Below, piece after piece: positions 1 through 64,000 of a DNA stretch of 64,000 nucleotides. The notes under the pieces are model-generated. The model made no database searches. It was given only the letters and a program-made list of their open reading frames with translations, and was not told the DNA's origin. Source of the stretch: an uncultured Candidatus Rokubacteria bacterium (GTDB taxonomy: Bacteria; Methylomirabilota; Methylomirabilia; Rokubacteriales; CSP1-6); assembly GCA_963747235.1 (NCBI GenBank), contig CAVVEU010000028.1:1-64000 (forward strand), read 5' to 3'. How positions within the stretch are numbered: position 1 is the stretch's first letter; every line of letters starts with the position of its first letter. The position numbers were made by a program, and so were the translations under genes.

Positions 1-76
1 CGTGACGAGGTTACCGGGTCGGTTCTGACCGGCTCGCCTTGACATCGCCCGCGGCGACGGCGCACCATCGCGCCCC

Positions 77-514
77 ATGGACGAGTTCCTGCGGGCCGCG
101 ATCGCGGAGGCCGAGCTGGGCTTCTCCGAGGGCGGCATCCCCATCGGCTCGGTGCTCGTGCACGAGGGGCGCGTGCTCGGCCGCGGCCACAACCGCCGCG
201 TGCAGCAGGGCAGCGCGATCCTCCACGGCGAGATGGACGCGCTCGAGCACGCGGGCCGCCAGCCCGCGCGCGTCTACCGCGAGTGCACGATCTACACGAC
301 GCTCTCGCCGTGCGCGATGTGCAGCGGGACCATTCTCCTCTACGGGATCCCGCGGGTGATCGTCGGCGAGCACCGCACGTTCCTCGGGGAGGAGGACCTC
401 CTGCGCGCCCGCGGCGTGACGGTCGAGGTGCTCGACGACGCGCGGTGCCGGGAGCTGATGACCCGATTCATCCAGGCCAACCCCGCCCTGTGGGCGGAGG
501 ATATCGGCGAGTAG
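77..514 (+). CDS. Cytosine/nucleoside deaminase (CDA/FCY1-like, Zn-dependent)
   Basis: HGE and PCAMC Zn-binding motifs; 145 aa. Confidence 0.85.
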   Translation: MDEFLRAAIAEAELGFSEGGIPIGSVLVHEGRVLGRGHNRRVQQGSAILHGEMDALEHAGRQPARVYRECTIYTTLSPCAMCSGTILLYGIPRVIVGEHRTFLGEEDLLRARGVTVEVLDDARCRELMTRFIQANPALWAEDIGE

Positions 515-530
515 AGCGAGGGCGGGTCGC

Positions 531-1106
531 TCAGCGCGGCCAGGGCAGCGGGGTCGTCTCGTCCCAGGCGTCGGGTCGGATGCCGAACGCTTCGATCAGC
601 CGCTGCCAGCCGGACGCGACGGTGAGCGCGGCGCCCAGCTCCAGGATCTGCCCCTCGTCGAAGTGCTCCCGCAGCGTGGCCCAGAGCGCGTCGTCCACCC
701 GCGGTCGTTCCCCGCTCAGGCAGTCGGCGAGCCGCAGCGCGGCCACGGTTCGGGCCGGCAGATCGGCGTGGTCGAGATCGCCGAGCGCCTGCTGCACTTC
801 CGGCTCGGTCAGGCCCTTGCGCACCAACGATGCGCTGCGCGCGAGGCTTCAGTGCACGCACTGGTTGCGCTGGGCGAGGCGGATGCGGCAGAGCTCCACC
901 AGCGCGGGATCGAGGCTCGCGCCGCCCGCGTAGATGAACGTGACCCAGGCGAGGAACAGGTCGAGCACCGCGGGGCGGCGCGCGAGCGTGAGGAAGAGAT
1001 TGTCGTCCCGATAGGCCTTCGCGCGCCAGACGTCGAAGCGGCGCCGCAGCTCCGGATCGAGCCGCTCCGGATCGGCCTTGGGCAGGTGGCCGTGCTCGTT
1101 GGCCAT
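531..1106 (-). CDS. AhpD/carboxymuconolactone decarboxylase-like selenoprotein (CxxU; TGA at 849-851 read as Sec)
   Basis: ORFs 849..1145 and 531..827 are in the same frame, separated only by TGA plus 7 sense codons; ELCRIRLAQRNQCVH-U matches the AhpD CxxC site; hairpin downstream. Confidence 0.85.
819..835 (-). promoter_or_regulatory. Putative bacterial SECIS hairpin GCGCAUC-GUU-GGUGCGC
   Basis: 7-bp stem, GUU loop 20 nt after the in-frame UGA. Confidence 0.75.
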
Positions 1107-1113
1107 GCGGACG

Positions 1114-2172
1114 CTAGGCCTTCCGGAAGCGGTGCACGCCCTCACCGTCGACGAGGCGGGCGACCTGGCCCCGCGCTTCCAGGAAGTGCAGGTGCGCGAC
1201 GGTCTCGCCGATGGCGAAGCCGAGCTGATGCGTGTCGAGCTGTCGGCGGAAGAGCACCGGCACCAGCTCGTGCGCGGTGCGCGGCTCGGCGAGGGCGTCG
1301 ATCGCCTCGCTCAGGCGCTCGTCGTGGTGGTGCTGCAGGTAGTCCAGGCGCTTGTGCAGGCCGATGAACGGCAGCCCGTGCGACGGCAGCACCAGCGTCT
1401 CCTCGGGCAGCGGCCGGAAGCGTCCGAGCGAGTCCAGATAGAGCTTCAGCGGATTGCCATTGGGCTGATCCGGCCAGACGCTCACGTTGGTGGTGATCTT
1501 GGGCAGCACCTGGTCGCCCGAGATCAGCACGTTCGCCTCGGGGGAGAAGAGGCAGGCGTGCTCGGGCGCGTGCCCCATCACCGTGAACGCGTGCCACCGG
1601 CGCCCGCCGATCGTGACCACGTCGCCCTCGCGCACCGCCCGGAAGCTGGGCGCGACCGACGGCACGAGCTTCCGGTAGTTGTTGCCGAGCCCGCGAAAGG
1701 CCTCGGCCTGCTCGGCCGGGACGCCGTGACGGCGATAGTGGTTGAGCCGCTTCTCCGAGTCGTTGCCGCCCATCCCCTGCCAGGCCAGGTGGGCCATGAG
1801 CCACTCGGCCTGCGGGCACCAGAGCTCGACCCCGAAGCGCTGCGCCAGCCAGTCCGCGTTGCCGATGTGATCCGGATGGAAGTGGGTGACGAGCACGCGC
1901 ACGAGAGGCCGGCCGGCCAGCTCGCCGGTGAAGAGCTTCTCCCACAGCTCGCGCGTCGGCGGCAGGCCGATCCCGGTGTCCACCACCGTCACCCCGGCCT
2001 CGTCGTCGAGCAGCCACAGGTTGATGTGGTTGAGCTGGAAGGGCAGCGGCATGCGGATCCAGCGAATGCCGGGCGCCACCAGGATGCTCGTGCCGCCCTC
2101 GGGAGGCTCGGGCCAGGGATGCGTGAGACCGGGGGCGGGCGCGGCCAGCGGATGCTCGGGCTCGGGTTTCAT
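1114..2172 (-). CDS. MBL-fold metallo-hydrolase
   Basis: THFHPDH motif, GHAPEH, SGDQVL; start follows a TACAGT -10 box. Confidence 0.85.
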   Translation of the reverse strand: MKPEPEHPLAAPAPGLTHPWPEPPEGGTSILVAPGIRWIRMPLPFQLNHINLWLLDDEAGVTVVDTGIGLPPTRELWEKLFTGELAGRPLVRVLVTHFHPDHIGNADWLAQRFGVELWCPQAEWLMAHLAWQGMGGNDSEKRLNHYRRHGVPAEQAEAFRGLGNNYRKLVPSVAPSFRAVREGDVVTIGGRRWHAFTVMGHAPEHACLFSPEANVLISGDQVLPKITTNVSVWPDQPNGNPLKLYLDSLGRFRPLPEETLVLPSHGLPFIGLHKRLDYLQHHHDERLSEAIDALAEPRTAHELVPVLFRRQLDTHQLGFAIGETVAHLHFLEARGQVARLVDGEGVHRFRKA

Positions 2173-2237
2173 GGCCCCTACTGTACCCCGTCCGGCCGAT
2201 CCGCGGTACGCTGGGTCGGCCAAGGAGGGCCGAGACC

Positions 2238-2605
2238 ATGCCAAAGGGGACCCACCTCGCTCTCGCGACGATCCTGGTGACCCTGCTCGGCGGCTGCGCC
2301 GCGACCGCCTCCAACCCCGTGGAGTCACGAAAGACCGCGCGGAGTGCAAGGACTACGCGCGCGCCCACGAGCACTCCGGCCGGATGAAGGACGCCTGCCT
2401 GATCAGCCGCGGGCACACGGTGACCTACAACACGAACGGCGGCGGGGTCGAGGTGCGCTCGAAGGCCGAGCCGCGACAGCCCGTGGAGACCGTCGCCCGG
2501 GACCTGAAGGCGTGCAACGACGAGTCCGGGCTGGGCTACGCCGGCCGCCTGCAGTTCCGGCGGTGCATGGATCCGCGGGGCTACGCGGTCAGCAGCCGCG
2601 ACTGA
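2238..2605 (+). CDS. Hypothetical Cys-containing lipoprotein (frameshift near 2320)
   Basis: AGGAGG RBS, MPKGTHLALATILVTLLGG-C lipobox; continues in ORF 1886..2605 frame. Confidence 0.55.
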
Positions 2606-2611
2606 CGCGGC

Positions 2612-4225
2612 TCAGTCCACCGGAGCGGGGAGCGGGCGCACCTCGCCGGGCGCGTCCTCGCGTGGCGCGACCGGCTCGGCGTGCACGCGCCGCATGAGCG
2701 GCAGGAAGAGCGGCACGATCGAGAACAGGATCGCGAGCAGCCAGAAGTCGTCCGCGTAGGCCAGCACCTGCGCCTGGCTCACCACGTCGTGGTAGAGCAT
2801 GGCCGTCGCGCGGCGCTGCGCGGTGAACGAATCGGCGCCCTGGGCCAGGAAGTGGCTCGTCCACCGGGCCAGCCGCTCCTGGGTCGCGGGATCCCAGATC
2901 GTGACGTGGCTCACCAGGTTGTGCTGGTGGAACTGGCTACGCTGGGCCAGATACGTGGTCGCGAGCGCGATGCCCACGCTGCCCCCGAGATTGCGCAGGA
3001 CGTTGTAGGCCGACGTCGCGTTGACGAGCTTGTCCCGCCGGATGGTGGCCAGGGTCAGGGTGGACAGCGGCACGAAGATGAAGCCGAGCGCGAAGCCCTG
3101 GATGATGCGCGGCAGGGTCAGGCTCCAGTAGTCCATCCCGAGCGTGAGGTTCGACATCATGTAGAGGCTGAGCGCGTTGACCAGGCAGCCGAAGGTGAGC
3201 AGCACGCGCTGGTCTACCCGGGTCACCAGGCGCCCGCACAGGATGAGCGAGAACATGTTGCCGAGGCCGCCGGGGGCGAGCACGAGGCCCGAGGTCAGCG
3301 CGTCGTAGCCCAGCAGCTTCTGGGAATAGAGCGCGAGCAGCACCATGCCCGAGAACATGCCGAGGCCGATCAGGGCGATGAAGCTGGCCCCGAAGGCGAA
3401 GTTGCGGTCGGTGAACACCCGGAGGTCCAGGATGGGGTCCTTCGCCATCAGCTCGCGCACGAGGAAGCCGACCAGGGCCACGCCCGCGATCACCGCGAGC
3501 ACGATGATCATCCCGGAGTCGAACCAGTCCTCGCGCTCCCCGCGGTCCAGCATGAGCTGCAGGCACCCGAAGCCCAGCACCATCAGGACGAGGCCGGGCC
3601 AGTCCACCCGGCTCGGCTTCCGGAGATAGGGCGGATCGAAGAGGAAGGCGCCGGCCATGAAGAAGCCGAGCAGCCCGACCGGCAGGTTGATGTAGAAGAT
3701 CCAGCGCCACGACCAGTTGTCCGCGATGTAGCCGCCGAGCGTCGGCCCGATGATCGGCCCCATCATGAAGCCCACGCCCCACACCGCCATCGCGAGGCCG
3801 CGCTGGCCGAGCGGGAAGATCTCCCACAGGATGGCCTGGGAGAGCGGGATGATCGGGCCGCCCCCGATCCCCTGCGCGATGCGCGCGAGGATCAGGAACG
3901 TGAGGTTGGGCGCCATGCCCGACAGCACCGAGCTCACCGTGAAGAGCACGCAGCAGATCAGGAAGAAGCGCTTGCGGCCCAGGACCCCCGCGAGCCAGCC
4001 GGTGGCGGGAATGATGATGGCGTTGGCGGCCAGGTAGGAGGTGATGACCCACGACACCTCCTCGAGCCCCGCGGAGAGCGAGCCCTGCAGATGCGGCAGC
4101 ACCACGTTGGTCACGCTGGTGTCGAGCACCTGCATGAAGGCCACCACCATCACCGACAGCGTGATGGCCCACTTGCGGGCCGACGAGATCGGGCCGGTTT
4201 CTACTTCCGTGGGGGATGCGCTCAC
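2612..4225 (-). CDS. emrB: DHA2 family MFS efflux permease (EmrB/QacA-like)
   Basis: MQVLDTSVTNV, WVITSYL, WRWIFYINLPVG motifs; 537 aa. Confidence 0.9.
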   Translation of the reverse strand: MSASPTEVETGPISSARKWAITLSVMVVAFMQVLDTSVTNVVLPHLQGSLSAGLEEVSWVITSYLAANAIIIPATGWLAGVLGRKRFFLICCVLFTVSSVLSGMAPNLTFLILARIAQGIGGGPIIPLSQAILWEIFPLGQRGLAMAVWGVGFMMGPIIGPTLGGYIADNWSWRWIFYINLPVGLLGFFMAGAFLFDPPYLRKPSRVDWPGLVLMVLGFGCLQLMLDRGEREDWFDSGMIIVLAVIAGVALVGFLVRELMAKDPILDLRVFTDRNFAFGASFIALIGLGMFSGMVLLALYSQKLLGYDALTSGLVLAPGGLGNMFSLILCGRLVTRVDQRVLLTFGCLVNALSLYMMSNLTLGMDYWSLTLPRIIQGFALGFIFVPLSTLTLATIRRDKLVNATSAYNVLRNLGGSVGIALATTYLAQRSQFHQHNLVSHVTIWDPATQERLARWTSHFLAQGADSFTAQRRATAMLYHDVVSQAQVLAYADDFWLLAILFSIVPLFLPLMRRVHAEPVAPREDAPGEVRPLPAPVD

Positions 4226-4241
4226 GAGGGCCTCGCGGCGG

Positions 4242-5496
4242 CTACTTCAGGCGGATGACGACGTACGCGGACATGCCGGCCCGGAGCGTGTGCGGGTTGC
4301 CGAACTCCTTGGCGTTCAGCCGGATCTTCACCGGCACGCGCTGCACGACCTTGACCCAGTTGCCGGTGGCGTTCTCGGGCGGCAGGAGCGAGAAGCGCGC
4401 CCCGGTGCCCGCAGCGAGCGAGTCCACCGTGCCGTGGAAGACCTGGCCCGGGAAGGTGTCGATCTCGACCTCGGCGGGCATGCCCGGCTTCACGCGCGCG
4501 AGCTGCGTCTCCTTGAAGTTGGCGAGCACCCACACCTCGTGGAGCGGCACGATGGCGAGCAGGGGCTGGCCCATCTGCACCACCTGCCCCACTTCCACGC
4601 TCTTCTTCGCGATGACCCCGTCGGCGGGCGCGCGGACATCCGTGTGCTGGAGCTGCAGCTCCGCGAAGGCCAGGTCGGCCCGGGCCTGGTTCAGGCGTGG
4701 CCGCCGCGCGCTCGATCTCGGCTTCCTTCACCGTGACCTGCCGCCGCTGGCTCTCCACCCGCCCGAGCGCCGCGCGCGCCTCGTTGATGCGCTGCTTGGC
4801 CTGGCTCACCGCGAGCACCCGGCTGATCAGCGCGGCCTCCGCCTGCTGCACTTCCTTCTCGGCCTGGTTGAGGCGCCGCTGGGTCGCCTCCACGGTGGCC
4901 GCCGCGGTGCCCGCGCTCATCTCGGCCTGGTCGAAGTCGCGCTGGGACACGAAGCCGCCCTGGAGCAGGGTCCGCATCCGTTCCTTCTCCCGCGCGTTCT
5001 GGCGCAGCGTGCTCTGCGCGCCGGTCACGTCCGCGGCCGTCGCGGCCATCGCGGCGCGCTTGGCCTCCACGGTGGCCCGCGCCTCCGCCACCGCCGACTC
5101 GGCGGCCTGCTCCGCCACCTTGGCCGACTCCAGCGTGGCGCGCGACTCCTCGGCCTGGGCGCTCGTGGTCTCGCGGGTGAGCTGGGTCTCGGAGCTGGTG
5201 GCCTGGTGGCTCGCCTGCGCGACCGCCACCGAGGCCCGGGCCTGGTCGCGCCGGGCCTGGTAGTCGCGCGGATCGATGCGGAGCAGGAGATCGCCCGCCT
5301 TCACCGCGCGGTTGTCGTCCATGTGGACCTCGGCGACGTGGCCCGCGACCTTGGCGCTGATGATGACGATGCTGCCCTCGACGTACGCGTCGTCGGTGGC
5401 GATGCGCTTCGTGCTCTGCCACCAGGCGTGGCCGCCCCAGCCGAGGGCGGCGAGGGCCACCACGACGGCCAGGCCGATCAGACGCCGGTGTCTCAT
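4242..5496 (-). CDS. emrA: HlyD/EmrA family membrane fusion protein (frameshift near 4695)
   Basis: TDDAYV, VKAGDLLLRIDP, ANFKETQL, FSLLPPENATGNWVKVVQRVPV in two frames. Confidence 0.85.
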
Positions 5497-5542
5497 CGGG
5501 GGGTATGCTACCACCCCGACATTGGGCTGAGAAATAGCTGAT

Positions 5543-6409
5543 TTACTTGAGTTGGTCCGAGGGGACGACGCGGTACCGTCCGGGGAACTGCTCGAAGAGG
5601 GCGTTGATCTCCTGCTGCGAGCGCTCCATGCGCTGCCCGGTGGTGGTGTCCTCGATCACCCAGCGGCCCTGGAGCGTCATCCCGGTCAAGCGCTGATGCC
5701 ACTCGGTCGTGCGCCGGCCCTCGGCGGTGCTCTGCATGATCCGGTTGGTCTCCTGCATGGTGAGCATGGCCTGGGCGGTCCGGCGATTCATCTCGCCCTG
5801 GCTGATGCTCCACGACTGCCAGACCTCGGTCATCAGCGGGAGCGCCTGCGCGAAGATCTCGGCGGGCGCGGTCAGCAGGGTCATGTAGTACTGCCAGTAG
5901 CCGTTGCCGAGCATCGCGGTGTTGACCAGCGCGAAGGCGCGATAGCGCCGGCCCTGCGTGATCTGCTCCGCCAGGAGATACACCGCGCGCGCGTTCTGGG
6001 TGAGCGGCGGCGTCGGGACCATCTCCACGATCCGCGCCTGCGCGGAGCCGCCGGTCCGGCGCGCCACCACCTCGGAGACCCACACGTACGCCTCGGCCGG
6101 CGGCATGTAGGGGGCCGCGAGCGAGCCCGGCGAGCTGAACTGGGGCGGGCCGATCGGCATCGTGATGCCCACCGCGACCGCCTCGCCCCGTGGGCCCTGC
6201 AGCTCCGCGGCGGCCTGCCGCGCGCTGTTGAGGCGCCAGCCGGGCGGCATCGCGATGCTGCCGCTGCCGTCGGGGAACTGGGTGCGCGGCCAGCTCTGGC
6301 CGGCACGGGCGGGCGGCGAGCCGGGCGGCTGCGCGGGGACACCGGGCGCGACGGCGAGAACGAGCACGATGGCCACAGCCACCGCGCGCGTGAGCGATCC
6401 AGAGGGCAT
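5543..6409 (-). CDS. Hypothetical secreted protein
   Basis: Signal-peptide-like N-terminus, coding-like codon usage, 288 aa. Confidence 0.7.
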   Translation of the reverse strand: MPSGSLTRAVAVAIVLVLAVAPGVPAQPPGSPPARAGQSWPRTQFPDGSGSIAMPPGWRLNSARQAAAELQGPRGEAVAVGITMPIGPPQFSSPGSLAAPYMPPAEAYVWVSEVVARRTGGSAQARIVEMVPTPPLTQNARAVYLLAEQITQGRRYRAFALVNTAMLGNGYWQYYMTLLTAPAEIFAQALPLMTEVWQSWSISQGEMNRRTAQAMLTMQETNRIMQSTAEGRRTTEWHQRLTGMTLQGRWVIEDTTTGQRMERSQQEINALFEQFPGRYRVVPSDQLK

Positions 6410-6495
6410 GAGGGTGGGCGGTCCGGCGACACTCTACCCTATTCCGGCTGTTTCTGCGGCTTGACGGCGCCCGCCCGGCGGGCCAGTATCACGCC

Positions 6496-7545
6496 GTGCA
6501 CGTCGGGATCTTCGTCGAGGAGCTGCGCCACGGGGCCACCCAGGCCGGGGCGTTCCGGGACATCTTCGAGACGGCGGACCACGCGGAGGCGTGGGGCATC
6601 GACTGCGTCTGGCTCGGCGAGATCCACTTCACGCCCTCCCGCTCGATCATCTCCGCCTCGCTCCAGGTCGCGAGCGCCATCGCGGCCCGCACGCGCCGCG
6701 TCCGGATCGGCACCGCGGTCCAGGTGCTCCCCCTGAACCATCCGCTGCGCATCGCGGAGGAGGTCGCCACCGTCGACCACATCAGCGAGGGGCGCTTCGA
6801 ATTCGGCATCGGCCGCAGCGGGGTCGTGCGCACCTACGACACCTACGGGATGCGCTACGACGAGAGCCAGGCCCGCTTCCGCGAGGCGCTCGAGATCGTT
6901 CGGCGGGCGTGGACGGGCGAGCCGTTCAGCTACGAGGGCGAGTTCTATCGCATCCGGGACGCGACGGTCGCGCCCCGCCCCTACCAGGTGCCCCACCCTC
7001 CGATCCGGATGGCGGCCACGAGCGACGAGACGTTCCCGGCGGCCGGGCGCCTGGGCCTGCCCATCTTCGTGGGGCTCCGCGCCACCGAGATCTCCGATCT
7101 GCAGGCGCAGCTCGCGCCGTACCGCGAGGCCTGGCGCGAGGCGGGCCATCCGGGCGAGCCGAGCGTCTACCTGCGCATCCCGGTCTACGCCTCGCCCACC
7201 GCCCGCGGCGCGGTGGAGGAGCCGCGCGAGAGCCTCACCGCCTTCTTCGCCCGCCAGACCGAGCTGGCCCGCAGCGCGGTGGGACGGGCCGGCGCGGGGC
7301 CGGCCGACCGGCGCCAGATGCAGGCCGAGCGGATGGCCGCGCTCTCCTACGACGACATGCTCGAGCGGAAAGTGGTCTTCGGGACCGCCGCGGCCGTCGT
7401 CGATCGGCTGACCGAGCTGCGCGAGCAGCTCCAGCTCGACGGCATCGTGGCCGAGCTGAATCCCGGCGGCCGCATTCCCCAGGAGCTCGAGACGCGCAGC
7501 CTCGAGATCCTCGCGCGCGACGTCCTGCCGGCCCTCAAGGCCTGA
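6496..7545 (+). CDS. LLM-class flavin-dependent oxidoreductase
   Basis: WLGEIHF, HPLRIAEEVATVDHISEGRFEFGIGRS. Confidence 0.9.
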   Translation: MHVGIFVEELRHGATQAGAFRDIFETADHAEAWGIDCVWLGEIHFTPSRSIISASLQVASAIAARTRRVRIGTAVQVLPLNHPLRIAEEVATVDHISEGRFEFGIGRSGVVRTYDTYGMRYDESQARFREALEIVRRAWTGEPFSYEGEFYRIRDATVAPRPYQVPHPPIRMAATSDETFPAAGRLGLPIFVGLRATEISDLQAQLAPYREAWREAGHPGEPSVYLRIPVYASPTARGAVEEPRESLTAFFARQTELARSAVGRAGAGPADRRQMQAERMAALSYDDMLERKVVFGTAAAVVDRLTELREQLQLDGIVAELNPGGRIPQELETRSLEILARDVLPALKA

Positions 7546-7554
7546 CATGATCGC

Positions 7555-8502
7555 ATGAGCGAGGAAGCCCTCCGCGCGATCGCCCTGCAGGTCCGGAACT
7601 GGGGCCGGTGGGGGCCCGACGACGAGCTCGGCACGCTCAACTACATCACCCCCGAGCGCATCGCGGCGGCGTGCCGGCTCGCCACCACCGGCAAGGTCTT
7701 CGCCCTCGGCATTCCCCTCGACCGCAACGGCCCCCAGAGCGGCACGCGCCAGCGCTTCAACCCGATCCACACCATGTTCCGCGACGGGGGCGACGCGCCG
7801 AAGACGCCCGCCGAGGTCCGGGCCATGGAGGGCTACGGCGGCTCGGACGACTGGATCGTGATGCCGCTGCAGTGCGTGACCCAGTGGGACAGCCTGGCCC
7901 ACATCTTCTACGAGGGGAAGATGTACAACGGCTACGACGCGGCGCTGGTCACCAGCAGCGGCGCGGCGAAGAACAGCATCGACAAGACCACGAGCCGGCT
8001 CGCCGGCCGCGGCGTGCTGCTCGACGTGGCCCGGCAGAAGGGCGTGCAAGCGCTCGAGCCCGGCTACGCGATCACGGTGGCCGACCTGGAGGCGACCGCG
8101 GCCGCCCAGCGCGTCGAGGTCCTGCCCGGCGACCTCCTCCTCGTCCGCACCGGGCACATGTCGCGCTATCTCGACCGGAAGGACTGGACGCGCTACGACC
8201 TCGATCCGTTCCCCGGCGTCTCGGTGCACACCGCGCCGTGGCTGCACGCCCGGCAGATCGCGGCCATCGCGAGCGACAACTACGCGGTGGAGGTCCGGCC
8301 CTCGGAGATCGCGGGCTTTCGCAATCCCTTCCACGTGGTCGCGATCCCCAACATGGGCCTCACGCTGGGCGAGATCTTCTTCCTGGAAGAGCTCGCCGCC
8401 GACTGCGCGGCCGACGGCCGCTACGCCTTCCTGCTCGTGGCGCCGCCGCTGCCGGTGGCGCGCGGGGTGGGGACGCCGATCAATCCCTACGCGCTGAAAT
8501 GA
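7555..8502 (+). CDS. Cyclase family protein (kynurenine formamidase-like)
   Basis: NWGRWGPDDELGTLN, TQWDSLAH, GRGVLLDV, GTPINP. Confidence 0.9.
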   Translation: MSEEALRAIALQVRNWGRWGPDDELGTLNYITPERIAAACRLATTGKVFALGIPLDRNGPQSGTRQRFNPIHTMFRDGGDAPKTPAEVRAMEGYGGSDDWIVMPLQCVTQWDSLAHIFYEGKMYNGYDAALVTSSGAAKNSIDKTTSRLAGRGVLLDVARQKGVQALEPGYAITVADLEATAAAQRVEVLPGDLLLVRTGHMSRYLDRKDWTRYDLDPFPGVSVHTAPWLHARQIAAIASDNYAVEVRPSEIAGFRNPFHVVAIPNMGLTLGEIFFLEELAADCAADGRYAFLLVAPPLPVARGVGTPINPYALK

Positions 8503-9134
8503 CCGATCGCGACGAGGCAGGCCGGAAGGCGCTGGAGTTCTCGGAGAACCTGTGGAAGCACGACGACTTCTGGGAGTTCGAGACCTCGGACTACGAGCGC
8601 GCCCGCTTCGCGCGGACGGTCCAGATCCTCCAGGGCGCGCGCTTCGCCCGGGGCGTCGAGCTGGGCTGCGGGGCGGGCTACTTCACCCGGCTCCTCGCCC
8701 CGTCCGTGGACCGGCTCGTCGCCTACGACATCTCCCCGACCGCGATCGAGCGCGCCCGGGCCGCGATCGGACCGACCGGCGCGATCGACTTCCGCGCCGG
8801 CAACGCCATGGACTACGCGTGGCGCGCCGACGGGCCGTGGGACCTGATCGTGATGAACGACACCATCTGCTATCTCGGGTGGCTGTACTCGTTCTTCGAC
8901 ATCGCGTGGTTCGCGTCCGAGGTCCACGAGGCGATCCGGCCGGGCGGCCGGTTCCTGATGGCCAACACCATGGACCAGCACGGCTACGACAAGCTCCTGC
9001 TGCCCCACATCACCCGGAGCTACCGCGACCTCGTCCTCAATGTCGGCTTCGCGCTCGATCGGGAGGAGACGATCCAGGGCACGAAGAACGGGGTGGAGTT
9101 CGCGACGCTGATCTCGCTCTTCGCCCGGCGCTGA
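8499..9134 (+). CDS. Class I SAM-dependent methyltransferase (NodS-like)
   Basis: DDFWEFETSDYE N-terminus, VELGCGAG motif I; ATGA overlap with the cyclase gene. Confidence 0.8.
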   Translation: MTDRDEAGRKALEFSENLWKHDDFWEFETSDYERARFARTVQILQGARFARGVELGCGAGYFTRLLAPSVDRLVAYDISPTAIERARAAIGPTGAIDFRAGNAMDYAWRADGPWDLIVMNDTICYLGWLYSFFDIAWFASEVHEAIRPGGRFLMANTMDQHGYDKLLLPHITRSYRDLVLNVGFALDREETIQGTKNGVEFATLISLFARR

Positions 9135-9152
9135 GGCGCCCCGCGCGACCGC

Positions 9153-9857
9153 TCAGGCCGCGCCGCCGTCGAGGCACGCGACCGCGCGCTTGAGCTCGTG
9201 ATAGCTGATGAGCTCGACCGCCTGGTCGCGGAGCAGCGCGGGCAGGCGCGGATCGGCGAGGGTCTCGCGCTCCCACTCCCGGTCGCGGTGGTAGACGTAG
9301 TCCGCCGCCGCGTCGAGGTAGCCGGGGTGCACGGCCAGCTCGTAGATGCCGCGCCGCAGCTCGGTGGACACGATGCCCGTGAGGGCGTCGAAGCTCACCT
9401 TCTCCCGCTCGGAGATCCCGTACTCCCACTGCCCGTAGAAGCCGCCCTTGAAGGTGACCGGCGCCCGATCCCGCAGCGGCAGGCCGTGCTCCGCCGCCAG
9501 CTCGAGGAAGCTCGGCTGGCAGGACGGCCGACGGTGCACGTGCTGATGCGAGTCCAGATGGGTCGGGGGCCGGCCGGTCAGCGCCACGAAGTGGTCGAAC
9601 TGCCGGCGCAGCTCGCGCCGGCACACCGCCGGGTCGTCGAAGTCCACCAGGCGCTGGGCCTCGTTCGTGAAGTTCACGTGCAGCCCGACGGAGAGCCCCG
9701 GCCGCGCCGCGGCCATGGCCACCCCCTCGGCGGTGCTCGGCGTATTGACCATGAGACTGGCCGAGGTCACCACGCCCTGGTCGTGGAGCTCGGCGATGGC
9801 CCGGTTCACCCCGCAGCCGTACCCGAAATCATCGGCGTTGATGATCAGGAACTTCAT
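9153..9857 (-). CDS. ChbG/YdjC family carbohydrate deacetylase
   Basis: INADDFG, VGLHVN, PTHLDSHQHVH, AVHPG motifs. Confidence 0.9.
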   Translation of the reverse strand: MKFLIINADDFGYGCGVNRAIAELHDQGVVTSASLMVNTPSTAEGVAMAAARPGLSVGLHVNFTNEAQRLVDFDDPAVCRRELRRQFDHFVALTGRPPTHLDSHQHVHRRPSCQPSFLELAAEHGLPLRDRAPVTFKGGFYGQWEYGISEREKVSFDALTGIVSTELRRGIYELAVHPGYLDAAADYVYHRDREWERETLADPRLPALLRDQAVELISYHELKRAVACLDGGAA

Positions 9858-9876
9858 CCGGCCCCGGCGCTCCGGG

Positions 9877-11053
9877 CTACAGCCCGATGTCCTCGACGAG
9901 CTTGCCGCATACGCGCGTGGCCTCCAGGTACTCCTCGGCGACCGCCCGCGCCGAGCGGCACGCGGCGCCGTAGTCGGACTCGATGGTCTCGATGGCGCAG
10001 GCGATGTCGTCCATGTCGCGAAACGCGAACAGGCCGGTGCCGGTGGGCAGCACGTTCTCGAACCCGGTGCTCTGGGTGATCACCGGCTTGCCGGTGGCCA
10101 GGTAGCAGGCCGCGCGCTCGCTGAACCAGCCGCTGCGCAGCCGCACGTTCTGGTCCTTGGCCACCGTCCACTCCGCCCGCGAGGTCCGGAAGAACGCCTG
10201 GTAGGTCCACGGGTCGAGCGAGGCCGCCAGCGGGCTGGTGACCGTGCAGCCGTGGGCCCGCAGACGCTCCCGGTCGGCCGCGTCGTCGATGTTGATCGAG
10301 AGCTCGAAGCGCTCCCGGGACCGGCGCCGGGGGAGATCGAGGAACTTCAGGAACTCGTGGTGCTTGCTCCAGGAGTACGTCTCGCCGCGCCAGGTCACGT
10401 CGTGGCCCGGCTGCTTCCAGTTGCCGATGGTGGTGTAGTTCCGCGCGGCGGGGTCGAAGGCCATCGGCCAGAGGTCGAGATCCACCGGCTGGCGCGTCTT
10501 GAGATAGGTGATCTCGGGCGGCAGCGGCACGCCGCAATCGGGGGCCCCGTAGTTCTCCCCGTAGGTCACGATCGTGTCGTGGGAGGCCAGCGCCGCCACT
10601 CGTCTTCAGCTTGCCGGTCGCGACTTCCAGCTCGTTGGTGACCGGGTCGGTCTGGATGTAGATGCGCCGCGCGGCCAGGGCGTGCTCCTCGTTCAGCACG
10701 GTGGCCCCGCACAGGTTGAGCAGCGCGTCGCAGCGCCGGTAGAGATCGCGGAGGCCGCCGACCGGCAGCCCGTAGCACTCGTCACCCGCGCGATAGAGCG
10801 GCCGGTAGGCCCACCGGTCACCCAGCCCGATGGCCGACAGCGTCCGGTGCAGGTACCGGGTGGCGTAGCCCGGGTCCTGGGTGATGGTGTCGGCGACCGG
10901 GTCGTAGGGCCACGTGGCGTCGTCCTCCACGTACCAGACCTCGTGCCCGAGCCGCTGGAACCCGCGCAGCCAGTTGAGATAGAGCCAGGTCTGCCCGGCG
11001 AACGGACAGCGGCCCATCATCCCGAGGACCACGAGCACCCGGCGGCGGCCCAC
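9877..11053 (-). CDS. Glycosyltransferase-like protein, GT-B/CgeB-like C-terminus (frameshift near 10600)
   Basis: LRGFQRLGHEVWYVED N-terminus; SGWFSERAACYLATGKPVITQSTGF C-terminus. Confidence 0.65.
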
Positions 11054-12877
11054 CTACCCCTCCTTCGGGACGGCGGCGGCCGCGGACTCGGCCCCGTGCC
11101 GCTGCCAGAGATCGAAATACGCCCCGCGCCGGGCCATCAGCTCGTCGTGGGGACCCTGCTCGATGATGGCGCCGTCGTCGATCACCAGGATGCGATCGCA
11201 GCGCCGGGCGGTGCTCAGCCGGTGCGCGATCACGATCGCGGTCCGCCCGCGCAGCCGCTCCTCCAGGTTGCGCCAGACCTGGGCCTCGGTGGCCACGTCC
11301 AGCGCGCTGGTCGGCTCGTCCAGGATCGAGATCGGGGTGTCGCGGACGAGCGCCCGCGCCAGGGCCAGGCGCTGGCGCTGCCCACCCGAGAGGGTGGAGC
11401 CGTCCTCGCCCAGGATCGTGTCGTAGCCCTGGGGCAGCGCCTGGATGAAGGACTCGGCCTCGGTACGGCGGGCGGCCTCCCGCACCTTCGCGGGATCCGG
11501 GTTGCGCGAGCCCCACGCGATGTTCTCGAAAGCGGTGGCCCGGAAGATGATCGGCTCCTGCAGCATCAGGGTGACCTGCCGCCGCAGCGACGCCAGGCGG
11601 ACGCGGCGCAGGTCGTGGCCGTCGATGGTGACGCGTCCGCGCTGGGGATCGAAGAAGCGCAGCACGAGCCCGGCCATGGTGCTCTTGCCCGCCCCGGTGC
11701 GCCCCACGATGGCCACGTGCTCGCCGGCCGTGATGCGCAGGTCGATGTCGCGGAGCACCGGCCGGCCGTCGTCGTAGGCGAAGCTCACGTTCTCGAACCG
11801 GATCTCGCCGGTGATCGGCGGGAGCGACTGGGCGTCGGGCGCGTCCTTGACGTCGAGCTCCGCGTCCACCACCGAGAAGACGCGCTCCAGCCCCACGCGG
11901 GCCGAGTTGATCTCGGCGAGGTTCTGACTCAGGCTCAGGATGGGCTGGTAGAGGTCGCGCAGGTAGGAGAGGAACACGGTCAGCTCGCCGATGGTCAGGG
12001 CCCCGCTCATCACCCGGAGCGCGCCGAGCCACACGATCGCCGCGGTGCCCGCGGCCAGCAGCGACTCCACCACCAGGACGAACAGGGTCTCCGTCCCGTA
12101 GAGGCGGAGCGACAGGGCCAGGCTCTTCTCGCTGCCGGCGCGGAAGTCCTGGACCACCCGGTCCTCACGCCCGTACGCCTGCACCAGCTTCACCGCCCCG
12201 ATCGCGGTCTCCGCGCGGCTGTAGAGCTCGCTCTCCGCCTCCTTGGCCGCGGTGGCGTGGCCGTGGATCCGGGTGGTCAGCCAGCGGATCGCGAGGTAGA
12301 GCGGCGGGCTCACCACCAGGGCCACGCAGGCCAGCATCCCGTCGTAGCGCACCATGATCACGAACATCCCGGTGAGCATGAGCGCCGCGCTCACCAGCGG
12401 CAGCGCCCCGTTCATCACGATGCCCTGGATCGCGTAGGTATCGGCCATCACCCGGAAGAGCAGGTCGCCGGTCTGCTGCTTGTTGTGGAACCGGAGCGAG
12501 AGCTTCTGCAGGTGGGTCCAGATCGCGATGCGCAGGTCGTTGACCATGCGCTGGCCCACGTCGATCGTGAGGTAGTTCGACAGCATCGTGATCATGCCGC
12601 GGCAGACCGCGATCACCACGATCGCCGCGGCGGCGAGGCCGAGCTGGGCCATCGCGTCGAGCTGCGCGAACCACGGCCCCAGGATGGCGGGAGGCGGCTT
12701 GTTGCCGAGGATGCTGTCGAGGACGATGGCCAGCGGCAGCGGCTTGGCGAGGTCGAGGGCGATCCCGAGGGCGGAGAGCCCGAACCCCAGCGCCATGGGC
12801 GCCCGGTGGGGGCGCGCGTACCGGGCGATGCGCGGGAGCAAGGCGAGGAGGCCGCGCGATCCGGCTCCGCCGGTCAT
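11054..12877 (-). CDS. ABC exporter, fused permease/ATPase (MsbA-like)
   Basis: TM domain, Walker A GRTGAGKS, LSGGQRQR, ILDEPTSALD. Confidence 0.92.
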   Translation of the reverse strand: MTGGAGSRGLLALLPRIARYARPHRAPMALGFGLSALGIALDLAKPLPLAIVLDSILGNKPPPAILGPWFAQLDAMAQLGLAAAAIVVIAVCRGMITMLSNYLTIDVGQRMVNDLRIAIWTHLQKLSLRFHNKQQTGDLLFRVMADTYAIQGIVMNGALPLVSAALMLTGMFVIMVRYDGMLACVALVVSPPLYLAIRWLTTRIHGHATAAKEAESELYSRAETAIGAVKLVQAYGREDRVVQDFRAGSEKSLALSLRLYGTETLFVLVVESLLAAGTAAIVWLGALRVMSGALTIGELTVFLSYLRDLYQPILSLSQNLAEINSARVGLERVFSVVDAELDVKDAPDAQSLPPITGEIRFENVSFAYDDGRPVLRDIDLRITAGEHVAIVGRTGAGKSTMAGLVLRFFDPQRGRVTIDGHDLRRVRLASLRRQVTLMLQEPIIFRATAFENIAWGSRNPDPAKVREAARRTEAESFIQALPQGYDTILGEDGSTLSGGQRQRLALARALVRDTPISILDEPTSALDVATEAQVWRNLEERLRGRTAIVIAHRLSTARRCDRILVIDDGAIIEQGPHDELMARRGAYFDLWQRHGAESAAAAVPKEG

Positions 12878-12980
12878 AAAAGGGCCCTGTGCTGACCGTG
12901 TCTCATTTGATGGTGTAACCCTGCGGCGGGCGATGGCGTTCCCCGCCCGATTCCCCAGGATTCTCGCACATTACCGCGAG

Positions 12981-13319
12981 TTACGGGTAGATCTGCCGGT
13001 ACGCCAGGCGCGCGCGGTCCCCCGCCCCGCCGAAGCGGGCATTGTAGTCCCGGGTCATGGCCCGCAGCGTGTCCGACCGGACGAAGGCCTGCAGCGACGC
13101 CTCGGAGTCGAACTCGTAGCAGACCATGTACTGCCACGGCTCGGCGCCGGCGTGGTCGCTCTCGAGCGGCAGGGCCGCGTAGCGTCGCATCCCGAGACAG
13201 CCCGGGACCTGGGCCGCCTCCGTCGAGCGGACCGTGTCGTACCAGTGGTTGAAGGCCGCCTCGAGCTCGGGGGTGATGGTGGCCTTGACGACGAAGAGCG
13301 CGGGACGGGTCATTGCCAT
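12981..13319 (-). CDS. Dimeric alpha-beta barrel protein (DUF4286/EthD-like)
   Basis: AGGAGG RBS; EAAFNHWYD..VPG..RRY..YEFDS pattern. Confidence 0.7.
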   Translation of the reverse strand: MAMTRPALFVVKATITPELEAAFNHWYDTVRSTEAAQVPGCLGMRRYAALPLESDHAGAEPWQYMVCYEFDSEASLQAFVRSDTLRAMTRDYNARFGGAGDRARLAYRQIYP

Positions 13320-13394
13320 GAGCCTCCTGGCGCGCACGGTAGCAGGTCGCGGGGGACATTGCCGAGCCCGCGATGCCGGGGTATAACCTCGCCC

Positions 13395-14632
13395 ATGTCC
13401 CCGCTTCCTCGCGAAGGCCAGAGCTGGCCCGAGCTCGCGCAAGCGCTCCGGACCTCAAGCGCGACGACCTCGACTGGCGTCGCGGCCGTCACGCGGCCTT
13501 CGTCTGGCACGCCGACGACGCGGTGGAGCACGTGGCCCGCGAGGCCTACGGCCTCTTCATGACCGAGAACGGCCTCGGGCTCCGCGTCTTCCCGAGCCTG
13601 CGTCGCATGGAGGCCGACGTCGTCGGGATGGTCTGCCAGCTCCTGGGGGGCGACGCCGCCACCACCGGCCACCTCACGTCCGGCGGCACCGAGAGCATCT
13701 TCCTCGCCACCCACGCGGCCCGCCAGTGGGCGCGGCAACAGCGTCCCGGGATCACCGAGCCCGAGATCGTGGCCGCGTGGTCGGCGCATCCCGCGGTGAA
13801 CAAGGCGGCCCACTACCTCGGCATGACGGTGCGCCGCGTGCCGGTCGGGGCCGGCTTCCGCGCCGACGTGGCCGCGATGGCGGCCGCGATCACCCCGCGC
13901 ACCGTGATGCTCTACGGCTCGGCGCCCACCTATTCGCTCGGCGTCATCGATCCCATCGCGGAGCTGGCCGATCTGGCGCGGGCGCGCGATCTGTGGCTGC
14001 ACGTGGACGCCTGCGTGGGCGGGATCCTCGGTCCGTTCGTGCGCGCGCTGGGGCACCCGGTGCCGGAGTTCGGCCTCGCGCTGCCCGGCGTCACCTCGAT
14101 CTCGGCCGATCTCCACAAGTCGGGCTACGCGGCCAAGGGCGCCTCCGTGGTCCTGTTCCGGACCGCGGAGCACCAGGCGGCGGGGCGCTACGACTTCGAC
14201 GACTGGCCCACCGGGCTCTACAGCGTCAACACCTTCACCGGCACGCGGCCCGGCGGCGCCGTCGCCGCCGCGTGGGCGGTCATGCACTTCCTGGGCGAGG
14301 CGGGGTATCGCCGCATCGCGGCCACCGTCATGGAGGCGAAGGCGCGCCTCGTCGAGGGCCTCGCGCGCATCGGCGGGGGCCTGCACGTCTGGGGCGCGCC
14401 CGAGCTGTGGGCGGTGGGCTTCGGCAGCGACGCCCACGATATCTTCACCGTCGCCGATCGGATGACGACCCGGGGCTGGTCGGTGGGGCGCATTCGCGAG
14501 CCGCGCGGGATCCACCTCATGGTGACGCCGGTGCACGCGCCGATCATCGACGGAGTACCTGGCGGACCTGGCCCACTCGGTGAACGAGGCGCGGCCGTCG
14601 CGGGCCCGTCGCCGACTCGCGCCGTCTACTGA
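13395..14632 (+). CDS. PLP-dependent group II decarboxylase / sphingosine-1-phosphate lyase-like (frameshifts near 13450 and 14550)
   Basis: TSGGTES, HVDACVGG, ISADLHK (PLP Lys), GTRPGG. Confidence 0.85.
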
Positions 14633-15408
14633 GTGCGGGCCGGGGCCGCGCTCGCGGTTGCCGCGCTCCTCCTGCTGACCGGCTGCACCGTGTGGCTCGA
14701 CCGCTTCGTCTTCTTTCCCGACCGGCACGTCGGGCCGCCGCCCGCCGGCGTGGAGGAGCGCGAGATCACCACCCCGGACGGCGTGCGCCTGCACGCGTGG
14801 TACGTGACGCCGCGCGACGGCGGCCCCGTGCTCCTGTGGTCGCACGGCAACGCGGGGAACATCGACTCGCGCCGGGCGCTGCTGGCGGCGCTGGCCGCCC
14901 GCGGGCTCGGGGTGCTCGCCTACGACTACCGCGGCTACGGGCGCAGCGAGGGCTCGCCGAGCGAGCCGGGCGTCTACCTCGACGCGGCCGCCGCCTTCGA
15001 CGACCTGGTGGCGCGCGGGACGGACCCGGCCACCATCGTGTGCTTCGGCGAGTCGCTCGGCGGGGCCGTCTCCATCGAGCTCGCCACCCGGCGGCGCTGC
15101 GGCGCGGTCATCACGGTCTCGAGCTTCACGCGGCTGGCCGACGTCGCGCGCCGGCACTACGGCCCGCTCGGCTCGCTCGCGGGCAACCGGTTCGACTCGC
15201 TGGCGCGCGTGCCGCGGGTGGCGGCGCCGGTGCTCATCGCCCACGGCGACCAGGACGAGATCGTCCCCTTCGAGCTGGGGGAGCGGCTGTTCGCGGCGGT
15301 CGCCGGGCCGAAGCGCTTCTTCCGCATCGCCGGCGCCGACCACAACGACGCCCTGGGCCGCCCCGCCCTGCTCGACGCCATCGCGGAGTTCGCCCGGCGC
15401 CGCGGTGA
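14633..15408 (+). CDS. Alpha/beta hydrolase (Bem46/ABHD17-like); 3' end uncertain, ORF runs to 15595
   Basis: HGNAGN, DYRGYG, GESLGG, HGDQDEIVP, GADHND. Confidence 0.85.
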
Positions 15409-15723
15409 CCGCCCGCCCGGCAAGCGGTCACGCTATAGGCGCACATTGTCTTTGACGCGCCCGCCGCTCGTCTCGCACGATGCCGGACGAGCCGAGCGGG
15501 CCGGGCTCCGGCCTGGTCCCGGGCGACTGGGGCTACTACCGCGACCACGCAAACGTGGACGACAAGGCTCGCTTTCGTGGCCGACCGCCGCATGAGCGCG
15601 GTCTTCTCCCGATTCTGGTCCGAGCAGCAGCCCCGCCTCCGGGCCGACCTGAAAGCCGCCCGGAACGAGCCGGCGGCACGGCACCGCTGATGGGCAGGCC
15701 CAACGGTGCTAAGCTGTGGCGCC

Positions 15724-16032
15724 ATGAGCGATCTTCTGGACAATGCGCGTGAGCTCCGGCAGAAGCTCCACCGCCTCGAGGTGCTGCTGGAGATCGAGAA
15801 GGGGGAACGACGTCGCAGCTGGTTCGCGGGCAAGACGCCTGAGGCGGCAGAACGGGGGGCCGCGATCAAGCGGCTCACCCAGACCGGCCTCGTCGAGGCC
15901 GCGGACCCTCCCGCCCCCTTCCGGCTGACTCCCGAAGGCCGGGAGTTCCTGCAGGACGTCCGGTCCAAGGTCGGGGCCGGCGACGCGCTGGACTGGACCC
16001 GCGCGGACGAGATCGACTTCTCGAAGCTCTGA
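15724..16032 (+). CDS. Hypothetical protein (possible winged-helix fold)
   Basis: Coding-like; RLTQTGLVE..FRLTPEG pattern; extended -10 box 8 nt upstream. Confidence 0.6.
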   Translation: MSDLLDNARELRQKLHRLEVLLEIEKGERRRSWFAGKTPEAAERGAAIKRLTQTGLVEAADPPAPFRLTPEGREFLQDVRSKVGAGDALDWTRADEIDFSKL

Positions 16033-16102
16033 GCCCGGAGTCCGCGCGCCGCTTCTCGGCCGTCCGTTGCGCCCCGGCTCCGCCCCGGTTAGCATCGGCC
16101 GC

Positions 16103-17287
16103 ATGACGACGACGCGCACCGCGGAGGTGGTGATCATCGGGGGCGGCGTGACCGGCGCCAGCACCGCGTTTCACCTGACCCGGCGCGGCATCACCGACGT
16201 GATCGTCGTGGACAAGGGCGCGATCGCCTCCGGGGGCACCGGGAAGAGCTCGGCGTGCGTGCGCCAGCACTATTCGACCTCGGAGACCTGCCGGATGATC
16301 CGGTACTCGCTCGACTTCTTCCAGCGCTTCGCCGAGCACACCGACGGCGCCTCGTGCGGCTTCCGCCACACCGGCTACCTGCTCGGGGTGGACGCGAGGA
16401 TGCGCACGCCCATGGAGGCGTCGGTCGCGCTCCAGCGCTCGGTCGGCATCGACACGCGGCTGGTCTCCCCCACCGACATGCGCGAGATCGAGCCGCGCCT
16501 GCGCGCGGACGATCTGGTGGCCGGCTGCTACGAGCCGGCGTCCGGCTACTGCAACCCGGTCGAGACCGCCCAGGGCTTGGCGCGGGCCGCGCGCACCGCG
16601 GGCGCGCGCATCCTGGAGGACACCGCGGTGCTCGGGCTGCTCGTGGACGGCGACCGCGTCCGCGGCGTTCGCACCAGCGCGGGCGACATCCACGCCCCGG
16701 TGGTCGTCAACGCGGCCGGCCTGTGGAGCGCCCGGGTGAGCGCGATGGCCGGCGTCGAGCTGCCGATCCACGTGTGCCGTCACAAGATCAGCATCGTGGC
16801 CTGGCCCGAGGCCGATCGGCGGCCGCACCCGATGGTGTACGACTTCGTCACCAACATCTACACGCGCCCCGAGATGGGCGAGCACATCCTGGTCGGCGGG
16901 CTCGACGCCGAGGAATCGCAGGCCAGCGCCGACCCCGACGCCTACCAGGAAGGCGTGAGCCTCGACGAGTCCACCGAGGCCCTCGCGCGCGTGAGCCACC
17001 GCTTCCCCGCGCTCGCCGACGGCCACATCGCCCGCGGCTACGCGGGCTGCTTCGACGTCTCCCCCGACTGGCATCCCATCCTCGACCGCGTGGGCCCGGA
17101 GGGCTATCACGTGGCCGCGGGCTTCTCCGGCCACGGCTTCAAGCTGTCCCCCGCCGTGGGCCACATGATGGCGGCCCTCATCGCCGAGGGGTCGGGCGGG
17201 CATCCGGACCTGCCCACCTTCCGCCTGGCCCGGTTCGCGGAGGGCAAGCCGATCCGAGGAACCTATGGCGACTGGCTGATGTGCTAG
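16103..17287 (+). CDS. FAD-dependent oxidoreductase (DAO/sarcosine oxidase beta family)
   Basis: IIGGGVTG Rossmann motif, SPDWHPIL, GFSGHGFKLSP. Confidence 0.9.
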   Translation: MTTTRTAEVVIIGGGVTGASTAFHLTRRGITDVIVVDKGAIASGGTGKSSACVRQHYSTSETCRMIRYSLDFFQRFAEHTDGASCGFRHTGYLLGVDARMRTPMEASVALQRSVGIDTRLVSPTDMREIEPRLRADDLVAGCYEPASGYCNPVETAQGLARAARTAGARILEDTAVLGLLVDGDRVRGVRTSAGDIHAPVVVNAAGLWSARVSAMAGVELPIHVCRHKISIVAWPEADRRPHPMVYDFVTNIYTRPEMGEHILVGGLDAEESQASADPDAYQEGVSLDESTEALARVSHRFPALADGHIARGYAGCFDVSPDWHPILDRVGPEGYHVAAGFSGHGFKLSPAVGHMMAALIAEGSGGHPDLPTFRLARFAEGKPIRGTYGDWLMC

Positions 17288-18501
17288 CGCGCCCACTGCA
17301 TCCCTGGCGCATCCCTGGCTCGTCGTCGGCGCGGTCTGGGTCACGCTCGCGATCGCCTCCGGCCTCTACTTCTCGTTCCCGATCTTCTTCGTGGCGCTCC
17401 TGGATGAGTTCGGCTGGTCCCGCGGGGCGACCGCGGCCGCGTTCTCGATCTCGTCGATCGCGCAAGGCGTGCTCGCGCCGGTGGTCGGCATCCTCGTGGA
17501 CCGCCTGGGGCCGCGCCGGGTCATGCTCGGGGGCGCGGGCGTGCTCGGGCTCGGGGTGCGCGCTGTCGAGCCGCGTGGACTCGCTGTGGTCGCTCTACCT
17601 GATCGTCGGCGTGCTGACCGCGGCCGGGGCGTGCGCGGTGAGCTGGGTGCCGGCGGGCGCGCTGATCGCGCGATGGTTCACCGAGGGGCGCGGCAGCGCG
17701 ATGGGCGTGGCGTTCTCGGGCATGGGCGCCGGCGTGCTGACGGTGGGGCCGCTCGCCCAGTGGCTGATCGCCGGGTACGGCTGGCGCGCCGCCTATCTCG
17801 CCCTGGGCCTGGGCACGCTGGCCGTGCTCCTGCCCCTCATCTGGCTGGGCGTGCACGACGGGCCCGGCGTCACCGCGCCGGCGCGCGGCGCGAGCGGGGG
17901 CCCCCTCACCTGGGGCGCGGAGGTCGGCGACGCGCTGCGGACGCGCGCGTTCTGGGCCCTCTTCTTCGCGTACCTCTGCACGCCGCTGGCGGTCTTCTCG
18001 GTGGTCACGCACCAGGTGGCCTTCGCGGTGGACCACGGCTTCCCGCGGCTGTTCGTCGCCTCGATCTTCGGGCTCACCGGGCTGCTCTCGGTGGTCGGCC
18101 GCATCGGGTTCGGCATCGCGGCCGATCGGATCGGGCGTGCCCCCTCGGCCACCATCTCCTACGGCTGCACGGCGGTGGGCACGCTCTGCCTGCTCGGGCT
18201 CGAGGTCTGGCCGCACGTGGCGGCGCTCTACGCCTACGCGATCTTCTTCGGCCTGGGCTTCGGCGCCCGCGGCCCCATCATCACCGCGATGGCCTCCCAG
18301 CTCTTTCCCGGGCGCTTCGGCGCGATCTACGGCCTGCTCAGCGTCGGCAACGGCATCGGCGGCGGCGTGGCGCCGTGGTTCGGCGGCTACGTCCACGACC
18401 TCACCGGGAGCTACCGGATCGCGTTCCTGATCGCGGTCGCCTTCTGCGCGGTCGGCGCGGCGTGCTTCTGGCTCGCACGACCTCCGCGCGATGCGCTATG
18501 A
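17281..18501 (+). CDS. MFS transporter (start uncertain; frameshifts near 17310 and 17555)
   Basis: GILVDRLGPRRV and AADRIGR motif A; many TM segments. Confidence 0.8.
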   Translation: MLARPLHPWRIPGSSSARSGSRSRSPPASTSRSRSSSWRSWMSSAGPAGRPRPRSRSRRSRKACSRRWSASSWTAWGRAGSCSGARACSGSGCALSSRVDSLWSLYLIVGVLTAAGACAVSWVPAGALIARWFTEGRGSAMGVAFSGMGAGVLTVGPLAQWLIAGYGWRAAYLALGLGTLAVLLPLIWLGVHDGPGVTAPARGASGGPLTWGAEVGDALRTRAFWALFFAYLCTPLAVFSVVTHQVAFAVDHGFPRLFVASIFGLTGLLSVVGRIGFGIAADRIGRAPSATISYGCTAVGTLCLLGLEVWPHVAALYAYAIFFGLGFGARGPIITAMASQLFPGRFGAIYGLLSVGNGIGGGVAPWFGGYVHDLTGSYRIAFLIAVAFCAVGAACFWLARPPRDAL

Positions 18502-18509
18502 TCCGGCCG

Positions 18510-19307
18510 ATGCGCCTGGCGGGTCGTGTCGCGGCCATCACCGGAGGAGCGCTCGGGATCGGGCGCGCGACCGCGCGCATCTTCGCCGAGGAGGGCGCGA
18601 CTCGTCGCGCTCGGCGACGTGCAGGTCGAGGCGGCGGAAGCGGTGGCGCAGGAGATCCGCGGGCGCGGCGGCAAGGCGATCGCGGTCGGCCTGGACGTGG
18701 GCGACGCGGCGCCGTGCAGGCCTTCGTCGACCGCGTGGTCGACGAGTTCGGCCGCCTCGACGTCATGTTCGCCAACGCGGGGATCGCGCACTCGGCGCCG
18801 TTCCTGGAGCACCCCGAGGCCCAGTGGCACCGGGTCCTGCGCGTCAACCTGACCGGCGTCTTCCTCTGCTGCCAGGCCGCCGCGCGTCAGATGGTCAAGC
18901 AGGGCGGCGGCCGGATCATCACCACCGCGTCGATCAATGGCTTCCGCGGCGTGGAGAACCTGGTCGGGTACAACGCGGCCAAGGCCGGCGTCATCGAGCT
19001 GACCCGCACCATGGCGGTCGAGCTGGCGCAGCATCGCATCGCGGTGAACGCGATCGCCCCCGCCCAGATCGACACCCGGCTCACGCGGAGCCTCCCCGAG
19101 GCCGCGCGGCGCCGGCGGGTGGAGCGCATCCCGATGGCGCGCTTCGGCGAGCCCGAGGAGGTGGCCCGGGTGGCGCTCTTCCTCGCCTCAGACGACGCCA
19201 GCTACGTCACCGGGCACACGCTCGCGGTGGATGGCGGCTACCTGGCCGGCGGCCTCTGGTCGGCGCGCGCCGGACGTCGCGGGCGCCCGGCGGCACGCCG
19301 GGACTAG
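18510..19307 (+). CDS. SDR family oxidoreductase (frameshifts 18600-18715)
   Basis: TGGALGIG, ANAGI, YNAAK, VTGHTLAVDGG. Confidence 0.85.
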   Translation: MRLAGRVAAITGGALGIGRATARIFAEEGATRRARRRAGRGGGSGGAGDPRARRQGDRGRPGRGRRGAVQAFVDRVVDEFGRLDVMFANAGIAHSAPFLEHPEAQWHRVLRVNLTGVFLCCQAAARQMVKQGGGRIITTASINGFRGVENLVGYNAAKAGVIELTRTMAVELAQHRIAVNAIAPAQIDTRLTRSLPEAARRRRVERIPMARFGEPEEVARVALFLASDDASYVTGHTLAVDGGYLAGGLWSARAGRRGRPAARRD

Positions 19308-19352
19308 CAGTCCGGCGCGGCCCGGCCGCCGGCCACCACCCACCGAGACGCG

Positions 19353-20561
19353 ATGGATCATGCCCTGAGCGACATCACCGTGATCGACCTCGGCCAGGTC
19401 ATCGCGATGCCCTTCTGCACGATGCTGCTCGCCGACCTCGGCGCGCGGGTGATCAAGGTCGAGTCGCCGGAGCGCGGGCGCGAGCGCGTGTCGCTCGGCG
19501 TGAGGCGCCGCCGCGACGGCGTCGAGGAGCGGGTGCCGGCCGCGCAGTACCGCGATCGCAACAAGCTCGGGGTCACGCTCGATCTGAAGACCCCGGCCGG
19601 CCTCGAGCTGTTCCGCGAGCTGGTGCAGCACGCCGACGTGGTCACCGAGAACTGGAGCGTCGGCACGATGGAGCGCCTCGGCCTCGGCTGCGAGGCGCTG
19701 CGCCGCATCAATCCGAGGCTCGTCTACGCCTCGATCACCGCGTTCGGCCAGACCGGGCCGTACGCGCCCCAGCGGGGCTACGACATGCTCGCGCAGGCGA
19801 TCAGCGGGTACATGAGCATCACCGGCGATCCGGACGGGCCGCCCACCCGGTCCGGCCAGTCGATCTCGGACTACTACGCGGGCATGCTGTGCGCGTTCAG
19901 CATCGTCTCCGCGCTGCACTACCGGCGAGCGCACCGGCCGAGGGCAGCGCATCGACCTGGCGCTGCTCGACAGCCTCCTGGTGGCGCTGGACAACCTCGG
20001 GGAGCGCTACACGGTCGGCGGCGAGATCCTCACCCGCGCCGGGAACGTCTCGTTCGCCGGCTCGGCCACCGGGATCTACGCGACGACCGACGGCCACGTG
20101 GCGATCGCGGCCGCCGCGAGCAACGCGGTGTGGGCCCGCTTCTGCGCCGTCATCGGCCGGGACGAGCTGACGCGCGCCCCCGAGTTCGCCACCGCGGCGG
20201 CCCGGCGTGATCGCCGCGACGAGATCGCCGCGATCATCCAGCGGTGGACCGGGGCGCGCGGCAAGGCCGAGGTGGTGCGCGCCCTCGACCGACGGCCGGC
20301 GTCCCGGCCGCGCCGGTCAACAACGTGGCCGAGATGGTCGCCGATCCGCAGGTGCGGGCCCGCGAGATGTTCGTGGAGATCGACCATCCCGTCTACGGTC
20401 CCCTGACGACGACCGGGACGCCGCTGAAGCTCTCGGAGACGCCCGGTCGGGTCCGCTGGCTGGCTCCAATGCCGGGGGAGCACAACGACGAGGTCTTCGT
20501 CGATCTCCTGGGCCACTCGCCGGAGGAGCTCGAGCGCTGGCGCGCCGAGGGCGTGATCTGA
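19353..20561 (+). CDS. CaiB/BaiF family III CoA transferase (frameshifts near 19930 and 20295)
   Basis: LLADLGARVIKVE, RNKLGVTLDLK, FGQTGPY, GYD, APMPGEHNDEV. Confidence 0.88.
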
Positions 20562-20583
20562 CCGGCGCGACCGCTCGCCCGCG

Positions 20584-21762
20584 TCACCCCATCGGGTCCA
20601 CGTCGGGGAAGCCCAGCAGGATCTGGCCGAGGCGCTCGTAGGCCGAGTCGCTCACCATGAGGTGCTGCGCGCCCGCGTTGATGTCGCGGAGACAGCGCTG
20701 CAGCACCCCGGTGCGGTAGAGCGCGCCGCCGCCGGCCGCGCGGAAGAGGCCGGTCACGACCTCCACGGCGGTCTCGGTCGCGTAGGTGGCCACGCTGCGC
20801 AGCTCGGCCTGCTGGCGCCGCGTGAGGGTGCCGCCCGCGCCGACCGTCGCCCAGGCCGCCTCGAAGAGCTCGATGGCGCCCGCCCGCACCGCGCGGAGGC
20901 GGATCTCGCCCTCGCCGAGCCGCGCCTGGAAGGCGGCCCGCGCGGCCAGCGGCGACGCGGTGACGAGGCCGCGCGACTTCGATTGCGCCAGCTCGGCCGC
21001 GGCGCCGAGGGCGCGGCGCATGATGCCGAGCGCGAAGGCCACGTGCTCGTAGGCCACGAAGGCGGGCATGCCGAGCCGGAACAGCGCGCCGCCCCGGCGC
21101 GGCTTCGCGGTGGCGGGGTTCCAGGCGAAGGCGGCGGGCACGAAGCAATCGGTGACGGAGAAGTCGCTGCTGCCGGTGCCCTCGAGGCCGGCGACCTTCC
21201 AGTTGTCGTGGATCTCCGCGGCCGCGGCCGGGATGACCACGATGTGGCGCTCGCCCGGGTCCTGCGCGTCGCGGCGGACCATCGCGCCGGCGGTGAGCCA
21301 CTCGGCGTGGCGCACGCCGCTGGCGAAGGGCCAGCGTCCGGTGAGCCGGTAGCCGCCGTCCACCGGCGTGGCGGTGCCGGTCGGCAGGATGGCGACGGCG
21401 GCGGGCGGAACACGGCCGCCCGCCAGGATCGTGGCGATCGCCTCGTCGGGGAGAAACCCGGCGGGCAGGCCCACCGCGGTGGTCGCGACCATGAGGCACC
21501 AGCCGGCCGAGGCGTCCACGTGCGTGAGCGCCTCGAGCACCTCGAGCTGGGTGACCGGATCCGCCTCGGCGCCGCCCAGCGACTCGGGGACCTTCAGCGC
21601 AAGGAGCCCCGAGTCGGCGAGCGCGCGCACGGTCGCCGGCGGCAAGGTCCGCAGGCGCTCGGCTTCCTCCGCGCCGGCCGCGACGACGTCGCGGATGGCC
21701 TCCACCGCGGCGAGCAGGTGCGCGCGCTTCGCGGCACGCTCGCGAGGAAACCCCGGGCTCAT
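20584..21762 (-). CDS. Acyl-CoA dehydrogenase-fold flavin-dependent monooxygenase
   Basis: GYRLTGRWPFASG, DNWKVAGLEGTGS, QRCLRDINAGAQH. Confidence 0.85.
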   Translation of the reverse strand: MSPGFPRERAAKRAHLLAAVEAIRDVVAAGAEEAERLRTLPPATVRALADSGLLALKVPESLGGAEADPVTQLEVLEALTHVDASAGWCLMVATTAVGLPAGFLPDEAIATILAGGRVPPAAVAILPTGTATPVDGGYRLTGRWPFASGVRHAEWLTAGAMVRRDAQDPGERHIVVIPAAAAEIHDNWKVAGLEGTGSSDFSVTDCFVPAAFAWNPATAKPRRGGALFRLGMPAFVAYEHVAFALGIMRRALGAAAELAQSKSRGLVTASPLAARAAFQARLGEGEIRLRAVRAGAIELFEAAWATVGAGGTLTRRQQAELRSVATYATETAVEVVTGLFRAAGGGALYRTGVLQRCLRDINAGAQHLMVSDSAYERLGQILLGFPDVDPMG

Positions 21763-21859
21763 AGGTGGGCGACCTTAGCCGGAGACCCCGCGGAGGTCAA
21801 GGATCGCGGGACGCGCTTGACGCTGCTCCCACGCCCGCGTCAGTATCCCCCGAGTCCCC

Positions 21860-23032
21860 ATGACCTCCGCGTCCCCCTTCGTCCCCGGCCCCGCGGTCCG
21901 GATCGCCGGCGCCCCCGGCGGCCCGCTCGCCGGCCTGACCTTCGCGGCCAAGGATCTCTTCGACGTCGCGGGCCATCCGACCGGCGGCGGCAACCCGGAC
22001 TGGGCGCGCTGGTACCCGGTGCCGACGCGGCACGCCTGGGCGGTGCAGCGCCTGCTCGACGCCGGCGCGACGCTGATCGGCAAGACGATCACCGACGAGG
22101 TCTCGCTCGGCATCCTCGGGGAGAACGCCTTCGACGGCACGCCGCTGAATCCGAGCGCGCCCGACCGCGTGCCGGGCGGATCGTCCTCGGGCTCGGCCTC
22201 GGCGGTGGCCCAGGGCCTCTGCGACACCGCGCTCGGCACCGACACCGGCGGCTCGGTGCGGGTGCCGGCGAGCTTCTGCGGCCTCCACGGCATCCGGCCC
22301 ACGCACGGCCGCCTCGACCTCACCGGCATGCTGCCGCAGGCGCCCACCTCCGACACCACCGGCTGGTTCGCCCGCGACGCGCAGACGTTCGCGCGGGTCA
22401 GCGCGGTGATGCTCGGCGAGCCGATCCCGGCCGCGCGGCCGGCGCGCCTCGTCGTCGCGCAGGACGCCTTCGGCCTGGCCGACGAGGAGACGGCCGCCGC
22501 GCTCCAGCCGATGGTGCGCCGCCTCGCCGCGCTGGTGGGCGAGAGCCGTGAAGAGATCATGGCGCCGCCCGGCCTCACCGCCTGGGCGCGGGCCCAGCGC
22601 ACGCTGCAGCCGTGGGAGGCGTGGCTCACCTTCAAGGAGTGGATCGACCGCGACAACCCGCGGATGGCGTTCGGCGTGGCCCGCAATCTCGCGCTCGGGA
22701 GCGCGATCCCGGAGAGCGAGCGGCAGTGGGCCGCGCTGGTGCGCGCCGAGGCCCGCGCCCGGCTCACCGCGCTCCTGCCGCCGGGGACGATCCTCTGCCT
22801 GCCGACCACCCCGTTCCCCGCGCCGCTCCGGGGCCTGCCGCTCGCGACGCTCGAGCCGCTGCGCGCCCGCATCACGTGCCTGGCCGCGCACGGCGGCCTC
22901 GCCGGCCTGCCACAGGTGAGCCTGCCTGGCGCGCTCATGAACGGCCTGCCGGTGGGCCTGTCCATCCTGGGCGCGCGCGGCAGCGACGCCATGCTGGTGG
23001 CGGTGGCGCAGGCCATGGAGGCCGCGCGATGA
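21860..23032 (+). CDS. Amidase signature family amidase
   Basis: AKDLFD, GGSSSGS, GTDTGGSVRVPA. Confidence 0.9.
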   Translation: MTSASPFVPGPAVRIAGAPGGPLAGLTFAAKDLFDVAGHPTGGGNPDWARWYPVPTRHAWAVQRLLDAGATLIGKTITDEVSLGILGENAFDGTPLNPSAPDRVPGGSSSGSASAVAQGLCDTALGTDTGGSVRVPASFCGLHGIRPTHGRLDLTGMLPQAPTSDTTGWFARDAQTFARVSAVMLGEPIPAARPARLVVAQDAFGLADEETAAALQPMVRRLAALVGESREEIMAPPGLTAWARAQRTLQPWEAWLTFKEWIDRDNPRMAFGVARNLALGSAIPESERQWAALVRAEARARLTALLPPGTILCLPTTPFPAPLRGLPLATLEPLRARITCLAAHGGLAGLPQVSLPGALMNGLPVGLSILGARGSDAMLVAVAQAMEAAR

Positions 23033-23434
23033 CCGATCTCACGCCCAATCGCCCCGAGGTGGTGGCCGAGGTCCGCGCGCTGTTCGAGCGCTACGAGCAG
23101 GCGCTGATCGACAAGACGGTCGAGGTGCTCGACGCCACCTTCTGGGACAGCCCGCACACCATCCGCTACGCGCTCCACGAGAACGGCTACGGCTTCGACG
23201 CGATCCACGCCCATCGCGTGGCGCGCCCGCCGGGGCCCGGCATCAAGGAGCAGCGCCTGCGCCTCGAGATCCTCACGCTCGGCCGCGATCTCGCCACCGT
23301 GAACCTCGAGTTCAAGGTGCGCGGCCGCGACCTGGTCGGCCGCCAGAGCCAGACGTGGGTGCGCTTCCCCGGATCTCGGCTGGAAGGTCATCGCCGCGCA
23401 CGTCTCCACGATGAACGCGGCGCCGCTCTGGTGA
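23029..23434 (+). CDS. AtzH/HpxZ-like (DUF3225) protein (frameshift near 23370)
   Basis: FERYEQAL..LDATFW..TIRY..GRQSQTWVRF then GWKVIAAHVS in a shifted frame. Confidence 0.8.
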
Positions 23435-24603
23435 GCCCGGCGCCACCCGCGCCCGCGGAGCGCCTGCTGGACTGCGTGCGGATCCTCGCCCCGCTGGTCG
23501 AGGCCGAGCGCCGGAGCCTGGACGCCGAGCGGAAGCTGTCGCCGAGCCTGCTCGAGGCGCTCCACACGTCCGGCCTCTTCCGGCTGTGGCTTCCCCGGCG
23601 CTTGCACGGCGCCGAGCTCGATCCCGTCTCGGGGCTCCGCGTGATCGCGGCCGTCTCCGCGCTCGACGGCTCGGTGGGCTGGAGCGTGATGGTGGCCGCG
23701 GCGTGGGGCTTCTTCGCGGGCCGCCTCCCCGCGCGCGCGGCCGCCCGGATCTTCGGCGACCGGCGAGCCGTGGTGGCCGGGCACCTGGCGCCCTTCGGGC
23801 GGGCCGAGGCGATCAGGGGCGGCTACCGCGCGAGTGGACGCTGGCCCTTCGGCAGCGGCAGCCAGCACGCCACGTGGTTCCTCGCCCACTGCGAGCTGCG
23901 GAAGGATGGGCGGGCGCGCCGGCGGCCCACCGGGCGCCCCAGGACGCGCTTGCTCTTCGTCCCGGCCGACCAGTGCCGGATCCACGACACGTGGCACGTG
24001 ACCGGCCTGCGCGGGACGGGCAGCCACGACTACTCGGTGAAGGACGTGACGGTGCCGGCCGCGCACAGCGTGGACGTCCTGGCCGATCGGCTGACGCGGC
24101 GCGAGCGCCTGTACGCGTTCCCGCTCATCCCGTTCGTCGAGGCCGCCGTCGGGGCCGTGCCGATCGGGATCGCCCGCGCGGCTCTCGACGCGTTCACGGA
24201 GGTGGCGAAGACCAGGCGCGCGTACCGGTCACGTCGGTTGCTCCGCGCGGATCCATCCACGCAGCGGGAGATCGGCCGGGCGGAGCTGCACGTGCGCTCG
24301 GCGGAAGCGCTGCTCTTCACCGCCGTCGAGGACATGTGGCGCACGGTCCAGGCGGGCCGGCGGCCCACGCTCGAGCAGCGGGCCCAGCTCCGCGTGGGAT
24401 GCGTGAACGCCGGGGTGAGCGCGGCCCTGGCGGTGGATATCGTGTACCGTCTCGGCGGCGCGGCCTCCATCTTCGAGGGCAACCGGATCGAGCGGTGCTT
24501 CCGCGACGTCCATACCGCCGCCCAGCACAGCGCGCTGGCCCCGAGGACGCTCGAGCTGGTCGGGCAGGCGCGCCTGGGCGTGGACGCCCCGGGCCTTCTC
24601 TAG
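23431..24603 (+). CDS. Acyl-CoA dehydrogenase-fold flavin-dependent monooxygenase
   Basis: GYRASGRWPFGSG, DTWHVTGLRGTGSHD, ERCFRDVHTAAQH; GTG start overlaps previous stop. Confidence 0.85.
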   Translation: MSPAPPAPAERLLDCVRILAPLVEAERRSLDAERKLSPSLLEALHTSGLFRLWLPRRLHGAELDPVSGLRVIAAVSALDGSVGWSVMVAAAWGFFAGRLPARAAARIFGDRRAVVAGHLAPFGRAEAIRGGYRASGRWPFGSGSQHATWFLAHCELRKDGRARRRPTGRPRTRLLFVPADQCRIHDTWHVTGLRGTGSHDYSVKDVTVPAAHSVDVLADRLTRRERLYAFPLIPFVEAAVGAVPIGIARAALDAFTEVAKTRRAYRSRRLLRADPSTQREIGRAELHVRSAEALLFTAVEDMWRTVQAGRRPTLEQRAQLRVGCVNAGVSAALAVDIVYRLGGAASIFEGNRIERCFRDVHTAAQHSALAPRTLELVGQARLGVDAPGLL

Positions 24604-24619
24604 TCGCCCCGTCCCCACG

Positions 24620-24648
24620 TTGACAGCATGACCGCCCGCCCTTATGGT
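24620..24648 (+). promoter_or_regulatory. Sigma-70-type promoter
   Basis: TTGACA-N17-TATGGT upstream of AGGAGG and ATG 24674. Confidence 0.6.
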
Positions 24649-24673
24649 GTGCGGGCACAAGGAGGCCCTACCC

Positions 24674-25543
24674 ATGCTGCAGCGCCAGGTCGGTGAGGTC
24701 GTCATCAACCGTGTCATCGAGTCCGAGCGGCCGGACTTCGACGCCGCCGGGTTCTTCCCGAAGGTCACGCCCGAGCAGTGGGCGCCCTACCGGCAGCGGC
24801 TCGCGGGCTGGGCCATGGACGTCGGCCTGAACAACCTCGTGTTCCCGATGCAGTCGTTCCTGCTCCGCACGCGGCACCACACCATCGTGGTGGACACCTG
24901 CGTGGGCGACCACAAGGAGCGGGCGCGGGCCAACTGGAACATGACGTCGAGCGGCGAGTACCTGAAGCGCTTCGCCGAGACCGGCGTCCGGCCCGAGCAG
25001 GTGGACTTCGTGATGACCACGCACTTCCACACCGACCACGTCGGCTGGAACACGCGCTGGGAGAACGGGCGCTGGGTGCCGACCTTCCCCAACGCGAAGT
25101 ACGTCATGTCCGAGAAGGAGTGGACGTACTGGTCGGCCATGCACAAGGAGACCCCGCAGAACCAGATCGCGGACAGCGTGATCCCCATCGTCGAGGCGGG
25201 CCGCGCCCAGCTCGTGCGCAACGACTTCGCGATCGACGACGAGGTCCGCTTCGAGTCCACCGCGGGGCACACGCCCGACCACATGAGCGTGCACGTCCAG
25301 TCCAACGGCCAGCACGCGGTGATCACCGGCGACCTGATCCACTCCCCGGTGCAGCTCCAGGAGACCGCGTGGGTGACGCGGCCCGACTTCGACCCCCAGC
25401 AGGCCGCCGCGACCCGGCGCTCCTTCCTCGAGCGGTACTGCGAGCAGGACGTGCTCGTGTGCGCCTCACACTTCCCCTCGCCCTCCTTCGGCCGCGTCGT
25501 GCGCGAGGGCAACGGGTTCTGGTTCGAGTACGCGAAGGCCTGA
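24674..25543 (+). CDS. MBL-fold metallo-hydrolase
   Basis: THFHTDHVGWN, GHTPDH, ITGDLIH. Confidence 0.88.
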   Translation: MLQRQVGEVVINRVIESERPDFDAAGFFPKVTPEQWAPYRQRLAGWAMDVGLNNLVFPMQSFLLRTRHHTIVVDTCVGDHKERARANWNMTSSGEYLKRFAETGVRPEQVDFVMTTHFHTDHVGWNTRWENGRWVPTFPNAKYVMSEKEWTYWSAMHKETPQNQIADSVIPIVEAGRAQLVRNDFAIDDEVRFESTAGHTPDHMSVHVQSNGQHAVITGDLIHSPVQLQETAWVTRPDFDPQQAAATRRSFLERYCEQDVLVCASHFPSPSFGRVVREGNGFWFEYAKA

Positions 25544-25569
25544 GCCGACCATCTCGACAGGAGACCATC

Positions 25570-26667
25570 ATGCGCATCACCGCCGCCGTGCTCCACGACG
25601 TCAACAAGCCCTATTCGATCGAGACCGTGGAGCTCGACCCGCCCCGGCGCGGCGAGGTCCTCGTCAAGGTGCGCGCGGCCGGCGTCTGCCGCAGTGACCT
25701 GCACTTCCAGAAGGGCGAGGCGACCATCGCCCTGCCCGCGGTGCTGGGCCACGAGGGCTCCGGCACCGTCTAGGCGGTGGGAGACGGCGTGACCCTGGTC
25801 AAGCCGGGCGATCGCGTCATCCTGAGCTTCGTGCCCAACTGCGGCCACTGCCCCTCGTGCGAGACCGGGCGGCCCTACCTCTGCGACGAGCACGCGCGCA
25901 CCACCGGCAAGCTCTTCGACAACACCTCGCGCCTGCACACCCTCGCCGGCCAGGACCTGGCCCACATGGGCAAGGTGGCGTGCTTCGCCGAGCACGCGGT
26001 GGTCCCCGAGGCGGGCTGCATCCCCGCGCCCGCCGGCCTCGACTTTCCCCAGATGGCGCTCATCGGCTGCAGCGTCACCACCGGCGTCGGCGCCGCGCTG
26101 TTCAACGCGGGCGTGCAGCCGGGCGACAGCGTGGCGGTCATCGGCTGCGGCGGCGTGGGTCTGAACGTCCTGCAGGGCGCGCGGCTCGCCGGGGCCACCA
26201 CGATCGTGGCGGTGGACGTCAAGGGCGCGGCGCTCGACTTCGCGCGGAAGTTCGGCGCCACCCACATGGTGAACGCGCGCACCGAGAACGCGGTCGAGCG
26301 CGTGAAGGCGCTCACCGGCGGGGGCGCGCACTGGGCCTTCGAGGCCTACGGCAGCGGGGCCACCACCCGCATGGCGGTGGACATGGTGCGCAAGCGCGGC
26401 ACCGCGGTCATCGTGGGCATCGCCCCGATCGGCGACGACGCGGTGATCGAGCCGGTGGTCATCACGCGGATGGAGAAGACGATCCGCGGCTGCTACTACG
26501 GCACCGCCCGGCCCCGCCAGGACATGCCGCGCATCGCGGACTGGTACGGCCGCGGCCTGCTCGACATCGACGGCCTGGTGACCCGGCGCTACCCGCTGGC
26601 CGACATCAACCGGGCCTACGAGGATCTCGACACCGACCTGGTGGGGCGCGGCGTCATCGTCTTCTGA
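25570..26667 (+). CDS. Zn-dependent alcohol dehydrogenase (class III-like) with in-frame TAG at 25771-25773
   Basis: GVCRSD, GHEGSGTV*AVG, CGHCPSC, GCGGVG; TAG falls where Glu (GAG) is expected. Confidence 0.8.
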
Positions 26668-27697
26668 TGACTGTCCAGAAGAAGAACGCACGACTGGCTC
26701 GCGCTGAACGGTCGAGGAGCCGATCGAGCCCGATCTGCCGATCTGCGACCCGCATCATCATCTGTGGGACGGTGAGACCGCCCGCGTGGTCCCGCGCTAT
26801 CTCCTCGACGAGATCCTGGAGGACACGCGGGCCGGCCACAACATCGTCTCCACCGTGTTCATCGAGTGCGGCGCGATGTTCAAGCCCGACGGGCCGGAGG
26901 CCCTGCGCGCGGTCGGGGAGACCGAGTTCGTGAACGGCATCGCGGCGATGAGCGCCTCCGGCCTCTACGGCCCGACGCGCGTCGCCGCCGGCATCGTGGG
27001 CACCGCGCAGCTCCGCCTGGGCGCGGCCGCGGCGCCGGTGCTCGACGCGCAGATCGCGGCCGGGGGCGGGCGCTTCCGCGGCATCCGCCTGGGGGCGGCC
27101 TGGGATGCCGACCCGGCCGTGGGCAACCACCGCACCCGCCCGCCGCAGGGCATGCTCGGGCACGAGGACTTTCGCGCCGGCTTCGCGCTGCTGGCGCCGC
27201 GACGGCTCACGTTCGAGGCGTGGTGCTATCACCGCCAGATCCCCGACGTGACCGCGCTGGCCCGCGCCTTCCCCGACACCACGATCATCCTCGACCACTT
27301 CGGCGGCCCGCCGGGTGTCGGCTCCTACGCGGGCCGGGCCAAGGAAGTCTACGCGGAGTGGCGCGGCTTCATCACCGAGCTCGCCACCTGCCCCAACGTG
27401 GTGGCCAAGCTGGGCGGCATCAACATGGAGGTCAACGGCTTCGCCTGGCACGAGCGGCCCCGGCCGCCGTCCAGCCAGGAGCTGGCCGACGCGACGCGGC
27501 CCTACTACGAGTACACCATCGAGAAATTCGGCGTGGACCGCTGCATGTTCGAGTCCAACTTCCCGGTGGACGCGGTGAGCTGCAGCTACACCGTGCTCTG
27601 GAACTCGTTCAAGCGCCTCACCGCGAAGTACTCGGCGGCGGAGAAGGCGAAGCTGTACCACGATACCGCCGCGCGGGTGTACCGCCTCACCGGCTGA
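26667..27697 (+). CDS. Amidohydrolase family protein (N-terminal frameshifts)
   Basis: PICDPHHHLW, ILDHFGGP, RCMFESNFPVD. Confidence 0.85.
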
Positions 27698-27719
27698 TCC
27701 CGCCGGGCCGGATCGACGG

Positions 27720-27749
27720 TTGACAGGCCCGCCCGGCCCCTGCTACGGT
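27720..27749 (+). promoter_or_regulatory. Sigma-70-type promoter
   Basis: TTGACA-N18-TACGGT with TG extended -10. Confidence 0.5.
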
Positions 27750-27754
27750 CCGCG

Positions 27755-27964
27755 TGTTCGACCGTGGTAACCGTCCGAGACCGCTCCGGCCCATCCTGAG
27801 ACGGCGCGAGCGCAGGTCGTCCGTGATCGGCTTCCCGGGGCGACGGGCCCGTCAGGCCCGGGGAAGCGTGTATGCCTCGAAGGCGAGGTCTTCCGGACGT
27901 TCATCCATCACGGGCTCATCCGGCCCAGAACCCTACCCTGTCCGACGCGTTCGGGAGGTGCCCC
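27755..27964 (+). ncRNA. Candidate structured 5' leader or sRNA (unassigned)
   Basis: ~210-nt non-coding stretch with nested complementary segments found by eye. Confidence 0.35.
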
Positions 27965-29585
27965 ATGACCGCTCCCATCCGACGGCGCCCTCTCCTCGTT
28001 GCCCTGATGACGTTCACCATGCTCGCGGGCTCGCTGCTCGCGGCGACATCCGCCGTGGTCCAGGCAGCGGAGACGCCGCGCCGCGGCGGGGTCCTGCTGG
28101 CCGTGATCGGCGCGGATCCGCCGAGCCTCGACCCCCACCAGGAGAGCACCTTCGCCAACATCCAGCTGGTGGCGCCGCTGTACAACACGCTGCTCCATCT
28201 CGATCCCTACAACTATCCCGAAGATCATCGGCGACCTCGCCACCGAGTGGAAGATCTCGCCGGACGGGCTCACCTACACCTTCAAGATCCATCCGGGCGT
28301 CAAGTTCCACGACGGCTCCCCGCTGACCGCGGCCGACGTCAAGGCCACCTACGACAAGATCATCTTCCCGCCGCAGGGCGTCCGCAGCGTGCGGCAGAAC
28401 GCCTACACCGCGGTCGCCCAGGTCGAGGCGCCCGACGTCACCACGGTGGTGTTCAAGCTGAAATTCCCCTCCTCGTCGCTCCTGTCCAACCTGGCCTCGC
28501 CCTGGAACGTGATCTACCCGAAGAAGTACCTCGACCAGGACCCCAACTACTTCAAGACGCACGCGATCGGCTCCGGCCCCTTCAAGTTCAAGAGCTACAC
28601 CCGGGGCGCCACGTTCGAAGGCGAGCGCAACCCGGGCTACTGGGTCAAGGACCGCCCCTACCTGGACGGGTACAAGTTCTTCATCAGCCCGGAGACCTCG
28701 GTGCGGGCGGCGGCCGTCCGCTCGGGGCGCGCCTACGTGGAGTTCCGGGACCTGCCCAGCGCGGAAGTGGACGCGATCCGCAAGCAGCTCGGCGACAAGG
28801 TCACGGTGCAGGAGACCGCGATGACCGGCCAGTGGGGCATCGCGATCAACAACACCGCGAAGCCGTTCAACGACGTGCGGGTGCGCAAGGCGCTCACCCT
28901 GGGGATCGATCGCTACACGATGGCCAGGGTGCTGCAGCCCCTCACCGGGCTCCGCTACGTGGGCGGCCTGATGCGCCCGGGCTCGGAGTGGGCGCTGGCG
29001 CCGGCCGAGCTGGAGAAGCTCCCCGGCTTCGGGCGCGACATGGACAAGAACCGGGCGGAGGCGCGCAAGCTCCTCGCCGAGGCCGGCTATCCCAACGGCC
29101 TCAAGGTCGTCCTGAAGAACCGCAACGTGAAGCTGCCCTACCAGGACTTCGCGGTGTTCCTCATCCAGGAATGGCGCAAGATCGGGGTCGAGGCCGAGAA
29201 CCGGCCGCTCGAGACCGCGGCCTGGTTCAACGACGGGCAGAACACCGGGAACTTCGAATTGATCGTCGCCCCCACCGTGGAGTTCATGGACGACCCCGAT
29301 CAGTTCCTCGGCCGCTACGCGACCGGGAGCACCCAGAACTGGGGCCGCTTCTCCGACCCCCGGGTCGACGATCTCTTCTCGCGACAGGCCCGGTCGCTCG
29401 ATCCGGCCGAGCGCAAGCGGCTCATCCACGAGATGGAGCAGCTCGTCCTGGAGAACGCCTACGCCATGCCCGGCCTCTGGTGGTCGCGCAACCTGGTGCA
29501 CTGGACCAAGGTGAAGAACTACATCGCGCCGCCGACCCACTACACCAACCAGCGGCTCCAGGACGTCTGGCTCTCCGAGGACTGA
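27965..29585 (+). CDS. Peptide/nickel ABC transporter substrate-binding protein (frameshift near 28220)
   Basis: Signal peptide, DPPSLDPH, GSGPFKF, PFNDVRVRKAL. Confidence 0.88.
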
Positions 29586-29606
29586 TCGGTCAGGGCCGAG
29601 GGCGGC

Positions 29607-30565
29607 ATGCGCACGTACCTGACCAAGCGCCTCCTGCTGATGATCCCGACCCTGCTCGGGGTGGCCGCGGTGGTGTTCGTCATCATGCGCGTCATCCCGG
29701 GAGACGTGACGCTCCTCATCCTGGGCGGCGACCAGACCGGGCGGATCGATCCGAAGCAGGTGGCGGCGATGCGCCAGGAGCTCGGGCTGGATCAGGCGCT
29801 CGCGGTGCAGTTCGGCCAGTGGCTGTGGGGCGTGCTCCGCCTCGACTTCGGCAACTCGCTCTGGACGGGACAACCGGTCATCGAGGAGGTGCTCATCCGC
29901 CTGCCGCTGAGCCTCGAGGTGGCCATCCTGGCCACCATCGTGTCCGTGCTGCTGGCCATCCCGCTCGGCATGCTCGCGGCGGTGCGGCAGGATACGTGGG
30001 TGGACTACGTCATCCGGGTGCTGAGCATCGGGGGCCAGGCCATCCCGTCGTTCTGGGTCGGGATCCTCGTCATTCTCTTCCTGGTGATCTACTTCGGCTG
30101 GGGCCCGCCGCTCGAGTTCACCCCGCCGTGGGTGGACCCGTGGGCCAACTTCCAGCAGCTCGTCTGGCCGGTGGCGACCATCGGCTATCGCTACGCGGCG
30201 GTCACCACCCGGATGACGCGCTCCACCGTGCTCGAGGTGCTGCGCGAGGACTACATCCGCACCGCGTGGGCCAAGGGGCTGCGGAAGCGCGAGCGGTGGT
30301 CATCCGCCACGCGCTCAAGAACGCGATGCTACCGGTGATCACCCTGATCGGCACCGAGTTCGCCTTCCTCATCGGCGGCCTCGTGGTGACCGAGACCGTC
30401 TTCACCCTGAACGGGGTGGGCCGCTTCGTGGTGGACGCGGTCGCCCATCGCGACTACCCGGTGGTGCAGGCCCTCGTCTTCCTGATCGCGCTCTGCTTCG
30501 TGGTCGTCAACCTCCTGATCGACCTCACCTACGCGTGGCTCGACCCGCGCATCCGGTACCACTGA
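29607..30565 (+). CDS. Peptide ABC permease DppB-like (frameshift near 30290)
   Basis: LDFGNSL, EDYIRTAWAKGL, RHALKNA, LDPRIRY. Confidence 0.88.
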
Positions 30566-30566
30566 G

Positions 30567-31470
30567 ATGAGCGTCGACAGCTCGCTCATCGGCGCCTCCG
30601 CGACCGCGCCCCTGGCCCCGCGGCTCACCTGGCCCGAGCAGGTGTGGACCTTCGCCCGGGCCAAGCCGCTCGGCGCGGCGGGGGCCTTCATCATCCTGGT
30701 CATGCTGCTCGTGGCCCTGCCTCGCTCCCGCGCTCGCGCCCTACGACCCGTACGTGCCCGACTACGCGGCCCAGTTCGCCCGGCCCTCCGCGGACCACTG
30801 GTTCGGGACCGACGAGTTCGGGCGCGACGTGCTGAGCCGCATCATGTACGGCGCGCGCATCGCGCTCTTCGTGGGTTTCGTCGCATCCTTCGCGGGCTGC
30901 TCGCTCGGCGGGCTGCTGGGGGTCGTCAGCGCCTACTGCGGCGGCACGATGGACCTACTCCTCGAGCGGGTGATGGACGTGCTGCTCGCCTTCCCGCAGC
31001 TGATCCTGGCCCTCGCGGTGGCCTCGATCCTCGGGCCGGCGGTGCCCAACGTGGTGATCGCGGTGGCGATCCCGATCATCCCGCGGGCGGCCCGGGTGGT
31101 GCGGGCCACCGCGCTGTCCATCAAGGAGAACCAGTACGTGGAGGCGGCCCACGGCCTCGGGGCCTCGCACTACCGCGTGGTCGGGCAGCATCTCCTCCCG
31201 AACGTGTTCGCCCCCTACCTGATCATGCTGACCGCGCAGCTCGGCACCGCGATCCTCGCCGAGGCCGCGCTGTCCTACCTGGGGCTGGGCGCCGCGGAGC
31301 CGACGCCCTCGTGGGGGCTCATGCTCTCGGGCTCTGCGCCGTCCTACGCCGAGAAGGCGCCGTGGATCGGTCTCTTCCCCGGCATCGCGATCAGCCTCGC
31401 CGTCTTCGGCTTCAGCCTGTTCGGCGACTCCCTGCGGGACGCGCTCGATCCGAAGCTGCGCGGCAAGTAG
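30567..31470 (+). CDS. Peptide ABC permease DppC-like (frameshift near 30725)
   Basis: HWFGTDEFGRDVLSR, EAALSYLGLG, GDSLRDALDP. Confidence 0.88.
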
Positions 31471-31478
31471 CCGACGAC

Positions 31479-32045
31479 CTAGCGCACGCGGCGACCGATC
31501 CGGCTCCACCGCGTGTTCCCGCCGGAATCCGAGGACCAGTAGACCCAGGTCGCCAGGCCAATGATCTGGGTTTGCGCCAGCGGCCCCCAGTGGCGGCTGT
31601 CCTCTCCCGCGTTCCGGTTGTCGGCCATCACGAAGACGTGACCCGACGGGATCTCGAGTCGCTCCACGTCCTTGGCCGCGCGCACCTCGTCGGTGAAGTC
31701 CGCGTAGGGCTCGGCGAGCGGCCGGCACCCGTCCATCCGGGGCTCGCAGTTGATGTACACGTCGCGGCCCTGGACGACGATCTCCTCTCCGCCCAGGCCG
31801 ACGATCCGCTTCACCAGCGTCTCGCTCGCGTCGCTCGGGTCGGTGAAGACGACGAGATCGCCCCGCTTCCGCCAGTGCGCGGCCTTGTCCATCATGACGT
31901 AGTCCCCCACCAGGAGGGTCGGGGCCATGGACGTGGACGGGATCCAGACGCCCTCGAAGCGGTGTCGCACGGCGAGGGGCAGCGCGACGACGAGCGCGAG
32001 CACTCCGAGCATGACGACGATCCAGAAGACGCGGCCGATGGCCAT
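31479..32045 (-). CDS. lepB: Signal peptidase I
   Basis: IPSTSMAPTL (Ser), LVKRIVG (Lys), ADNRN..DSRHWG. Confidence 0.88.
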   Translation of the reverse strand: MAIGRVFWIVVMLGVLALVVALPLAVRHRFEGVWIPSTSMAPTLLVGDYVMMDKAAHWRKRGDLVVFTDPSDASETLVKRIVGLGGEEIVVQGRDVYINCEPRMDGCRPLAEPYADFTDEVRAAKDVERLEIPSGHVFVMADNRNAGEDSRHWGPLAQTQIIGLATWVYWSSDSGGNTRWSRIGRRVR

Positions 32046-32095
32046 GCGATCACTATAGACGGACAGCGGCCAGGAGAGGCATGCTTCATGGCGAG

Positions 32096-32947
32096 ATGAG
32101 CACTCCCGCCCTCGACGAGTCACGAGATCGCGTGCTGAAGACGGCCGGAGACGGCGGCATCGTCCTCGCCCACGCCACCGCGGCGCGGGCGGTGGCGGCC
32201 TGGACGCTGGCGCCGGCGCCCCGGGATCCGGCCCGCCATGTCGAGACGGCCCACACGCAGGCCCGCCGTCATCTCGCGCGTCTCACCCGGCACGATCCCG
32301 CCCGCGACGTGCTGGCGGTCATGACCGACGAGCTCTTCTTCCGATTGACCGACGCCCGACCGGCGCCCCTCACCGCGCCCGCGAGTGTGAGCCGATTCAC
32401 CTACACGCCGCGCAAGGCCCTGCGCCGCGTGCTCGATCACGCGCTGGATCATCTGAACCAGATCGACCAGTGGCTGGCGTGGCAGCATCACGGGGTCGTC
32501 CCGGTGCCGACCGATGGATGGGTCCCGTCCACGGTGACCCTGCCCGATGATCGCCTGCCCCTGGCCCCGGCCGATCTCGACGCGTGGCTCTGGCGCATCG
32601 ACCAGGCCACCCGGCTCGTCGTCCAGCGGGCGGCGGCGCTCAGCCGGGCCGAGCTGGATTGGCTGCCGCCCGATGGAGGCTGGCCTCTCCGGCGCGTGCT
32701 CCATCACCTGGCCCGGTCGGAGCGTCTCTACGCGGCCGCGCTCGACGAGGCGCTGCTGGACGACGATCCGGCGCGCCGCTACGAGGAGGCGAGCCGGCGC
32801 CTCGACGACGGCGTGCGCGCGGCCCGGGATCGCGGGCGGGACGAGTCGATCGTCTATGCCGGTCTCTACGGCGTGCTGCAGACGCCGGAAGAGGTGGTGG
32901 CCCTCGTGCTCACCATCGAGGGCGAGCTGCTGGCCCAGGCCCCTTGA
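32096..32947 (+). CDS. DinB-like family protein
   Basis: RRVLDHALDHLNQI and GWPLRRVLHHLARSE motifs. Confidence 0.7.
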   Translation: MSTPALDESRDRVLKTAGDGGIVLAHATAARAVAAWTLAPAPRDPARHVETAHTQARRHLARLTRHDPARDVLAVMTDELFFRLTDARPAPLTAPASVSRFTYTPRKALRRVLDHALDHLNQIDQWLAWQHHGVVPVPTDGWVPSTVTLPDDRLPLAPADLDAWLWRIDQATRLVVQRAAALSRAELDWLPPDGGWPLRRVLHHLARSERLYAAALDEALLDDDPARRYEEASRRLDDGVRAARDRGRDESIVYAGLYGVLQTPEEVVALVLTIEGELLAQAP

Positions 32948-33000
32948 CCTCCATGGTGACGACAGGACTTGTCGGCCTGATTCTGCTAGCATCTGGCGCC

Positions 33001-33738
33001 ATGGCCGACATCACGCCCGCCGTCCGCGCCGATCTCGCTCCGACCGGGAAGCTCCGGGCCGCCATCAACTACGGCAACTTCATCCTCGCCACCAAGGACA
33101 AGGCCACCGGGGAGTCCCGGGGCGCGGCCGTGGACCTGACGCAGGAGATCGCGAAGCGGCTGGGCGTCCCGGTCGAGATCGTCGCGTACGACAGCGTGGC
33201 GATCATGGGCGACGCGGCGCCGAGCGGCGTGTGGGACATCGCCTTCCTCGGATCCGACCCGGCGCGCGAGAAGATCATGAGCTTCACCGCCGCGTATCTC
33301 GAGATCGAGGCGACCTATCTCGTGTCCGGCGCGTCGCCGCTGCGCACCGCCGCGGAGGTCGATCGGGAGGGCGTGCGCGTGGCCGCGCCGGCCCGCGCGA
33401 ACTACGAGCTCTACCTGAGCCGCAATCTCAAGCGCGCGCAGCTCGTGTCCGCGCCGAGCGCCGACGCGGCGTTCGAGCTGCTCGCCACCGGCAAGGTGGA
33501 CGCCCTGGCTGGCCTGACGCAGGGCCTGCTCGGCCTCGCCCCGAAGCTGCCGGGCTCGCGCCTGGTCGAGGGGCGATTCATGGGCGTGCAGCAGTCCATC
33601 GCGGTCCCGAAGGGCAAGGACGCCGGCCTGCTCTACCTGCGCGGCGTCGTCGAAGACGCCAAGAAGTCCGGCCTCGTGGCCCGCGCCATCGAGCGCACCG
33701 GCGCCAAGGGCGTCTCGGTGGCGCCGCTCGCACCGTAG
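33001..33738 (+). CDS. Amino-acid-type substrate-binding domain protein (SBP_bac_3); alternative start 32953
   Basis: LAPTGKLRAAINYGN, WDIAFL; extended -10 box 8 nt before ATG. Confidence 0.8.
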   Translation: MADITPAVRADLAPTGKLRAAINYGNFILATKDKATGESRGAAVDLTQEIAKRLGVPVEIVAYDSVAIMGDAAPSGVWDIAFLGSDPAREKIMSFTAAYLEIEATYLVSGASPLRTAAEVDREGVRVAAPARANYELYLSRNLKRAQLVSAPSADAAFELLATGKVDALAGLTQGLLGLAPKLPGSRLVEGRFMGVQQSIAVPKGKDAGLLYLRGVVEDAKKSGLVARAIERTGAKGVSVAPLAP

Positions 33739-33770
33739 CGAACTGCACCCGACTCTCTGGAGGCCTCGCC

Positions 33771-35236
33771 ATGACCGACAACGGCCACCTGGACGCCCGG
33801 ACCCTTCACGCCCGCCTCAACCATCCCGTCATCGACGCCGACGGCCACTGGCTGGAGTACGGGCCGGTGATGCGCGAGGAGTTCCGCCGCATCGGCGGCG
33901 AGGCCGCGGTCGAGGGCCTGGCCCGGCCAGCCAGCGCGTGCCCAACTCGCTCAAGATGTCGGTGGCCGAGCGGGCGCGGCGCCGGGTCGGGCAGGAGGCG
34001 TTCTGGTCTTCCCCGTGCGAGAACACGCTCGACCGCGCGACCGCCATGATGCCGCGGCTCATGTACGAGCGCCTGGACGACCTCGGCATCGATTTCTCCG
34101 TGGTCTATCCGACCGCGGGGCTGAGCTATCACCGCATGCAGGACACGCGGATGCGCCGGGCCATCTGCCGCGCCTACAACGTCTTCGCGGCCGATCAGTT
34201 CCGCGGGCTCGAGGACCGCGTCATCCCGGCCGCGATCATCCCGATGTACACGCCCGAGGAGGCCATCGAGGAGATCGAGTTCGCGGCCACCCAGCTCGGC
34301 TACAAGGTCATCATGGTCGGCGGGATGATGCGGCGGCCGGTGCCCGCGCTGGCCGAGGAGCGGCCGGACGCGGCGGGCCTGGTCGAGTGGTACGACGTCG
34401 TCGGCCTCGACAGCCCGTACGACTACGACCCGGTGTGGCGCAAGTGCCAGGAGCTCAAGCTGGCCCCCACCTTCCACAACGGCGCCCGCTCCATCCTGCT
34501 GCGCAACTCGCCGTCGAACTTCTGCTACAACCACATCGGCCACTTCGCCTCCGCCGGCCACGCGGTGGCCAAGGCGCTCTTCTTCGGCGGCGTCACCCGC
34601 CGCTTCCCCGACCTCAACTTCGCGTTCCTCGAGGGCGGCGTGGGCTGGGCCTGCATGCTCTACGCGGACCTGATCGGCCACTGGGAGAAGCGCAACGGGC
34701 AGGCCATCCAGTCCACGCACCCGAGCAAGCTCGACCGGGGCCGGCTGCTGGAGCTGGCCCAGAAGTACGGGCGGCCCGAGGTCGTCGAGGCGGTGCGCCG
34801 CGGCGAGGGCCTGGAGGGCGACTCGAACTCCACGCTCACCGGCGGGGTGGAGGACGTGGACGACTACTTCCGCTGCAAGATCGAGCGGAAGCAGGACATC
34901 CGCGATCTCTTCGTGCCGCGCTTCTACTTCGGCTGCGAGGCCGACGATCCCGCCAATGCCTGGGCCTTCAACACCAAGGCCAATCCGATGCGCGCCCGCC
35001 TCAACGCGATCTTCAGCTCGGACATCGGCCACTTCGACGTGCCGGACATGACCGAGGTGGTCCCCGAGGCCTACGAGCTGGTCGAGCACGGGCTGCTCGA
35101 CGACCGCGACTTCCGCGACTTCATGTTCGACAACGCGGTGCGCTTCTGGGGCGAGGTCAACCCGGACTTCTTCAAGGGCACCGACGTCGAGAAGGCCGCC
35201 GGCGCGGTGCTCGCGCAGGCGGGGGCGCGGCGCTGA
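33771..35236 (+). CDS. Amidohydrolase family protein (frameshift near 33920)
   Basis: VIDADGH, FAFLEGGVGW, FSSDIGHFD. Confidence 0.85.
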
Positions 35237-35268
35237 CCGACATGCCGACGACGAGACAGGAGGCGACA

Positions 35269-35556
35269 ATGCGTGGAGCCACGGGTCTGGTGATCGGGCT
35301 GACGATGGTACCGCTCTTCTGGGGCAGCTCCGCTCTGGCGCAGGGCAAGCCGGCTTGCACCGCGCAGGGGAAGGTGAGCACGCCGCAGAAGGTGGACGGC
35401 GAGGTGGTGAAGGTCGATGCCGGGCTGGACAAGGTGACGGTCCGCGGCAAGGATGGCGCGGTGCACGAGTTCCAGGTCTCGAAGGAGACCCTGCGCGATC
35501 TCAAGGCGGGCGATCACATCGAGGCGACGCTGCGAGAAGCCCCGAAGTGTCCCTAG
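35269..35556 (+). CDS. Small secreted OB-fold-like protein
   Basis: AGGAGG RBS, signal peptide, GEVVKVD..LKAGDHI. Confidence 0.65.
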   Translation: MRGATGLVIGLTMVPLFWGSSALAQGKPACTAQGKVSTPQKVDGEVVKVDAGLDKVTVRGKDGAVHEFQVSKETLRDLKAGDHIEATLREAPKCP

Positions 35557-35563
35557 CGCCGCA

Positions 35564-35992
35564 TCACGGGCGACCGGTCCCGCCCGGGGCGTGCGTGAAG
35601 GGGATCTTGGCGAACTTCACCCGGTCCACCTCGATGACGAGGGTGACCGCGTCGGGATTCCGCCACGGGAAGTCCTTCCCGGTGTACTTCCGCGACGTGG
35701 CGTCCTTCACCACGAAGGACGGATCCGGCCGCCGATCGACCACCCGGCCCCGCACCTGGGCCTCGGTGTAGGGATCGTCGAAGTCCACGATCGAGAGCGC
35801 GACCCGCGGATCGCGCCGGGTGTTCTTCGCCTTGAGCGAGCCCTCGCCGGTCCCGACGAGGATGCGGTCCCCTTCGCGCGTCACCCAGACCGGGGCCGAT
35901 TGCGGGGAGCCATCGGGCATGATGGTCGCGAGGTGCGCGAAGTTGGGTCCGTCGATCAGCTTCTTGACGCCGTCGGGCAGGGCCATGGCCAT
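35564..35992 (-). CDS. PPOX-class (putative F420-dependent) oxidoreductase
   Basis: FAHLATIMPDGSPQSAPVW, KAKNTRRDPRVAL. Confidence 0.88.
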   Translation of the reverse strand: MAMALPDGVKKLIDGPNFAHLATIMPDGSPQSAPVWVTREGDRILVGTGEGSLKAKNTRRDPRVALSIVDFDDPYTEAQVRGRVVDRRPDPSFVVKDATSRKYTGKDFPWRNPDAVTLVIEVDRVKFAKIPFTHAPGGTGRP

Positions 35993-36021
35993 GTGCGCCT
36001 CCTTGCCGCCATCATACCCGG

Positions 36022-36531
36022 ATGAAGCGCCTCGTCGACCGCCTCGGGCCGCGCCCGCGCATCCTCTTCGTGGGCATCAATCCGTCGCTGCGGTCGGCCG
36101 AGGTCGGCCATCACTTCGCCAGCCCGGGCAATCCGTTCTGGCGACTGCTCCACGCGGCCCGGTTGACCGAGACCGCCTTCACCTACGAGGACGATGCGCG
36201 CCTGCCATCGTACGGCCTGGCGCTGACCAACATCGTGCCCCGCCCGACCCGGGCGGCCGCCGAGCTGACCCGCGCCGAGTACGCGGCCGGACGCGCGCGG
36301 CTCGCGCGGTTGATCACGCGGGTGAGGCCGCGGACCGTCGCCTTCGTCGGCGTCACCGTCTATCGGGCCTTCTTCGGCCCGGCCGCGAGCCCGGGCCCCG
36401 GGGCCAAGCCGGAGCGGATCGGCGACGCGCGGGTCTTCGTGCTGCCGAATCCGAGCGGGCTGAACGCGGCCTATCCCGGCTTCCGCGACAAGCTGATCTG
36501 GTTCAAGCGGCTCCGCCGTTACACGAAGTGA
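36022..36531 (+). CDS. mug: Mismatch-specific uracil/thymine DNA glycosylase
   Basis: FVGINPS, GHHFASPGNPFW, LPNPSGLNA. Confidence 0.88.
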   Translation: MKRLVDRLGPRPRILFVGINPSLRSAEVGHHFASPGNPFWRLLHAARLTETAFTYEDDARLPSYGLALTNIVPRPTRAAAELTRAEYAAGRARLARLITRVRPRTVAFVGVTVYRAFFGPAASPGPGAKPERIGDARVFVLPNPSGLNAAYPGFRDKLIWFKRLRRYTK

Positions 36532-36583
36532 TAGACTCGGGCCCATTTCACTCCGGTCCATCTGACTCAGAGGAGGATTCGCC

Positions 36584-37371
36584 ATGCGACTAGCCGGGAA
36601 GATCGGGATCGTGACCGCCGCCGCGTCGGGCATGGGACGGGCCGGCGCGCTGCGCTTCGCCGCCGAGGGCGCCCAGGTCGCGGTGGTGGACGTGGACGCG
36701 TCAGGCGTCCAGCGCGTCGTCGAGCGAGATCACCGGCGCGGGCGGCACCGCGCACGGGATCGTCGCCGATCTCACGAAGGACGAGGACTCGCGCCGCATC
36801 GTGTGGGACACGGTCGAGCCGCTTCAAGGGCCTCGACTTCGTGTGGAACCACGTCGGCCACCCCGGGCCGGCCGCGGTCGAGGGCATCGACATGACCGCC
36901 TTCGACCTCGCCATCGATCTCAATCTCCGCACGGTGCTGCTCACGACCGAGGCGGCCATTCCGGAGATGCGCCGGCGCGGGGGCGGCAGCCTGCTCTTCA
37001 CCGCCTCGACCTCGGGGCTCCAGGGCTCGGCGTACAGCCCCGTCTACTCGATGTGCAAGTTCGGGGTGGTGGGCTTCGTCAAGAGCCTGTCGGTGCGGCT
37101 CGCTCCCGAGAAGATCCGCGTCAACGCGGTGTGCCCGGGCCCCATCGACACGCCGATGCTGCGCGTGTTCGTCGCGCGGCCCGATCAGAAGTCCACCGCC
37201 GGCCTGGACCCGGAGGACCTGGTGCGCCGGCGCGCGGCCGGGTCGGTCCCGCTCGGCCGCACCGGCCGGCCCGAGGAGATCGCCAACGCCGCGCTCTTCC
37301 TGCTGTCCGACGAGGCGTCGTTCATCACCGGCGCGGCGCTACCCGTCGACGGTGGCGTGACCGCGGCCTGA
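36584..37371 (+). CDS. SDR family oxidoreductase (frameshifts 36725-36820)
   Basis: TAAASGMG, YSMCK, VNAVCPGPIDT, ITGAALPVDGG. Confidence 0.85.
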
Positions 37372-37396
37372 TCCGCCCCTCATCAAGGAGACCCCG

Positions 37397-37861
37397 ATGC
37401 CGACGCACACGCCCCTGGCGCCCCAGATCGAGCAGTTCATTCACGACAACCCGCAGGGCGTGCTGACGTCGTTCCGGCGGAACGGCCTGCCGCAGCTCAG
37501 CATCGTCACCGTCTACCCGCGCGACGGGGGCGTCGGCATCTCCATCACCGAGAACCGGATGAAGTTCAAGAACCTGCTGCGCGACCCGCGCTGCTCGCTG
37601 CTGGTCTCCCACGCCGACTGGTGGTCCGGGTTCCTGGTCTTCGAGGGCAAGGCCGAGCTCACCCACTCGGGCAACACCGATCCCGAGGCGCTCCGCGCGG
37701 CGCGCCGCCACATCTACAGCGCTACCACCCGGCGCCGCAGCCGGGACTGGGCCGAGTACGACCGCATCACGGAGGCGGACAAGCGCGTGGCGATGGTGCT
37801 GCGGCCCGAGCACGTCTACGGCAGCGCGCTGGCCAAGATGCGCGAGGCGCTGGCCAAGTAG
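37397..37861 (+). CDS. PPOX-class (putative F420-dependent) oxidoreductase
   Basis: GVLTSFRRNGLPQLS, KFKNLLRDPRCSL. Confidence 0.82.
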   Translation: MPTHTPLAPQIEQFIHDNPQGVLTSFRRNGLPQLSIVTVYPRDGGVGISITENRMKFKNLLRDPRCSLLVSHADWWSGFLVFEGKAELTHSGNTDPEALRAARRHIYSATTRRRSRDWAEYDRITEADKRVAMVLRPEHVYGSALAKMREALAK

Positions 37862-37895
37862 GCCCCGCTTCCCCTCACCAGGCTCTCGGACGCCC

Positions 37896-39356
37896 ATGAC
37901 GGAGACACCGTTCGGGGTCGTGCTCGGACGGCAGGCCCAGGCGGCGCCTCGCTTCCCCGCCCTCACGTGCGGGGACGTGACGATCTCCCGGGCGGAGCTC
38001 GAGGCGCGAACCAACCGGCTCGCCCGCGCCTACCGGGCGCTCGGCGTGACGCCCGACTCGCTCGTCACCATCGGGCTCCCGAACGGTATCGGCTTCTTCG
38101 AGGCCGCGGTCGCCGCCTGGAAACTGGGCGCCACGCCGCAACCCATCTCCTCGCGACTGCCGGCGGCGGAGCGCCGCGCCATCGTCGACCTGGCCAGCCC
38201 CTCGCTCGTCGTGGGGGTGGATCCCGCCGAGGTGCCCGGCCGGCCCACACTCCCCGCGGGCTTCGAGCCGGACGCGGCGCTGTCCGCCGATCCGCTCCCG
38301 CCGGCAGTGGCCGCCTCGTTCAAGGCTCCGACCTCGGGCGGGAGCACCGGACGGCCCAAGCTCATCGTCGCGACCCAGCCCGCGATCTGGGAGGCCCTGG
38401 TCGACTACACGACGCTGCTGCGGATGACGCCGGACGGCGTGCACCTCGTCACCGGGCCGCTCTACCACAACGGCCCGTTCACGAGCGGGGCCCTCGCCCT
38501 GCTGCGGGGCAACCACCTCGTGGTGATGCCGCGCTTCGACGCCGCCGGCGCGCTCATGCTGATCGAGCGCCATCGCGTCGACTGGATGTACGCGGTGCCG
38601 ACGATGATGCACCGCATCTGGCGGCTGCCCGAGCGCGAGCGCACGCGGTACGACCTCTCGAGCCTGCGGGTGGTGTTCCACATGGCCGCGCCCTGCCCGC
38701 CGTGGCTCAAGGAGGCGTGGATCGGCTGGCTCGGCGGCGAGCGCATCCTCGAGCTGTACGGGGGCACGGAGGCCCAGGCCATCACGTTCATCACCGGGGA
38801 CGAGTGGCTCGAGCACCGCGGATCGGTCGGGCGGGTCCTCCTCGGCGAGATGCGCGTGCTCGACCCGGACGGCCGGGAGCTGCCCGCCGGCCAGGTCGGG
38901 GAGATCTGGATGCGGCGGGGCCCGGACGCGCCGCCGTCCTACCGCTACGTCGGGGCCAGTGCCAAGTCGCGGCCGGGGAACTGGGAGTCGCTCGGCGACA
39001 TGGGCTGGAAGGACGAGCAGGGCTACGTCTACCTGAGCGACCGCGAGACCGACATGATCCTGGTCGGCGGCAGCAACGTGTACCCCGCCGAGGTGGAGGC
39101 CGCGCTCGACGAGCACCCGCGGGTGGCGTCGTCGTGCGTGATCGGCCTGCCCGACGAGGAGTACGGCAGCGCGGTCCACGCGATCGTGCAGGCGGCCGGG
39201 CCCCTGACCGGCGCCGAGCTGGAGGCCTTCCTGGCCTCGCGCGTGGCCCGGTACAAGCGGCCGCGCACCTACGAGTTCGTGACCATGCCGCTGCGGGGCG
39301 ACGACGGGAAAGTCCGGCGCTCGGCGCTGCGAGCCGACCGCGTCGCCGGCCGGTAG
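37896..39356 (+). CDS. AMP-binding acid-CoA ligase (BaiB-like)
   Basis: TSGGSTGRPK, YGGTE, GDMG, GGSNVYPAEVE. Confidence 0.88.
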   Translation: MTETPFGVVLGRQAQAAPRFPALTCGDVTISRAELEARTNRLARAYRALGVTPDSLVTIGLPNGIGFFEAAVAAWKLGATPQPISSRLPAAERRAIVDLASPSLVVGVDPAEVPGRPTLPAGFEPDAALSADPLPPAVAASFKAPTSGGSTGRPKLIVATQPAIWEALVDYTTLLRMTPDGVHLVTGPLYHNGPFTSGALALLRGNHLVVMPRFDAAGALMLIERHRVDWMYAVPTMMHRIWRLPERERTRYDLSSLRVVFHMAAPCPPWLKEAWIGWLGGERILELYGGTEAQAITFITGDEWLEHRGSVGRVLLGEMRVLDPDGRELPAGQVGEIWMRRGPDAPPSYRYVGASAKSRPGNWESLGDMGWKDEQGYVYLSDRETDMILVGGSNVYPAEVEAALDEHPRVASSCVIGLPDEEYGSAVHAIVQAAGPLTGAELEAFLASRVARYKRPRTYEFVTMPLRGDDGKVRRSALRADRVAGR

Positions 39357-39362
39357 GAAGCC

Positions 39363-39752
39363 CTAGGCCCGGCGCACGGGCACCTCGACCGGGACCTTCA
39401 TCGCGCGGCTGATCCGGCAGCCCTCGGCCGCCTCCTGGAGCCGGGCGAGCTGGGCGTCATCGAACGTGCCCTCCACCACCAGCTCTCCCTCGACGCCGGT
39501 GATCTGCCCCTGGGCTTCCGTCGCGGTGAGGCGGGCCCGGAGGCCGCGCACCACCCACTGCTGGCGCTCGGCGAACCGCCGAACGTTGTTGATGCGTCAG
39601 GCGCCGATGGCGCCCAGGAGGAGCTCCGCGGGCGAGGGCGCGCCGTCCGCGCCCCCGGCCTCCGCCGGCGCGTCCATCTCCAGGCGGTGCGGGCCCGCCG
39701 CTCCCTCGACCTTCATGCCGGACACCCACTGCACCGTCACCGCTCTGCCCAT
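39363..39752 (-). CDS. OsmC/Ohr-like selenoprotein (TGA at 39597-39599 read as Sec52)
   Basis: MGRAVTVQW...PSPAELLLGAIGA-U-RINN...EGCRIS; TGA at the first conserved Cys, second Cys retained; hairpin downstream. Confidence 0.85.
39565..39585 (-). promoter_or_regulatory. Putative bacterial SECIS hairpin CGUUCGGCG-GUU-CGCCGAGCG
   Basis: 9-bp stem, GUU loop 20 nt after UGA; lower stem CGCAUCA/UGGUGCG. Confidence 0.78.
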
Positions 39753-39798
39753 AGGTCCGCGCCTCCCCAGCGCGTCACACCTCCGCCCCGGCGGGCCA

Positions 39799-40668
39799 TC
39801 AGCGGAACCGCGCGATCACGTCCTTGCCGTAGCGCAGGACGTCGTCGGGCGTCTTCACCTGCGCGGGCAGGCCCGCCGCGGCGCTGACCGGCACCGCGAC
39901 GCGCGCCACGCCCTGGCGGGCCAGCGCTTCGATCTCCGCCAGATCGGTGGGCGCCGCGACCGTGATCTCGATCGCCTTCGGGTCGCGCCCGGCGGCCTCG
40001 GCGGCGCGCCGCATCTCGTCCAGGAGCCCGGGCGACGGCGTCCGGGCGGGGAAATAGCCGTCGCCGAGCCGGCCGGCGCGCCGCGCGGCCGCCGCCGTGT
40101 CGCCGCCCACGATGATCGGGATCGACCGCGCAGGCGGCAGCGGCCGGCAGAACACCCGGTCGAACGAGATGAACTGCCCCTTGAACGACGCGCACTCCTG
40201 GCTCCACAGCGCGCGCATCGCCTCCACGTACTCGTCGGTGCGCGGCCCGCGGTCCGCGAACGGCAGCCCGAGGGCGGCGAACTCCTCGGCGAGCCAGCCC
40301 ACGCCGATGCCGAGCAGGACGCGGCCACCGCCGGCCAGGTGGTCGAGCGTCGCCACCGCCTTCGCGGTGACCACCGGGTTGCGCTGCGGCAGGATCAGGA
40401 TCGCGGTGCCGAGCTTGATCGTGCGCGTGGCTCCCGCCACGTAGGCCAGCCAGATCAGCGGGTCCGGGATCGGGAAGTCCTCGAGCCCCGAGCCCATGCG
40501 CCCCGAGGCCGAGTACGGGTAGCGCGACTGGTAGCCGTGCGGCACCACCACGTGCTCGACCGTCCAGATGGACTCGAAGCCCGCCGCCTCGGCGGCCTGC
40601 GCCAGCTCCACCGCCGCCGGTCCGTTGCTGTAGCGTCCCAGGCTCGCGTAGCGAAGTCCGAATTTCAT
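39799..40668 (-). CDS. LLM-class (putative F420-dependent) oxidoreductase
   Basis: GFESIWTVEHVVVP, RNPVVTAKAVATLD, LGIGVGWLAEEF. Confidence 0.88.
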   Translation of the reverse strand: MKFGLRYASLGRYSNGPAAVELAQAAEAAGFESIWTVEHVVVPHGYQSRYPYSASGRMGSGLEDFPIPDPLIWLAYVAGATRTIKLGTAILILPQRNPVVTAKAVATLDHLAGGGRVLLGIGVGWLAEEFAALGLPFADRGPRTDEYVEAMRALWSQECASFKGQFISFDRVFCRPLPPARSIPIIVGGDTAAAARRAGRLGDGYFPARTPSPGLLDEMRRAAEAAGRDPKAIEITVAAPTDLAEIEALARQGVARVAVPVSAAAGLPAQVKTPDDVLRYGKDVIARFR

Positions 40669-42018
40669 GGCTGTCCTCCTTTGAAGGTCAGGGCCAGGAG
40701 CCCGTCGACGTCGGAGAGCGCGGGCAGGCGGCCGAGGGTCTCGAGGAGCCGCTCGACCTGCGCGGTGGGCAGCACGACCCCGGCGAGCCGGCGGAACTTC
40801 TCTTCGACTTCTGGCCGAGAAACGGGGTGGCCCGGGGTGCCCCGCGCGGCCCGCACCGTCTCGTCGAGCACGCGCCCGTCGCGGAGCCGGACCCGCATCC
40901 TCGCCTCGGGGATGCGGAGGGCGGGGTCGGCGACGGCCCGGATCCGGCCCGCCAGCGCGACGAGGCCCGGATCGGGCGCCGCGAAGTCCGACTCCGCGGC
41001 CGCGCCGCCGGTCAGCGCCAGCGCGGCGCAGTACGCGGCGCTGAACTTGGCCTCGAGCCCCGTCCGGGGCTCGGGGATCGCCGCGACCTTCACCGCGAGC
41101 GGATGCACGTGGCACTCGACCTCCGCGATCGCCTCGGCGGTCGGCGCCGCGCGCTCGCGGATCGCGCGGCCGGCGTCGATCGCCGCGTGGAGCAGGTGGC
41201 ACGCGGCGTAGAGCTTCGTGCTGTTGTCGAGGATCTCGAAGCGGGTACCGAGGTCCGCGAGCGCCGGAGTCAGATCGGTGACCCCGACGAACGTGGCGGC
41301 GAACCCGTCGTGGCCGTCCAGGATGCCGGTCGGGCCCGTGAACCCCTCGCGCGCGAGCAGCGCGGCCAGGATGCCGTTCATCGCGGCCTTCCCGGGATGG
41401 AGCGGCTTGCTCATGGTGCCGAGCGACTGCTCGAGCCCCGCGGCCTGGGTCCCCGCGATCCCGAGCGCCCGCCCGAGCTGCTCGGCGGTGAGGCCCAGCA
41501 GCTTGCCGGCCGCCGCGACCGCGCCGAAGTGGCCGAGCATCGCGGTGACGTGCCAGCCGCGGTCGGCGAGCTTCGGGCCGATCACCCGCCCGATCCGCGT
41601 CTCGACCTCGAAGCCGGCGACGAAGGCCTCGACGACCGCGCGCCCCGGCCGGCGGCGCCACTCCGCGATCGCGAGCGCCGCGGGCGCCACCGGCGCCGAG
41701 CCGTGGACGATCGAGGCCAGGTGCGTGTCGTCGAAGTCGAGCGCGTGGCCCTGGGCGCCGTTGGCCAGCGCGGCCAGCAGCGCGCTCGTGCGCCGGCCCC
41801 GCCCGATGATCGTCGCCTGCGGGTCGCCGCCGGTCGCGCCCACCACCGCGTCGAGCGCGGCGGCGAGCGGCTCGGTCGAGCCGCGGATGGCGACGCCGAT
41901 CCAGTCGGTGAGGCAGAGGCCGCGCGGCCTCGGTGACCGCGGCGGGGAGCGACCGGAGCTCGAGCCCCAGCACGAACTCGACCAGCGCGTCCGCGACGGG
42001 CGTGCCTCGATCGTTCAT
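40665..42018 (-). CDS. MmgE/PrpD family protein (frameshift near 41925)
   Basis: HALDFDDTH, GWHVT, SKPLHPG, KLYAAC, AKFS. Confidence 0.88.
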
Positions 42019-42686
42019 GGAGAGATCACGTGCTCGGTGGTGATGATGATCGGCAGCTCGCCGGGCGCGATGAAGTTCGGCTCGTCGGCCCGGACGCGCG
42101 CGTACTGCGCGGTCACGGCCGACGCGCGCATCGCCTGCGTGTCGTCGAACCACGTGATGGCCAGGCCGTCGTAGGCGGGGATCCGCCCGCGCTCGTAGGC
42201 GGACGGGCGCGTGGGGCTCTGCACGTAGCGGCGGATCATCGGGATCTGCGCGGCGAGCGGACCGTGGACCTCCTTCCAGTGGCGCCGGAACTCGTCCAGC
42301 GCGAGGCCGGGCTTGCGGACGACGAACTCGACGTTCTTCGCGGCCCCGGGCGGCACGGGATCGTCCTTGATCACGTGCTCGTCGGTGAGGATCACGCGCT
42401 TCGTCGCGGAGTCCATGAAGCGGGGCTCGTCGGCGTCGACCGCGGCCAGCGCGTCGGTGCCACGGAGAGCGTGCATCGCCTGGCTGTCGTCGAACCAGAC
42501 CTCGGCGATGCCATCGTAGATCGGCTCGCCCTTCCGGTAGCCAGCCAGCCGCGTATGCGACTGCACGTAGCGCCGGATCCCCGGCAGCCGGACGACCACC
42601 GCGGGATGGCGCTCGCGCCAGTAGGCCTGGAACTCCTCCACCGCCATCCCGGCCTTCCGCTTCAGGCAGGTCACGACCTTGATCAC
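42015..42686 (-). CDS. Tandem EthD-domain protein
   Basis: Two repeats of EF..YW...H..RRYVQS..YDG.A..WFDD. Confidence 0.85.
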   Translation of the reverse strand: MIKVVTCLKRKAGMAVEEFQAYWRERHPAVVVRLPGIRRYVQSHTRLAGYRKGEPIYDGIAEVWFDDSQAMHALRGTDALAAVDADEPRFMDSATKRVILTDEHVIKDDPVPPGAAKNVEFVVRKPGLALDEFRRHWKEVHGPLAAQIPMIRRYVQSPTRPSAYERGRIPAYDGLAITWFDDTQAMRASAVTAQYARVRADEPNFIAPGELPIIITTEHVISP

Positions 42687-42748
42687 GCGGGGACTATAGC
42701 AGCCGGCCGCGCCTTGACGCCACCGCGGCCCCCGTGCACTATCCGCCC

Positions 42749-43892
42749 ATGCCTCCCGCCGCCACGGGACGAGTCGTCGATGCCGACGGTCACGTGCTGG
42801 AGCCCGCCGACACCTGGGTCCGGTACCTCGACCCGTCGTATCGGGATCGGGCCATCCGCATCGACACGGACGCGGACGGCTACGAGGTGCTCCTGATCGA
42901 CGGCCGACCGCTGAAGACGTTGCGCGGCCAGCTCGGCTCGCTCGGCGGCATCGAGATGGACATGGAGCGCCTGCTCACCAGGGGGCAGGTGACCTACGCC
43001 GAAGGCAGCCCGGCCGGCGGCTACGATCCGCACGCGCGCCTTGCCGTGATGGATGCCGAGGGCATCGACAGCGTCCTGCTCTACCCGACGATCGGCATCT
43101 GCTGGGAAGGACACGTCACCGACGCCTCACTGGCCACCGCCTACACCCGGGCCTACAATCGCTGGCTGGTCGAGTTCTGCCAGGCCGATCCGAAGCGCCT
43201 GCACCCGGTCGCGCACATCTCCCTGCTGGACGCCGAGGGCGCCGTCGCGGAGACGCTGCGCGCCCGCGCGGAGGGGTGCGTGGGCGTCTTCCTCTCGCCG
43301 GACGTCGCGGCCCGGGGCGGCCGTCACTTCGACGACCCCGCGTTCGCCCGCTTCTGGGAGACGGTGCAGGATCTCGAGATGCCGGTCGCGTTCCACGTGG
43401 TCGTGCGCGACCACCAGTGGTTCCGTCCGTGGCAGCGGTACGATCCCTCGGACGGCCTGTTCGGCTTCGCCTTCCTGGCCATCGACGTGATGGCGGCCTT
43501 CACCCAGATGCTCTGCTCCGGCATGTTCGAGCGATACCCGCGGCTGCAAGTGCGCGGTCCTGGAGGCGGGGTCGAACTGGATCGCCTCCTGGCTCGACCG
43601 GCTGGACCACAAGCACCGCGTGATGGCGCACCGCACGCCGATCCGCATGGCGCCGAGCGCGTACTTCTACCGCCAGTGCCTGATCTCGGCCGACCCGGAC
43701 GAGTCCTTGACCGCCCAGATGGTCGAGCATCTGGGGGCCGACTACTTCATCTGGGCCTCGGACTATCCCCACATCGACGCGTCGATGGGCGTCGTCCGGG
43801 AGCTGCGCGAGCGGCTCGCGCCCCTTCCCGCCGAGGCGCGCCGCAAGGTGCTGGGCGACAACGCCCTGCGGTTCTACAAGCTGGCCGGCTGA
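42749..43892 (+). CDS. Amidohydrolase family protein (frameshift near 43548)
   Basis: VVDADGHVLEP, VAFHV, WASDYPHID. Confidence 0.85.
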
Positions 43893-44167
43893 TCCCCCGG
43901 CCCGCTCACCTTTCCGAGCTGGGGCTGACCTGGGGCCCTGACGATGCTCTCGCCGGGTCGTCGCGCGATGAAGCGCGCCGCGACCACCGAGACGATCACG
44001 AGGACGGACAGCGCCGGCCAGCGGAGCGCCAGGCGCAAGACGGTCGCGACGGCGAGACGGCTCATGAGCGCCCCGCCCGCGGTCCGGGGCGCGGGCCTGG
44101 CCACGTCAAGCGCCGCGTCGATGCGGTTCATCACCCGGCGCCGGATCGCGCGGGTGAGAATGTTCAT
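43874..44167 (-). CDS. Small hypothetical membrane protein
   Basis: ATGA overlap with upstream gene; hydrophobic stretch. Confidence 0.45.
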   Translation of the reverse strand: MNILTRAIRRRVMNRIDAALDVARPAPRTAGGALMSRLAVATVLRLALRWPALSVLVIVSVVAARFIARRPGESIVRAPGQPQLGKVSGPGDQPASL

Positions 44168-44415
44168 CCGGCGTTCCTCGATCCTTCTACGCGGCCGCCC
44201 GCGCGGACCCGTTCCCGAGCCGACTCGAGTCGCGACGACAGCTGCCCCTTCGCCTGATCGAGCAGCACCTCGGACTTCTCCTGCACGGTCCGGAGCAGCC
44301 CGTCGATCGTGTCCCGCGCCGGAGCCGAGTTCCCGCTCACGTACTCACGGAGCGTGTCCCGGTATTTCCACATGACCATCCCACCCGCGATTGCTACGAG
44401 GACCCGTCCCAGCAT
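44164..44415 (-). CDS. Small hypothetical protein (N-terminal TM plus amphipathic helix, YtxH-like)
   Basis: AAGGAGGA RBS; sigma-54 motif upstream. Confidence 0.65.
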   Translation of the reverse strand: MLGRVLVAIAGGMVMWKYRDTLREYVSGNSAPARDTIDGLLRTVQEKSEVLLDQAKGQLSSRLESARERVRAGGRVEGSRNAG

Positions 44416-44448
44416 GTGTTATCCTCCTTGTGCCTGGAGGTCCGAGCA

Positions 44449-44463
44449 GCAAGGCCCGTGCCG
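44449..44463 (-). promoter_or_regulatory. Sigma-54 (-24/-12) promoter
   Basis: CGGCACGGGCCTTGC = GG-N10-GC, near consensus TGGCACG-N4-TTGC. Confidence 0.7.
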
Positions 44464-44608
44464 CGCCTGGAAATGGGCCTTGTTTCACCTGATCCGAACG
44501 GTTCGGGGGAGATCGGACGCATCGGAGCTCCTCGTTCGGTAGGAAGGAGTCGGACCTTTCTACACGGTCACGCCCTGGAGTCGCGTGCGCGCGTCGCGAT
44601 AGGGCCCG

Positions 44609-45373
44609 TCAGGCGTCCGGCGTGACGGTGCGATCCACCACGCTCAGGCCTTCCAGCGCGAGACCGTAGCCCAGGTAGTCGATGAGCTGCCGCTTGAGCG
44701 GCTGGGTGAACAGCACGCGCGTGTAGCGCAGGAGGAGGGCGGGCTGCCGCGCGATCTGCTCGGCCAGTGCCCAGGCGCGGGGCAGCAGCTCGGGACGCGG
44801 GAGCAGCTCGCTGACCAGGCCCAGCTCGAGCGCCTTCGCCGCGTCGAGGACCTGCCCGGTCAGCAGGAAGTACCGGCCGCGGTTCCAGCCCAGCAGCAGC
44901 GGGTAGATGATGTGCATGCCGTCGCCCGGCACCATCCCGTTCGGGAAATGGGCGGAGTCCTGGAACCGCACGTCATCGGCGGCCAGCACGATGTCGCAGA
45001 GCAGCGGGATCTCGGAGTGCCGCCACGCCGGCCCGTTGATGGCGCTGATCATCGGCACCTCGATGTCGAGCAGGCTCATCAGGAGGTGCTTGCCCTCCCA
45101 GTAGACGCGATCCCACTGGGCCGGCGTGCTGCGCATGCCGGTGCCCCCGGCCGCCTGGGGGCCGGAGAAGACGTCGCCGGTGCCGGTGAGGATGACGACC
45201 TTGTTCTCGGGATCGCCGCCCACGTCGCGGAACGCCTGAGGGAACTCGCCGTGGGGCAAGAGCCCCCACTGCAAGGGACCGCCGCCGGTGTGGAACGTCA
45301 TCTGGAGGATGCCGTCGCGGCGCTCCATGCGGATGGTCTGGTACTTCGTCGCGTAGTCGTCGAATCGCGCCAT
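44609..45373 (-). CDS. Crotonase superfamily, 6-oxocamphor hydrolase (beta-diketone hydrolase)-like
   Basis: YATKYQTIRMER, NKVVILTGTG, FQDSAHFPNGMVPGDG, RGRYFLLTGQ resemble OCH/CamK. Confidence 0.8.
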   Translation of the reverse strand: MARFDDYATKYQTIRMERRDGILQMTFHTGGGPLQWGLLPHGEFPQAFRDVGGDPENKVVILTGTGDVFSGPQAAGGTGMRSTPAQWDRVYWEGKHLLMSLLDIEVPMISAINGPAWRHSEIPLLCDIVLAADDVRFQDSAHFPNGMVPGDGMHIIYPLLLGWNRGRYFLLTGQVLDAAKALELGLVSELLPRPELLPRAWALAEQIARQPALLLRYTRVLFTQPLKRQLIDYLGYGLALEGLSVVDRTVTPDA

Positions 45374-45452
45374 CGGATGTCGTCTCCCTGGACCGGGAGA
45401 TTACTCGAAACGCCAGCGCGGTGACAGCCGCTTCGCGTGATAGTCTCGCGCA

Positions 45453-46752
45453 ATGCCCCGATCTGGCCCGACCGCGCGCGCCGGCTGGCGGGCGCGACTC
45501 GGCGACCCGATGACGGGCGCGGTGCTCGCGCTCGGCATCACCCAGATCACCGCCTGGGGGACGAGCTACTACTGTCTCGGCGTGCTGGCGGGGCCGATCA
45601 GCCAGGACACCGGCTGGAGCCGCGGCTTCGTCTTCCTCGGCTTCACCGTCGCCCTGCTCGCCATGGGGCTCGTCTCGAGCACGGTGGGCCGGGCCATCGA
45701 CCGGCACGGCGGACGCGCGGTGATGACGCTCGGCACCGTGCTCGTGTCCGCCGGCCTGTTCGCCCTCGCCCACGTCCACCGCGAGCCGGCTTATCTGGCG
45801 GTCTGGGTGTTCCTCGGCCTCGGCATGCGCATGTGCCTGTACGACGCCGCGTTCGCCGCGCTGGTGCAGGTCGCCCCCTCGCGTGGGCGGACGGCGATCT
45901 CCTACCTCACCCTGTTCGGGGCGTTCGCGTCGACGGTGTTCTGGGTGGTCGGCCACGCCCTGGAGGAGCAGGTCGGCTGGCGGCAGACCCTCGTCCTGTT
46001 CGCCCTCATCAATCTGGTGGTGTGCCTGCCGCTGCACTGGCTGCGGCCTCGCCCGGCGCGAGGCCGGCGAGGGCGTGGCCGCCCCGACGGGCAAGCCCGC
46101 GGCGTCCCCGGACGGCCCGCCGCTCGAAGGGCGCGCGCGCTCGGTCGCCATCGCGCTCTTCGCCCTCATCATGTCGCTCAACGGGTTCGTGTTCGGCGTC
46201 ATCTCGGTGCAGCTCGTCCCGATGCTCGAGGCCGCGGGTCTGATGACGGCGGCCGCGGTCTGGGTCGCCTCGATGAAGGGCGTCGCCCAGTTCGGCGGGC
46301 GGGTGGTCGAGATCCTGTTCGCCCGCAACCTCCGGGCGATCACGGTGGGCCGCATCGCGGTCGGCATCCTGCCCCCGACGCTGCTCTTGCTGCTGTTCGG
46401 GACCGGGAGCCTGTCGATGGTCGTCGCGTTCACGCTGCTCATGGGCGCATCCCAGGGCGTCATCACGATCGTCCGGGGCGCGGTACCGCTCGCGCTGTTC
46501 GGCGTGAAGGGGTATGGCGCCGTGCTCGGCGCCATCGCCACGCCGGTGCTCGTCGTCAACGCCGCCTCGCCCACCGCCTTCGCGTGGATCGTGGACCGCT
46601 GGGGCTGGGGGACGGCGCGCGTGGTGCTCCTGGTGAGCTGTTCCGCCGGGTGGCTCGCGATGGAGCTGATGTCGCGCTGGTACGAGCGCCAGCGGGAGGC
46701 CGTCGGTGGCGGCCCGGCGGCGCGGCCACCGGGCGCGCCACGCAAGACCTAG
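45453..46752 (+). CDS. MFS transporter (frameshift near 46042)
   Basis: LGITQITAWGTSYY, GRAIDRHGGR, LYDAAFAAL. Confidence 0.85.
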
Positions 46753-46759
46753 AACGTCA

Positions 46760-46942
46760 TCACGACGCCTTCCGTTGGTTGGCCAGGGTGCGCGCCTCAG
46801 CGGAACGGACTCCGGCCCGGGCCTTCGCTTCTGCTTTGGCTTCCTTCTCTTGCTTCGCGCTCTTGCGGAGACGAGCGAAATGCGCGGCATCGGCGGCTTC
46901 GATCTTCTGGATGAGGGCGAGCATCCTGGGGCTGATTGCCAT
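46760..46942 (-). CDS. Small basic helical hypothetical protein (60 aa)
   Basis: GGAGGGAG RBS-like sequence, MAISPRMLALIQKIE..., K/R/A rich. Confidence 0.45.
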   Translation of the reverse strand: MAISPRMLALIQKIEAADAAHFARLRKSAKQEKEAKAEAKARAGVRSAEARTLANQRKAS

Positions 46943-47443
46943 TGAGGCTCCCTCCCGCGGGGAACGGAATCGGCTCCAACAGAGACATAGTACCGCCACC
47001 CGGAGCGCGCCGCTGATCAAGTCACGGGGCAACGGGCGGTGAGGCGAGCGCGGGAGCGGGCCCCGCCTACGGAGCTGGCAAATACGCCGCGAGATCCCCC
47101 TCGGTCTGCTCGAGCCGGCGCGCGAGTTCCCGAATCCACGCTCGCCATCACTTCGATGACGAGGCGCTCCGCACTCTACGGCGCCTCGCGGCTCGGCGCG
47201 CCGGTCCAGATCCGTGGCCATCTGGTCAAGTCCTCTCTGCCAGGTTTCGCCCACCACCGTCGTGGACGCGCGCGAAGAACGGCAGGGAGGTGGACGATCA
47301 CTTACGGCGGGCGCGCGATCCAGTTCTCGATGGCCGACCACTCCATGATCGCCCCATCGAGACGTCCGGCAAGCCCGGAATCGGAACGGCCCAAGGTAGC
47401 GGGAGTGGCAGGACGCCACGCTTCGTCTAACCGAGTGATTGAT

Positions 47444-47521
47444 TGGCGGGCTCGACGGGATTTGAACCCGCGACCTCTGGATTGACAGTCCAGTGTGCTA
47501 ACCAGGCTGCACCACGAGCCC
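47444..47521 (-). tRNA. tRNA-Asp (GTC)
   Basis: Cloverleaf: GGGCTCG/CGAGCCC acceptor stem, CTGGA-CTGTCAA-TCCAG anticodon arm, TTCAAAT T-loop, encoded CCA. Confidence 0.96.
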
Positions 47522-47570
47522 GAAGGATTACCGTAACCGTGTAGTTGTACCACGCGACCTCCCGGCCTGT

Positions 47571-48170
47571 CTATCCGCCCACCGCGGGGCGGCGCGGGGC
47601 GCACTCGAGGCCGGCGGTCCAGGCGAGCTGCCGGGGGTAGCGGCCCAGCAGGTCGGCGATCTCGTCGCACGGGGGCCGGTGGCCGAGCAGGTCCTCGCCG
47701 GGGGCCCGGAGCAGGCGGCGGTGGACGTTGAGCAGGTAGCTGTAGACCATGCGCAGGGACTGGTCCTCCGGCACCTGGCGCACCCAGGCCAGGATCTCCA
47801 CCGCCTTGGCATTGGCGTCCAGCTCGCGCTGCTCGACCTCCCGCCGGCGGGCGTCGGTGGTGGCGCCGACCAGGGGCGCGTCGTGGCCCAGGACATAGTG
47901 GGCCAGCTCGTGCGCCACGATGGCGTCGCGGAACTCCGAGCCCAGCACCAGGCGGTTCACCGCGAAGAACCCGCGCCGATAGGACCCGACCGGGCTGTCC
48001 GGGTTGTGGCTCACCAGCACGTGGATGGGCTCCAGGCCGTAGCGGCGGGCGGTCTCGTCCGCGAAGGCGCGGACCTCGTCGAGGCTCCGGTCCTGGCCGG
48101 GGGTCAGCGTCGAGCAGGCGGCCGCCAGCGCCGCCGTCGCCACGAGCCCCGCCAGCCGCGACGCCCTCAT
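47571..48170 (-). CDS. M48-like zinc metallopeptidase lipoprotein
   Basis: LAAAC lipobox, AHELAH, ELDAN. Confidence 0.75.
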   Translation of the reverse strand: MRASRLAGLVATAALAAACSTLTPGQDRSLDEVRAFADETARRYGLEPIHVLVSHNPDSPVGSYRRGFFAVNRLVLGSEFRDAIVAHELAHYVLGHDAPLVGATTDARRREVEQRELDANAKAVEILAWVRQVPEDQSLRMVYSYLLNVHRRLLRAPGEDLLGHRPPCDEIADLLGRYPRQLAWTAGLECAPRRPAVGG

Positions 48171-48208
48171 GGCGGAAGTCTAGCAAACAGGGCAGAATGT
48201 GGCTCGCC

Positions 48209-49969
48209 ATGACGACCCCGACGACGACCCCAACGACTCCATCAACGCTCCGCAGCCGCAACTGGTTCGCCCCCAAGAACCTCGACGGCTTCATGCACCG
48301 CGCGTATCTGAAGGCCGAGGGCTTCAGCGACGCGGTCTTCGACGGCCGCCCGGTGATCGGGATCTGCAACTCGTGGTCCGAGCTGAACAACTGCAACGCC
48401 CACCTGCGGCAGGTGGCGGAGGCGGTCAAGCGCGGGGTGTGGAGCGCGGGCGGCTTCCCGCTCGAGTTCCCGGTGATCTCGCTCGGCGAGATCCTGATGA
48501 AGCCCACCACGATGCTCTTCCGCAACCTGATGGCGATGGACGTGGAGGAGTGCATCCGCGCCTATCCCCTCGACTCGGTCGTGCTGCTCGCCGCCTGCGA
48601 CAAGACCACGCCCGCCATGCTGATGGGCGCGGCCTCCGCGGACGTGCCCGCCATCATGGTGACGGGCGGGCCGATGCTCAAGGGCATGTGGTGCAACCAG
48701 GAGCTCGGCTCGGGCACGGACGCGCGCAAGATGTGGGCGCAGCGCCGGGCCGGCGAGATCACCGACGAGGTGATGGCGGAGGTCGAGGCCTGCCTCTCGC
48801 GCTCCAGCGGGCACTGCATGGTGATGGGCACCGCGTCCACGATGGCCGCGATGGCCGAGACGCTCGGCCTGGCCCTGCCGGGCAACGCGGCGATCCCCGC
48901 GGCGGACTCGCGGCGCCTGGCGCTGGCCGAGATGTCCGGCCGCCGCGCGGTGGAGATCGCGCTGGCGCGCGGGCCCAAGCCCTCCGAGATCCTGACCGCG
49001 GCGGCCTTCGACAACGCGATCCGCGCGGACATGGCCCTGGGCGGCTCCACCAACGCGATCGTGCACCTGGTGGCGCTCGCGGGGCGCGCGGGCGTGCCGC
49101 TGCCGATGCGCCGCTTCGACGAGCTGTCGCGCACCACGCCGCTGCTGGCCAACGTGCGGCCCTCGGGCAAGCACCTGATGGAGGATTTCTACTATGCGGG
49201 CGGCGTGCCCGCGGTGCTGCGCGAGCTGCTGCCGATGCTGGACGGCAACGCCCTCTCGGTCAACGGCAAGACGCTGCGGGAGAACGTGGCGGACGCGCCC
49301 TGCCACGACTCCGACATCATCCGGCCGCTCTCGCTGCCGCTCCAGCCCGAGGGCGGCACCGTGATCCTGACCGGCAACCTCTGCCCGGGCGGCGCGGTCC
49401 TCAAGCAGTCCGCCGCCTCCCCGCACCTGATGGTCCATCGCGGCCGCGCGGTGGTCTTCGAGGACCATCTCGATCTCGAGCGGCGCATCGACGACCCGTC
49501 GCTGCCCATCGACGAGAACTCCGTGCTGGTGCTCAAGCACGCCGGGCCCAAGGGCGGCCCCGGCATGCCCGAGTGGGGCGCCGCGCCGGTGCCCGCGCGC
49601 CTGCTGAAGGCGGGCGTGAAGGACCTGGTGCGCATCTCGGACGCGCGGATGAGCGGCACCTCCTACGGCACCGTGGTGCTGCACGTCACGCCGGAGTCCG
49701 CGGTGGGCGGCCCGCTGGCGCTGGTGCGGAATGGCGACGAGATCGAGCTGAACGTGCCGGAGCGCCGGCTGACCCTGCGCGTGCCCGACGAGGAGATCGC
49801 GCGGCGGCGCGCGGCGTGGAAGCCGCGGCCCGACGGCGTCACCAGCGGCTATCTCCGCATGTTCCTCGACCACGTGCTGCAGGCCGACGAGGGCGTGGAC
49901 TTCGACTTCCTGCGCGGCCGGCGCCCGGTGGTGGACGAGGACACCGCGCACGGCTCGAGGCTCGCCTGA
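48209..49969 (+). CDS. IlvD/Edd family dehydratase (sugar-acid dehydratase-like)
   Basis: NNCNAHL, CDKTTP, GHCMVMGTASTM, SDARMSGTSYG. Confidence 0.9.
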   Translation: MTTPTTTPTTPSTLRSRNWFAPKNLDGFMHRAYLKAEGFSDAVFDGRPVIGICNSWSELNNCNAHLRQVAEAVKRGVWSAGGFPLEFPVISLGEILMKPTTMLFRNLMAMDVEECIRAYPLDSVVLLAACDKTTPAMLMGAASADVPAIMVTGGPMLKGMWCNQELGSGTDARKMWAQRRAGEITDEVMAEVEACLSRSSGHCMVMGTASTMAAMAETLGLALPGNAAIPAADSRRLALAEMSGRRAVEIALARGPKPSEILTAAAFDNAIRADMALGGSTNAIVHLVALAGRAGVPLPMRRFDELSRTTPLLANVRPSGKHLMEDFYYAGGVPAVLRELLPMLDGNALSVNGKTLRENVADAPCHDSDIIRPLSLPLQPEGGTVILTGNLCPGGAVLKQSAASPHLMVHRGRAVVFEDHLDLERRIDDPSLPIDENSVLVLKHAGPKGGPGMPEWGAAPVPARLLKAGVKDLVRISDARMSGTSYGTVVLHVTPESAVGGPLALVRNGDEIELNVPERRLTLRVPDEEIARRRAAWKPRPDGVTSGYLRMFLDHVLQADEGVDFDFLRGRRPVVDEDTAHGSRLA

Positions 49970-49970
49970 G

Positions 49971-51197
49971 ATGGCCCCCGAATCAACAGTCGCCTCCACC
50001 GACGCGGTCGTCATCGGCTCGGGCGCCTTCGGCGCCTCCACCGCGTACCACCTGGCGAAGCGCGGCTTCAAGGTCACGCTGGTGGACCAGCACGCGCTGG
50101 GCTCGCAGACGTCGCCGCGCGCGGCCGGGCTCACCAGCAAGGCCGACACGATGCCCACGATGGCGCGCCTGCGCCACGAGGCCTGCGAGGCCTTCGAGCG
50201 CTTCGAGAGCGAGATGGGGCGCACGGTGGACTTCCACCGCTCGGGCAGCCTGCGCGCGGCCTACACCGACGCGGCGGTGGAGCGCGTGCGCATCGCGCAG
50301 GAGACCGCGCGCGTCTGCGGCATCGAGGCGCGCCTGATCGACGCCGCGGAGGCCGAGCGGCTGGCGCCCCACTTCAAGCCGGGCGCGGCGCGCGCGATCC
50401 TGCACGTGCCGAGCGACGGCTGGGTGGATCCGGCCAGGGTCGCGATCGGCTTCGCCACCCGCGCGGGCGAGCTGGGCGTGCGCCTGCTCCCCTTCACGCC
50501 CGTGCAGGGCCTGCTGAGCGAGGGCGGCCGCGCCACCGGCGTCATGACCCCGCGCGGCGAGATCCGCGCGCCGGTGGTGGTGGACGCGGCCGGCGGCTGG
50601 ACCGCGCGCGTGGCCGCGGGCGCCGGCATCCAGCTCCCGCTGATTCCCGTGCGCCATCAGCTCTTCATCACCGAGCCGATCGCCGGCGTGGAGCCGCTGC
50701 AGCCCATCGTGCGGCTGGTCGAGGCCAGCGTGTACGTGCGCTACGAGCAGGGCGGCCTGCTCTTCGGCGGCTACGAGGACGCCCCGCGCGTGCTCGGGCG
50801 CGAGGGCCTGCCGCCGGGCTTCCAGATCGCCGCGCTCGAGCTGGACCTGGGCGTCCTGCGCGCGCTGGTCAACGAGGTGGGCGCGCACTTCCCGGCCCTG
50901 CGCGACGCGAAGATCGCGGTGCACCGGGGCGGCGCGCCGACCATGACGCCCGACGGCCGGCCCATCGTGGGCCGCGTGCCCGGGCTCGACGGACTCTACG
51001 TGGCCTCGGGCTGCTGCGTGGGCGGGCTCAGCCTCTCCCCCGCCGCCGGCCGCGCCCTGGCCGACCTGATCGTGGACGGCAAGAGCGATCCCGATCTGGC
51101 CCCGATCTCGGTCGAGCGCTTCGCCGACGGCCACCGCGATCCCGCCGCCCTCGAGGCGGCCTGCGTGGCGCAGTACGCGCGCCGCTACACCCATTGA
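49971..51197 (+). CDS. FAD-dependent oxidoreductase (DAO family)
   Basis: VIGSGAFG, TSPRAAG, TPDGRPIVG. Confidence 0.88.
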   Translation: MAPESTVASTDAVVIGSGAFGASTAYHLAKRGFKVTLVDQHALGSQTSPRAAGLTSKADTMPTMARLRHEACEAFERFESEMGRTVDFHRSGSLRAAYTDAAVERVRIAQETARVCGIEARLIDAAEAERLAPHFKPGAARAILHVPSDGWVDPARVAIGFATRAGELGVRLLPFTPVQGLLSEGGRATGVMTPRGEIRAPVVVDAAGGWTARVAAGAGIQLPLIPVRHQLFITEPIAGVEPLQPIVRLVEASVYVRYEQGGLLFGGYEDAPRVLGREGLPPGFQIAALELDLGVLRALVNEVGAHFPALRDAKIAVHRGGAPTMTPDGRPIVGRVPGLDGLYVASGCCVGGLSLSPAAGRALADLIVDGKSDPDLAPISVERFADGHRDPAALEAACVAQYARRYTH

Positions 51198-51208
51198 GGA
51201 GACATCCC

Positions 51209-51556
51209 ATGGCCCGAGTCGACTGGAGCTATCACCGCAACGGCTGAATGACCTGCGCCAAGACGCAAGGGTTCCTTGCCAAGCACAAGGTCACGGTGGC
51301 GCAGCAAGCCGACGCGAAGAAAGCCACCATCAAGGGCGCGGCCGCGCTCGACGTGCTGGACGGCGTGGACGAGCTGTACGTGGCCAAGGGCAAGAAGATC
51401 GAGCACGTGGATCTGCGCAAGACCAGGCCGGATCGCGCCACGCTCCTGGCGCTGCTGCTGGGGCCGACCGGCAACCTGCGCGCGCCCACGCTGCGCAAGG
51501 GCCGCACGCTGATCGTCGGCTTCGAAGAGGCGACCTACAAGAAGGTGCTCGCGTAG
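51209..51556 (+). CDS. ArsC/Spx-like thioredoxin-fold selenoprotein (UxxC; TGA at 51245-51247)
   Basis: GAGGAG RBS, MARVDWSYHRNG-U-MTCAKTQ..., LLGPTGNLRAP..IVGF; hairpin downstream. Confidence 0.88.
51265..51279 (+). promoter_or_regulatory. Putative bacterial SECIS hairpin GCAAGG-GUU-CCUUGC
   Basis: Perfect 6-bp stem, GUU loop 23 nt after UGA; lower stem UGACCU/AGGUCA. Confidence 0.8.
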
Positions 51557-51562
51557 AGCGGC

Positions 51563-51600
51563 CCCCTCACCCTGCCCTCTCCCCGAAGGGGAGAGGGTGA
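51563..51600. repeat. BoxC-like palindromic repeat, copy 1 (between convergent genes; may act as terminator)
   Basis: CCCCTCACCCTGCCCTCTCCCC-GAA-GGGGAGAGGG. Confidence 0.75.
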
Positions 51601-51606
51601 TGGAGC

Positions 51607-52464
51607 CTAGCCCTTCACGCTCCCGGCGGTGAGGCCTTCCACCATGTACTTCTGCAGGTAGATGTAGGCCGCGATGACCGGCAAGGTCGTGAGCACCGCG
51701 CCGGCCATGAGGTAGCCCCAGCCGTAGACGTCGCCGGTGATGAAGGTGGAGAGGCCCACCGGCAGCGTGCGCAGCCTCACGTTGGTGATGAAGACCAGGG
51801 CGTAGAGGAACTCGTTCCAGGCCTGGGTGAACGCGTAGAGCCCGCTCGCGAGCAGACCGGGCGCGGCCAGGGGCAGGATCACGCGGCGGAAGGCGCCGAA
51901 GCGCGTGGCCCCGTCGATCATCGCGGACTCTTCCAGCTCGACCGGGATGGACTCGAAGTAGCCCATCAGCAGCCAGGTCACGAACGGCACCGTGAAGGAC
52001 GGGTACGCCGCGATCAGGCCGGTGAGGCTGTCGGCCATGCCCAGGTTGCGGATCTGCGCGTAGAGCGGGATGAACAGGATGGACGGCGGCACCAGATACG
52101 TGATCAGCACGGTGCTGGCCATGAACGCGCGGCCGAGGAACTTGAGCCGGGCCAGCGCGTAGGCGCCGAGGGTCCCGATGGCGGTGGCCAGGAACGTGCT
52201 CGAGACCGACACGATGATGCTGTTCTTGTACCAGCTCACGAACTCGGTCTTGGCGAGCAGGTGCTCGTAGTTCTCGGTCACGAACGGGCTCGGCCAGAAC
52301 ATCGAGACCAGGCTGCGCATCTGGGTCTCGCCCTTGAAGGACGTGACGATCATCCAGTAGAACGGGAAGATCACGAACAGCAGGAACGTGATCAGGATCG
52401 CGTACGACACCGCGGACTGCGTCCGCTCGATCTGGATCGTGCTGCGCCGCGTGCGAACGATCAC
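51607..52464 (-). CDS. Carbohydrate ABC permease (MalG-like)
   Basis: ELEESAMIDGA EAA loop, AWNEFLYAL, EGLTAGSVKG. Confidence 0.9.
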   Translation of the reverse strand: MIVRTRRSTIQIERTQSAVSYAILITFLLFVIFPFYWMIVTSFKGETQMRSLVSMFWPSPFVTENYEHLLAKTEFVSWYKNSIIVSVSSTFLATAIGTLGAYALARLKFLGRAFMASTVLITYLVPPSILFIPLYAQIRNLGMADSLTGLIAAYPSFTVPFVTWLLMGYFESIPVELEESAMIDGATRFGAFRRVILPLAAPGLLASGLYAFTQAWNEFLYALVFITNVRLRTLPVGLSTFITGDVYGWGYLMAGAVLTTLPVIAAYIYLQKYMVEGLTAGSVKG

Positions 52465-53459
52465 CGGGTCCGGCCCTTCCTCATGTAGTTCGACAGCACG
52501 ATGATCACGAAGGCGAGCGGGGGCAGCATGTAGAGCGCGACCGCGATGGCCTCGCCCAGCCGCTGGGCCCCGAAGGCGATCTCGTAGGTGAGCACCGGCA
52601 GGACCATGGTGGCGCCGCCCGGGCCGCCCTTGGTCAGGATGTAGATGATCGCGAAGTCGTTGAACGTCCAGATGGTGGAGAGCAGGATCACGATCATCAT
52701 GATGTTCCGGATGCCGGGGATCGTGACGTAGCGGAAGCGTTGCGCCACGGTGGCGCCGTCCACCGCCGCCGCCTCGTACAGCTCGCCCGGGATGGCCTTC
52801 ATGCCGGCCAGGAAGCTGATGCCGAAGAACGGGAAGCCGCGCCACACGTTGACGCCGATGACCGAGGACATCGCGGTGTTCGGCTCGCTGAGCCAGCCCA
52901 CGCCGCGCGACATGACGCCGAAGACGTGGACCAGCAGGTAGTTCAGCACGCCCAGGCTGTAGTCGAAGATCCACAGGAAGTTGAGCGCGGAGACCACGGT
53001 GGGGGCCACCCACGGGATCAGCAGCACGCCGGTCCAGAAGCTGCGGAAGCGGATCTTGGAGGTGAGCACGAGCGCCATGCCCATGCCCAGGACCAGCTTG
53101 ATGGCCACCGAGGCGAACGTGAAGATGAAGCTGTTGACGACCGCGCGCTGGAAGAAGCCGTCGTAGGTGAGGCGGACGTAGTTCTCGAACCCGACCCACA
53201 CCGGCGCCATGCCCACGTACTTGCGGGTCATGCTGAGGTAGACCGCGTAGCAGAACGGATACGCGACCAGCGCCAGCACCAGCACCACGATGGGCGCCAC
53301 GAACAGGAAGCCCATCCGGTAGTCCGGCCCGAAGACACGCCGGAGCGTGACCTCGAGCCGGGCGCGCGGCTTCGGAGCCGCTTCGGGGAGGAAACCACCC
53401 CTCACCCTGACCCTCTCCCCTGAGGGGAGAGGGGAGGGTGAGGGGGCTACGGTCGCCAT
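52461..53459 (-). CDS. Carbohydrate ABC permease (MalF-like) with repeat-derived N-terminus
   Basis: VGFENY, ELYEAAAVDGA, LTKGGPG. Confidence 0.88.
   Translation of the reverse strand: MATVAPSPSPLPSGERVRVRGGFLPEAAPKPRARLEVTLRRVFGPDYRMGFLFVAPIVVLVLALVAYPFCYAVYLSMTRKYVGMAPVWVGFENYVRLTYDGFFQRAVVNSFIFTFASVAIKLVLGMGMALVLTSKIRFRSFWTGVLLIPWVAPTVVSALNFLWIFDYSLGVLNYLLVHVFGVMSRGVGWLSEPNTAMSSVIGVNVWRGFPFFGISFLAGMKAIPGELYEAAAVDGATVAQRFRYVTIPGIRNIMMIVILLSTIWTFNDFAIIYILTKGGPGGATMVLPVLTYEIAFGAQRLGEAIAVALYMLPPLAFVIIVLSNYMRKGRTR
53398..53446. repeat. BoxC-like palindromic repeat, copy 2 (inside the permease CDS)
   Basis: CCCCTCACCCTGACCCTCTCCCC-TGA-GGGGAGAGGGGAGGGTGAGGGG. Confidence 0.78.
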
Positions 53460-53461
53460 GT

Positions 53462-54829
53462 CTAGGCCTTGCCGCGGATCTTGTGGATCTCCTCGATCCG
53501 CGCGTGGGCTTCCTTCAGGGCCGCCTCGGGCGACAGCCCGCCCACCACCACGCGACCCGCCATGTCGGTGAGGATCTTCTGCCCCTGCACCTCGGCGGCG
53601 GCCGCCGTCATCGGACCCGGATAGCCGATGTTGACGCTCCGGAGGATGTTCTGCATCATCGCGTCGAAGTTCGGGTCCGACTTCCAGTAGGGGTTGTCGG
53701 CGCGACCCTTGTAGACCGGACCCGCCTGCCCGACCGAGACCTGCATGTACTCCGCGAAGCGCTTCTCGTCCTCGAGGTAGCGGATGAGATCCTCGGCGAG
53801 CTCCGCGCTTCTGGGCCTTCTGGAAGATGGCCCAGTTGTAGCAGGACGAGCCCACGAACGAGCCAGCGGGGCCGCCCGGCGTGAGGACGCAGAGCGTCTT
53901 CGCGGCCAGCTCGTGCTTCTTGCTGACCATCGCGAAGTAGAGGCTGGCGCCGTTGTTGGTGGTCACCAGCTTGCCCGCCATGTAGGACTCGTTGTTGGAC
54001 ACGTCGGTCCAGCCCATCACGCCCGGCGGCTGGATCCCGTGCTTCTTGATGGTGTCCACCGCGAACTGGAGCGCCGTCGTGTTCTGCTTGAGAACGGCGG
54101 TGCCGAGCGCGGGCTTGCCGTCCTTGTCCCACACGCCCCCGCCGTAGTTCCAGAGGATGTTGGACATGAAGCCGTCGCCGTCGTCCGATCGATTCAGGGT
54201 CTGGCCGAATCCGTACAGATCCTTGGCGGGGTCCTGGGCCTTCTTGGCAAACTCGACCACGTCCGGATCGTAGACCTTGGGCACCTTGAGCGCCCTTGGC
54301 CTCCATGATGTCCTTGCGGATGAAGAACACGGTGGTCATCGAGTAGCGGGCGACGCCGACGAACTTGCCGTCGGACCTTCATGACGCGCTCGGCGAAGGG
54401 CAGAAGTCCGCCCTTGCGCCGCGGCCGATCTCCGGCCAGCTTGCTCACGTCGCGCAGGGCCGGCCTTGTAGCGCATCGGCCCGTGATGTTCATCTCGGCC
54501 ATGTCGGGCGGGTTGCCCGCCTCGATCGCTGCCACGAACTTCTGCTCGCGGTCACCGAAGGTGGCCCAGTCCATCTCGACGTCGACGTTCTTCTCCTTGG
54601 CCCACGCCTCGACCTGCTTGGCGACGACGTCGTTGCCCGCGGTGACGAAGCTCTTGAAGAGCCACACGCGCAGCTTCGTCTTCGGCTTGCGCGGCGGCCA
54701 TCTGCCGCGGAGCGCGTGCAGGCCCGCCGCGGTGCCGCCGGTGATGACGGCCGCCTTGCGAAGGAACTCGCGGCGGGCGATGAGACCTGCGTCGAGCTGC
54801 TCGGCCAGATTCTTGAGGCGATTGTCCAT
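53462..54829 (-). CDS. Carbohydrate ABC substrate-binding protein with Tat signal (several frameshifts)
   Basis: ARREFLRK twin-Arg, AIEAGNPPD, LYGFGQ, GGLSPEAALKEA. Confidence 0.8.
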
Positions 54830-54882
54830 GAGAGGGCTCCTCCTTTGGAGCGCGTGGGGCAGAACCGGGAATGGCCCGAATG

Positions 54883-57220
54883 TTAACCCGGAGCCGATCC
54901 GCGGGCAAGCAAACGGTTCGCGGCGAGCGCGATCGCGGCGGCGTCCACGCCGTAGTGGCGGTAGAGATCGCCCCGTGAGCCCGACTGACCGAAGTGATCC
55001 ACGCCGAGCGGGATCTGCGGCACGCCGAGCGCGCCGCCCAGGAAGGCCAAGCCGTGGGAGTGGCCGTCGAGCACCGACACCACCGGCACCCCTTCCTCCT
55101 CCGCGGACACGAGATCGAGTACGTACGGGCCCGTAGTCCGCAGCCCGCGATGCAGCAGATCGGGGCTGGTCACCACGAACACGTTGGCGTGCACCCCGTC
55201 CGCCCCGAGCGCTCGGCTCGCGGCCACCGCTTCCGGCACCATCACGCCTGCCGCGAAGATGTGCACCGCATCGCCCTCTCGGTCGTAGCCGGGCCGCTCC
55301 CGCGCGTCGATCAGGCGGTAGCCGCCGCGGAGCACCGCGTCACGGTACGCGGGCGAGGGCGCGGGCGCGAGGGCCTGCTCGATGGGCTTGGTGGAGAGAC
55401 GCAGGTAGAGGCTCTCGGCGTCTCCGCGCCGCGCGAGGCCACGCAGGCCCTCGAGCAGGATCCACTCGACCTCCTGCGCGAACGCGGGCTCGTAGTAGGT
55501 GATGGCGGGCAGCGCGATGCCGATGCCCGGCGTGATCACCGACTGGTGCGCGCCGCCCTCGGGCGAGAGGCTCACGCCGGACGGCGTCGCGGCCACGATG
55601 AAGCGCCCGCCCGCGTAGAGCGCGTGGTAGAGCGCGTCGAGCCCGCGCGTGACGAAGGGATCGTAGAGCGTGCCGATCGGCAGCAGCGTCGTCCCGGACA
55701 GCTCGTGCGTGAGGCCAAAGGCGCCCAGCGCGAGGAAGAGGTTGTGCTCGGCGATGCCGAGCTCGATGTGCTGCCCCGCCGGCGATTCCTTCCACTGCAC
55801 CGCCTGCGGCCCTTCCGCGGTGAAGCCGGGCTTGGCGCGCGGGAAGTAGACGCCCTTGCGATTGATCCATCCCGCGAGATGCGTGGTCACCGACACGTCG
55901 GCCGAGAACGTGACCACGCGGTCGCCGACGGGCAGGCGGCTCAGCCGGCCGAGGATGCGGCCGAACGCTTCCTGCGTCGAGCTCTGCGCGGGATAGGACT
56001 CCTCCAGCGCGTCCGGGCACGTCGAGCGCCGCGTCGCGCCGGAGCGCCGGCGGCGCGTAGGGCGCGGGCGCGCGGCGGATCAGCTCGGCCTCGGCGCTGC
56101 CCGGCGCGAATGCCGGCCCACTCCTCGCCGGGCCCGAGGCCGAGCGCGGCGCGCATCTCGTCGAGCTGGCCCTGGGTGGCCAGGGCGCTGTGGTTCATGG
56201 GATCGCCGCCGAAGGGATAGCCCCAGCCCTTGATCGTGTCGGCCAGGATGACGCAGGGCCCGCTCCGCTTCCGGCCCGCTTCCTCGTAGGCTTCCAGGAT
56301 CGACGCGAGGTCGTGGCCGCCCACGTCGGCCACGAGCGCGTGCACCGCCTCGTCGGTGAGATCGGCGAGCAGCCGGTCCACCGCCGCGGTCCGTCTCCCC
56401 CGCCGCGGTGGCGATCACCGCCTTGCGCGCGCCCGCCGGCGGCATCCGCAGCAGCGACTGGTACTCCGCGTTGCCCATGCCCTCGAGCCGCGCGCGCAGC
56501 CGCTCGCCGCCGGGCCGGCCGAAGAACGCGCGCAGCCGGCGATCCCCAGCGCAGCTCGATGACGTGCCAGCCCGCGCCGCGGAACCACTCGCGAAGCTGG
56601 CCCCGGCGCGCGTCGGGCACGATGCGGTCGAGGCTCTGGCGATTGAAGTCCACGACCCACATCAGATTATCGAGCTCGCGCACCGCCTCTTCCAGGAGCG
56701 CCTCCCACACATTGCCCTCGTCGAGCTCGGCGTCGCCCATCACGGCGATGAAGCGCGCGGGCATGGCCGGCCGCGCGTCCGCGCCCTCGTGCTGGTGCAC
56801 GTAGCGCGCGGCGAGGGCGCCGAAGGCCGCGCTCACCGCGCCCAGCCCCATCGAGCCGGTGGAGAGATCCACGATCTCGGGATTCTTGCGCCGGCTCGGA
56901 TAGGCCTGGAGCCCCCCGAGCGTGCGCAGGCCGCGGAGCTGGTCGGCGGTGAGGCGCCCGCGCAGGTACTCGATGGCGTAGAAGACCGGCGAGGCGTGGG
57001 CCTTGGTGGCCACGATGTCGCCGGGCCGCAGCGCGTGGAAGTAGAGCGCGGTCATCAGGGAGACCACGGAGGACGCCGACGCCTGGTGGCCCCCCACCTT
57101 GGTCCCGTCCGGGTTCGGCCGGGTATTGGCGTGATGCACCAGGTGGGCGCTCAGCCAGAGGACGCGCTTCTGGATGGACTCGAGCTGGGCCAGCGGGGCG
57201 GCGGCGGCGCGCGGGGACAT
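54883..57220 (-). CDS. AceE-type ThDP-dependent 2-oxoacid dehydrogenase E1-like protein (several frameshifts)
   Basis: KVGGHQAS, STGSMGLG, GDAELDEGN ThDP motif, LGIAEHN, PEGGAHQS, FGQSG. Confidence 0.85.
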
Positions 57221-57381
57221 CGGCGCCCACCTTACCCCACGGGAGCGGTCCGAGGCCAGAGGGGGCCGCCACCGCGTCAGCCGGGCGACGGCCGAGAAGG
57301 TCCTACATGGTAGTTTCTTCTCCAGGCCCCGCCGGTCGGCGACGACCTCCCTCGAATCACCTACTTACAACCGGTGGCCCA

Positions 57382-57396
57382 TGGCACAGCGCTTGC
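57382..57396 (+). promoter_or_regulatory. Sigma-54 (-24/-12) promoter
   Basis: TGGCACAGCGCTTGC = GG-N10-GC, ~30 nt before ATG 57426. Confidence 0.7.
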
Positions 57397-57425
57397 CCTT
57401 TCGTCGACCTGGGGAGGGCACGCTC

Positions 57426-57644
57426 ATGAACGCAGGGATCACGCGGCCCGTCGTCGTCGTGGGGATTCTCCTGGCAGCCGTAGGGTACGCGGCGACCAAG
57501 GAATGGGAGTGGCAGGCAGACGCGGATCCGCTGCCGCTCCTGCGCGTCTCGCAGATCGAGCGAGGGGCTGCCGGCGGCCCGGGTGATGCCACCTGGCGGA
57601 CGGACGCGGAGACGGTACAGCCCGAGCAGATCTTCCAGGATTAG
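57426..57644 (+). CDS. Small hypothetical exported or membrane protein (72 aa)
   Basis: GGAGG RBS, signal-like hydrophobic N-terminus. Confidence 0.6.
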   Translation: MNAGITRPVVVVGILLAAVGYAATKEWEWQADADPLPLLRVSQIERGAAGGPGDATWRTDAETVQPEQIFQD

Positions 57645-57653
57645 CGCGCAGGC

Positions 57654-59276
57654 CTAGCGGGAAGCCGGGCTCTCGGCGTTGAAGGTGAACGTCGCGCTCA
57701 CCGGGAGCGACGGCGACGGGATCTGCGCCGGCAGGGCCGCGAACGGCTGGGCCAGCCGCACCGCGCTCAGCACGTAGCGGTCGAGCAGCTCCGAGCCGGA
57801 AGAGCGCCGCAGCGCCGCGCACTCGACGCGGCCCGCGCGACCGATTCGGAACTCTACCTGCAGCTCGCCCCCGATCCTGGCCTCGGCGGCCCCCCGCGGA
57901 TAGATCATGTGCGCGCGCAGGCGCTCGCGAACGCGGGCGATGTACCCGCGATGCGCCGAGTCGGGATTGTCCAGGTCCACGGTGGCGCCAGCCGCGTCCG
58001 CGCACGTCGGGGGGAGCGGCGGCGACGAGGGCAGCTTCTCGGTGAGCTGCTGCCAGAAGGCGGGCGCCACGTCCTCGCCGCGATCGTGCGCCTGCTCGGC
58101 CGCGCTCCAGGCCTCGACCGGCCGGTTGATCCGGTCGAGCAGCTCGGCCAGTCGCAGGTACGCGGGCCCGTGCGTGGGGTCCACCTGGATGGCCTGCTGG
58201 AAGGCGGTGATCGCCTCACCCATCCGCTCGCGCTTCGCCAGGATCATGCCGATCCCGACGTACGCGCGCGGGGCGCGGCGGTCGATCCGCAGGACGTCGC
58301 GCAGCTCGACGAGGGCTTCGTCTTCCCGCCCGAGCCGGAGCAGCACGAACCCGAGCTCGGTCCGCGCCTCGGTTTCCCGGAAACTGATCTTCTTGGCCGC
58401 GTCCAGCTCGCGGGCCGCGTCCTCGAGCCGGCCCTGCCGCAGGAACAGGAAGCCCAGTAGCGTGCGGGGACGCGCGCCGGTCGGGTCCAGCGCGATCGCC
58501 TCCTGGAGCAGGGCCACGCCCTCATCCACGCGGCCGGTCCGCCCCAGCTCGGCCCCCGCGCCCGAGAGCGCGCTGGCGAGTGGGTTCGGGTCGCGCGTGT
58601 GGCCCTCCGCGTAGATGGCGCTCCAGGCGCGGCGCACGTCGGGATCCAGGCCGAGGACGCCGCGCGGAAAGTCGTAGCCGCGCATGAGCCGGATCACCCG
58701 CGCCGCCTGGCTGTCGAAGCGATCGGCAGGCCCACCGCGCATCACGGTGTCCGAGCGCCCCGCCGCCGGGTGGAACGCGCCGAAGAGATGCGCGATCTCG
58801 TGCGAGAGCACCCCCTCCGGCGCGGTGTTGGTGAGCACGGCGGTGTCGAGACAGCCGGTCTGCACCATCGCGTAGCGGCCGAAGGTCTGCGCGAAGCCGT
58901 ACTCGAGCTTCTCGCAGCGCTCCGCCGCGAACACCACGAGCACGTCGGCTGAGCCGGGGCCCACCTCCCCGCGCACGCGCCCCAGGATGCGGGGAACCGG
59001 GACCGCCTGGCCGATGGTCCACGGCACGACGTCGCGGACCGCCAGGCGAATCTGGAACTGGCGTTCGTAGATGTCCGAGACCGTCTGGATGGTCCGCCGC
59101 AGCATCGCTTCCCAGCCGGGCTGGGCCCGGTACATCTCGTCGGCGACCGCGCGCAGGGTGAGGATGCGGATCTCGGAGGATGGAGCGGGCTGGGCGGGGG
59201 CGGGCCGGGCAGCGAGAGCACCGACCAGCGCGGTGACGGCCACCAGGAACCCGAGCATCGGGGCCCGCTTGACCAT
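57654..59276 (-). CDS. Exported metzincin (M12-like) peptidase + TPR + TonB C-terminal domain fusion
   Basis: HEIAHLFGAFH plus TVM Met-turn; TPR-like repeats; YPRGA..G..QVEFRI..SSGSELLD..AVRLAQPF. Confidence 0.8.
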   Translation of the reverse strand: MVKRAPMLGFLVAVTALVGALAARPAPAQPAPSSEIRILTLRAVADEMYRAQPGWEAMLRRTIQTVSDIYERQFQIRLAVRDVVPWTIGQAVPVPRILGRVRGEVGPGSADVLVVFAAERCEKLEYGFAQTFGRYAMVQTGCLDTAVLTNTAPEGVLSHEIAHLFGAFHPAAGRSDTVMRGGPADRFDSQAARVIRLMRGYDFPRGVLGLDPDVRRAWSAIYAEGHTRDPNPLASALSGAGAELGRTGRVDEGVALLQEAIALDPTGARPRTLLGFLFLRQGRLEDAARELDAAKKISFRETEARTELGFVLLRLGREDEALVELRDVLRIDRRAPRAYVGIGMILAKRERMGEAITAFQQAIQVDPTHGPAYLRLAELLDRINRPVEAWSAAEQAHDRGEDVAPAFWQQLTEKLPSSPPLPPTCADAAGATVDLDNPDSAHRGYIARVRERLRAHMIYPRGAAEARIGGELQVEFRIGRAGRVECAALRRSSGSELLDRYVLSAVRLAQPFAALPAQIPSPSLPVSATFTFNAESPASR

Positions 59277-59281
59277 GGCGC

Positions 59282-59917
59282 TCAGGCGAAGGGATCGTCT
59301 CCCGGGTCTTCGCGCCAGACGTATTCCATGAACCGCGCGGACTGGCGGGCCATGTCCATCCCGTGCAGGCGCGCCACCACCGACAGCGCCATGTCGATGC
59401 CCGCCGACACCCCCGACGAGGTGACGAGATCGCCGTCGTCCACCCAGCGCGCCTGCCGCTGCCACTTCACACGCGGGCCCTGCTGCACCACCCAGTCCCA
59501 CGCGACCTTGTTGGAGGTCGCGGGCCGGCCGTCCATGATGCCGGTGCGCGCCAGCAGCGCCGAGCCGGTGCACACGGTGGTGGTGATCGCGGCGCGGCGA
59601 CTGGCCGCGGTGAGGGCCAGGAGCAGCGGCGCGTTGTTGACCGCCTGGCGGGTGCCGAAGCCGCCGGGCACCAGCAGCACGTCGTAGGCGGGCGCGTCCG
59701 CGAAGGCGTGGTCCGCGTGCGTGGTCGGCCCCTCGCCGCTCTTGATCGGGCCGGCCTTCTCGGCCACCGTCACGATCTCGAAGAGCCGCTGGATCGAGCC
59801 GTCGGGGCGGGCCAGGCGGGCGGACGCGAAGGCCTGCACGGGACCGTAGACGTCGAGCACCGTGAAACCCTCGAAGAGGGCCACCGCGACCCGGCGGACC
59901 GTCTGAGTCTCGGCCAT
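59282..59917 (-). CDS. DJ-1/PfpI family protein (isonitrile hydratase-like)
   Basis: LDVYGP, LLVPGG, TVCTGS, TSSGVSAGIDM. Confidence 0.88.
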   Translation of the reverse strand: MAETQTVRRVAVALFEGFTVLDVYGPVQAFASARLARPDGSIQRLFEIVTVAEKAGPIKSGEGPTTHADHAFADAPAYDVLLVPGGFGTRQAVNNAPLLLALTAASRRAAITTTVCTGSALLARTGIMDGRPATSNKVAWDWVVQQGPRVKWQRQARWVDDGDLVTSSGVSAGIDMALSVVARLHGMDMARQSARFMEYVWREDPGDDPFA

Positions 59918-59947
59918 GGTGTCGGGACTATATCACCCCCTATACCA

Positions 59948-59983
59948 CCCCTCACCCTGCCCTCTCCCCTGAGGGGAGAGGGG
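59948..59983. repeat. BoxC-like palindromic repeat, copy 3 (divergent intergenic region)
   Basis: CCCCTCACCCTGCCCTCTCCCC-TGA-GGGGAGAGGGG. Confidence 0.75.
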
Positions 59984-60039
59984 AATGAGGAGGAAAAGCT
60001 CCTTGAGTGCGTTGACAAGGTGCCGGGGCGCGGGACACC

Positions 60040-60717
60040 ATGAGCGCCATGCGCGTGGTGGACCTGAGCTTCCCGATCGGCCCGCACTTTCGCTGGACGG
60101 TGGCAAGCGAGCGGCGCTCGACCCACGAGGCGGGGGCGAACTTCCAGTCCACCGTCCTCACCGTGAGCTGCCACGCGTATACCCACGTGGACGCGCCGGT
60201 GCACTTCCTGCCGGGCGACCGCGACATCGCCTCGATGCCGGTGGATCAGTGGATGGGCCCCGCCGCGGTGGTGGACCTCACCCACCTGGGCGAGAACGCG
60301 GAGGTGACCGGCGCCGATCTCGAGCGGCGGGCCGGCCACGTGCAGGCGGGCGACATCGTGCTGCTGCGCACGGACTGGCCGCTCAAGTGCCCGGTGGCGA
60401 CCGAGCGGTTCTGGAAGGACGCGCCCTACACCGGGCGAAGCGCCTGCGAGTGGCTGGTGGCGCGCGGGGCGAAGGCGGTGGGCTACGACTACCCGCCCGA
60501 CTACTGCATCCGCACCTCGATCTTCTCGCCGGGCACGAAGATCACCCGCGAGGAGTGCACCACGCACCACATCTTCTTCCCGAAGGGCATCACGGTGATC
60601 GAGTACCTGACCAACCTCGACCAGATCGGCGCGGCGCGGTGCCGGGTCATCGCGCTGCCCCTCCGGGTGACGGGCGCCGACGGCTCGCCGGTGCGCGCGA
60701 TCGCCCTGGTGGACTGA
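60040..60717 (+). CDS. Cyclase family protein (KynB-like)
   Basis: HAYTHVDAPVHF, IEYLTNL, GADGSPVRA. Confidence 0.88.
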   Translation: MSAMRVVDLSFPIGPHFRWTVASERRSTHEAGANFQSTVLTVSCHAYTHVDAPVHFLPGDRDIASMPVDQWMGPAAVVDLTHLGENAEVTGADLERRAGHVQAGDIVLLRTDWPLKCPVATERFWKDAPYTGRSACEWLVARGAKAVGYDYPPDYCIRTSIFSPGTKITREECTTHHIFFPKGITVIEYLTNLDQIGAARCRVIALPLRVTGADGSPVRAIALVD

Positions 60718-60727
60718 AAGGCTCTCC

Positions 60728-60976
60728 ATGGACGTGAAGAAGGCGATGGTCAAGCGGGTCGCGGTATGGACGATGCTGGGGATCTTGGGCGGCGGCGTGG
60801 CCGCCGACATGCTCTGGCGTCAGAAGGGTGCCCAGGAGCAGGCCAGCCTGCGCGGACAGCAGACCGAGGAGCTCCAGCGCCTGGAGGCGCAGCTCAAGTC
60901 GCTGACCGATCAGCTCGCCGCGGAGCGCCTTCGCCGGGAAGCCCTGGAGCGCTCGCTGAGCGAAGGCCGCAAGTAG
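60728..60976 (+). CDS. Small TM plus coiled-coil hypothetical protein
   Basis: Hydrophobic N-terminus followed by heptad-rich helix. Confidence 0.65.
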   Translation: MDVKKAMVKRVAVWTMLGILGGGVAADMLWRQKGAQEQASLRGQQTEELQRLEAQLKSLTDQLAAERLRREALERSLSEGRK

Positions 60977-61726
60977 TGCCGCGAGCGGTCCGACGCCTTC
61001 TCCTCCCCGGCGCGCTCCTGCTCCTCCTGGTCGCGCCCACGTGGAGCCAGGAGCCGGGGCGGCCGCGTAGCCTGCCCGCCGCCGTCGTCAAGATCGTGAG
61101 CGGCGACACCATCCACGTCTTCGTCAACGGCGACGTCGAGCGCGTGCGTTACATCGGCGTGGCCGCGCCGGATCCAGGTGACGGCAGTCCCGACTCCGGC
61201 GACCCGCAGGGCCGTGAGGCGCTCCAGTTCAATCGCGGCCTGACGAACGCCAAGAACGTGCGGATCGAGCTCGACGTCCAGGAGCGGGACCCCGAGGGCC
61301 GGCTCCTGGCCTACGTCTGGCTCGGCGACGTGATGGTCAACGCGGAGCTGATCGGACACGGATTCGGCCAGGTGGTCACCGGCGGGCCCAATGTCCGGCA
61401 CCAGGAGACGCTGCTGCGTCGCCAGGATCAGGCGCGGGCCGCGAAGGTCGGCATCTGGAAGACGGCGGGGCCGGCGGCGCGCCGCCGCGAAGAGCGCCCC
61501 CGCCGCGGCGCCAAGAGTCGCGCAGGCCCGGCCCGGCGTCCCGCCGAAGACGGGCTGGAGCTGCCCGCTGACGCATCCGATCAAGGCCGACTTCACGACG
61601 TATTCGTCGGAGCGCTGCATCTACTACGTGCCCGGCAGCGGCGCCTACGCGGAGAGCCGCACCGAGCGCTGCTACGCCACCGAGGACGAGGCCCGCCAGG
61701 ACGGCTGCCGGCGCTCCCGCCGCTAG
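60976..61726 (+). CDS. Thermonuclease (SNase) family protein with C-terminal Cys domain (frameshift near 61480)
   Basis: SGDTI, VRYIGV, GRLLAYVW, VNAELI, GIW; then CP..HPIK..IYYVPG..Y..ERCY.TEDEA..GCR. Confidence 0.78.
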
Positions 61727-61782
61727 GGCAGCGCTCCCGCGCGAATCTTGCTCCCGCGCGGGCGACCCGGTATCGTGCATGA

Positions 61783-62153
61783 GTGGACGCGCACCTGATC
61801 CTGGCCGTGGACGAAGAAGCCGCCACGCGGCAGGCCCTCATCGACGTGCTGAGCCTGGACGGGCACGAGGTGGACGGCGCCGGCGACGCCGACTCGGCGC
61901 TCCTGCTCCTCGACCAGCGCCGCTACGATCTCGTGATCGCCGACGTCCGCATGCCGAAGCTCGACGGTCCCGCGCTGCTCGACGCGCTCGCCGAGCGATT
62001 CGGCGCGGCTCCCCCCAGGTCGTCTTCCTCACGCGCGTCGCCTTCGATCCGCACTACGGGAGCTTCCTCGCCAATCTGCGGGCGCCCGTGCTCACGAAGC
62101 CGCTCAAGCCCGGCCGGGTGCTCGAGCTGGTGACCCGGATCTTCGCATCATGA
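61783..62153 (+). CDS. Single-domain response regulator (frameshift near 62015)
   Basis: ILAVDE, YDLVIADVRMPKLDG, LTKP. Confidence 0.8.
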
Positions 62154-62168
62154 GCCGGCGGTAGTCGC

Positions 62169-62546
62169 ATGGCCACGCGCCCGCGGTTGATCCTGGTGGT
62201 GGAGGACGAGAGCAGTCTCCGCGAGCTCATCGCCAACATCCTGCTGCTCGACCACCACGAGGTCGACACCGTCCACGACGGCGCCGAGGCCCTCTACCGC
62301 ATCGAGCAGCGCAGCTACGACCTCATCATCAGCGACCTGCAGATGCCGAACCTCGACGGCCCGGGCCTCTACACCGCCCTGCGCAAGCGATTCGGCGAGG
62401 CCCTGCCCCGCGTGATCTTCGTCACCGGCCACGCGGACGCCGAGAAGTTCATCCCGTTCCTGGCCGAGACCGGCGACCCCGTCCTGACCAAGCCCTTCTC
62501 GGTGGAGGACCTCCGCACGCTCGTGCAGTGGGTGCTCGAGACTTGA
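62169..62546 (+). CDS. Single-domain response regulator
   Basis: ILVVEDE, YDLIISDLQMPNLDG, FVTG, LTKPF. Confidence 0.9.
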   Translation: MATRPRLILVVEDESSLRELIANILLLDHHEVDTVHDGAEALYRIEQRSYDLIISDLQMPNLDGPGLYTALRKRFGEALPRVIFVTGHADAEKFIPFLAETGDPVLTKPFSVEDLRTLVQWVLET

Positions 62547-64000
62547 TCAGAAGCTGACGCTGCCCGGGCGGCCGCTCGGTCCCGGCGCGGTGCTCGAGTC
62601 GAGGTGCAGCCGCTCGAGCCAGAACGTCATCCCCATCTCCTCGAAGAGCGCGCGCGCCTCGCCCAGATGCTTGTCCGCGCCCGCCACGTCGCCGGTGCGG
62701 CGCGCGAGCCGGCCGAGCCCGAGGTGGCAGCGCGCGGCCAGCGTCCGCATCCCCAGCTCGCCCGCCAGCGCCAGCGCCTCCCCGTGGTGGCCGCGCGCCC
62801 GCTCGAGGTCGGGCGGCTGCTTCTCGGCCGCGGCGAGGCCCAGCAGCCGGAGCGCGTAGACCATGTTGCCGCGCTCCTTGTGGGCCTCCGCGAGCGCGAG
62901 CGCCCGCCGCCCGTCCGCCTCCGCCGCCTCGGGGTGCCCGGTGAGCAGGCGCACCTCGCCCAGATGCGTGGCGATCAGCGAGAGCCGGCCCAGGCGCCGC
63001 ATGCCCTGCGCCTCGCGCACCGCCCGCTCGGCCAGGTCGAGCGCCTCCGCGCCCCGCCCGGTGAGCGCGTAGACGACGGCGAGATCGCCCGCGAAGGGCG
63101 GGAAGAACGCGGGCATCTCGGCAGCAAGCCCGATGCCGCGCTCGAGCACGCCCTTGGCCTCCCACATCAGGCCGCGCCGCACCAGCGTGCCGCCCAGCCC
63201 GAGCAGCGCGTAGGGCAGGCTGTAGGCATCGCGCCGCGCTTCCGCGAGCCGCACGCCTTCCTGCGCGGCCTCCATCGCCTCGTCGAACCGGCCCAGCTCG
63301 GCCAGCGTCCACGCCAGGTGCGCGCGCGTGAGGACCGCCGCGATGCCGGGCAGGCCGAAGGTCTCGCCGCTCGCGTGCGGCGGCAGGAGGGCCAGGTTGC
63401 GCCGCAGGACCGTCAGGGCCTGGCGGTAGTCGCCGAGGGCGCGGCGGCCGGAGCCCACGTTGAAGGTGCCGACGACCTGCAGGCCCAGGTCCCGCGTCTC
63501 CTCGGCGATGGCGAGCGCGCGCTCGCCCACGCGCGCCGCCTCGTCGGCCTCGCCGAGCTCCCAGTGCACGTTGCTCTCGAACGAGAGCGCGCGGGCCAGC
63601 CGCGGCCGGTCGTCCAGGGTCTCGGCGAGCGCGGCCGCTTCGCGCAGCACCGCGACGCTGCGCGCGTGCTGGCCCAGCGGGACCAGCGCGTTGTGCAGGT
63701 CGCAGCGGAGGTCCACGCCGGTGGCGCGCGCCACCGCGTCCGCCGGCCGGTGGGCGAGCGCGGCGAGGGCCCGCTCGAAGAAGGACACGCTCTCCCAGCT
63801 CGCCATCCGCGCCAGCGTCCGGCCGCCGGCCTGGCGGCAGTAGCCCACCGCGCGCTCCCACGCCTCGCCGAGGAAGGCGTGGTGGGCGAGCCGCTCGGTC
63901 TGCTCGGCCAGCCGGCCGCCCTCGTAGGATCGCTCGATGGCCTCCAGGATGCGCGCGTGCAGCGTCCGCCGCCGCTCGTGCAGCAGGCTCTCGTAGGCCA
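62547..64000 (-). CDS. C-terminal TPR region of a large AAA-ATPase/adenylate cyclase-type regulator (5' part outside window)
   Basis: AYESLL..RR.LHARI..AIE..LAHHA..GE.W.RA pattern; ELGMRTLAARCHLGLG, EMGMTFWLE. Confidence 0.8.
   Translation of the reverse strand, partial: AYESLLHERRRTLHARILEAIERSYEGGRLAEQTERLAHHAFLGEAWERAVGYCRQAGGRTLARMASWESVSFFERALAALAHRPADAVARATGVDLRCDLHNALVPLGQHARSVAVLREAAALAETLDDRPRLARALSFESNVHWELGEADEAARVGERALAIAEETRDLGLQVVGTFNVGSGRRALGDYRQALTVLRRNLALLPPHASGETFGLPGIAAVLTRAHLAWTLAELGRFDEAMEAAQEGVRLAEARRDAYSLPYALLGLGGTLVRRGLMWEAKGVLERGIGLAAEMPAFFPPFAGDLAVVYALTGRGAEALDLAERAVREAQGMRRLGRLSLIATHLGEVRLLTGHPEAAEADGRRALALAEAHKERGNMVYALRLLGLAAAEKQPPDLERARGHHGEALALAGELGMRTLAARCHLGLGRLARRTGDVAGADKHLGEARALFEEMGMTFWLERLHLDSSTAPGPSGRPGSVSF

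Follow-up and report, generated by a model that had tools for sequence, protein, structure and literature searches.

Do three short genes, each interrupted in frame by a TGA codon in a 64,000-nucleotide stretch of DNA (hereafter the window, always at its full length), encode selenoproteins, or do these TGAs end or disrupt the genes, or stand for another amino acid? The window belongs to a Rokubacteria-type (Methylomirabilota) soil bacterium, and an earlier note on it had described three small redox genes with TGA at a catalytic cysteine (Cys), a description that stands, given that each gene has one internal TGA and that alignment to PDB structures places each TGA on a Cys (Table 1). We conclude with high confidence that all three are genuine bacterial selenoprotein genes, with insertion of selenocysteine (Sec) predicted at each UGA. 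The three are not linked to one another and belong to a larger set, of at least 34 UGA-Sec sites across the genome, and the three protein families, the type of hairpin and the selenium-rich habit of the phylum have all been described already.

Table 1 Positions of the three genes, their Sec codons and hairpins, and adjoining genes in the window.
Feature	Position	Strand	Basis
Gene 1, AhpD/CMD-like selenoprotein, 191 aa, motif C83-V-H-U86	531..1106	-	Pfam, NCBIfam, PDB alignment
Gene 1 predicted Sec codon (UGA), context NQCVH-U-SLAR	849..851	-	Aligned to 2prr
Gene 1 predicted SECIS hairpin, 7 bp stem, GUU loop (826-828, + coordinates)	819..835	-	Folding
Gene 1 terminal stop, likewise TGA	531-533	-	Reading frame
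MBL-fold hydrolase gene; gene 1 begins 5 nt past its stop	1114-2349	-	
Gene 2, OsmC-like selenoprotein, 129 aa, U52 and second conserved Cys in EGCRISRA	39363..39752	-	Pfam, PDB alignments
Gene 2 predicted Sec codon (UGA), context AIGA-U-RINN	39597..39599	-	Aligned to 2onf, 1ml8
Gene 2 predicted SECIS hairpin, 9 bp stem, GUU loop (39574-39576)	39565..39585	-	Folding
Luciferase-like monooxygenase ORF; gene 2 sits 44 nt downstream	39799-42153	-	
FAD-dependent oxidoreductase gene; gene 3 begins 12 nt after	49971-51197	+	
Gene 3, ArsC-family (Spx-like) selenoprotein, 115 aa, motif U13-M-T-C16	51209..51556	+	NF041106
Gene 3 predicted Sec codon (UGA), context NG-U-MTC	51245..51247	+	Aligned to 1z3e
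Gene 3 predicted SECIS hairpin, 6 bp stem, GUU loop (51271-51273)	51265..51279	+	Folding, covariation

Protein families and the position of the TGA

Gene 1 matches the Pfam CMD domain (PF02627) at 32.9 bits (cut-off 23) and carries CxxU, which places it among the AhpD-like/CMD-like selenoproteins (PF02627 or COG2128 with CxxU), known from metagenomic data (Sargasso Sea, GOS) and listed in PMC2398784 and in the available part of PMC13188914. It resembles this family in its domain, its motif and the placement of U on the second Cys, the TGA aligning with the second Cys of the AhpD-core CxxC in 2prr; however, it scores below the NCBIfam cut-offs both of TIGR01926 (38.9 vs. 81.8) and of NF053654, a selenoprotein-specific model for YciW-related (seleno)proteins (37.7 vs. 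310), and we therefore treat it as a separate subfamily. Homologs with Cys at the TGA site exist at 49–65% identity and read NQCVHCS or NNRCTHCS there. Elsewhere in the genome, an AhpD-like paralog (C33, TGA 9413) loses its frame about 25 codons past the TGA.

For gene 2, the match to Pfam OsmC (PF02566) reaches 46.6 bits (cut-off 27.5), giving membership of the OsmC-like selenoproteins (PF02566, UxxT, NF041052), with which it shares the fold and Sec on the first conserved Cys. That position was identified by alignment to OsmC-fold proteins (PDB 2onf and 1ml8), and the second conserved Cys is kept. The gene differs from the catalogued family in having U-R-I-N in place of UxxT and in scoring 45 against NF041052 (OsmC_like_Se), below the cut-off of 95, while a canonical member in the same genome (C17, TGA 12685), with U-L-M-T, reaches 159.7 bits with that model. 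Stop-free paralogs or homologs of gene 2 are found at 35–38% identity.

Gene 3 is a plain member of its family, without notable difference: it scores 142.8 bits (cut-off 85) against NCBIfam NF041106, “ArsC family (seleno)protein” (the “Arsenate reductase 2”, cd03032, of the GOS study), and carries the UxxC motif. Its match to Pfam ArsC (22.7 bits) is slightly below the cut-off of 24, and the TGA corresponds to the first Cys of the Spx CxxC in 1z3e. The earlier statement that AhpD-, OsmC- and ArsC-like selenoprotein families are known is borne out, as all three appear in the catalogues of PMC2398784 or the available part of PMC13188914.

Conservation of the TGA and of the hairpin among relatives

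A comparison with relatives had been proposed as a check, and in a search of 40 of them the TGA was retained in each close ortholog found, with the hairpin conserved too. Of 20 genomes of the same genus, 19 have a close ortholog of gene 1, each with the TGA, and one has none; among the relatives searched such close copies are confined to the window’s own genus, with the Cys homologs found elsewhere. Its hairpin is invariant in 12/12 orthologs, amid variable flanks. The TGA of gene 2 is kept in eight close orthologs (83–96% identity) and in distant ones at 36–43%; the hairpin is the same across nine close sequences (the gene itself and the eight orthologs, L038–L046) apart from one C-to-U change that pairs as U-G, and three distant orthologs (L047–L049) have a UGUAC loop and compensatory changes in the stem. 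For gene 3 the TGA is present in 16 close orthologs and in two more at 63–65% identity.

The ArsC family extends this comparison across phyla. TGA stands at the Sec site in 73 of 80 loci and TGC or TGT in the other seven, the TGA loci carrying labels such as Planctomycetota, Acidobacteriota, Obscuribacterales, Nitrospinae, KSB1 and Gemmatimonadales, among others. Aligned hairpins of this family have 87% paired cells (29–60% in slid controls), 38 sequences have an A-U closing pair and 30 a G-C pair, and the covariation score over 74 sequences, which include compensatory changes, is 0.281, compared with 0.152 in shuffles (reached by 0/500). Third codon positions also vary little just past the TGA of gene 3, with changes in 3 of the 14 post-TGA codons against 70/99 elsewhere (Fisher p = 0.00058); the corresponding differences are weak for gene 2 (3/14 vs. 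57/114, p = 0.051) and gene 1 (7/14 vs. 129/177, p = 0.12).

A small hairpin follows each TGA

Folding reproduced the stems of 6–9 bp and the identical GUU loop reported earlier, the distance from the UGA to the start of the loop being 20, 20 and 23 nt in genes 1, 2 and 3: GCGCAUC-GUU-GGUGCGC (7 bp), CGUUCGGCG-GUU-CGCCGAGCG (9 bp) and GCAAGG-GUU-CCUUGC (6 bp), respectively. The experimental archetype of such bacterial SECIS elements is that of E. coli fdhF. The bSECIS model, as set out in the available part of PMC13188914, allows loops of 3–9 nt with a G in the first two loop positions and a spacing of 16–37 nt, and also sets a minimum free energy of −7.5 kcal/mol or lower; all three hairpins agree with it in loop size, G position and spacing. 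Further likenesses to this consensus (bSECISearch model) are the location just 3′ of the UGA within the coding region, the small apical loop with G then U and the upper stem of 6–9 bp, the window’s triloops lying at the small end of the permitted range. The hairpins use codons that are otherwise rare, as had been noticed before (TTG and CTT make up 1.5% and 1.6% of Leu codons, GTT 1.5% of Val codons and CAA 4.4% of Gln codons), to which GCA (1.5% of Ala codons) can be added.

The “plausible lower stem” proposed in the same note has to be given up: folds of the whole 65-nt regions are no better than dinucleotide shuffles (z = −0.05, −1.0 and −0.74 for genes 1, 2 and 3), and the 3′ halves vary among orthologs without compensation. 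We consequently dropped fold-energy significance as SECIS evidence. An Rfam scan of the window found no SECIS family at the gathering threshold, its sole match being one tRNA. Genome-wide, of 302 in-frame TGAs with coding signal on both sides, 13 have a GUN triloop with a stem of 6 bp or more 14–26 nt downstream, compared with 12 of 10,804 TGC codons taken in the same context (~39-fold), so that the association exceeds chance.

Sec machinery and the genome-wide set

The genome is a metagenome-assembled genome (MAG) of 5.57 Mb and 71% GC, 88% complete with 4.9% contamination, and the check for Sec machinery proposed in the earlier note succeeded, all four components being present above curated cut-offs: selA (578 bits, cut-off 268), selB (365, 242), selD (228, 125) and selC, the tRNA-Sec (69.3, gathering threshold 47), for which ARAGORN agrees and gives the anticodon TCA. 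They lie, as that note had it, outside the window, on contigs C14 and C27, so their assignment to one organism with the window depends on the binning. Of 24 public sequencing runs, none reached half of the sampled words.

Screening this 88%-complete genome, by a hairpin-first search, intragenomic Cys/Sec pairs and family scans, yielded at least 34 TGA-Sec sites, in keeping with the selenoprotein-rich organism that had been suspected. This screen replaced one based on codon scores (strong coding signal over 30 codons per side), which returned mostly consecutive genes in the same frame and missed those of the window. Nine of 40 extra candidate sites were discarded: two stops separating distinct genes (L172, L177), two apparently ordinary stops just beyond the matched domain (L179, L180) and five without a family match spanning the TGA (L174, L175, L176, L178, L181). 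GUN triloops are the commonest loop class (15/34; five GUU, five GUG, three GUA and two GUC), the remainder being GGA, GGC, GGU or 4–7 nt long, and the spacing clusters at 19–20 nt (17/34). At 34 sites per 5.57 Mb one would expect 0.39 per 64 kb (Poisson P of three or more = 0.007), a clustering to which we give no weight because the window was chosen for these genes. Proteins of the DUF411/CopG-like type with a T-U-G-C-C motif were also observed as a candidate selenoprotein family.

Alternative readings of the TGA and of the shared loop

The TGAs could be true stops in pseudogenes or split genes, or errors of sequencing or assembly, as might be supposed from public gene calls that split or truncate such genes at the TGA and from the AhpD-like paralog described above, which does go out of frame. 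We give this hardly any credence, since genomes assembled independently share the same single TGA (in 19, 8 and 16 close orthologs of genes 1, 2 and 3), the protein is conserved on both sides with the family domain spanning the codon, and a conserved hairpin stands immediately 3′ of it. Decoding as Trp, Cys or Gly, through a reassigned code or near-cognate suppression, is very improbable. In public JGI data, some close homologs are indeed translated with W or G at the site (P0004, P0005, P0021), which we attribute to the annotator’s choice of code; TGA is the commonest stop codon, terminating 527 of 903 long ORFs, and the code is therefore not reassigned. Gene 1 itself also ends in TGA. In addition, the in-frame TGAs retained by the homology test fall at Cys positions of redox motifs, and the genome holds a complete Sec pathway.

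Selenocysteine remains the preferred reading, and within it the GUU triloop shared by the three genes had been taken for a lineage-specific SECIS consensus, a class for which this lineage would have a specialised SelB. GUU is indeed present in all three window genes, GUN triloops are the commonest loops of the genome, and the spacing clusters at 19–20 nt. GUU itself, however, occurs at only 5 of the 34 sites, two of them from a gene present in two identical copies; within the ArsC family, the GUU triloop lies exactly 23 nt from the TGA in 65 of the 73 TGA-bearing loci, in many phyla; distant gene 2 orthologs have UGUAC instead; and all these loops fall within the general bSECIS model as given in the available text of PMC13188914. 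We consider a lineage-specific class unlikely, and the claim of such a consensus is not supported, in view of the GUU count, the cross-phylum ArsC loop and the fit to the general model.

Discussion

The case for Sec is carried by the TGA and the hairpin, the conservation and covariation of both, the Sec machinery and the pairs of Cys and Sec homologs, and it is based on conservation and not on thermodynamics because whole-region folds are no better than shuffles in DNA of 71% GC. From these observations we infer Sec insertion itself, SelB binding and the enzymatic roles of the three genes. During translation, SelB, a specialised elongation factor, would bring Sec-tRNA(Sec) and bind a small hairpin 16–23 nt past the UGA whose apical triloop displays G-U, and Sec would be placed at the UGA instead of release factor 2 acting there. 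In three thiol-oxidoreductase folds, Sec would substitute for the nucleophilic or redox-active Cys: in AhpD the second Cys of the CxxC, in OsmC/Ohr the first conserved Cys, and in Spx/ArsC the first Cys of the CxxC, a replacement that probably makes peroxide and disulfide chemistry faster or more resistant to oxidation.

The novelty that had been attached to these genes is not upheld: the families are catalogued, the hairpins fit the published bSECIS consensus, and a large selenoproteome in the phylum is already in print according to the available part of the review (PMC13188914), which refers to 63 selenoprotein genes predicted in a Methylomirabilota MAG (Deng et al. 2026, Cell Rep 45:116760). 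The present genome is of the same phylum and, as in the account of that MAG given there, has a very large selenoproteome dominated by thiol oxidoreductases, here with at least 34 sites. Our result leaves knowledge of Sec decoding unchanged, and adds an independent count to the recent claim of record-size selenoproteomes in Methylomirabilota. The DUF411 (TUGCC) family may be undescribed; it is absent from the available part of the 2026 catalogue (PMC13188914). A broader picture can be offered tentatively, and is possible without being the likelier outcome: a genus with one of the largest bacterial selenoproteomes, with subfamilies outside curated models (the AhpD-like and OsmC-like genes of the window) and with the DUF411 family, in which SelB may prefer GUN triloops 19–20 nt from the UGA.

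The suggestion that gene callers miss such genes, leaving them hidden, applies to genes 1 and 2, whose public homologs are mostly halved at the TGA or carry W or G there, and does not apply to gene 3, which scores above the NF041106 cut-off. A simple rule, an in-frame TGA followed 16–26 nt downstream by a small GUN or G-rich loop, finds such genes in DNA of 71% GC. The practical value of the finding lies in annotation: a widespread soil phylum has its redox enzymes systematically mis-called.

Three reading frames with an in-frame TGA at a redox cysteine

The three window genes proved to be reading frames as the earlier note had described them, each with an in-frame TGA at a redox Cys position, and the match to cysteine was borne out by structure alignments. 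The TGA of gene 1 (AhpD/CMD-like) aligns with the second Cys of the AhpD-core CxxC (2prr), that of gene 2 (OsmC-like) with the first conserved Cys of OsmC-fold proteins (2onf, 1ml8), the second being kept, and that of gene 3 (ArsC-family, Spx-like) with the first Cys of the Spx CxxC (1z3e). Pfam assigned them to CMD/AhpD, OsmC and, slightly under threshold, ArsC, respectively. Among NCBIfam models, gene 3 matched NF041106, "ArsC family (seleno)protein" (142.8 bits, cut-off 85), while the matches of genes 1 and 2 to selenoprotein-aware models were weak (NF053654, 37.7 against a cut-off of 310; NF041052, 45 against 95). All three lie directly downstream of a same-strand enzyme gene, which suggests co-transcription with it. 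The sole tRNA in the window is not tRNA-Sec. The window also has three copies, where none is expected by chance, of a GC-rich, perfect 9 bp palindrome, CCTCTCCCC-NNN-GGGGAGAGG, which resembles a REP-like or terminator element; its translation (…GRGQGEGW…) turns up within spurious ORFs.

The claim that these genes are hidden from standard annotation held for genes 1 and 2, whose close relatives among public proteins are mostly fragments, but not for gene 3, which the NCBIfam selenoprotein model covers. Close public relatives of gene 1 (about 65-93% identity) are mostly pieces spanning ~40-55% of the query, such as a "carboxymuconolactone decarboxylase family protein" of 111 residues at NCBI, which comes from a Rokuibacteriota MAG and begins directly after the TGA, and its full-length entries (49-65% identity) carry Cys, or in one case G, at the Sec codon. 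The fragments related to gene 2 include N-terminal ones ending in ...LLLGAIGA and at least one C-terminal one, alongside two full-length JGI calls in which the TGA is read as W. In three JGI translations of close homologs (P0004, P0005, P0021) the Sec codon is rendered as W or G, and their contigs were evidently called under a code that gives TGA an amino acid.

Coordinates of features in the window and elsewhere in its genome (G000)
Feature	Location	Strand	Details
Gene 1	window 531-1106	−	191 residues; one internal TGA, 849-851; NQCVH-U-SLAR; terminal stop a second TGA
MBL-fold hydrolase gene	window 1114-2349	−	upstream of gene 1, 5 nt gap
Gene 2	window 39363-39752	−	129 residues; TGA 39597-39599; AIGA-U-RINN
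Luciferase-like monooxygenase ORF	window 39799-42153	−	upstream of gene 2, 44 nt gap
tRNA-Asp (GTC)	window 47444-47521	−	
Gene 3	window 51209-51556	+	115 residues; TGA 51245-51247; NG-U-MTC
FAD-dependent oxidoreductase gene	window 49971-51197	+	upstream of gene 3, 12 nt gap
9 bp palindrome	window 51576-51596, 53412-53432, 59961-59981		one copy shortly past the gene 3 stop
selD	C27:44747-48445 (L010), ORF 1150-3594	−	C-terminal end of an 814-residue frame
selD-like stretch	C8:303114-303868		
DUF411 (PF04214) protein L148	C8, TGA 425315	+	Pfam 97.5 bits
DUF411 (PF04214) protein L167	C39, TGA 67433	+	Pfam 95.9 bits
DUF411 fragment	C42:186-513		
UGSC-family genes (seven)	C8 271466, C8 277300, C19 8870, C24 627008, C33 208097, C33 157179, C40 391489		NF041046, 84-164 bits
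Prx (BCP-type) copy	C9, TGA 13839	−	
Prx (BCP-type) copy	C33, TGA 382866	+	
AhpD-like gene	C33:9134-9620	−	TGA 9413; CRY-U

Machinery for selenocysteine decoding

The window lies on contig C28 of a 5.57 Mb genome (42 contigs, 88% complete, 4.9% contamination), and the selA, selB, selC and selD genes that the earlier note had proposed to look for are all present in it, so that Sec decoding is possible. Contig C14 carries selB (365 bits), selA (578 bits) and tRNA-Sec (69.3 bits with Rfam; tRNA-SeC with anticodon TCA in ARAGORN) inside ~5 kb, and selD (228 bits) is found on C27, in a frame that has a CGGC motif, with Cys rather than Sec, and that resembles the Ndh-SelD fusion mentioned in the accessible text of the GOS paper (PMC2398784). 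A second selD-like stretch, on C8, was matched by the model in three successive pieces in differing frames and could be either a pseudogene with frameshifts or a fault of the assembly. TGA is the commonest ordinary stop, terminating 527 of 903 long ORFs, so that the code is not reassigned.

Hairpins downstream of the TGA codons

Folding of the 65 nt from each UGA reproduced exactly the spacings reported for the GUU-loop hairpins, with perfect stems of 7, 9 and 6 bp and triloops starting 20, 20 and 23 nt past the UGA in genes 1, 2 and 3, respectively; the additional lower stems showed no conservation across orthologs. Total fold energies are ordinary for a genome of 70.9% GC (z −0.05, −1.0 and −0.74), so that thermodynamics alone is no proof. 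The case against chance comes from the genome as a whole: of the in-frame codons flanked on both sides by coding signal, 13 of 302 TGA vs 12 of 10,804 TGC are followed at 14-26 nt by a GUN triloop whose stem has 6 bp or more. The hairpins are indeed built from rare codons, as the earlier note had remarked: TTG, GTT, CTT, GCA and CAA make up just 1.5-4.4% of their synonymous sets.

Both the TGA and the hairpin are retained in the close orthologs of all three genes found by a search of 40 related genomes. Of 20 same-genus genomes, 19 contain a close ortholog of gene 1 (81-92% identity), each with a single TGA; gene 2 has eight (83-96%), all with TGA, plus remoter TGA-bearing ones at 36-43%; and gene 3 has 16 (84-92%) and two at 63-65%, again all with TGA. 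Hairpin nucleotides are constant in the 12 aligned loci of gene 1 and the 12 of gene 3, and among the nine close sequences in the 12 aligned loci of gene 2 bar one still-pairing C-to-U; in every case synonymous differences restart just downstream. Third-position variation in the 14 codons past the TGA was 7/14 (rest of gene 129/177; Fisher p 0.12) in gene 1, 3/14 (57/114; p 0.051) in gene 2 and 3/14 (70/99; p 0.00058) in gene 3. Distant OsmC orthologs have a UGUAC loop with three compensated stem positions.

With each species represented by a single genome, a scan of the ArsC family gave 80 loci, the nearest titled Rokubacteria/Methylomirabilota and others labelled Acidobacteriota, Planctomycetota, Obscuribacterales, Nitrospinae, KSB1 and Gemmatimonadales, among others. 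The aligned codon is TGA in 73 and TGC or TGT in seven, and 65 of the 73 have a GUU triloop exactly 23 nt downstream. The GUU loop, which had been taken for a lineage-specific consensus, thus belongs to this family in many phyla and not to this lineage. In an alignment of 74 sequences, 87% of hairpin cells are paired vs 29-60% in slid controls, the closing pair varies (A-U in 38, G-C in 30), and the covariation score (0.281 vs 0.152 in shuffles) was reached by none of 500 shuffles; judged from these comparisons, the hairpin is under RNA-level selection. Two loci titled Verrucomicrobiia and Dormiibacterota (L064, L065) share 86-87% identity with gene 3, on a par with the Rokubacteria loci, and the labels or binning of these MAG records look doubtful.

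Candidate selenoproteins across the genome

Outside the window, a hairpin-first screen with intragenomic Cys/Sec pairing, supplemented by hand, yielded 40 candidate sites; family scans accepted 31 of them and rejected nine. With the window's three, the genome has at least 34 TGA-Sec candidate sites, a lower bound because the screen demanded an uninterrupted stem of 5 bp or more, and the proposal of a selenoprotein-rich organism is upheld. These comprise UGSC (7), AhpD/CMD-like (5, one frame broken), Prx or Prx-like (5, two being identical copies), ResA/TlpA-like (3), OsmC-like (3), Grx-like (2), PrdB/GrdB-like (2), DUF411 (2), and one each of ArsC-family, PDO, MoeB, FdhA and MerB-like. Apical loops are GUU (5), GUG (5), GUA (3), GUC (2), GGA (2), GGC (2) and GGU (1), and in the other 14, of 4-7 nt, the first or second nucleotide is G. 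Automatically picked UGA-loop spacings are 16-32 nt, mostly 17-20; the only 32-nt case (C4 89848) folds with an AGUUG loop at 22 nt. Loops and spacings agree with the published bSECIS consensus as restated in the accessible text of a 2026 review (PMC13188914).

The seven UGSC genes have near-identical SECIS cores (a GUG, GUA or GUC triloop 19 nt past the UGA), and at two loci (L146; L181 beside L157) the domain adjoins a conserved uncharacterised protein, "...GDGLPxIPPT/ATxERV...". The Prx copies on C9 and C33, identical over the compared stretches, could be a real duplication or MAG redundancy. In the AhpD-like gene on C33, which has a good GGC-loop hairpin, the frame is lost ~25 codons past the TGA, the remaining domain continuing in another frame.

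Relation to published selenoproteins

The accessible text of the review (PMC13188914) lists AhpD-like and CMD-like (CxxU), OsmC-like (UxxT), arsenate reductase-like NF041106 (UxxC) and UGSC selenoproteins, and cites Deng et al. 2026 for a Methylomirabilota MAG with 63 predicted selenoprotein genes, a new upper bound; earlier record selenoproteomes had 39-46 genes, according to the accessible text of the deep-Sep paper (PMC12013277). The families named in the review also appear in the accessible text of the GOS paper (PMC2398784). The novelty claimed for the window does not survive, since its protein families, the form of the SECIS and the selenoprotein richness of the phylum were all already known. 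Our literature search on selenoproteins of Rokubacteria and Methylomirabilota found no dedicated study of the group's selenoproteome.

The two DUF411 proteins of this genome have an in-frame TGA within a T-U-G-C-C motif, followed by a hairpin, and neither has an NCBIfam match at 1e-5; among the 31 matches listed for this and the 40 related genomes, 24 have one TGA and seven none. Neither "DUF411" nor "PF04214" occurs in the accessible text of the review, and our literature search found no paper linking DUF411 with selenocysteine. On this sequence evidence DUF411 may be a selenoprotein family not yet described. Genes 1 and 2 add new subfamily members to known selenoprotein kinds and, as far as sequence comparison can tell, genes 1-3 are almost certainly real UGA-Sec genes in a selenoprotein-rich organism, as the earlier note had rightly read them.
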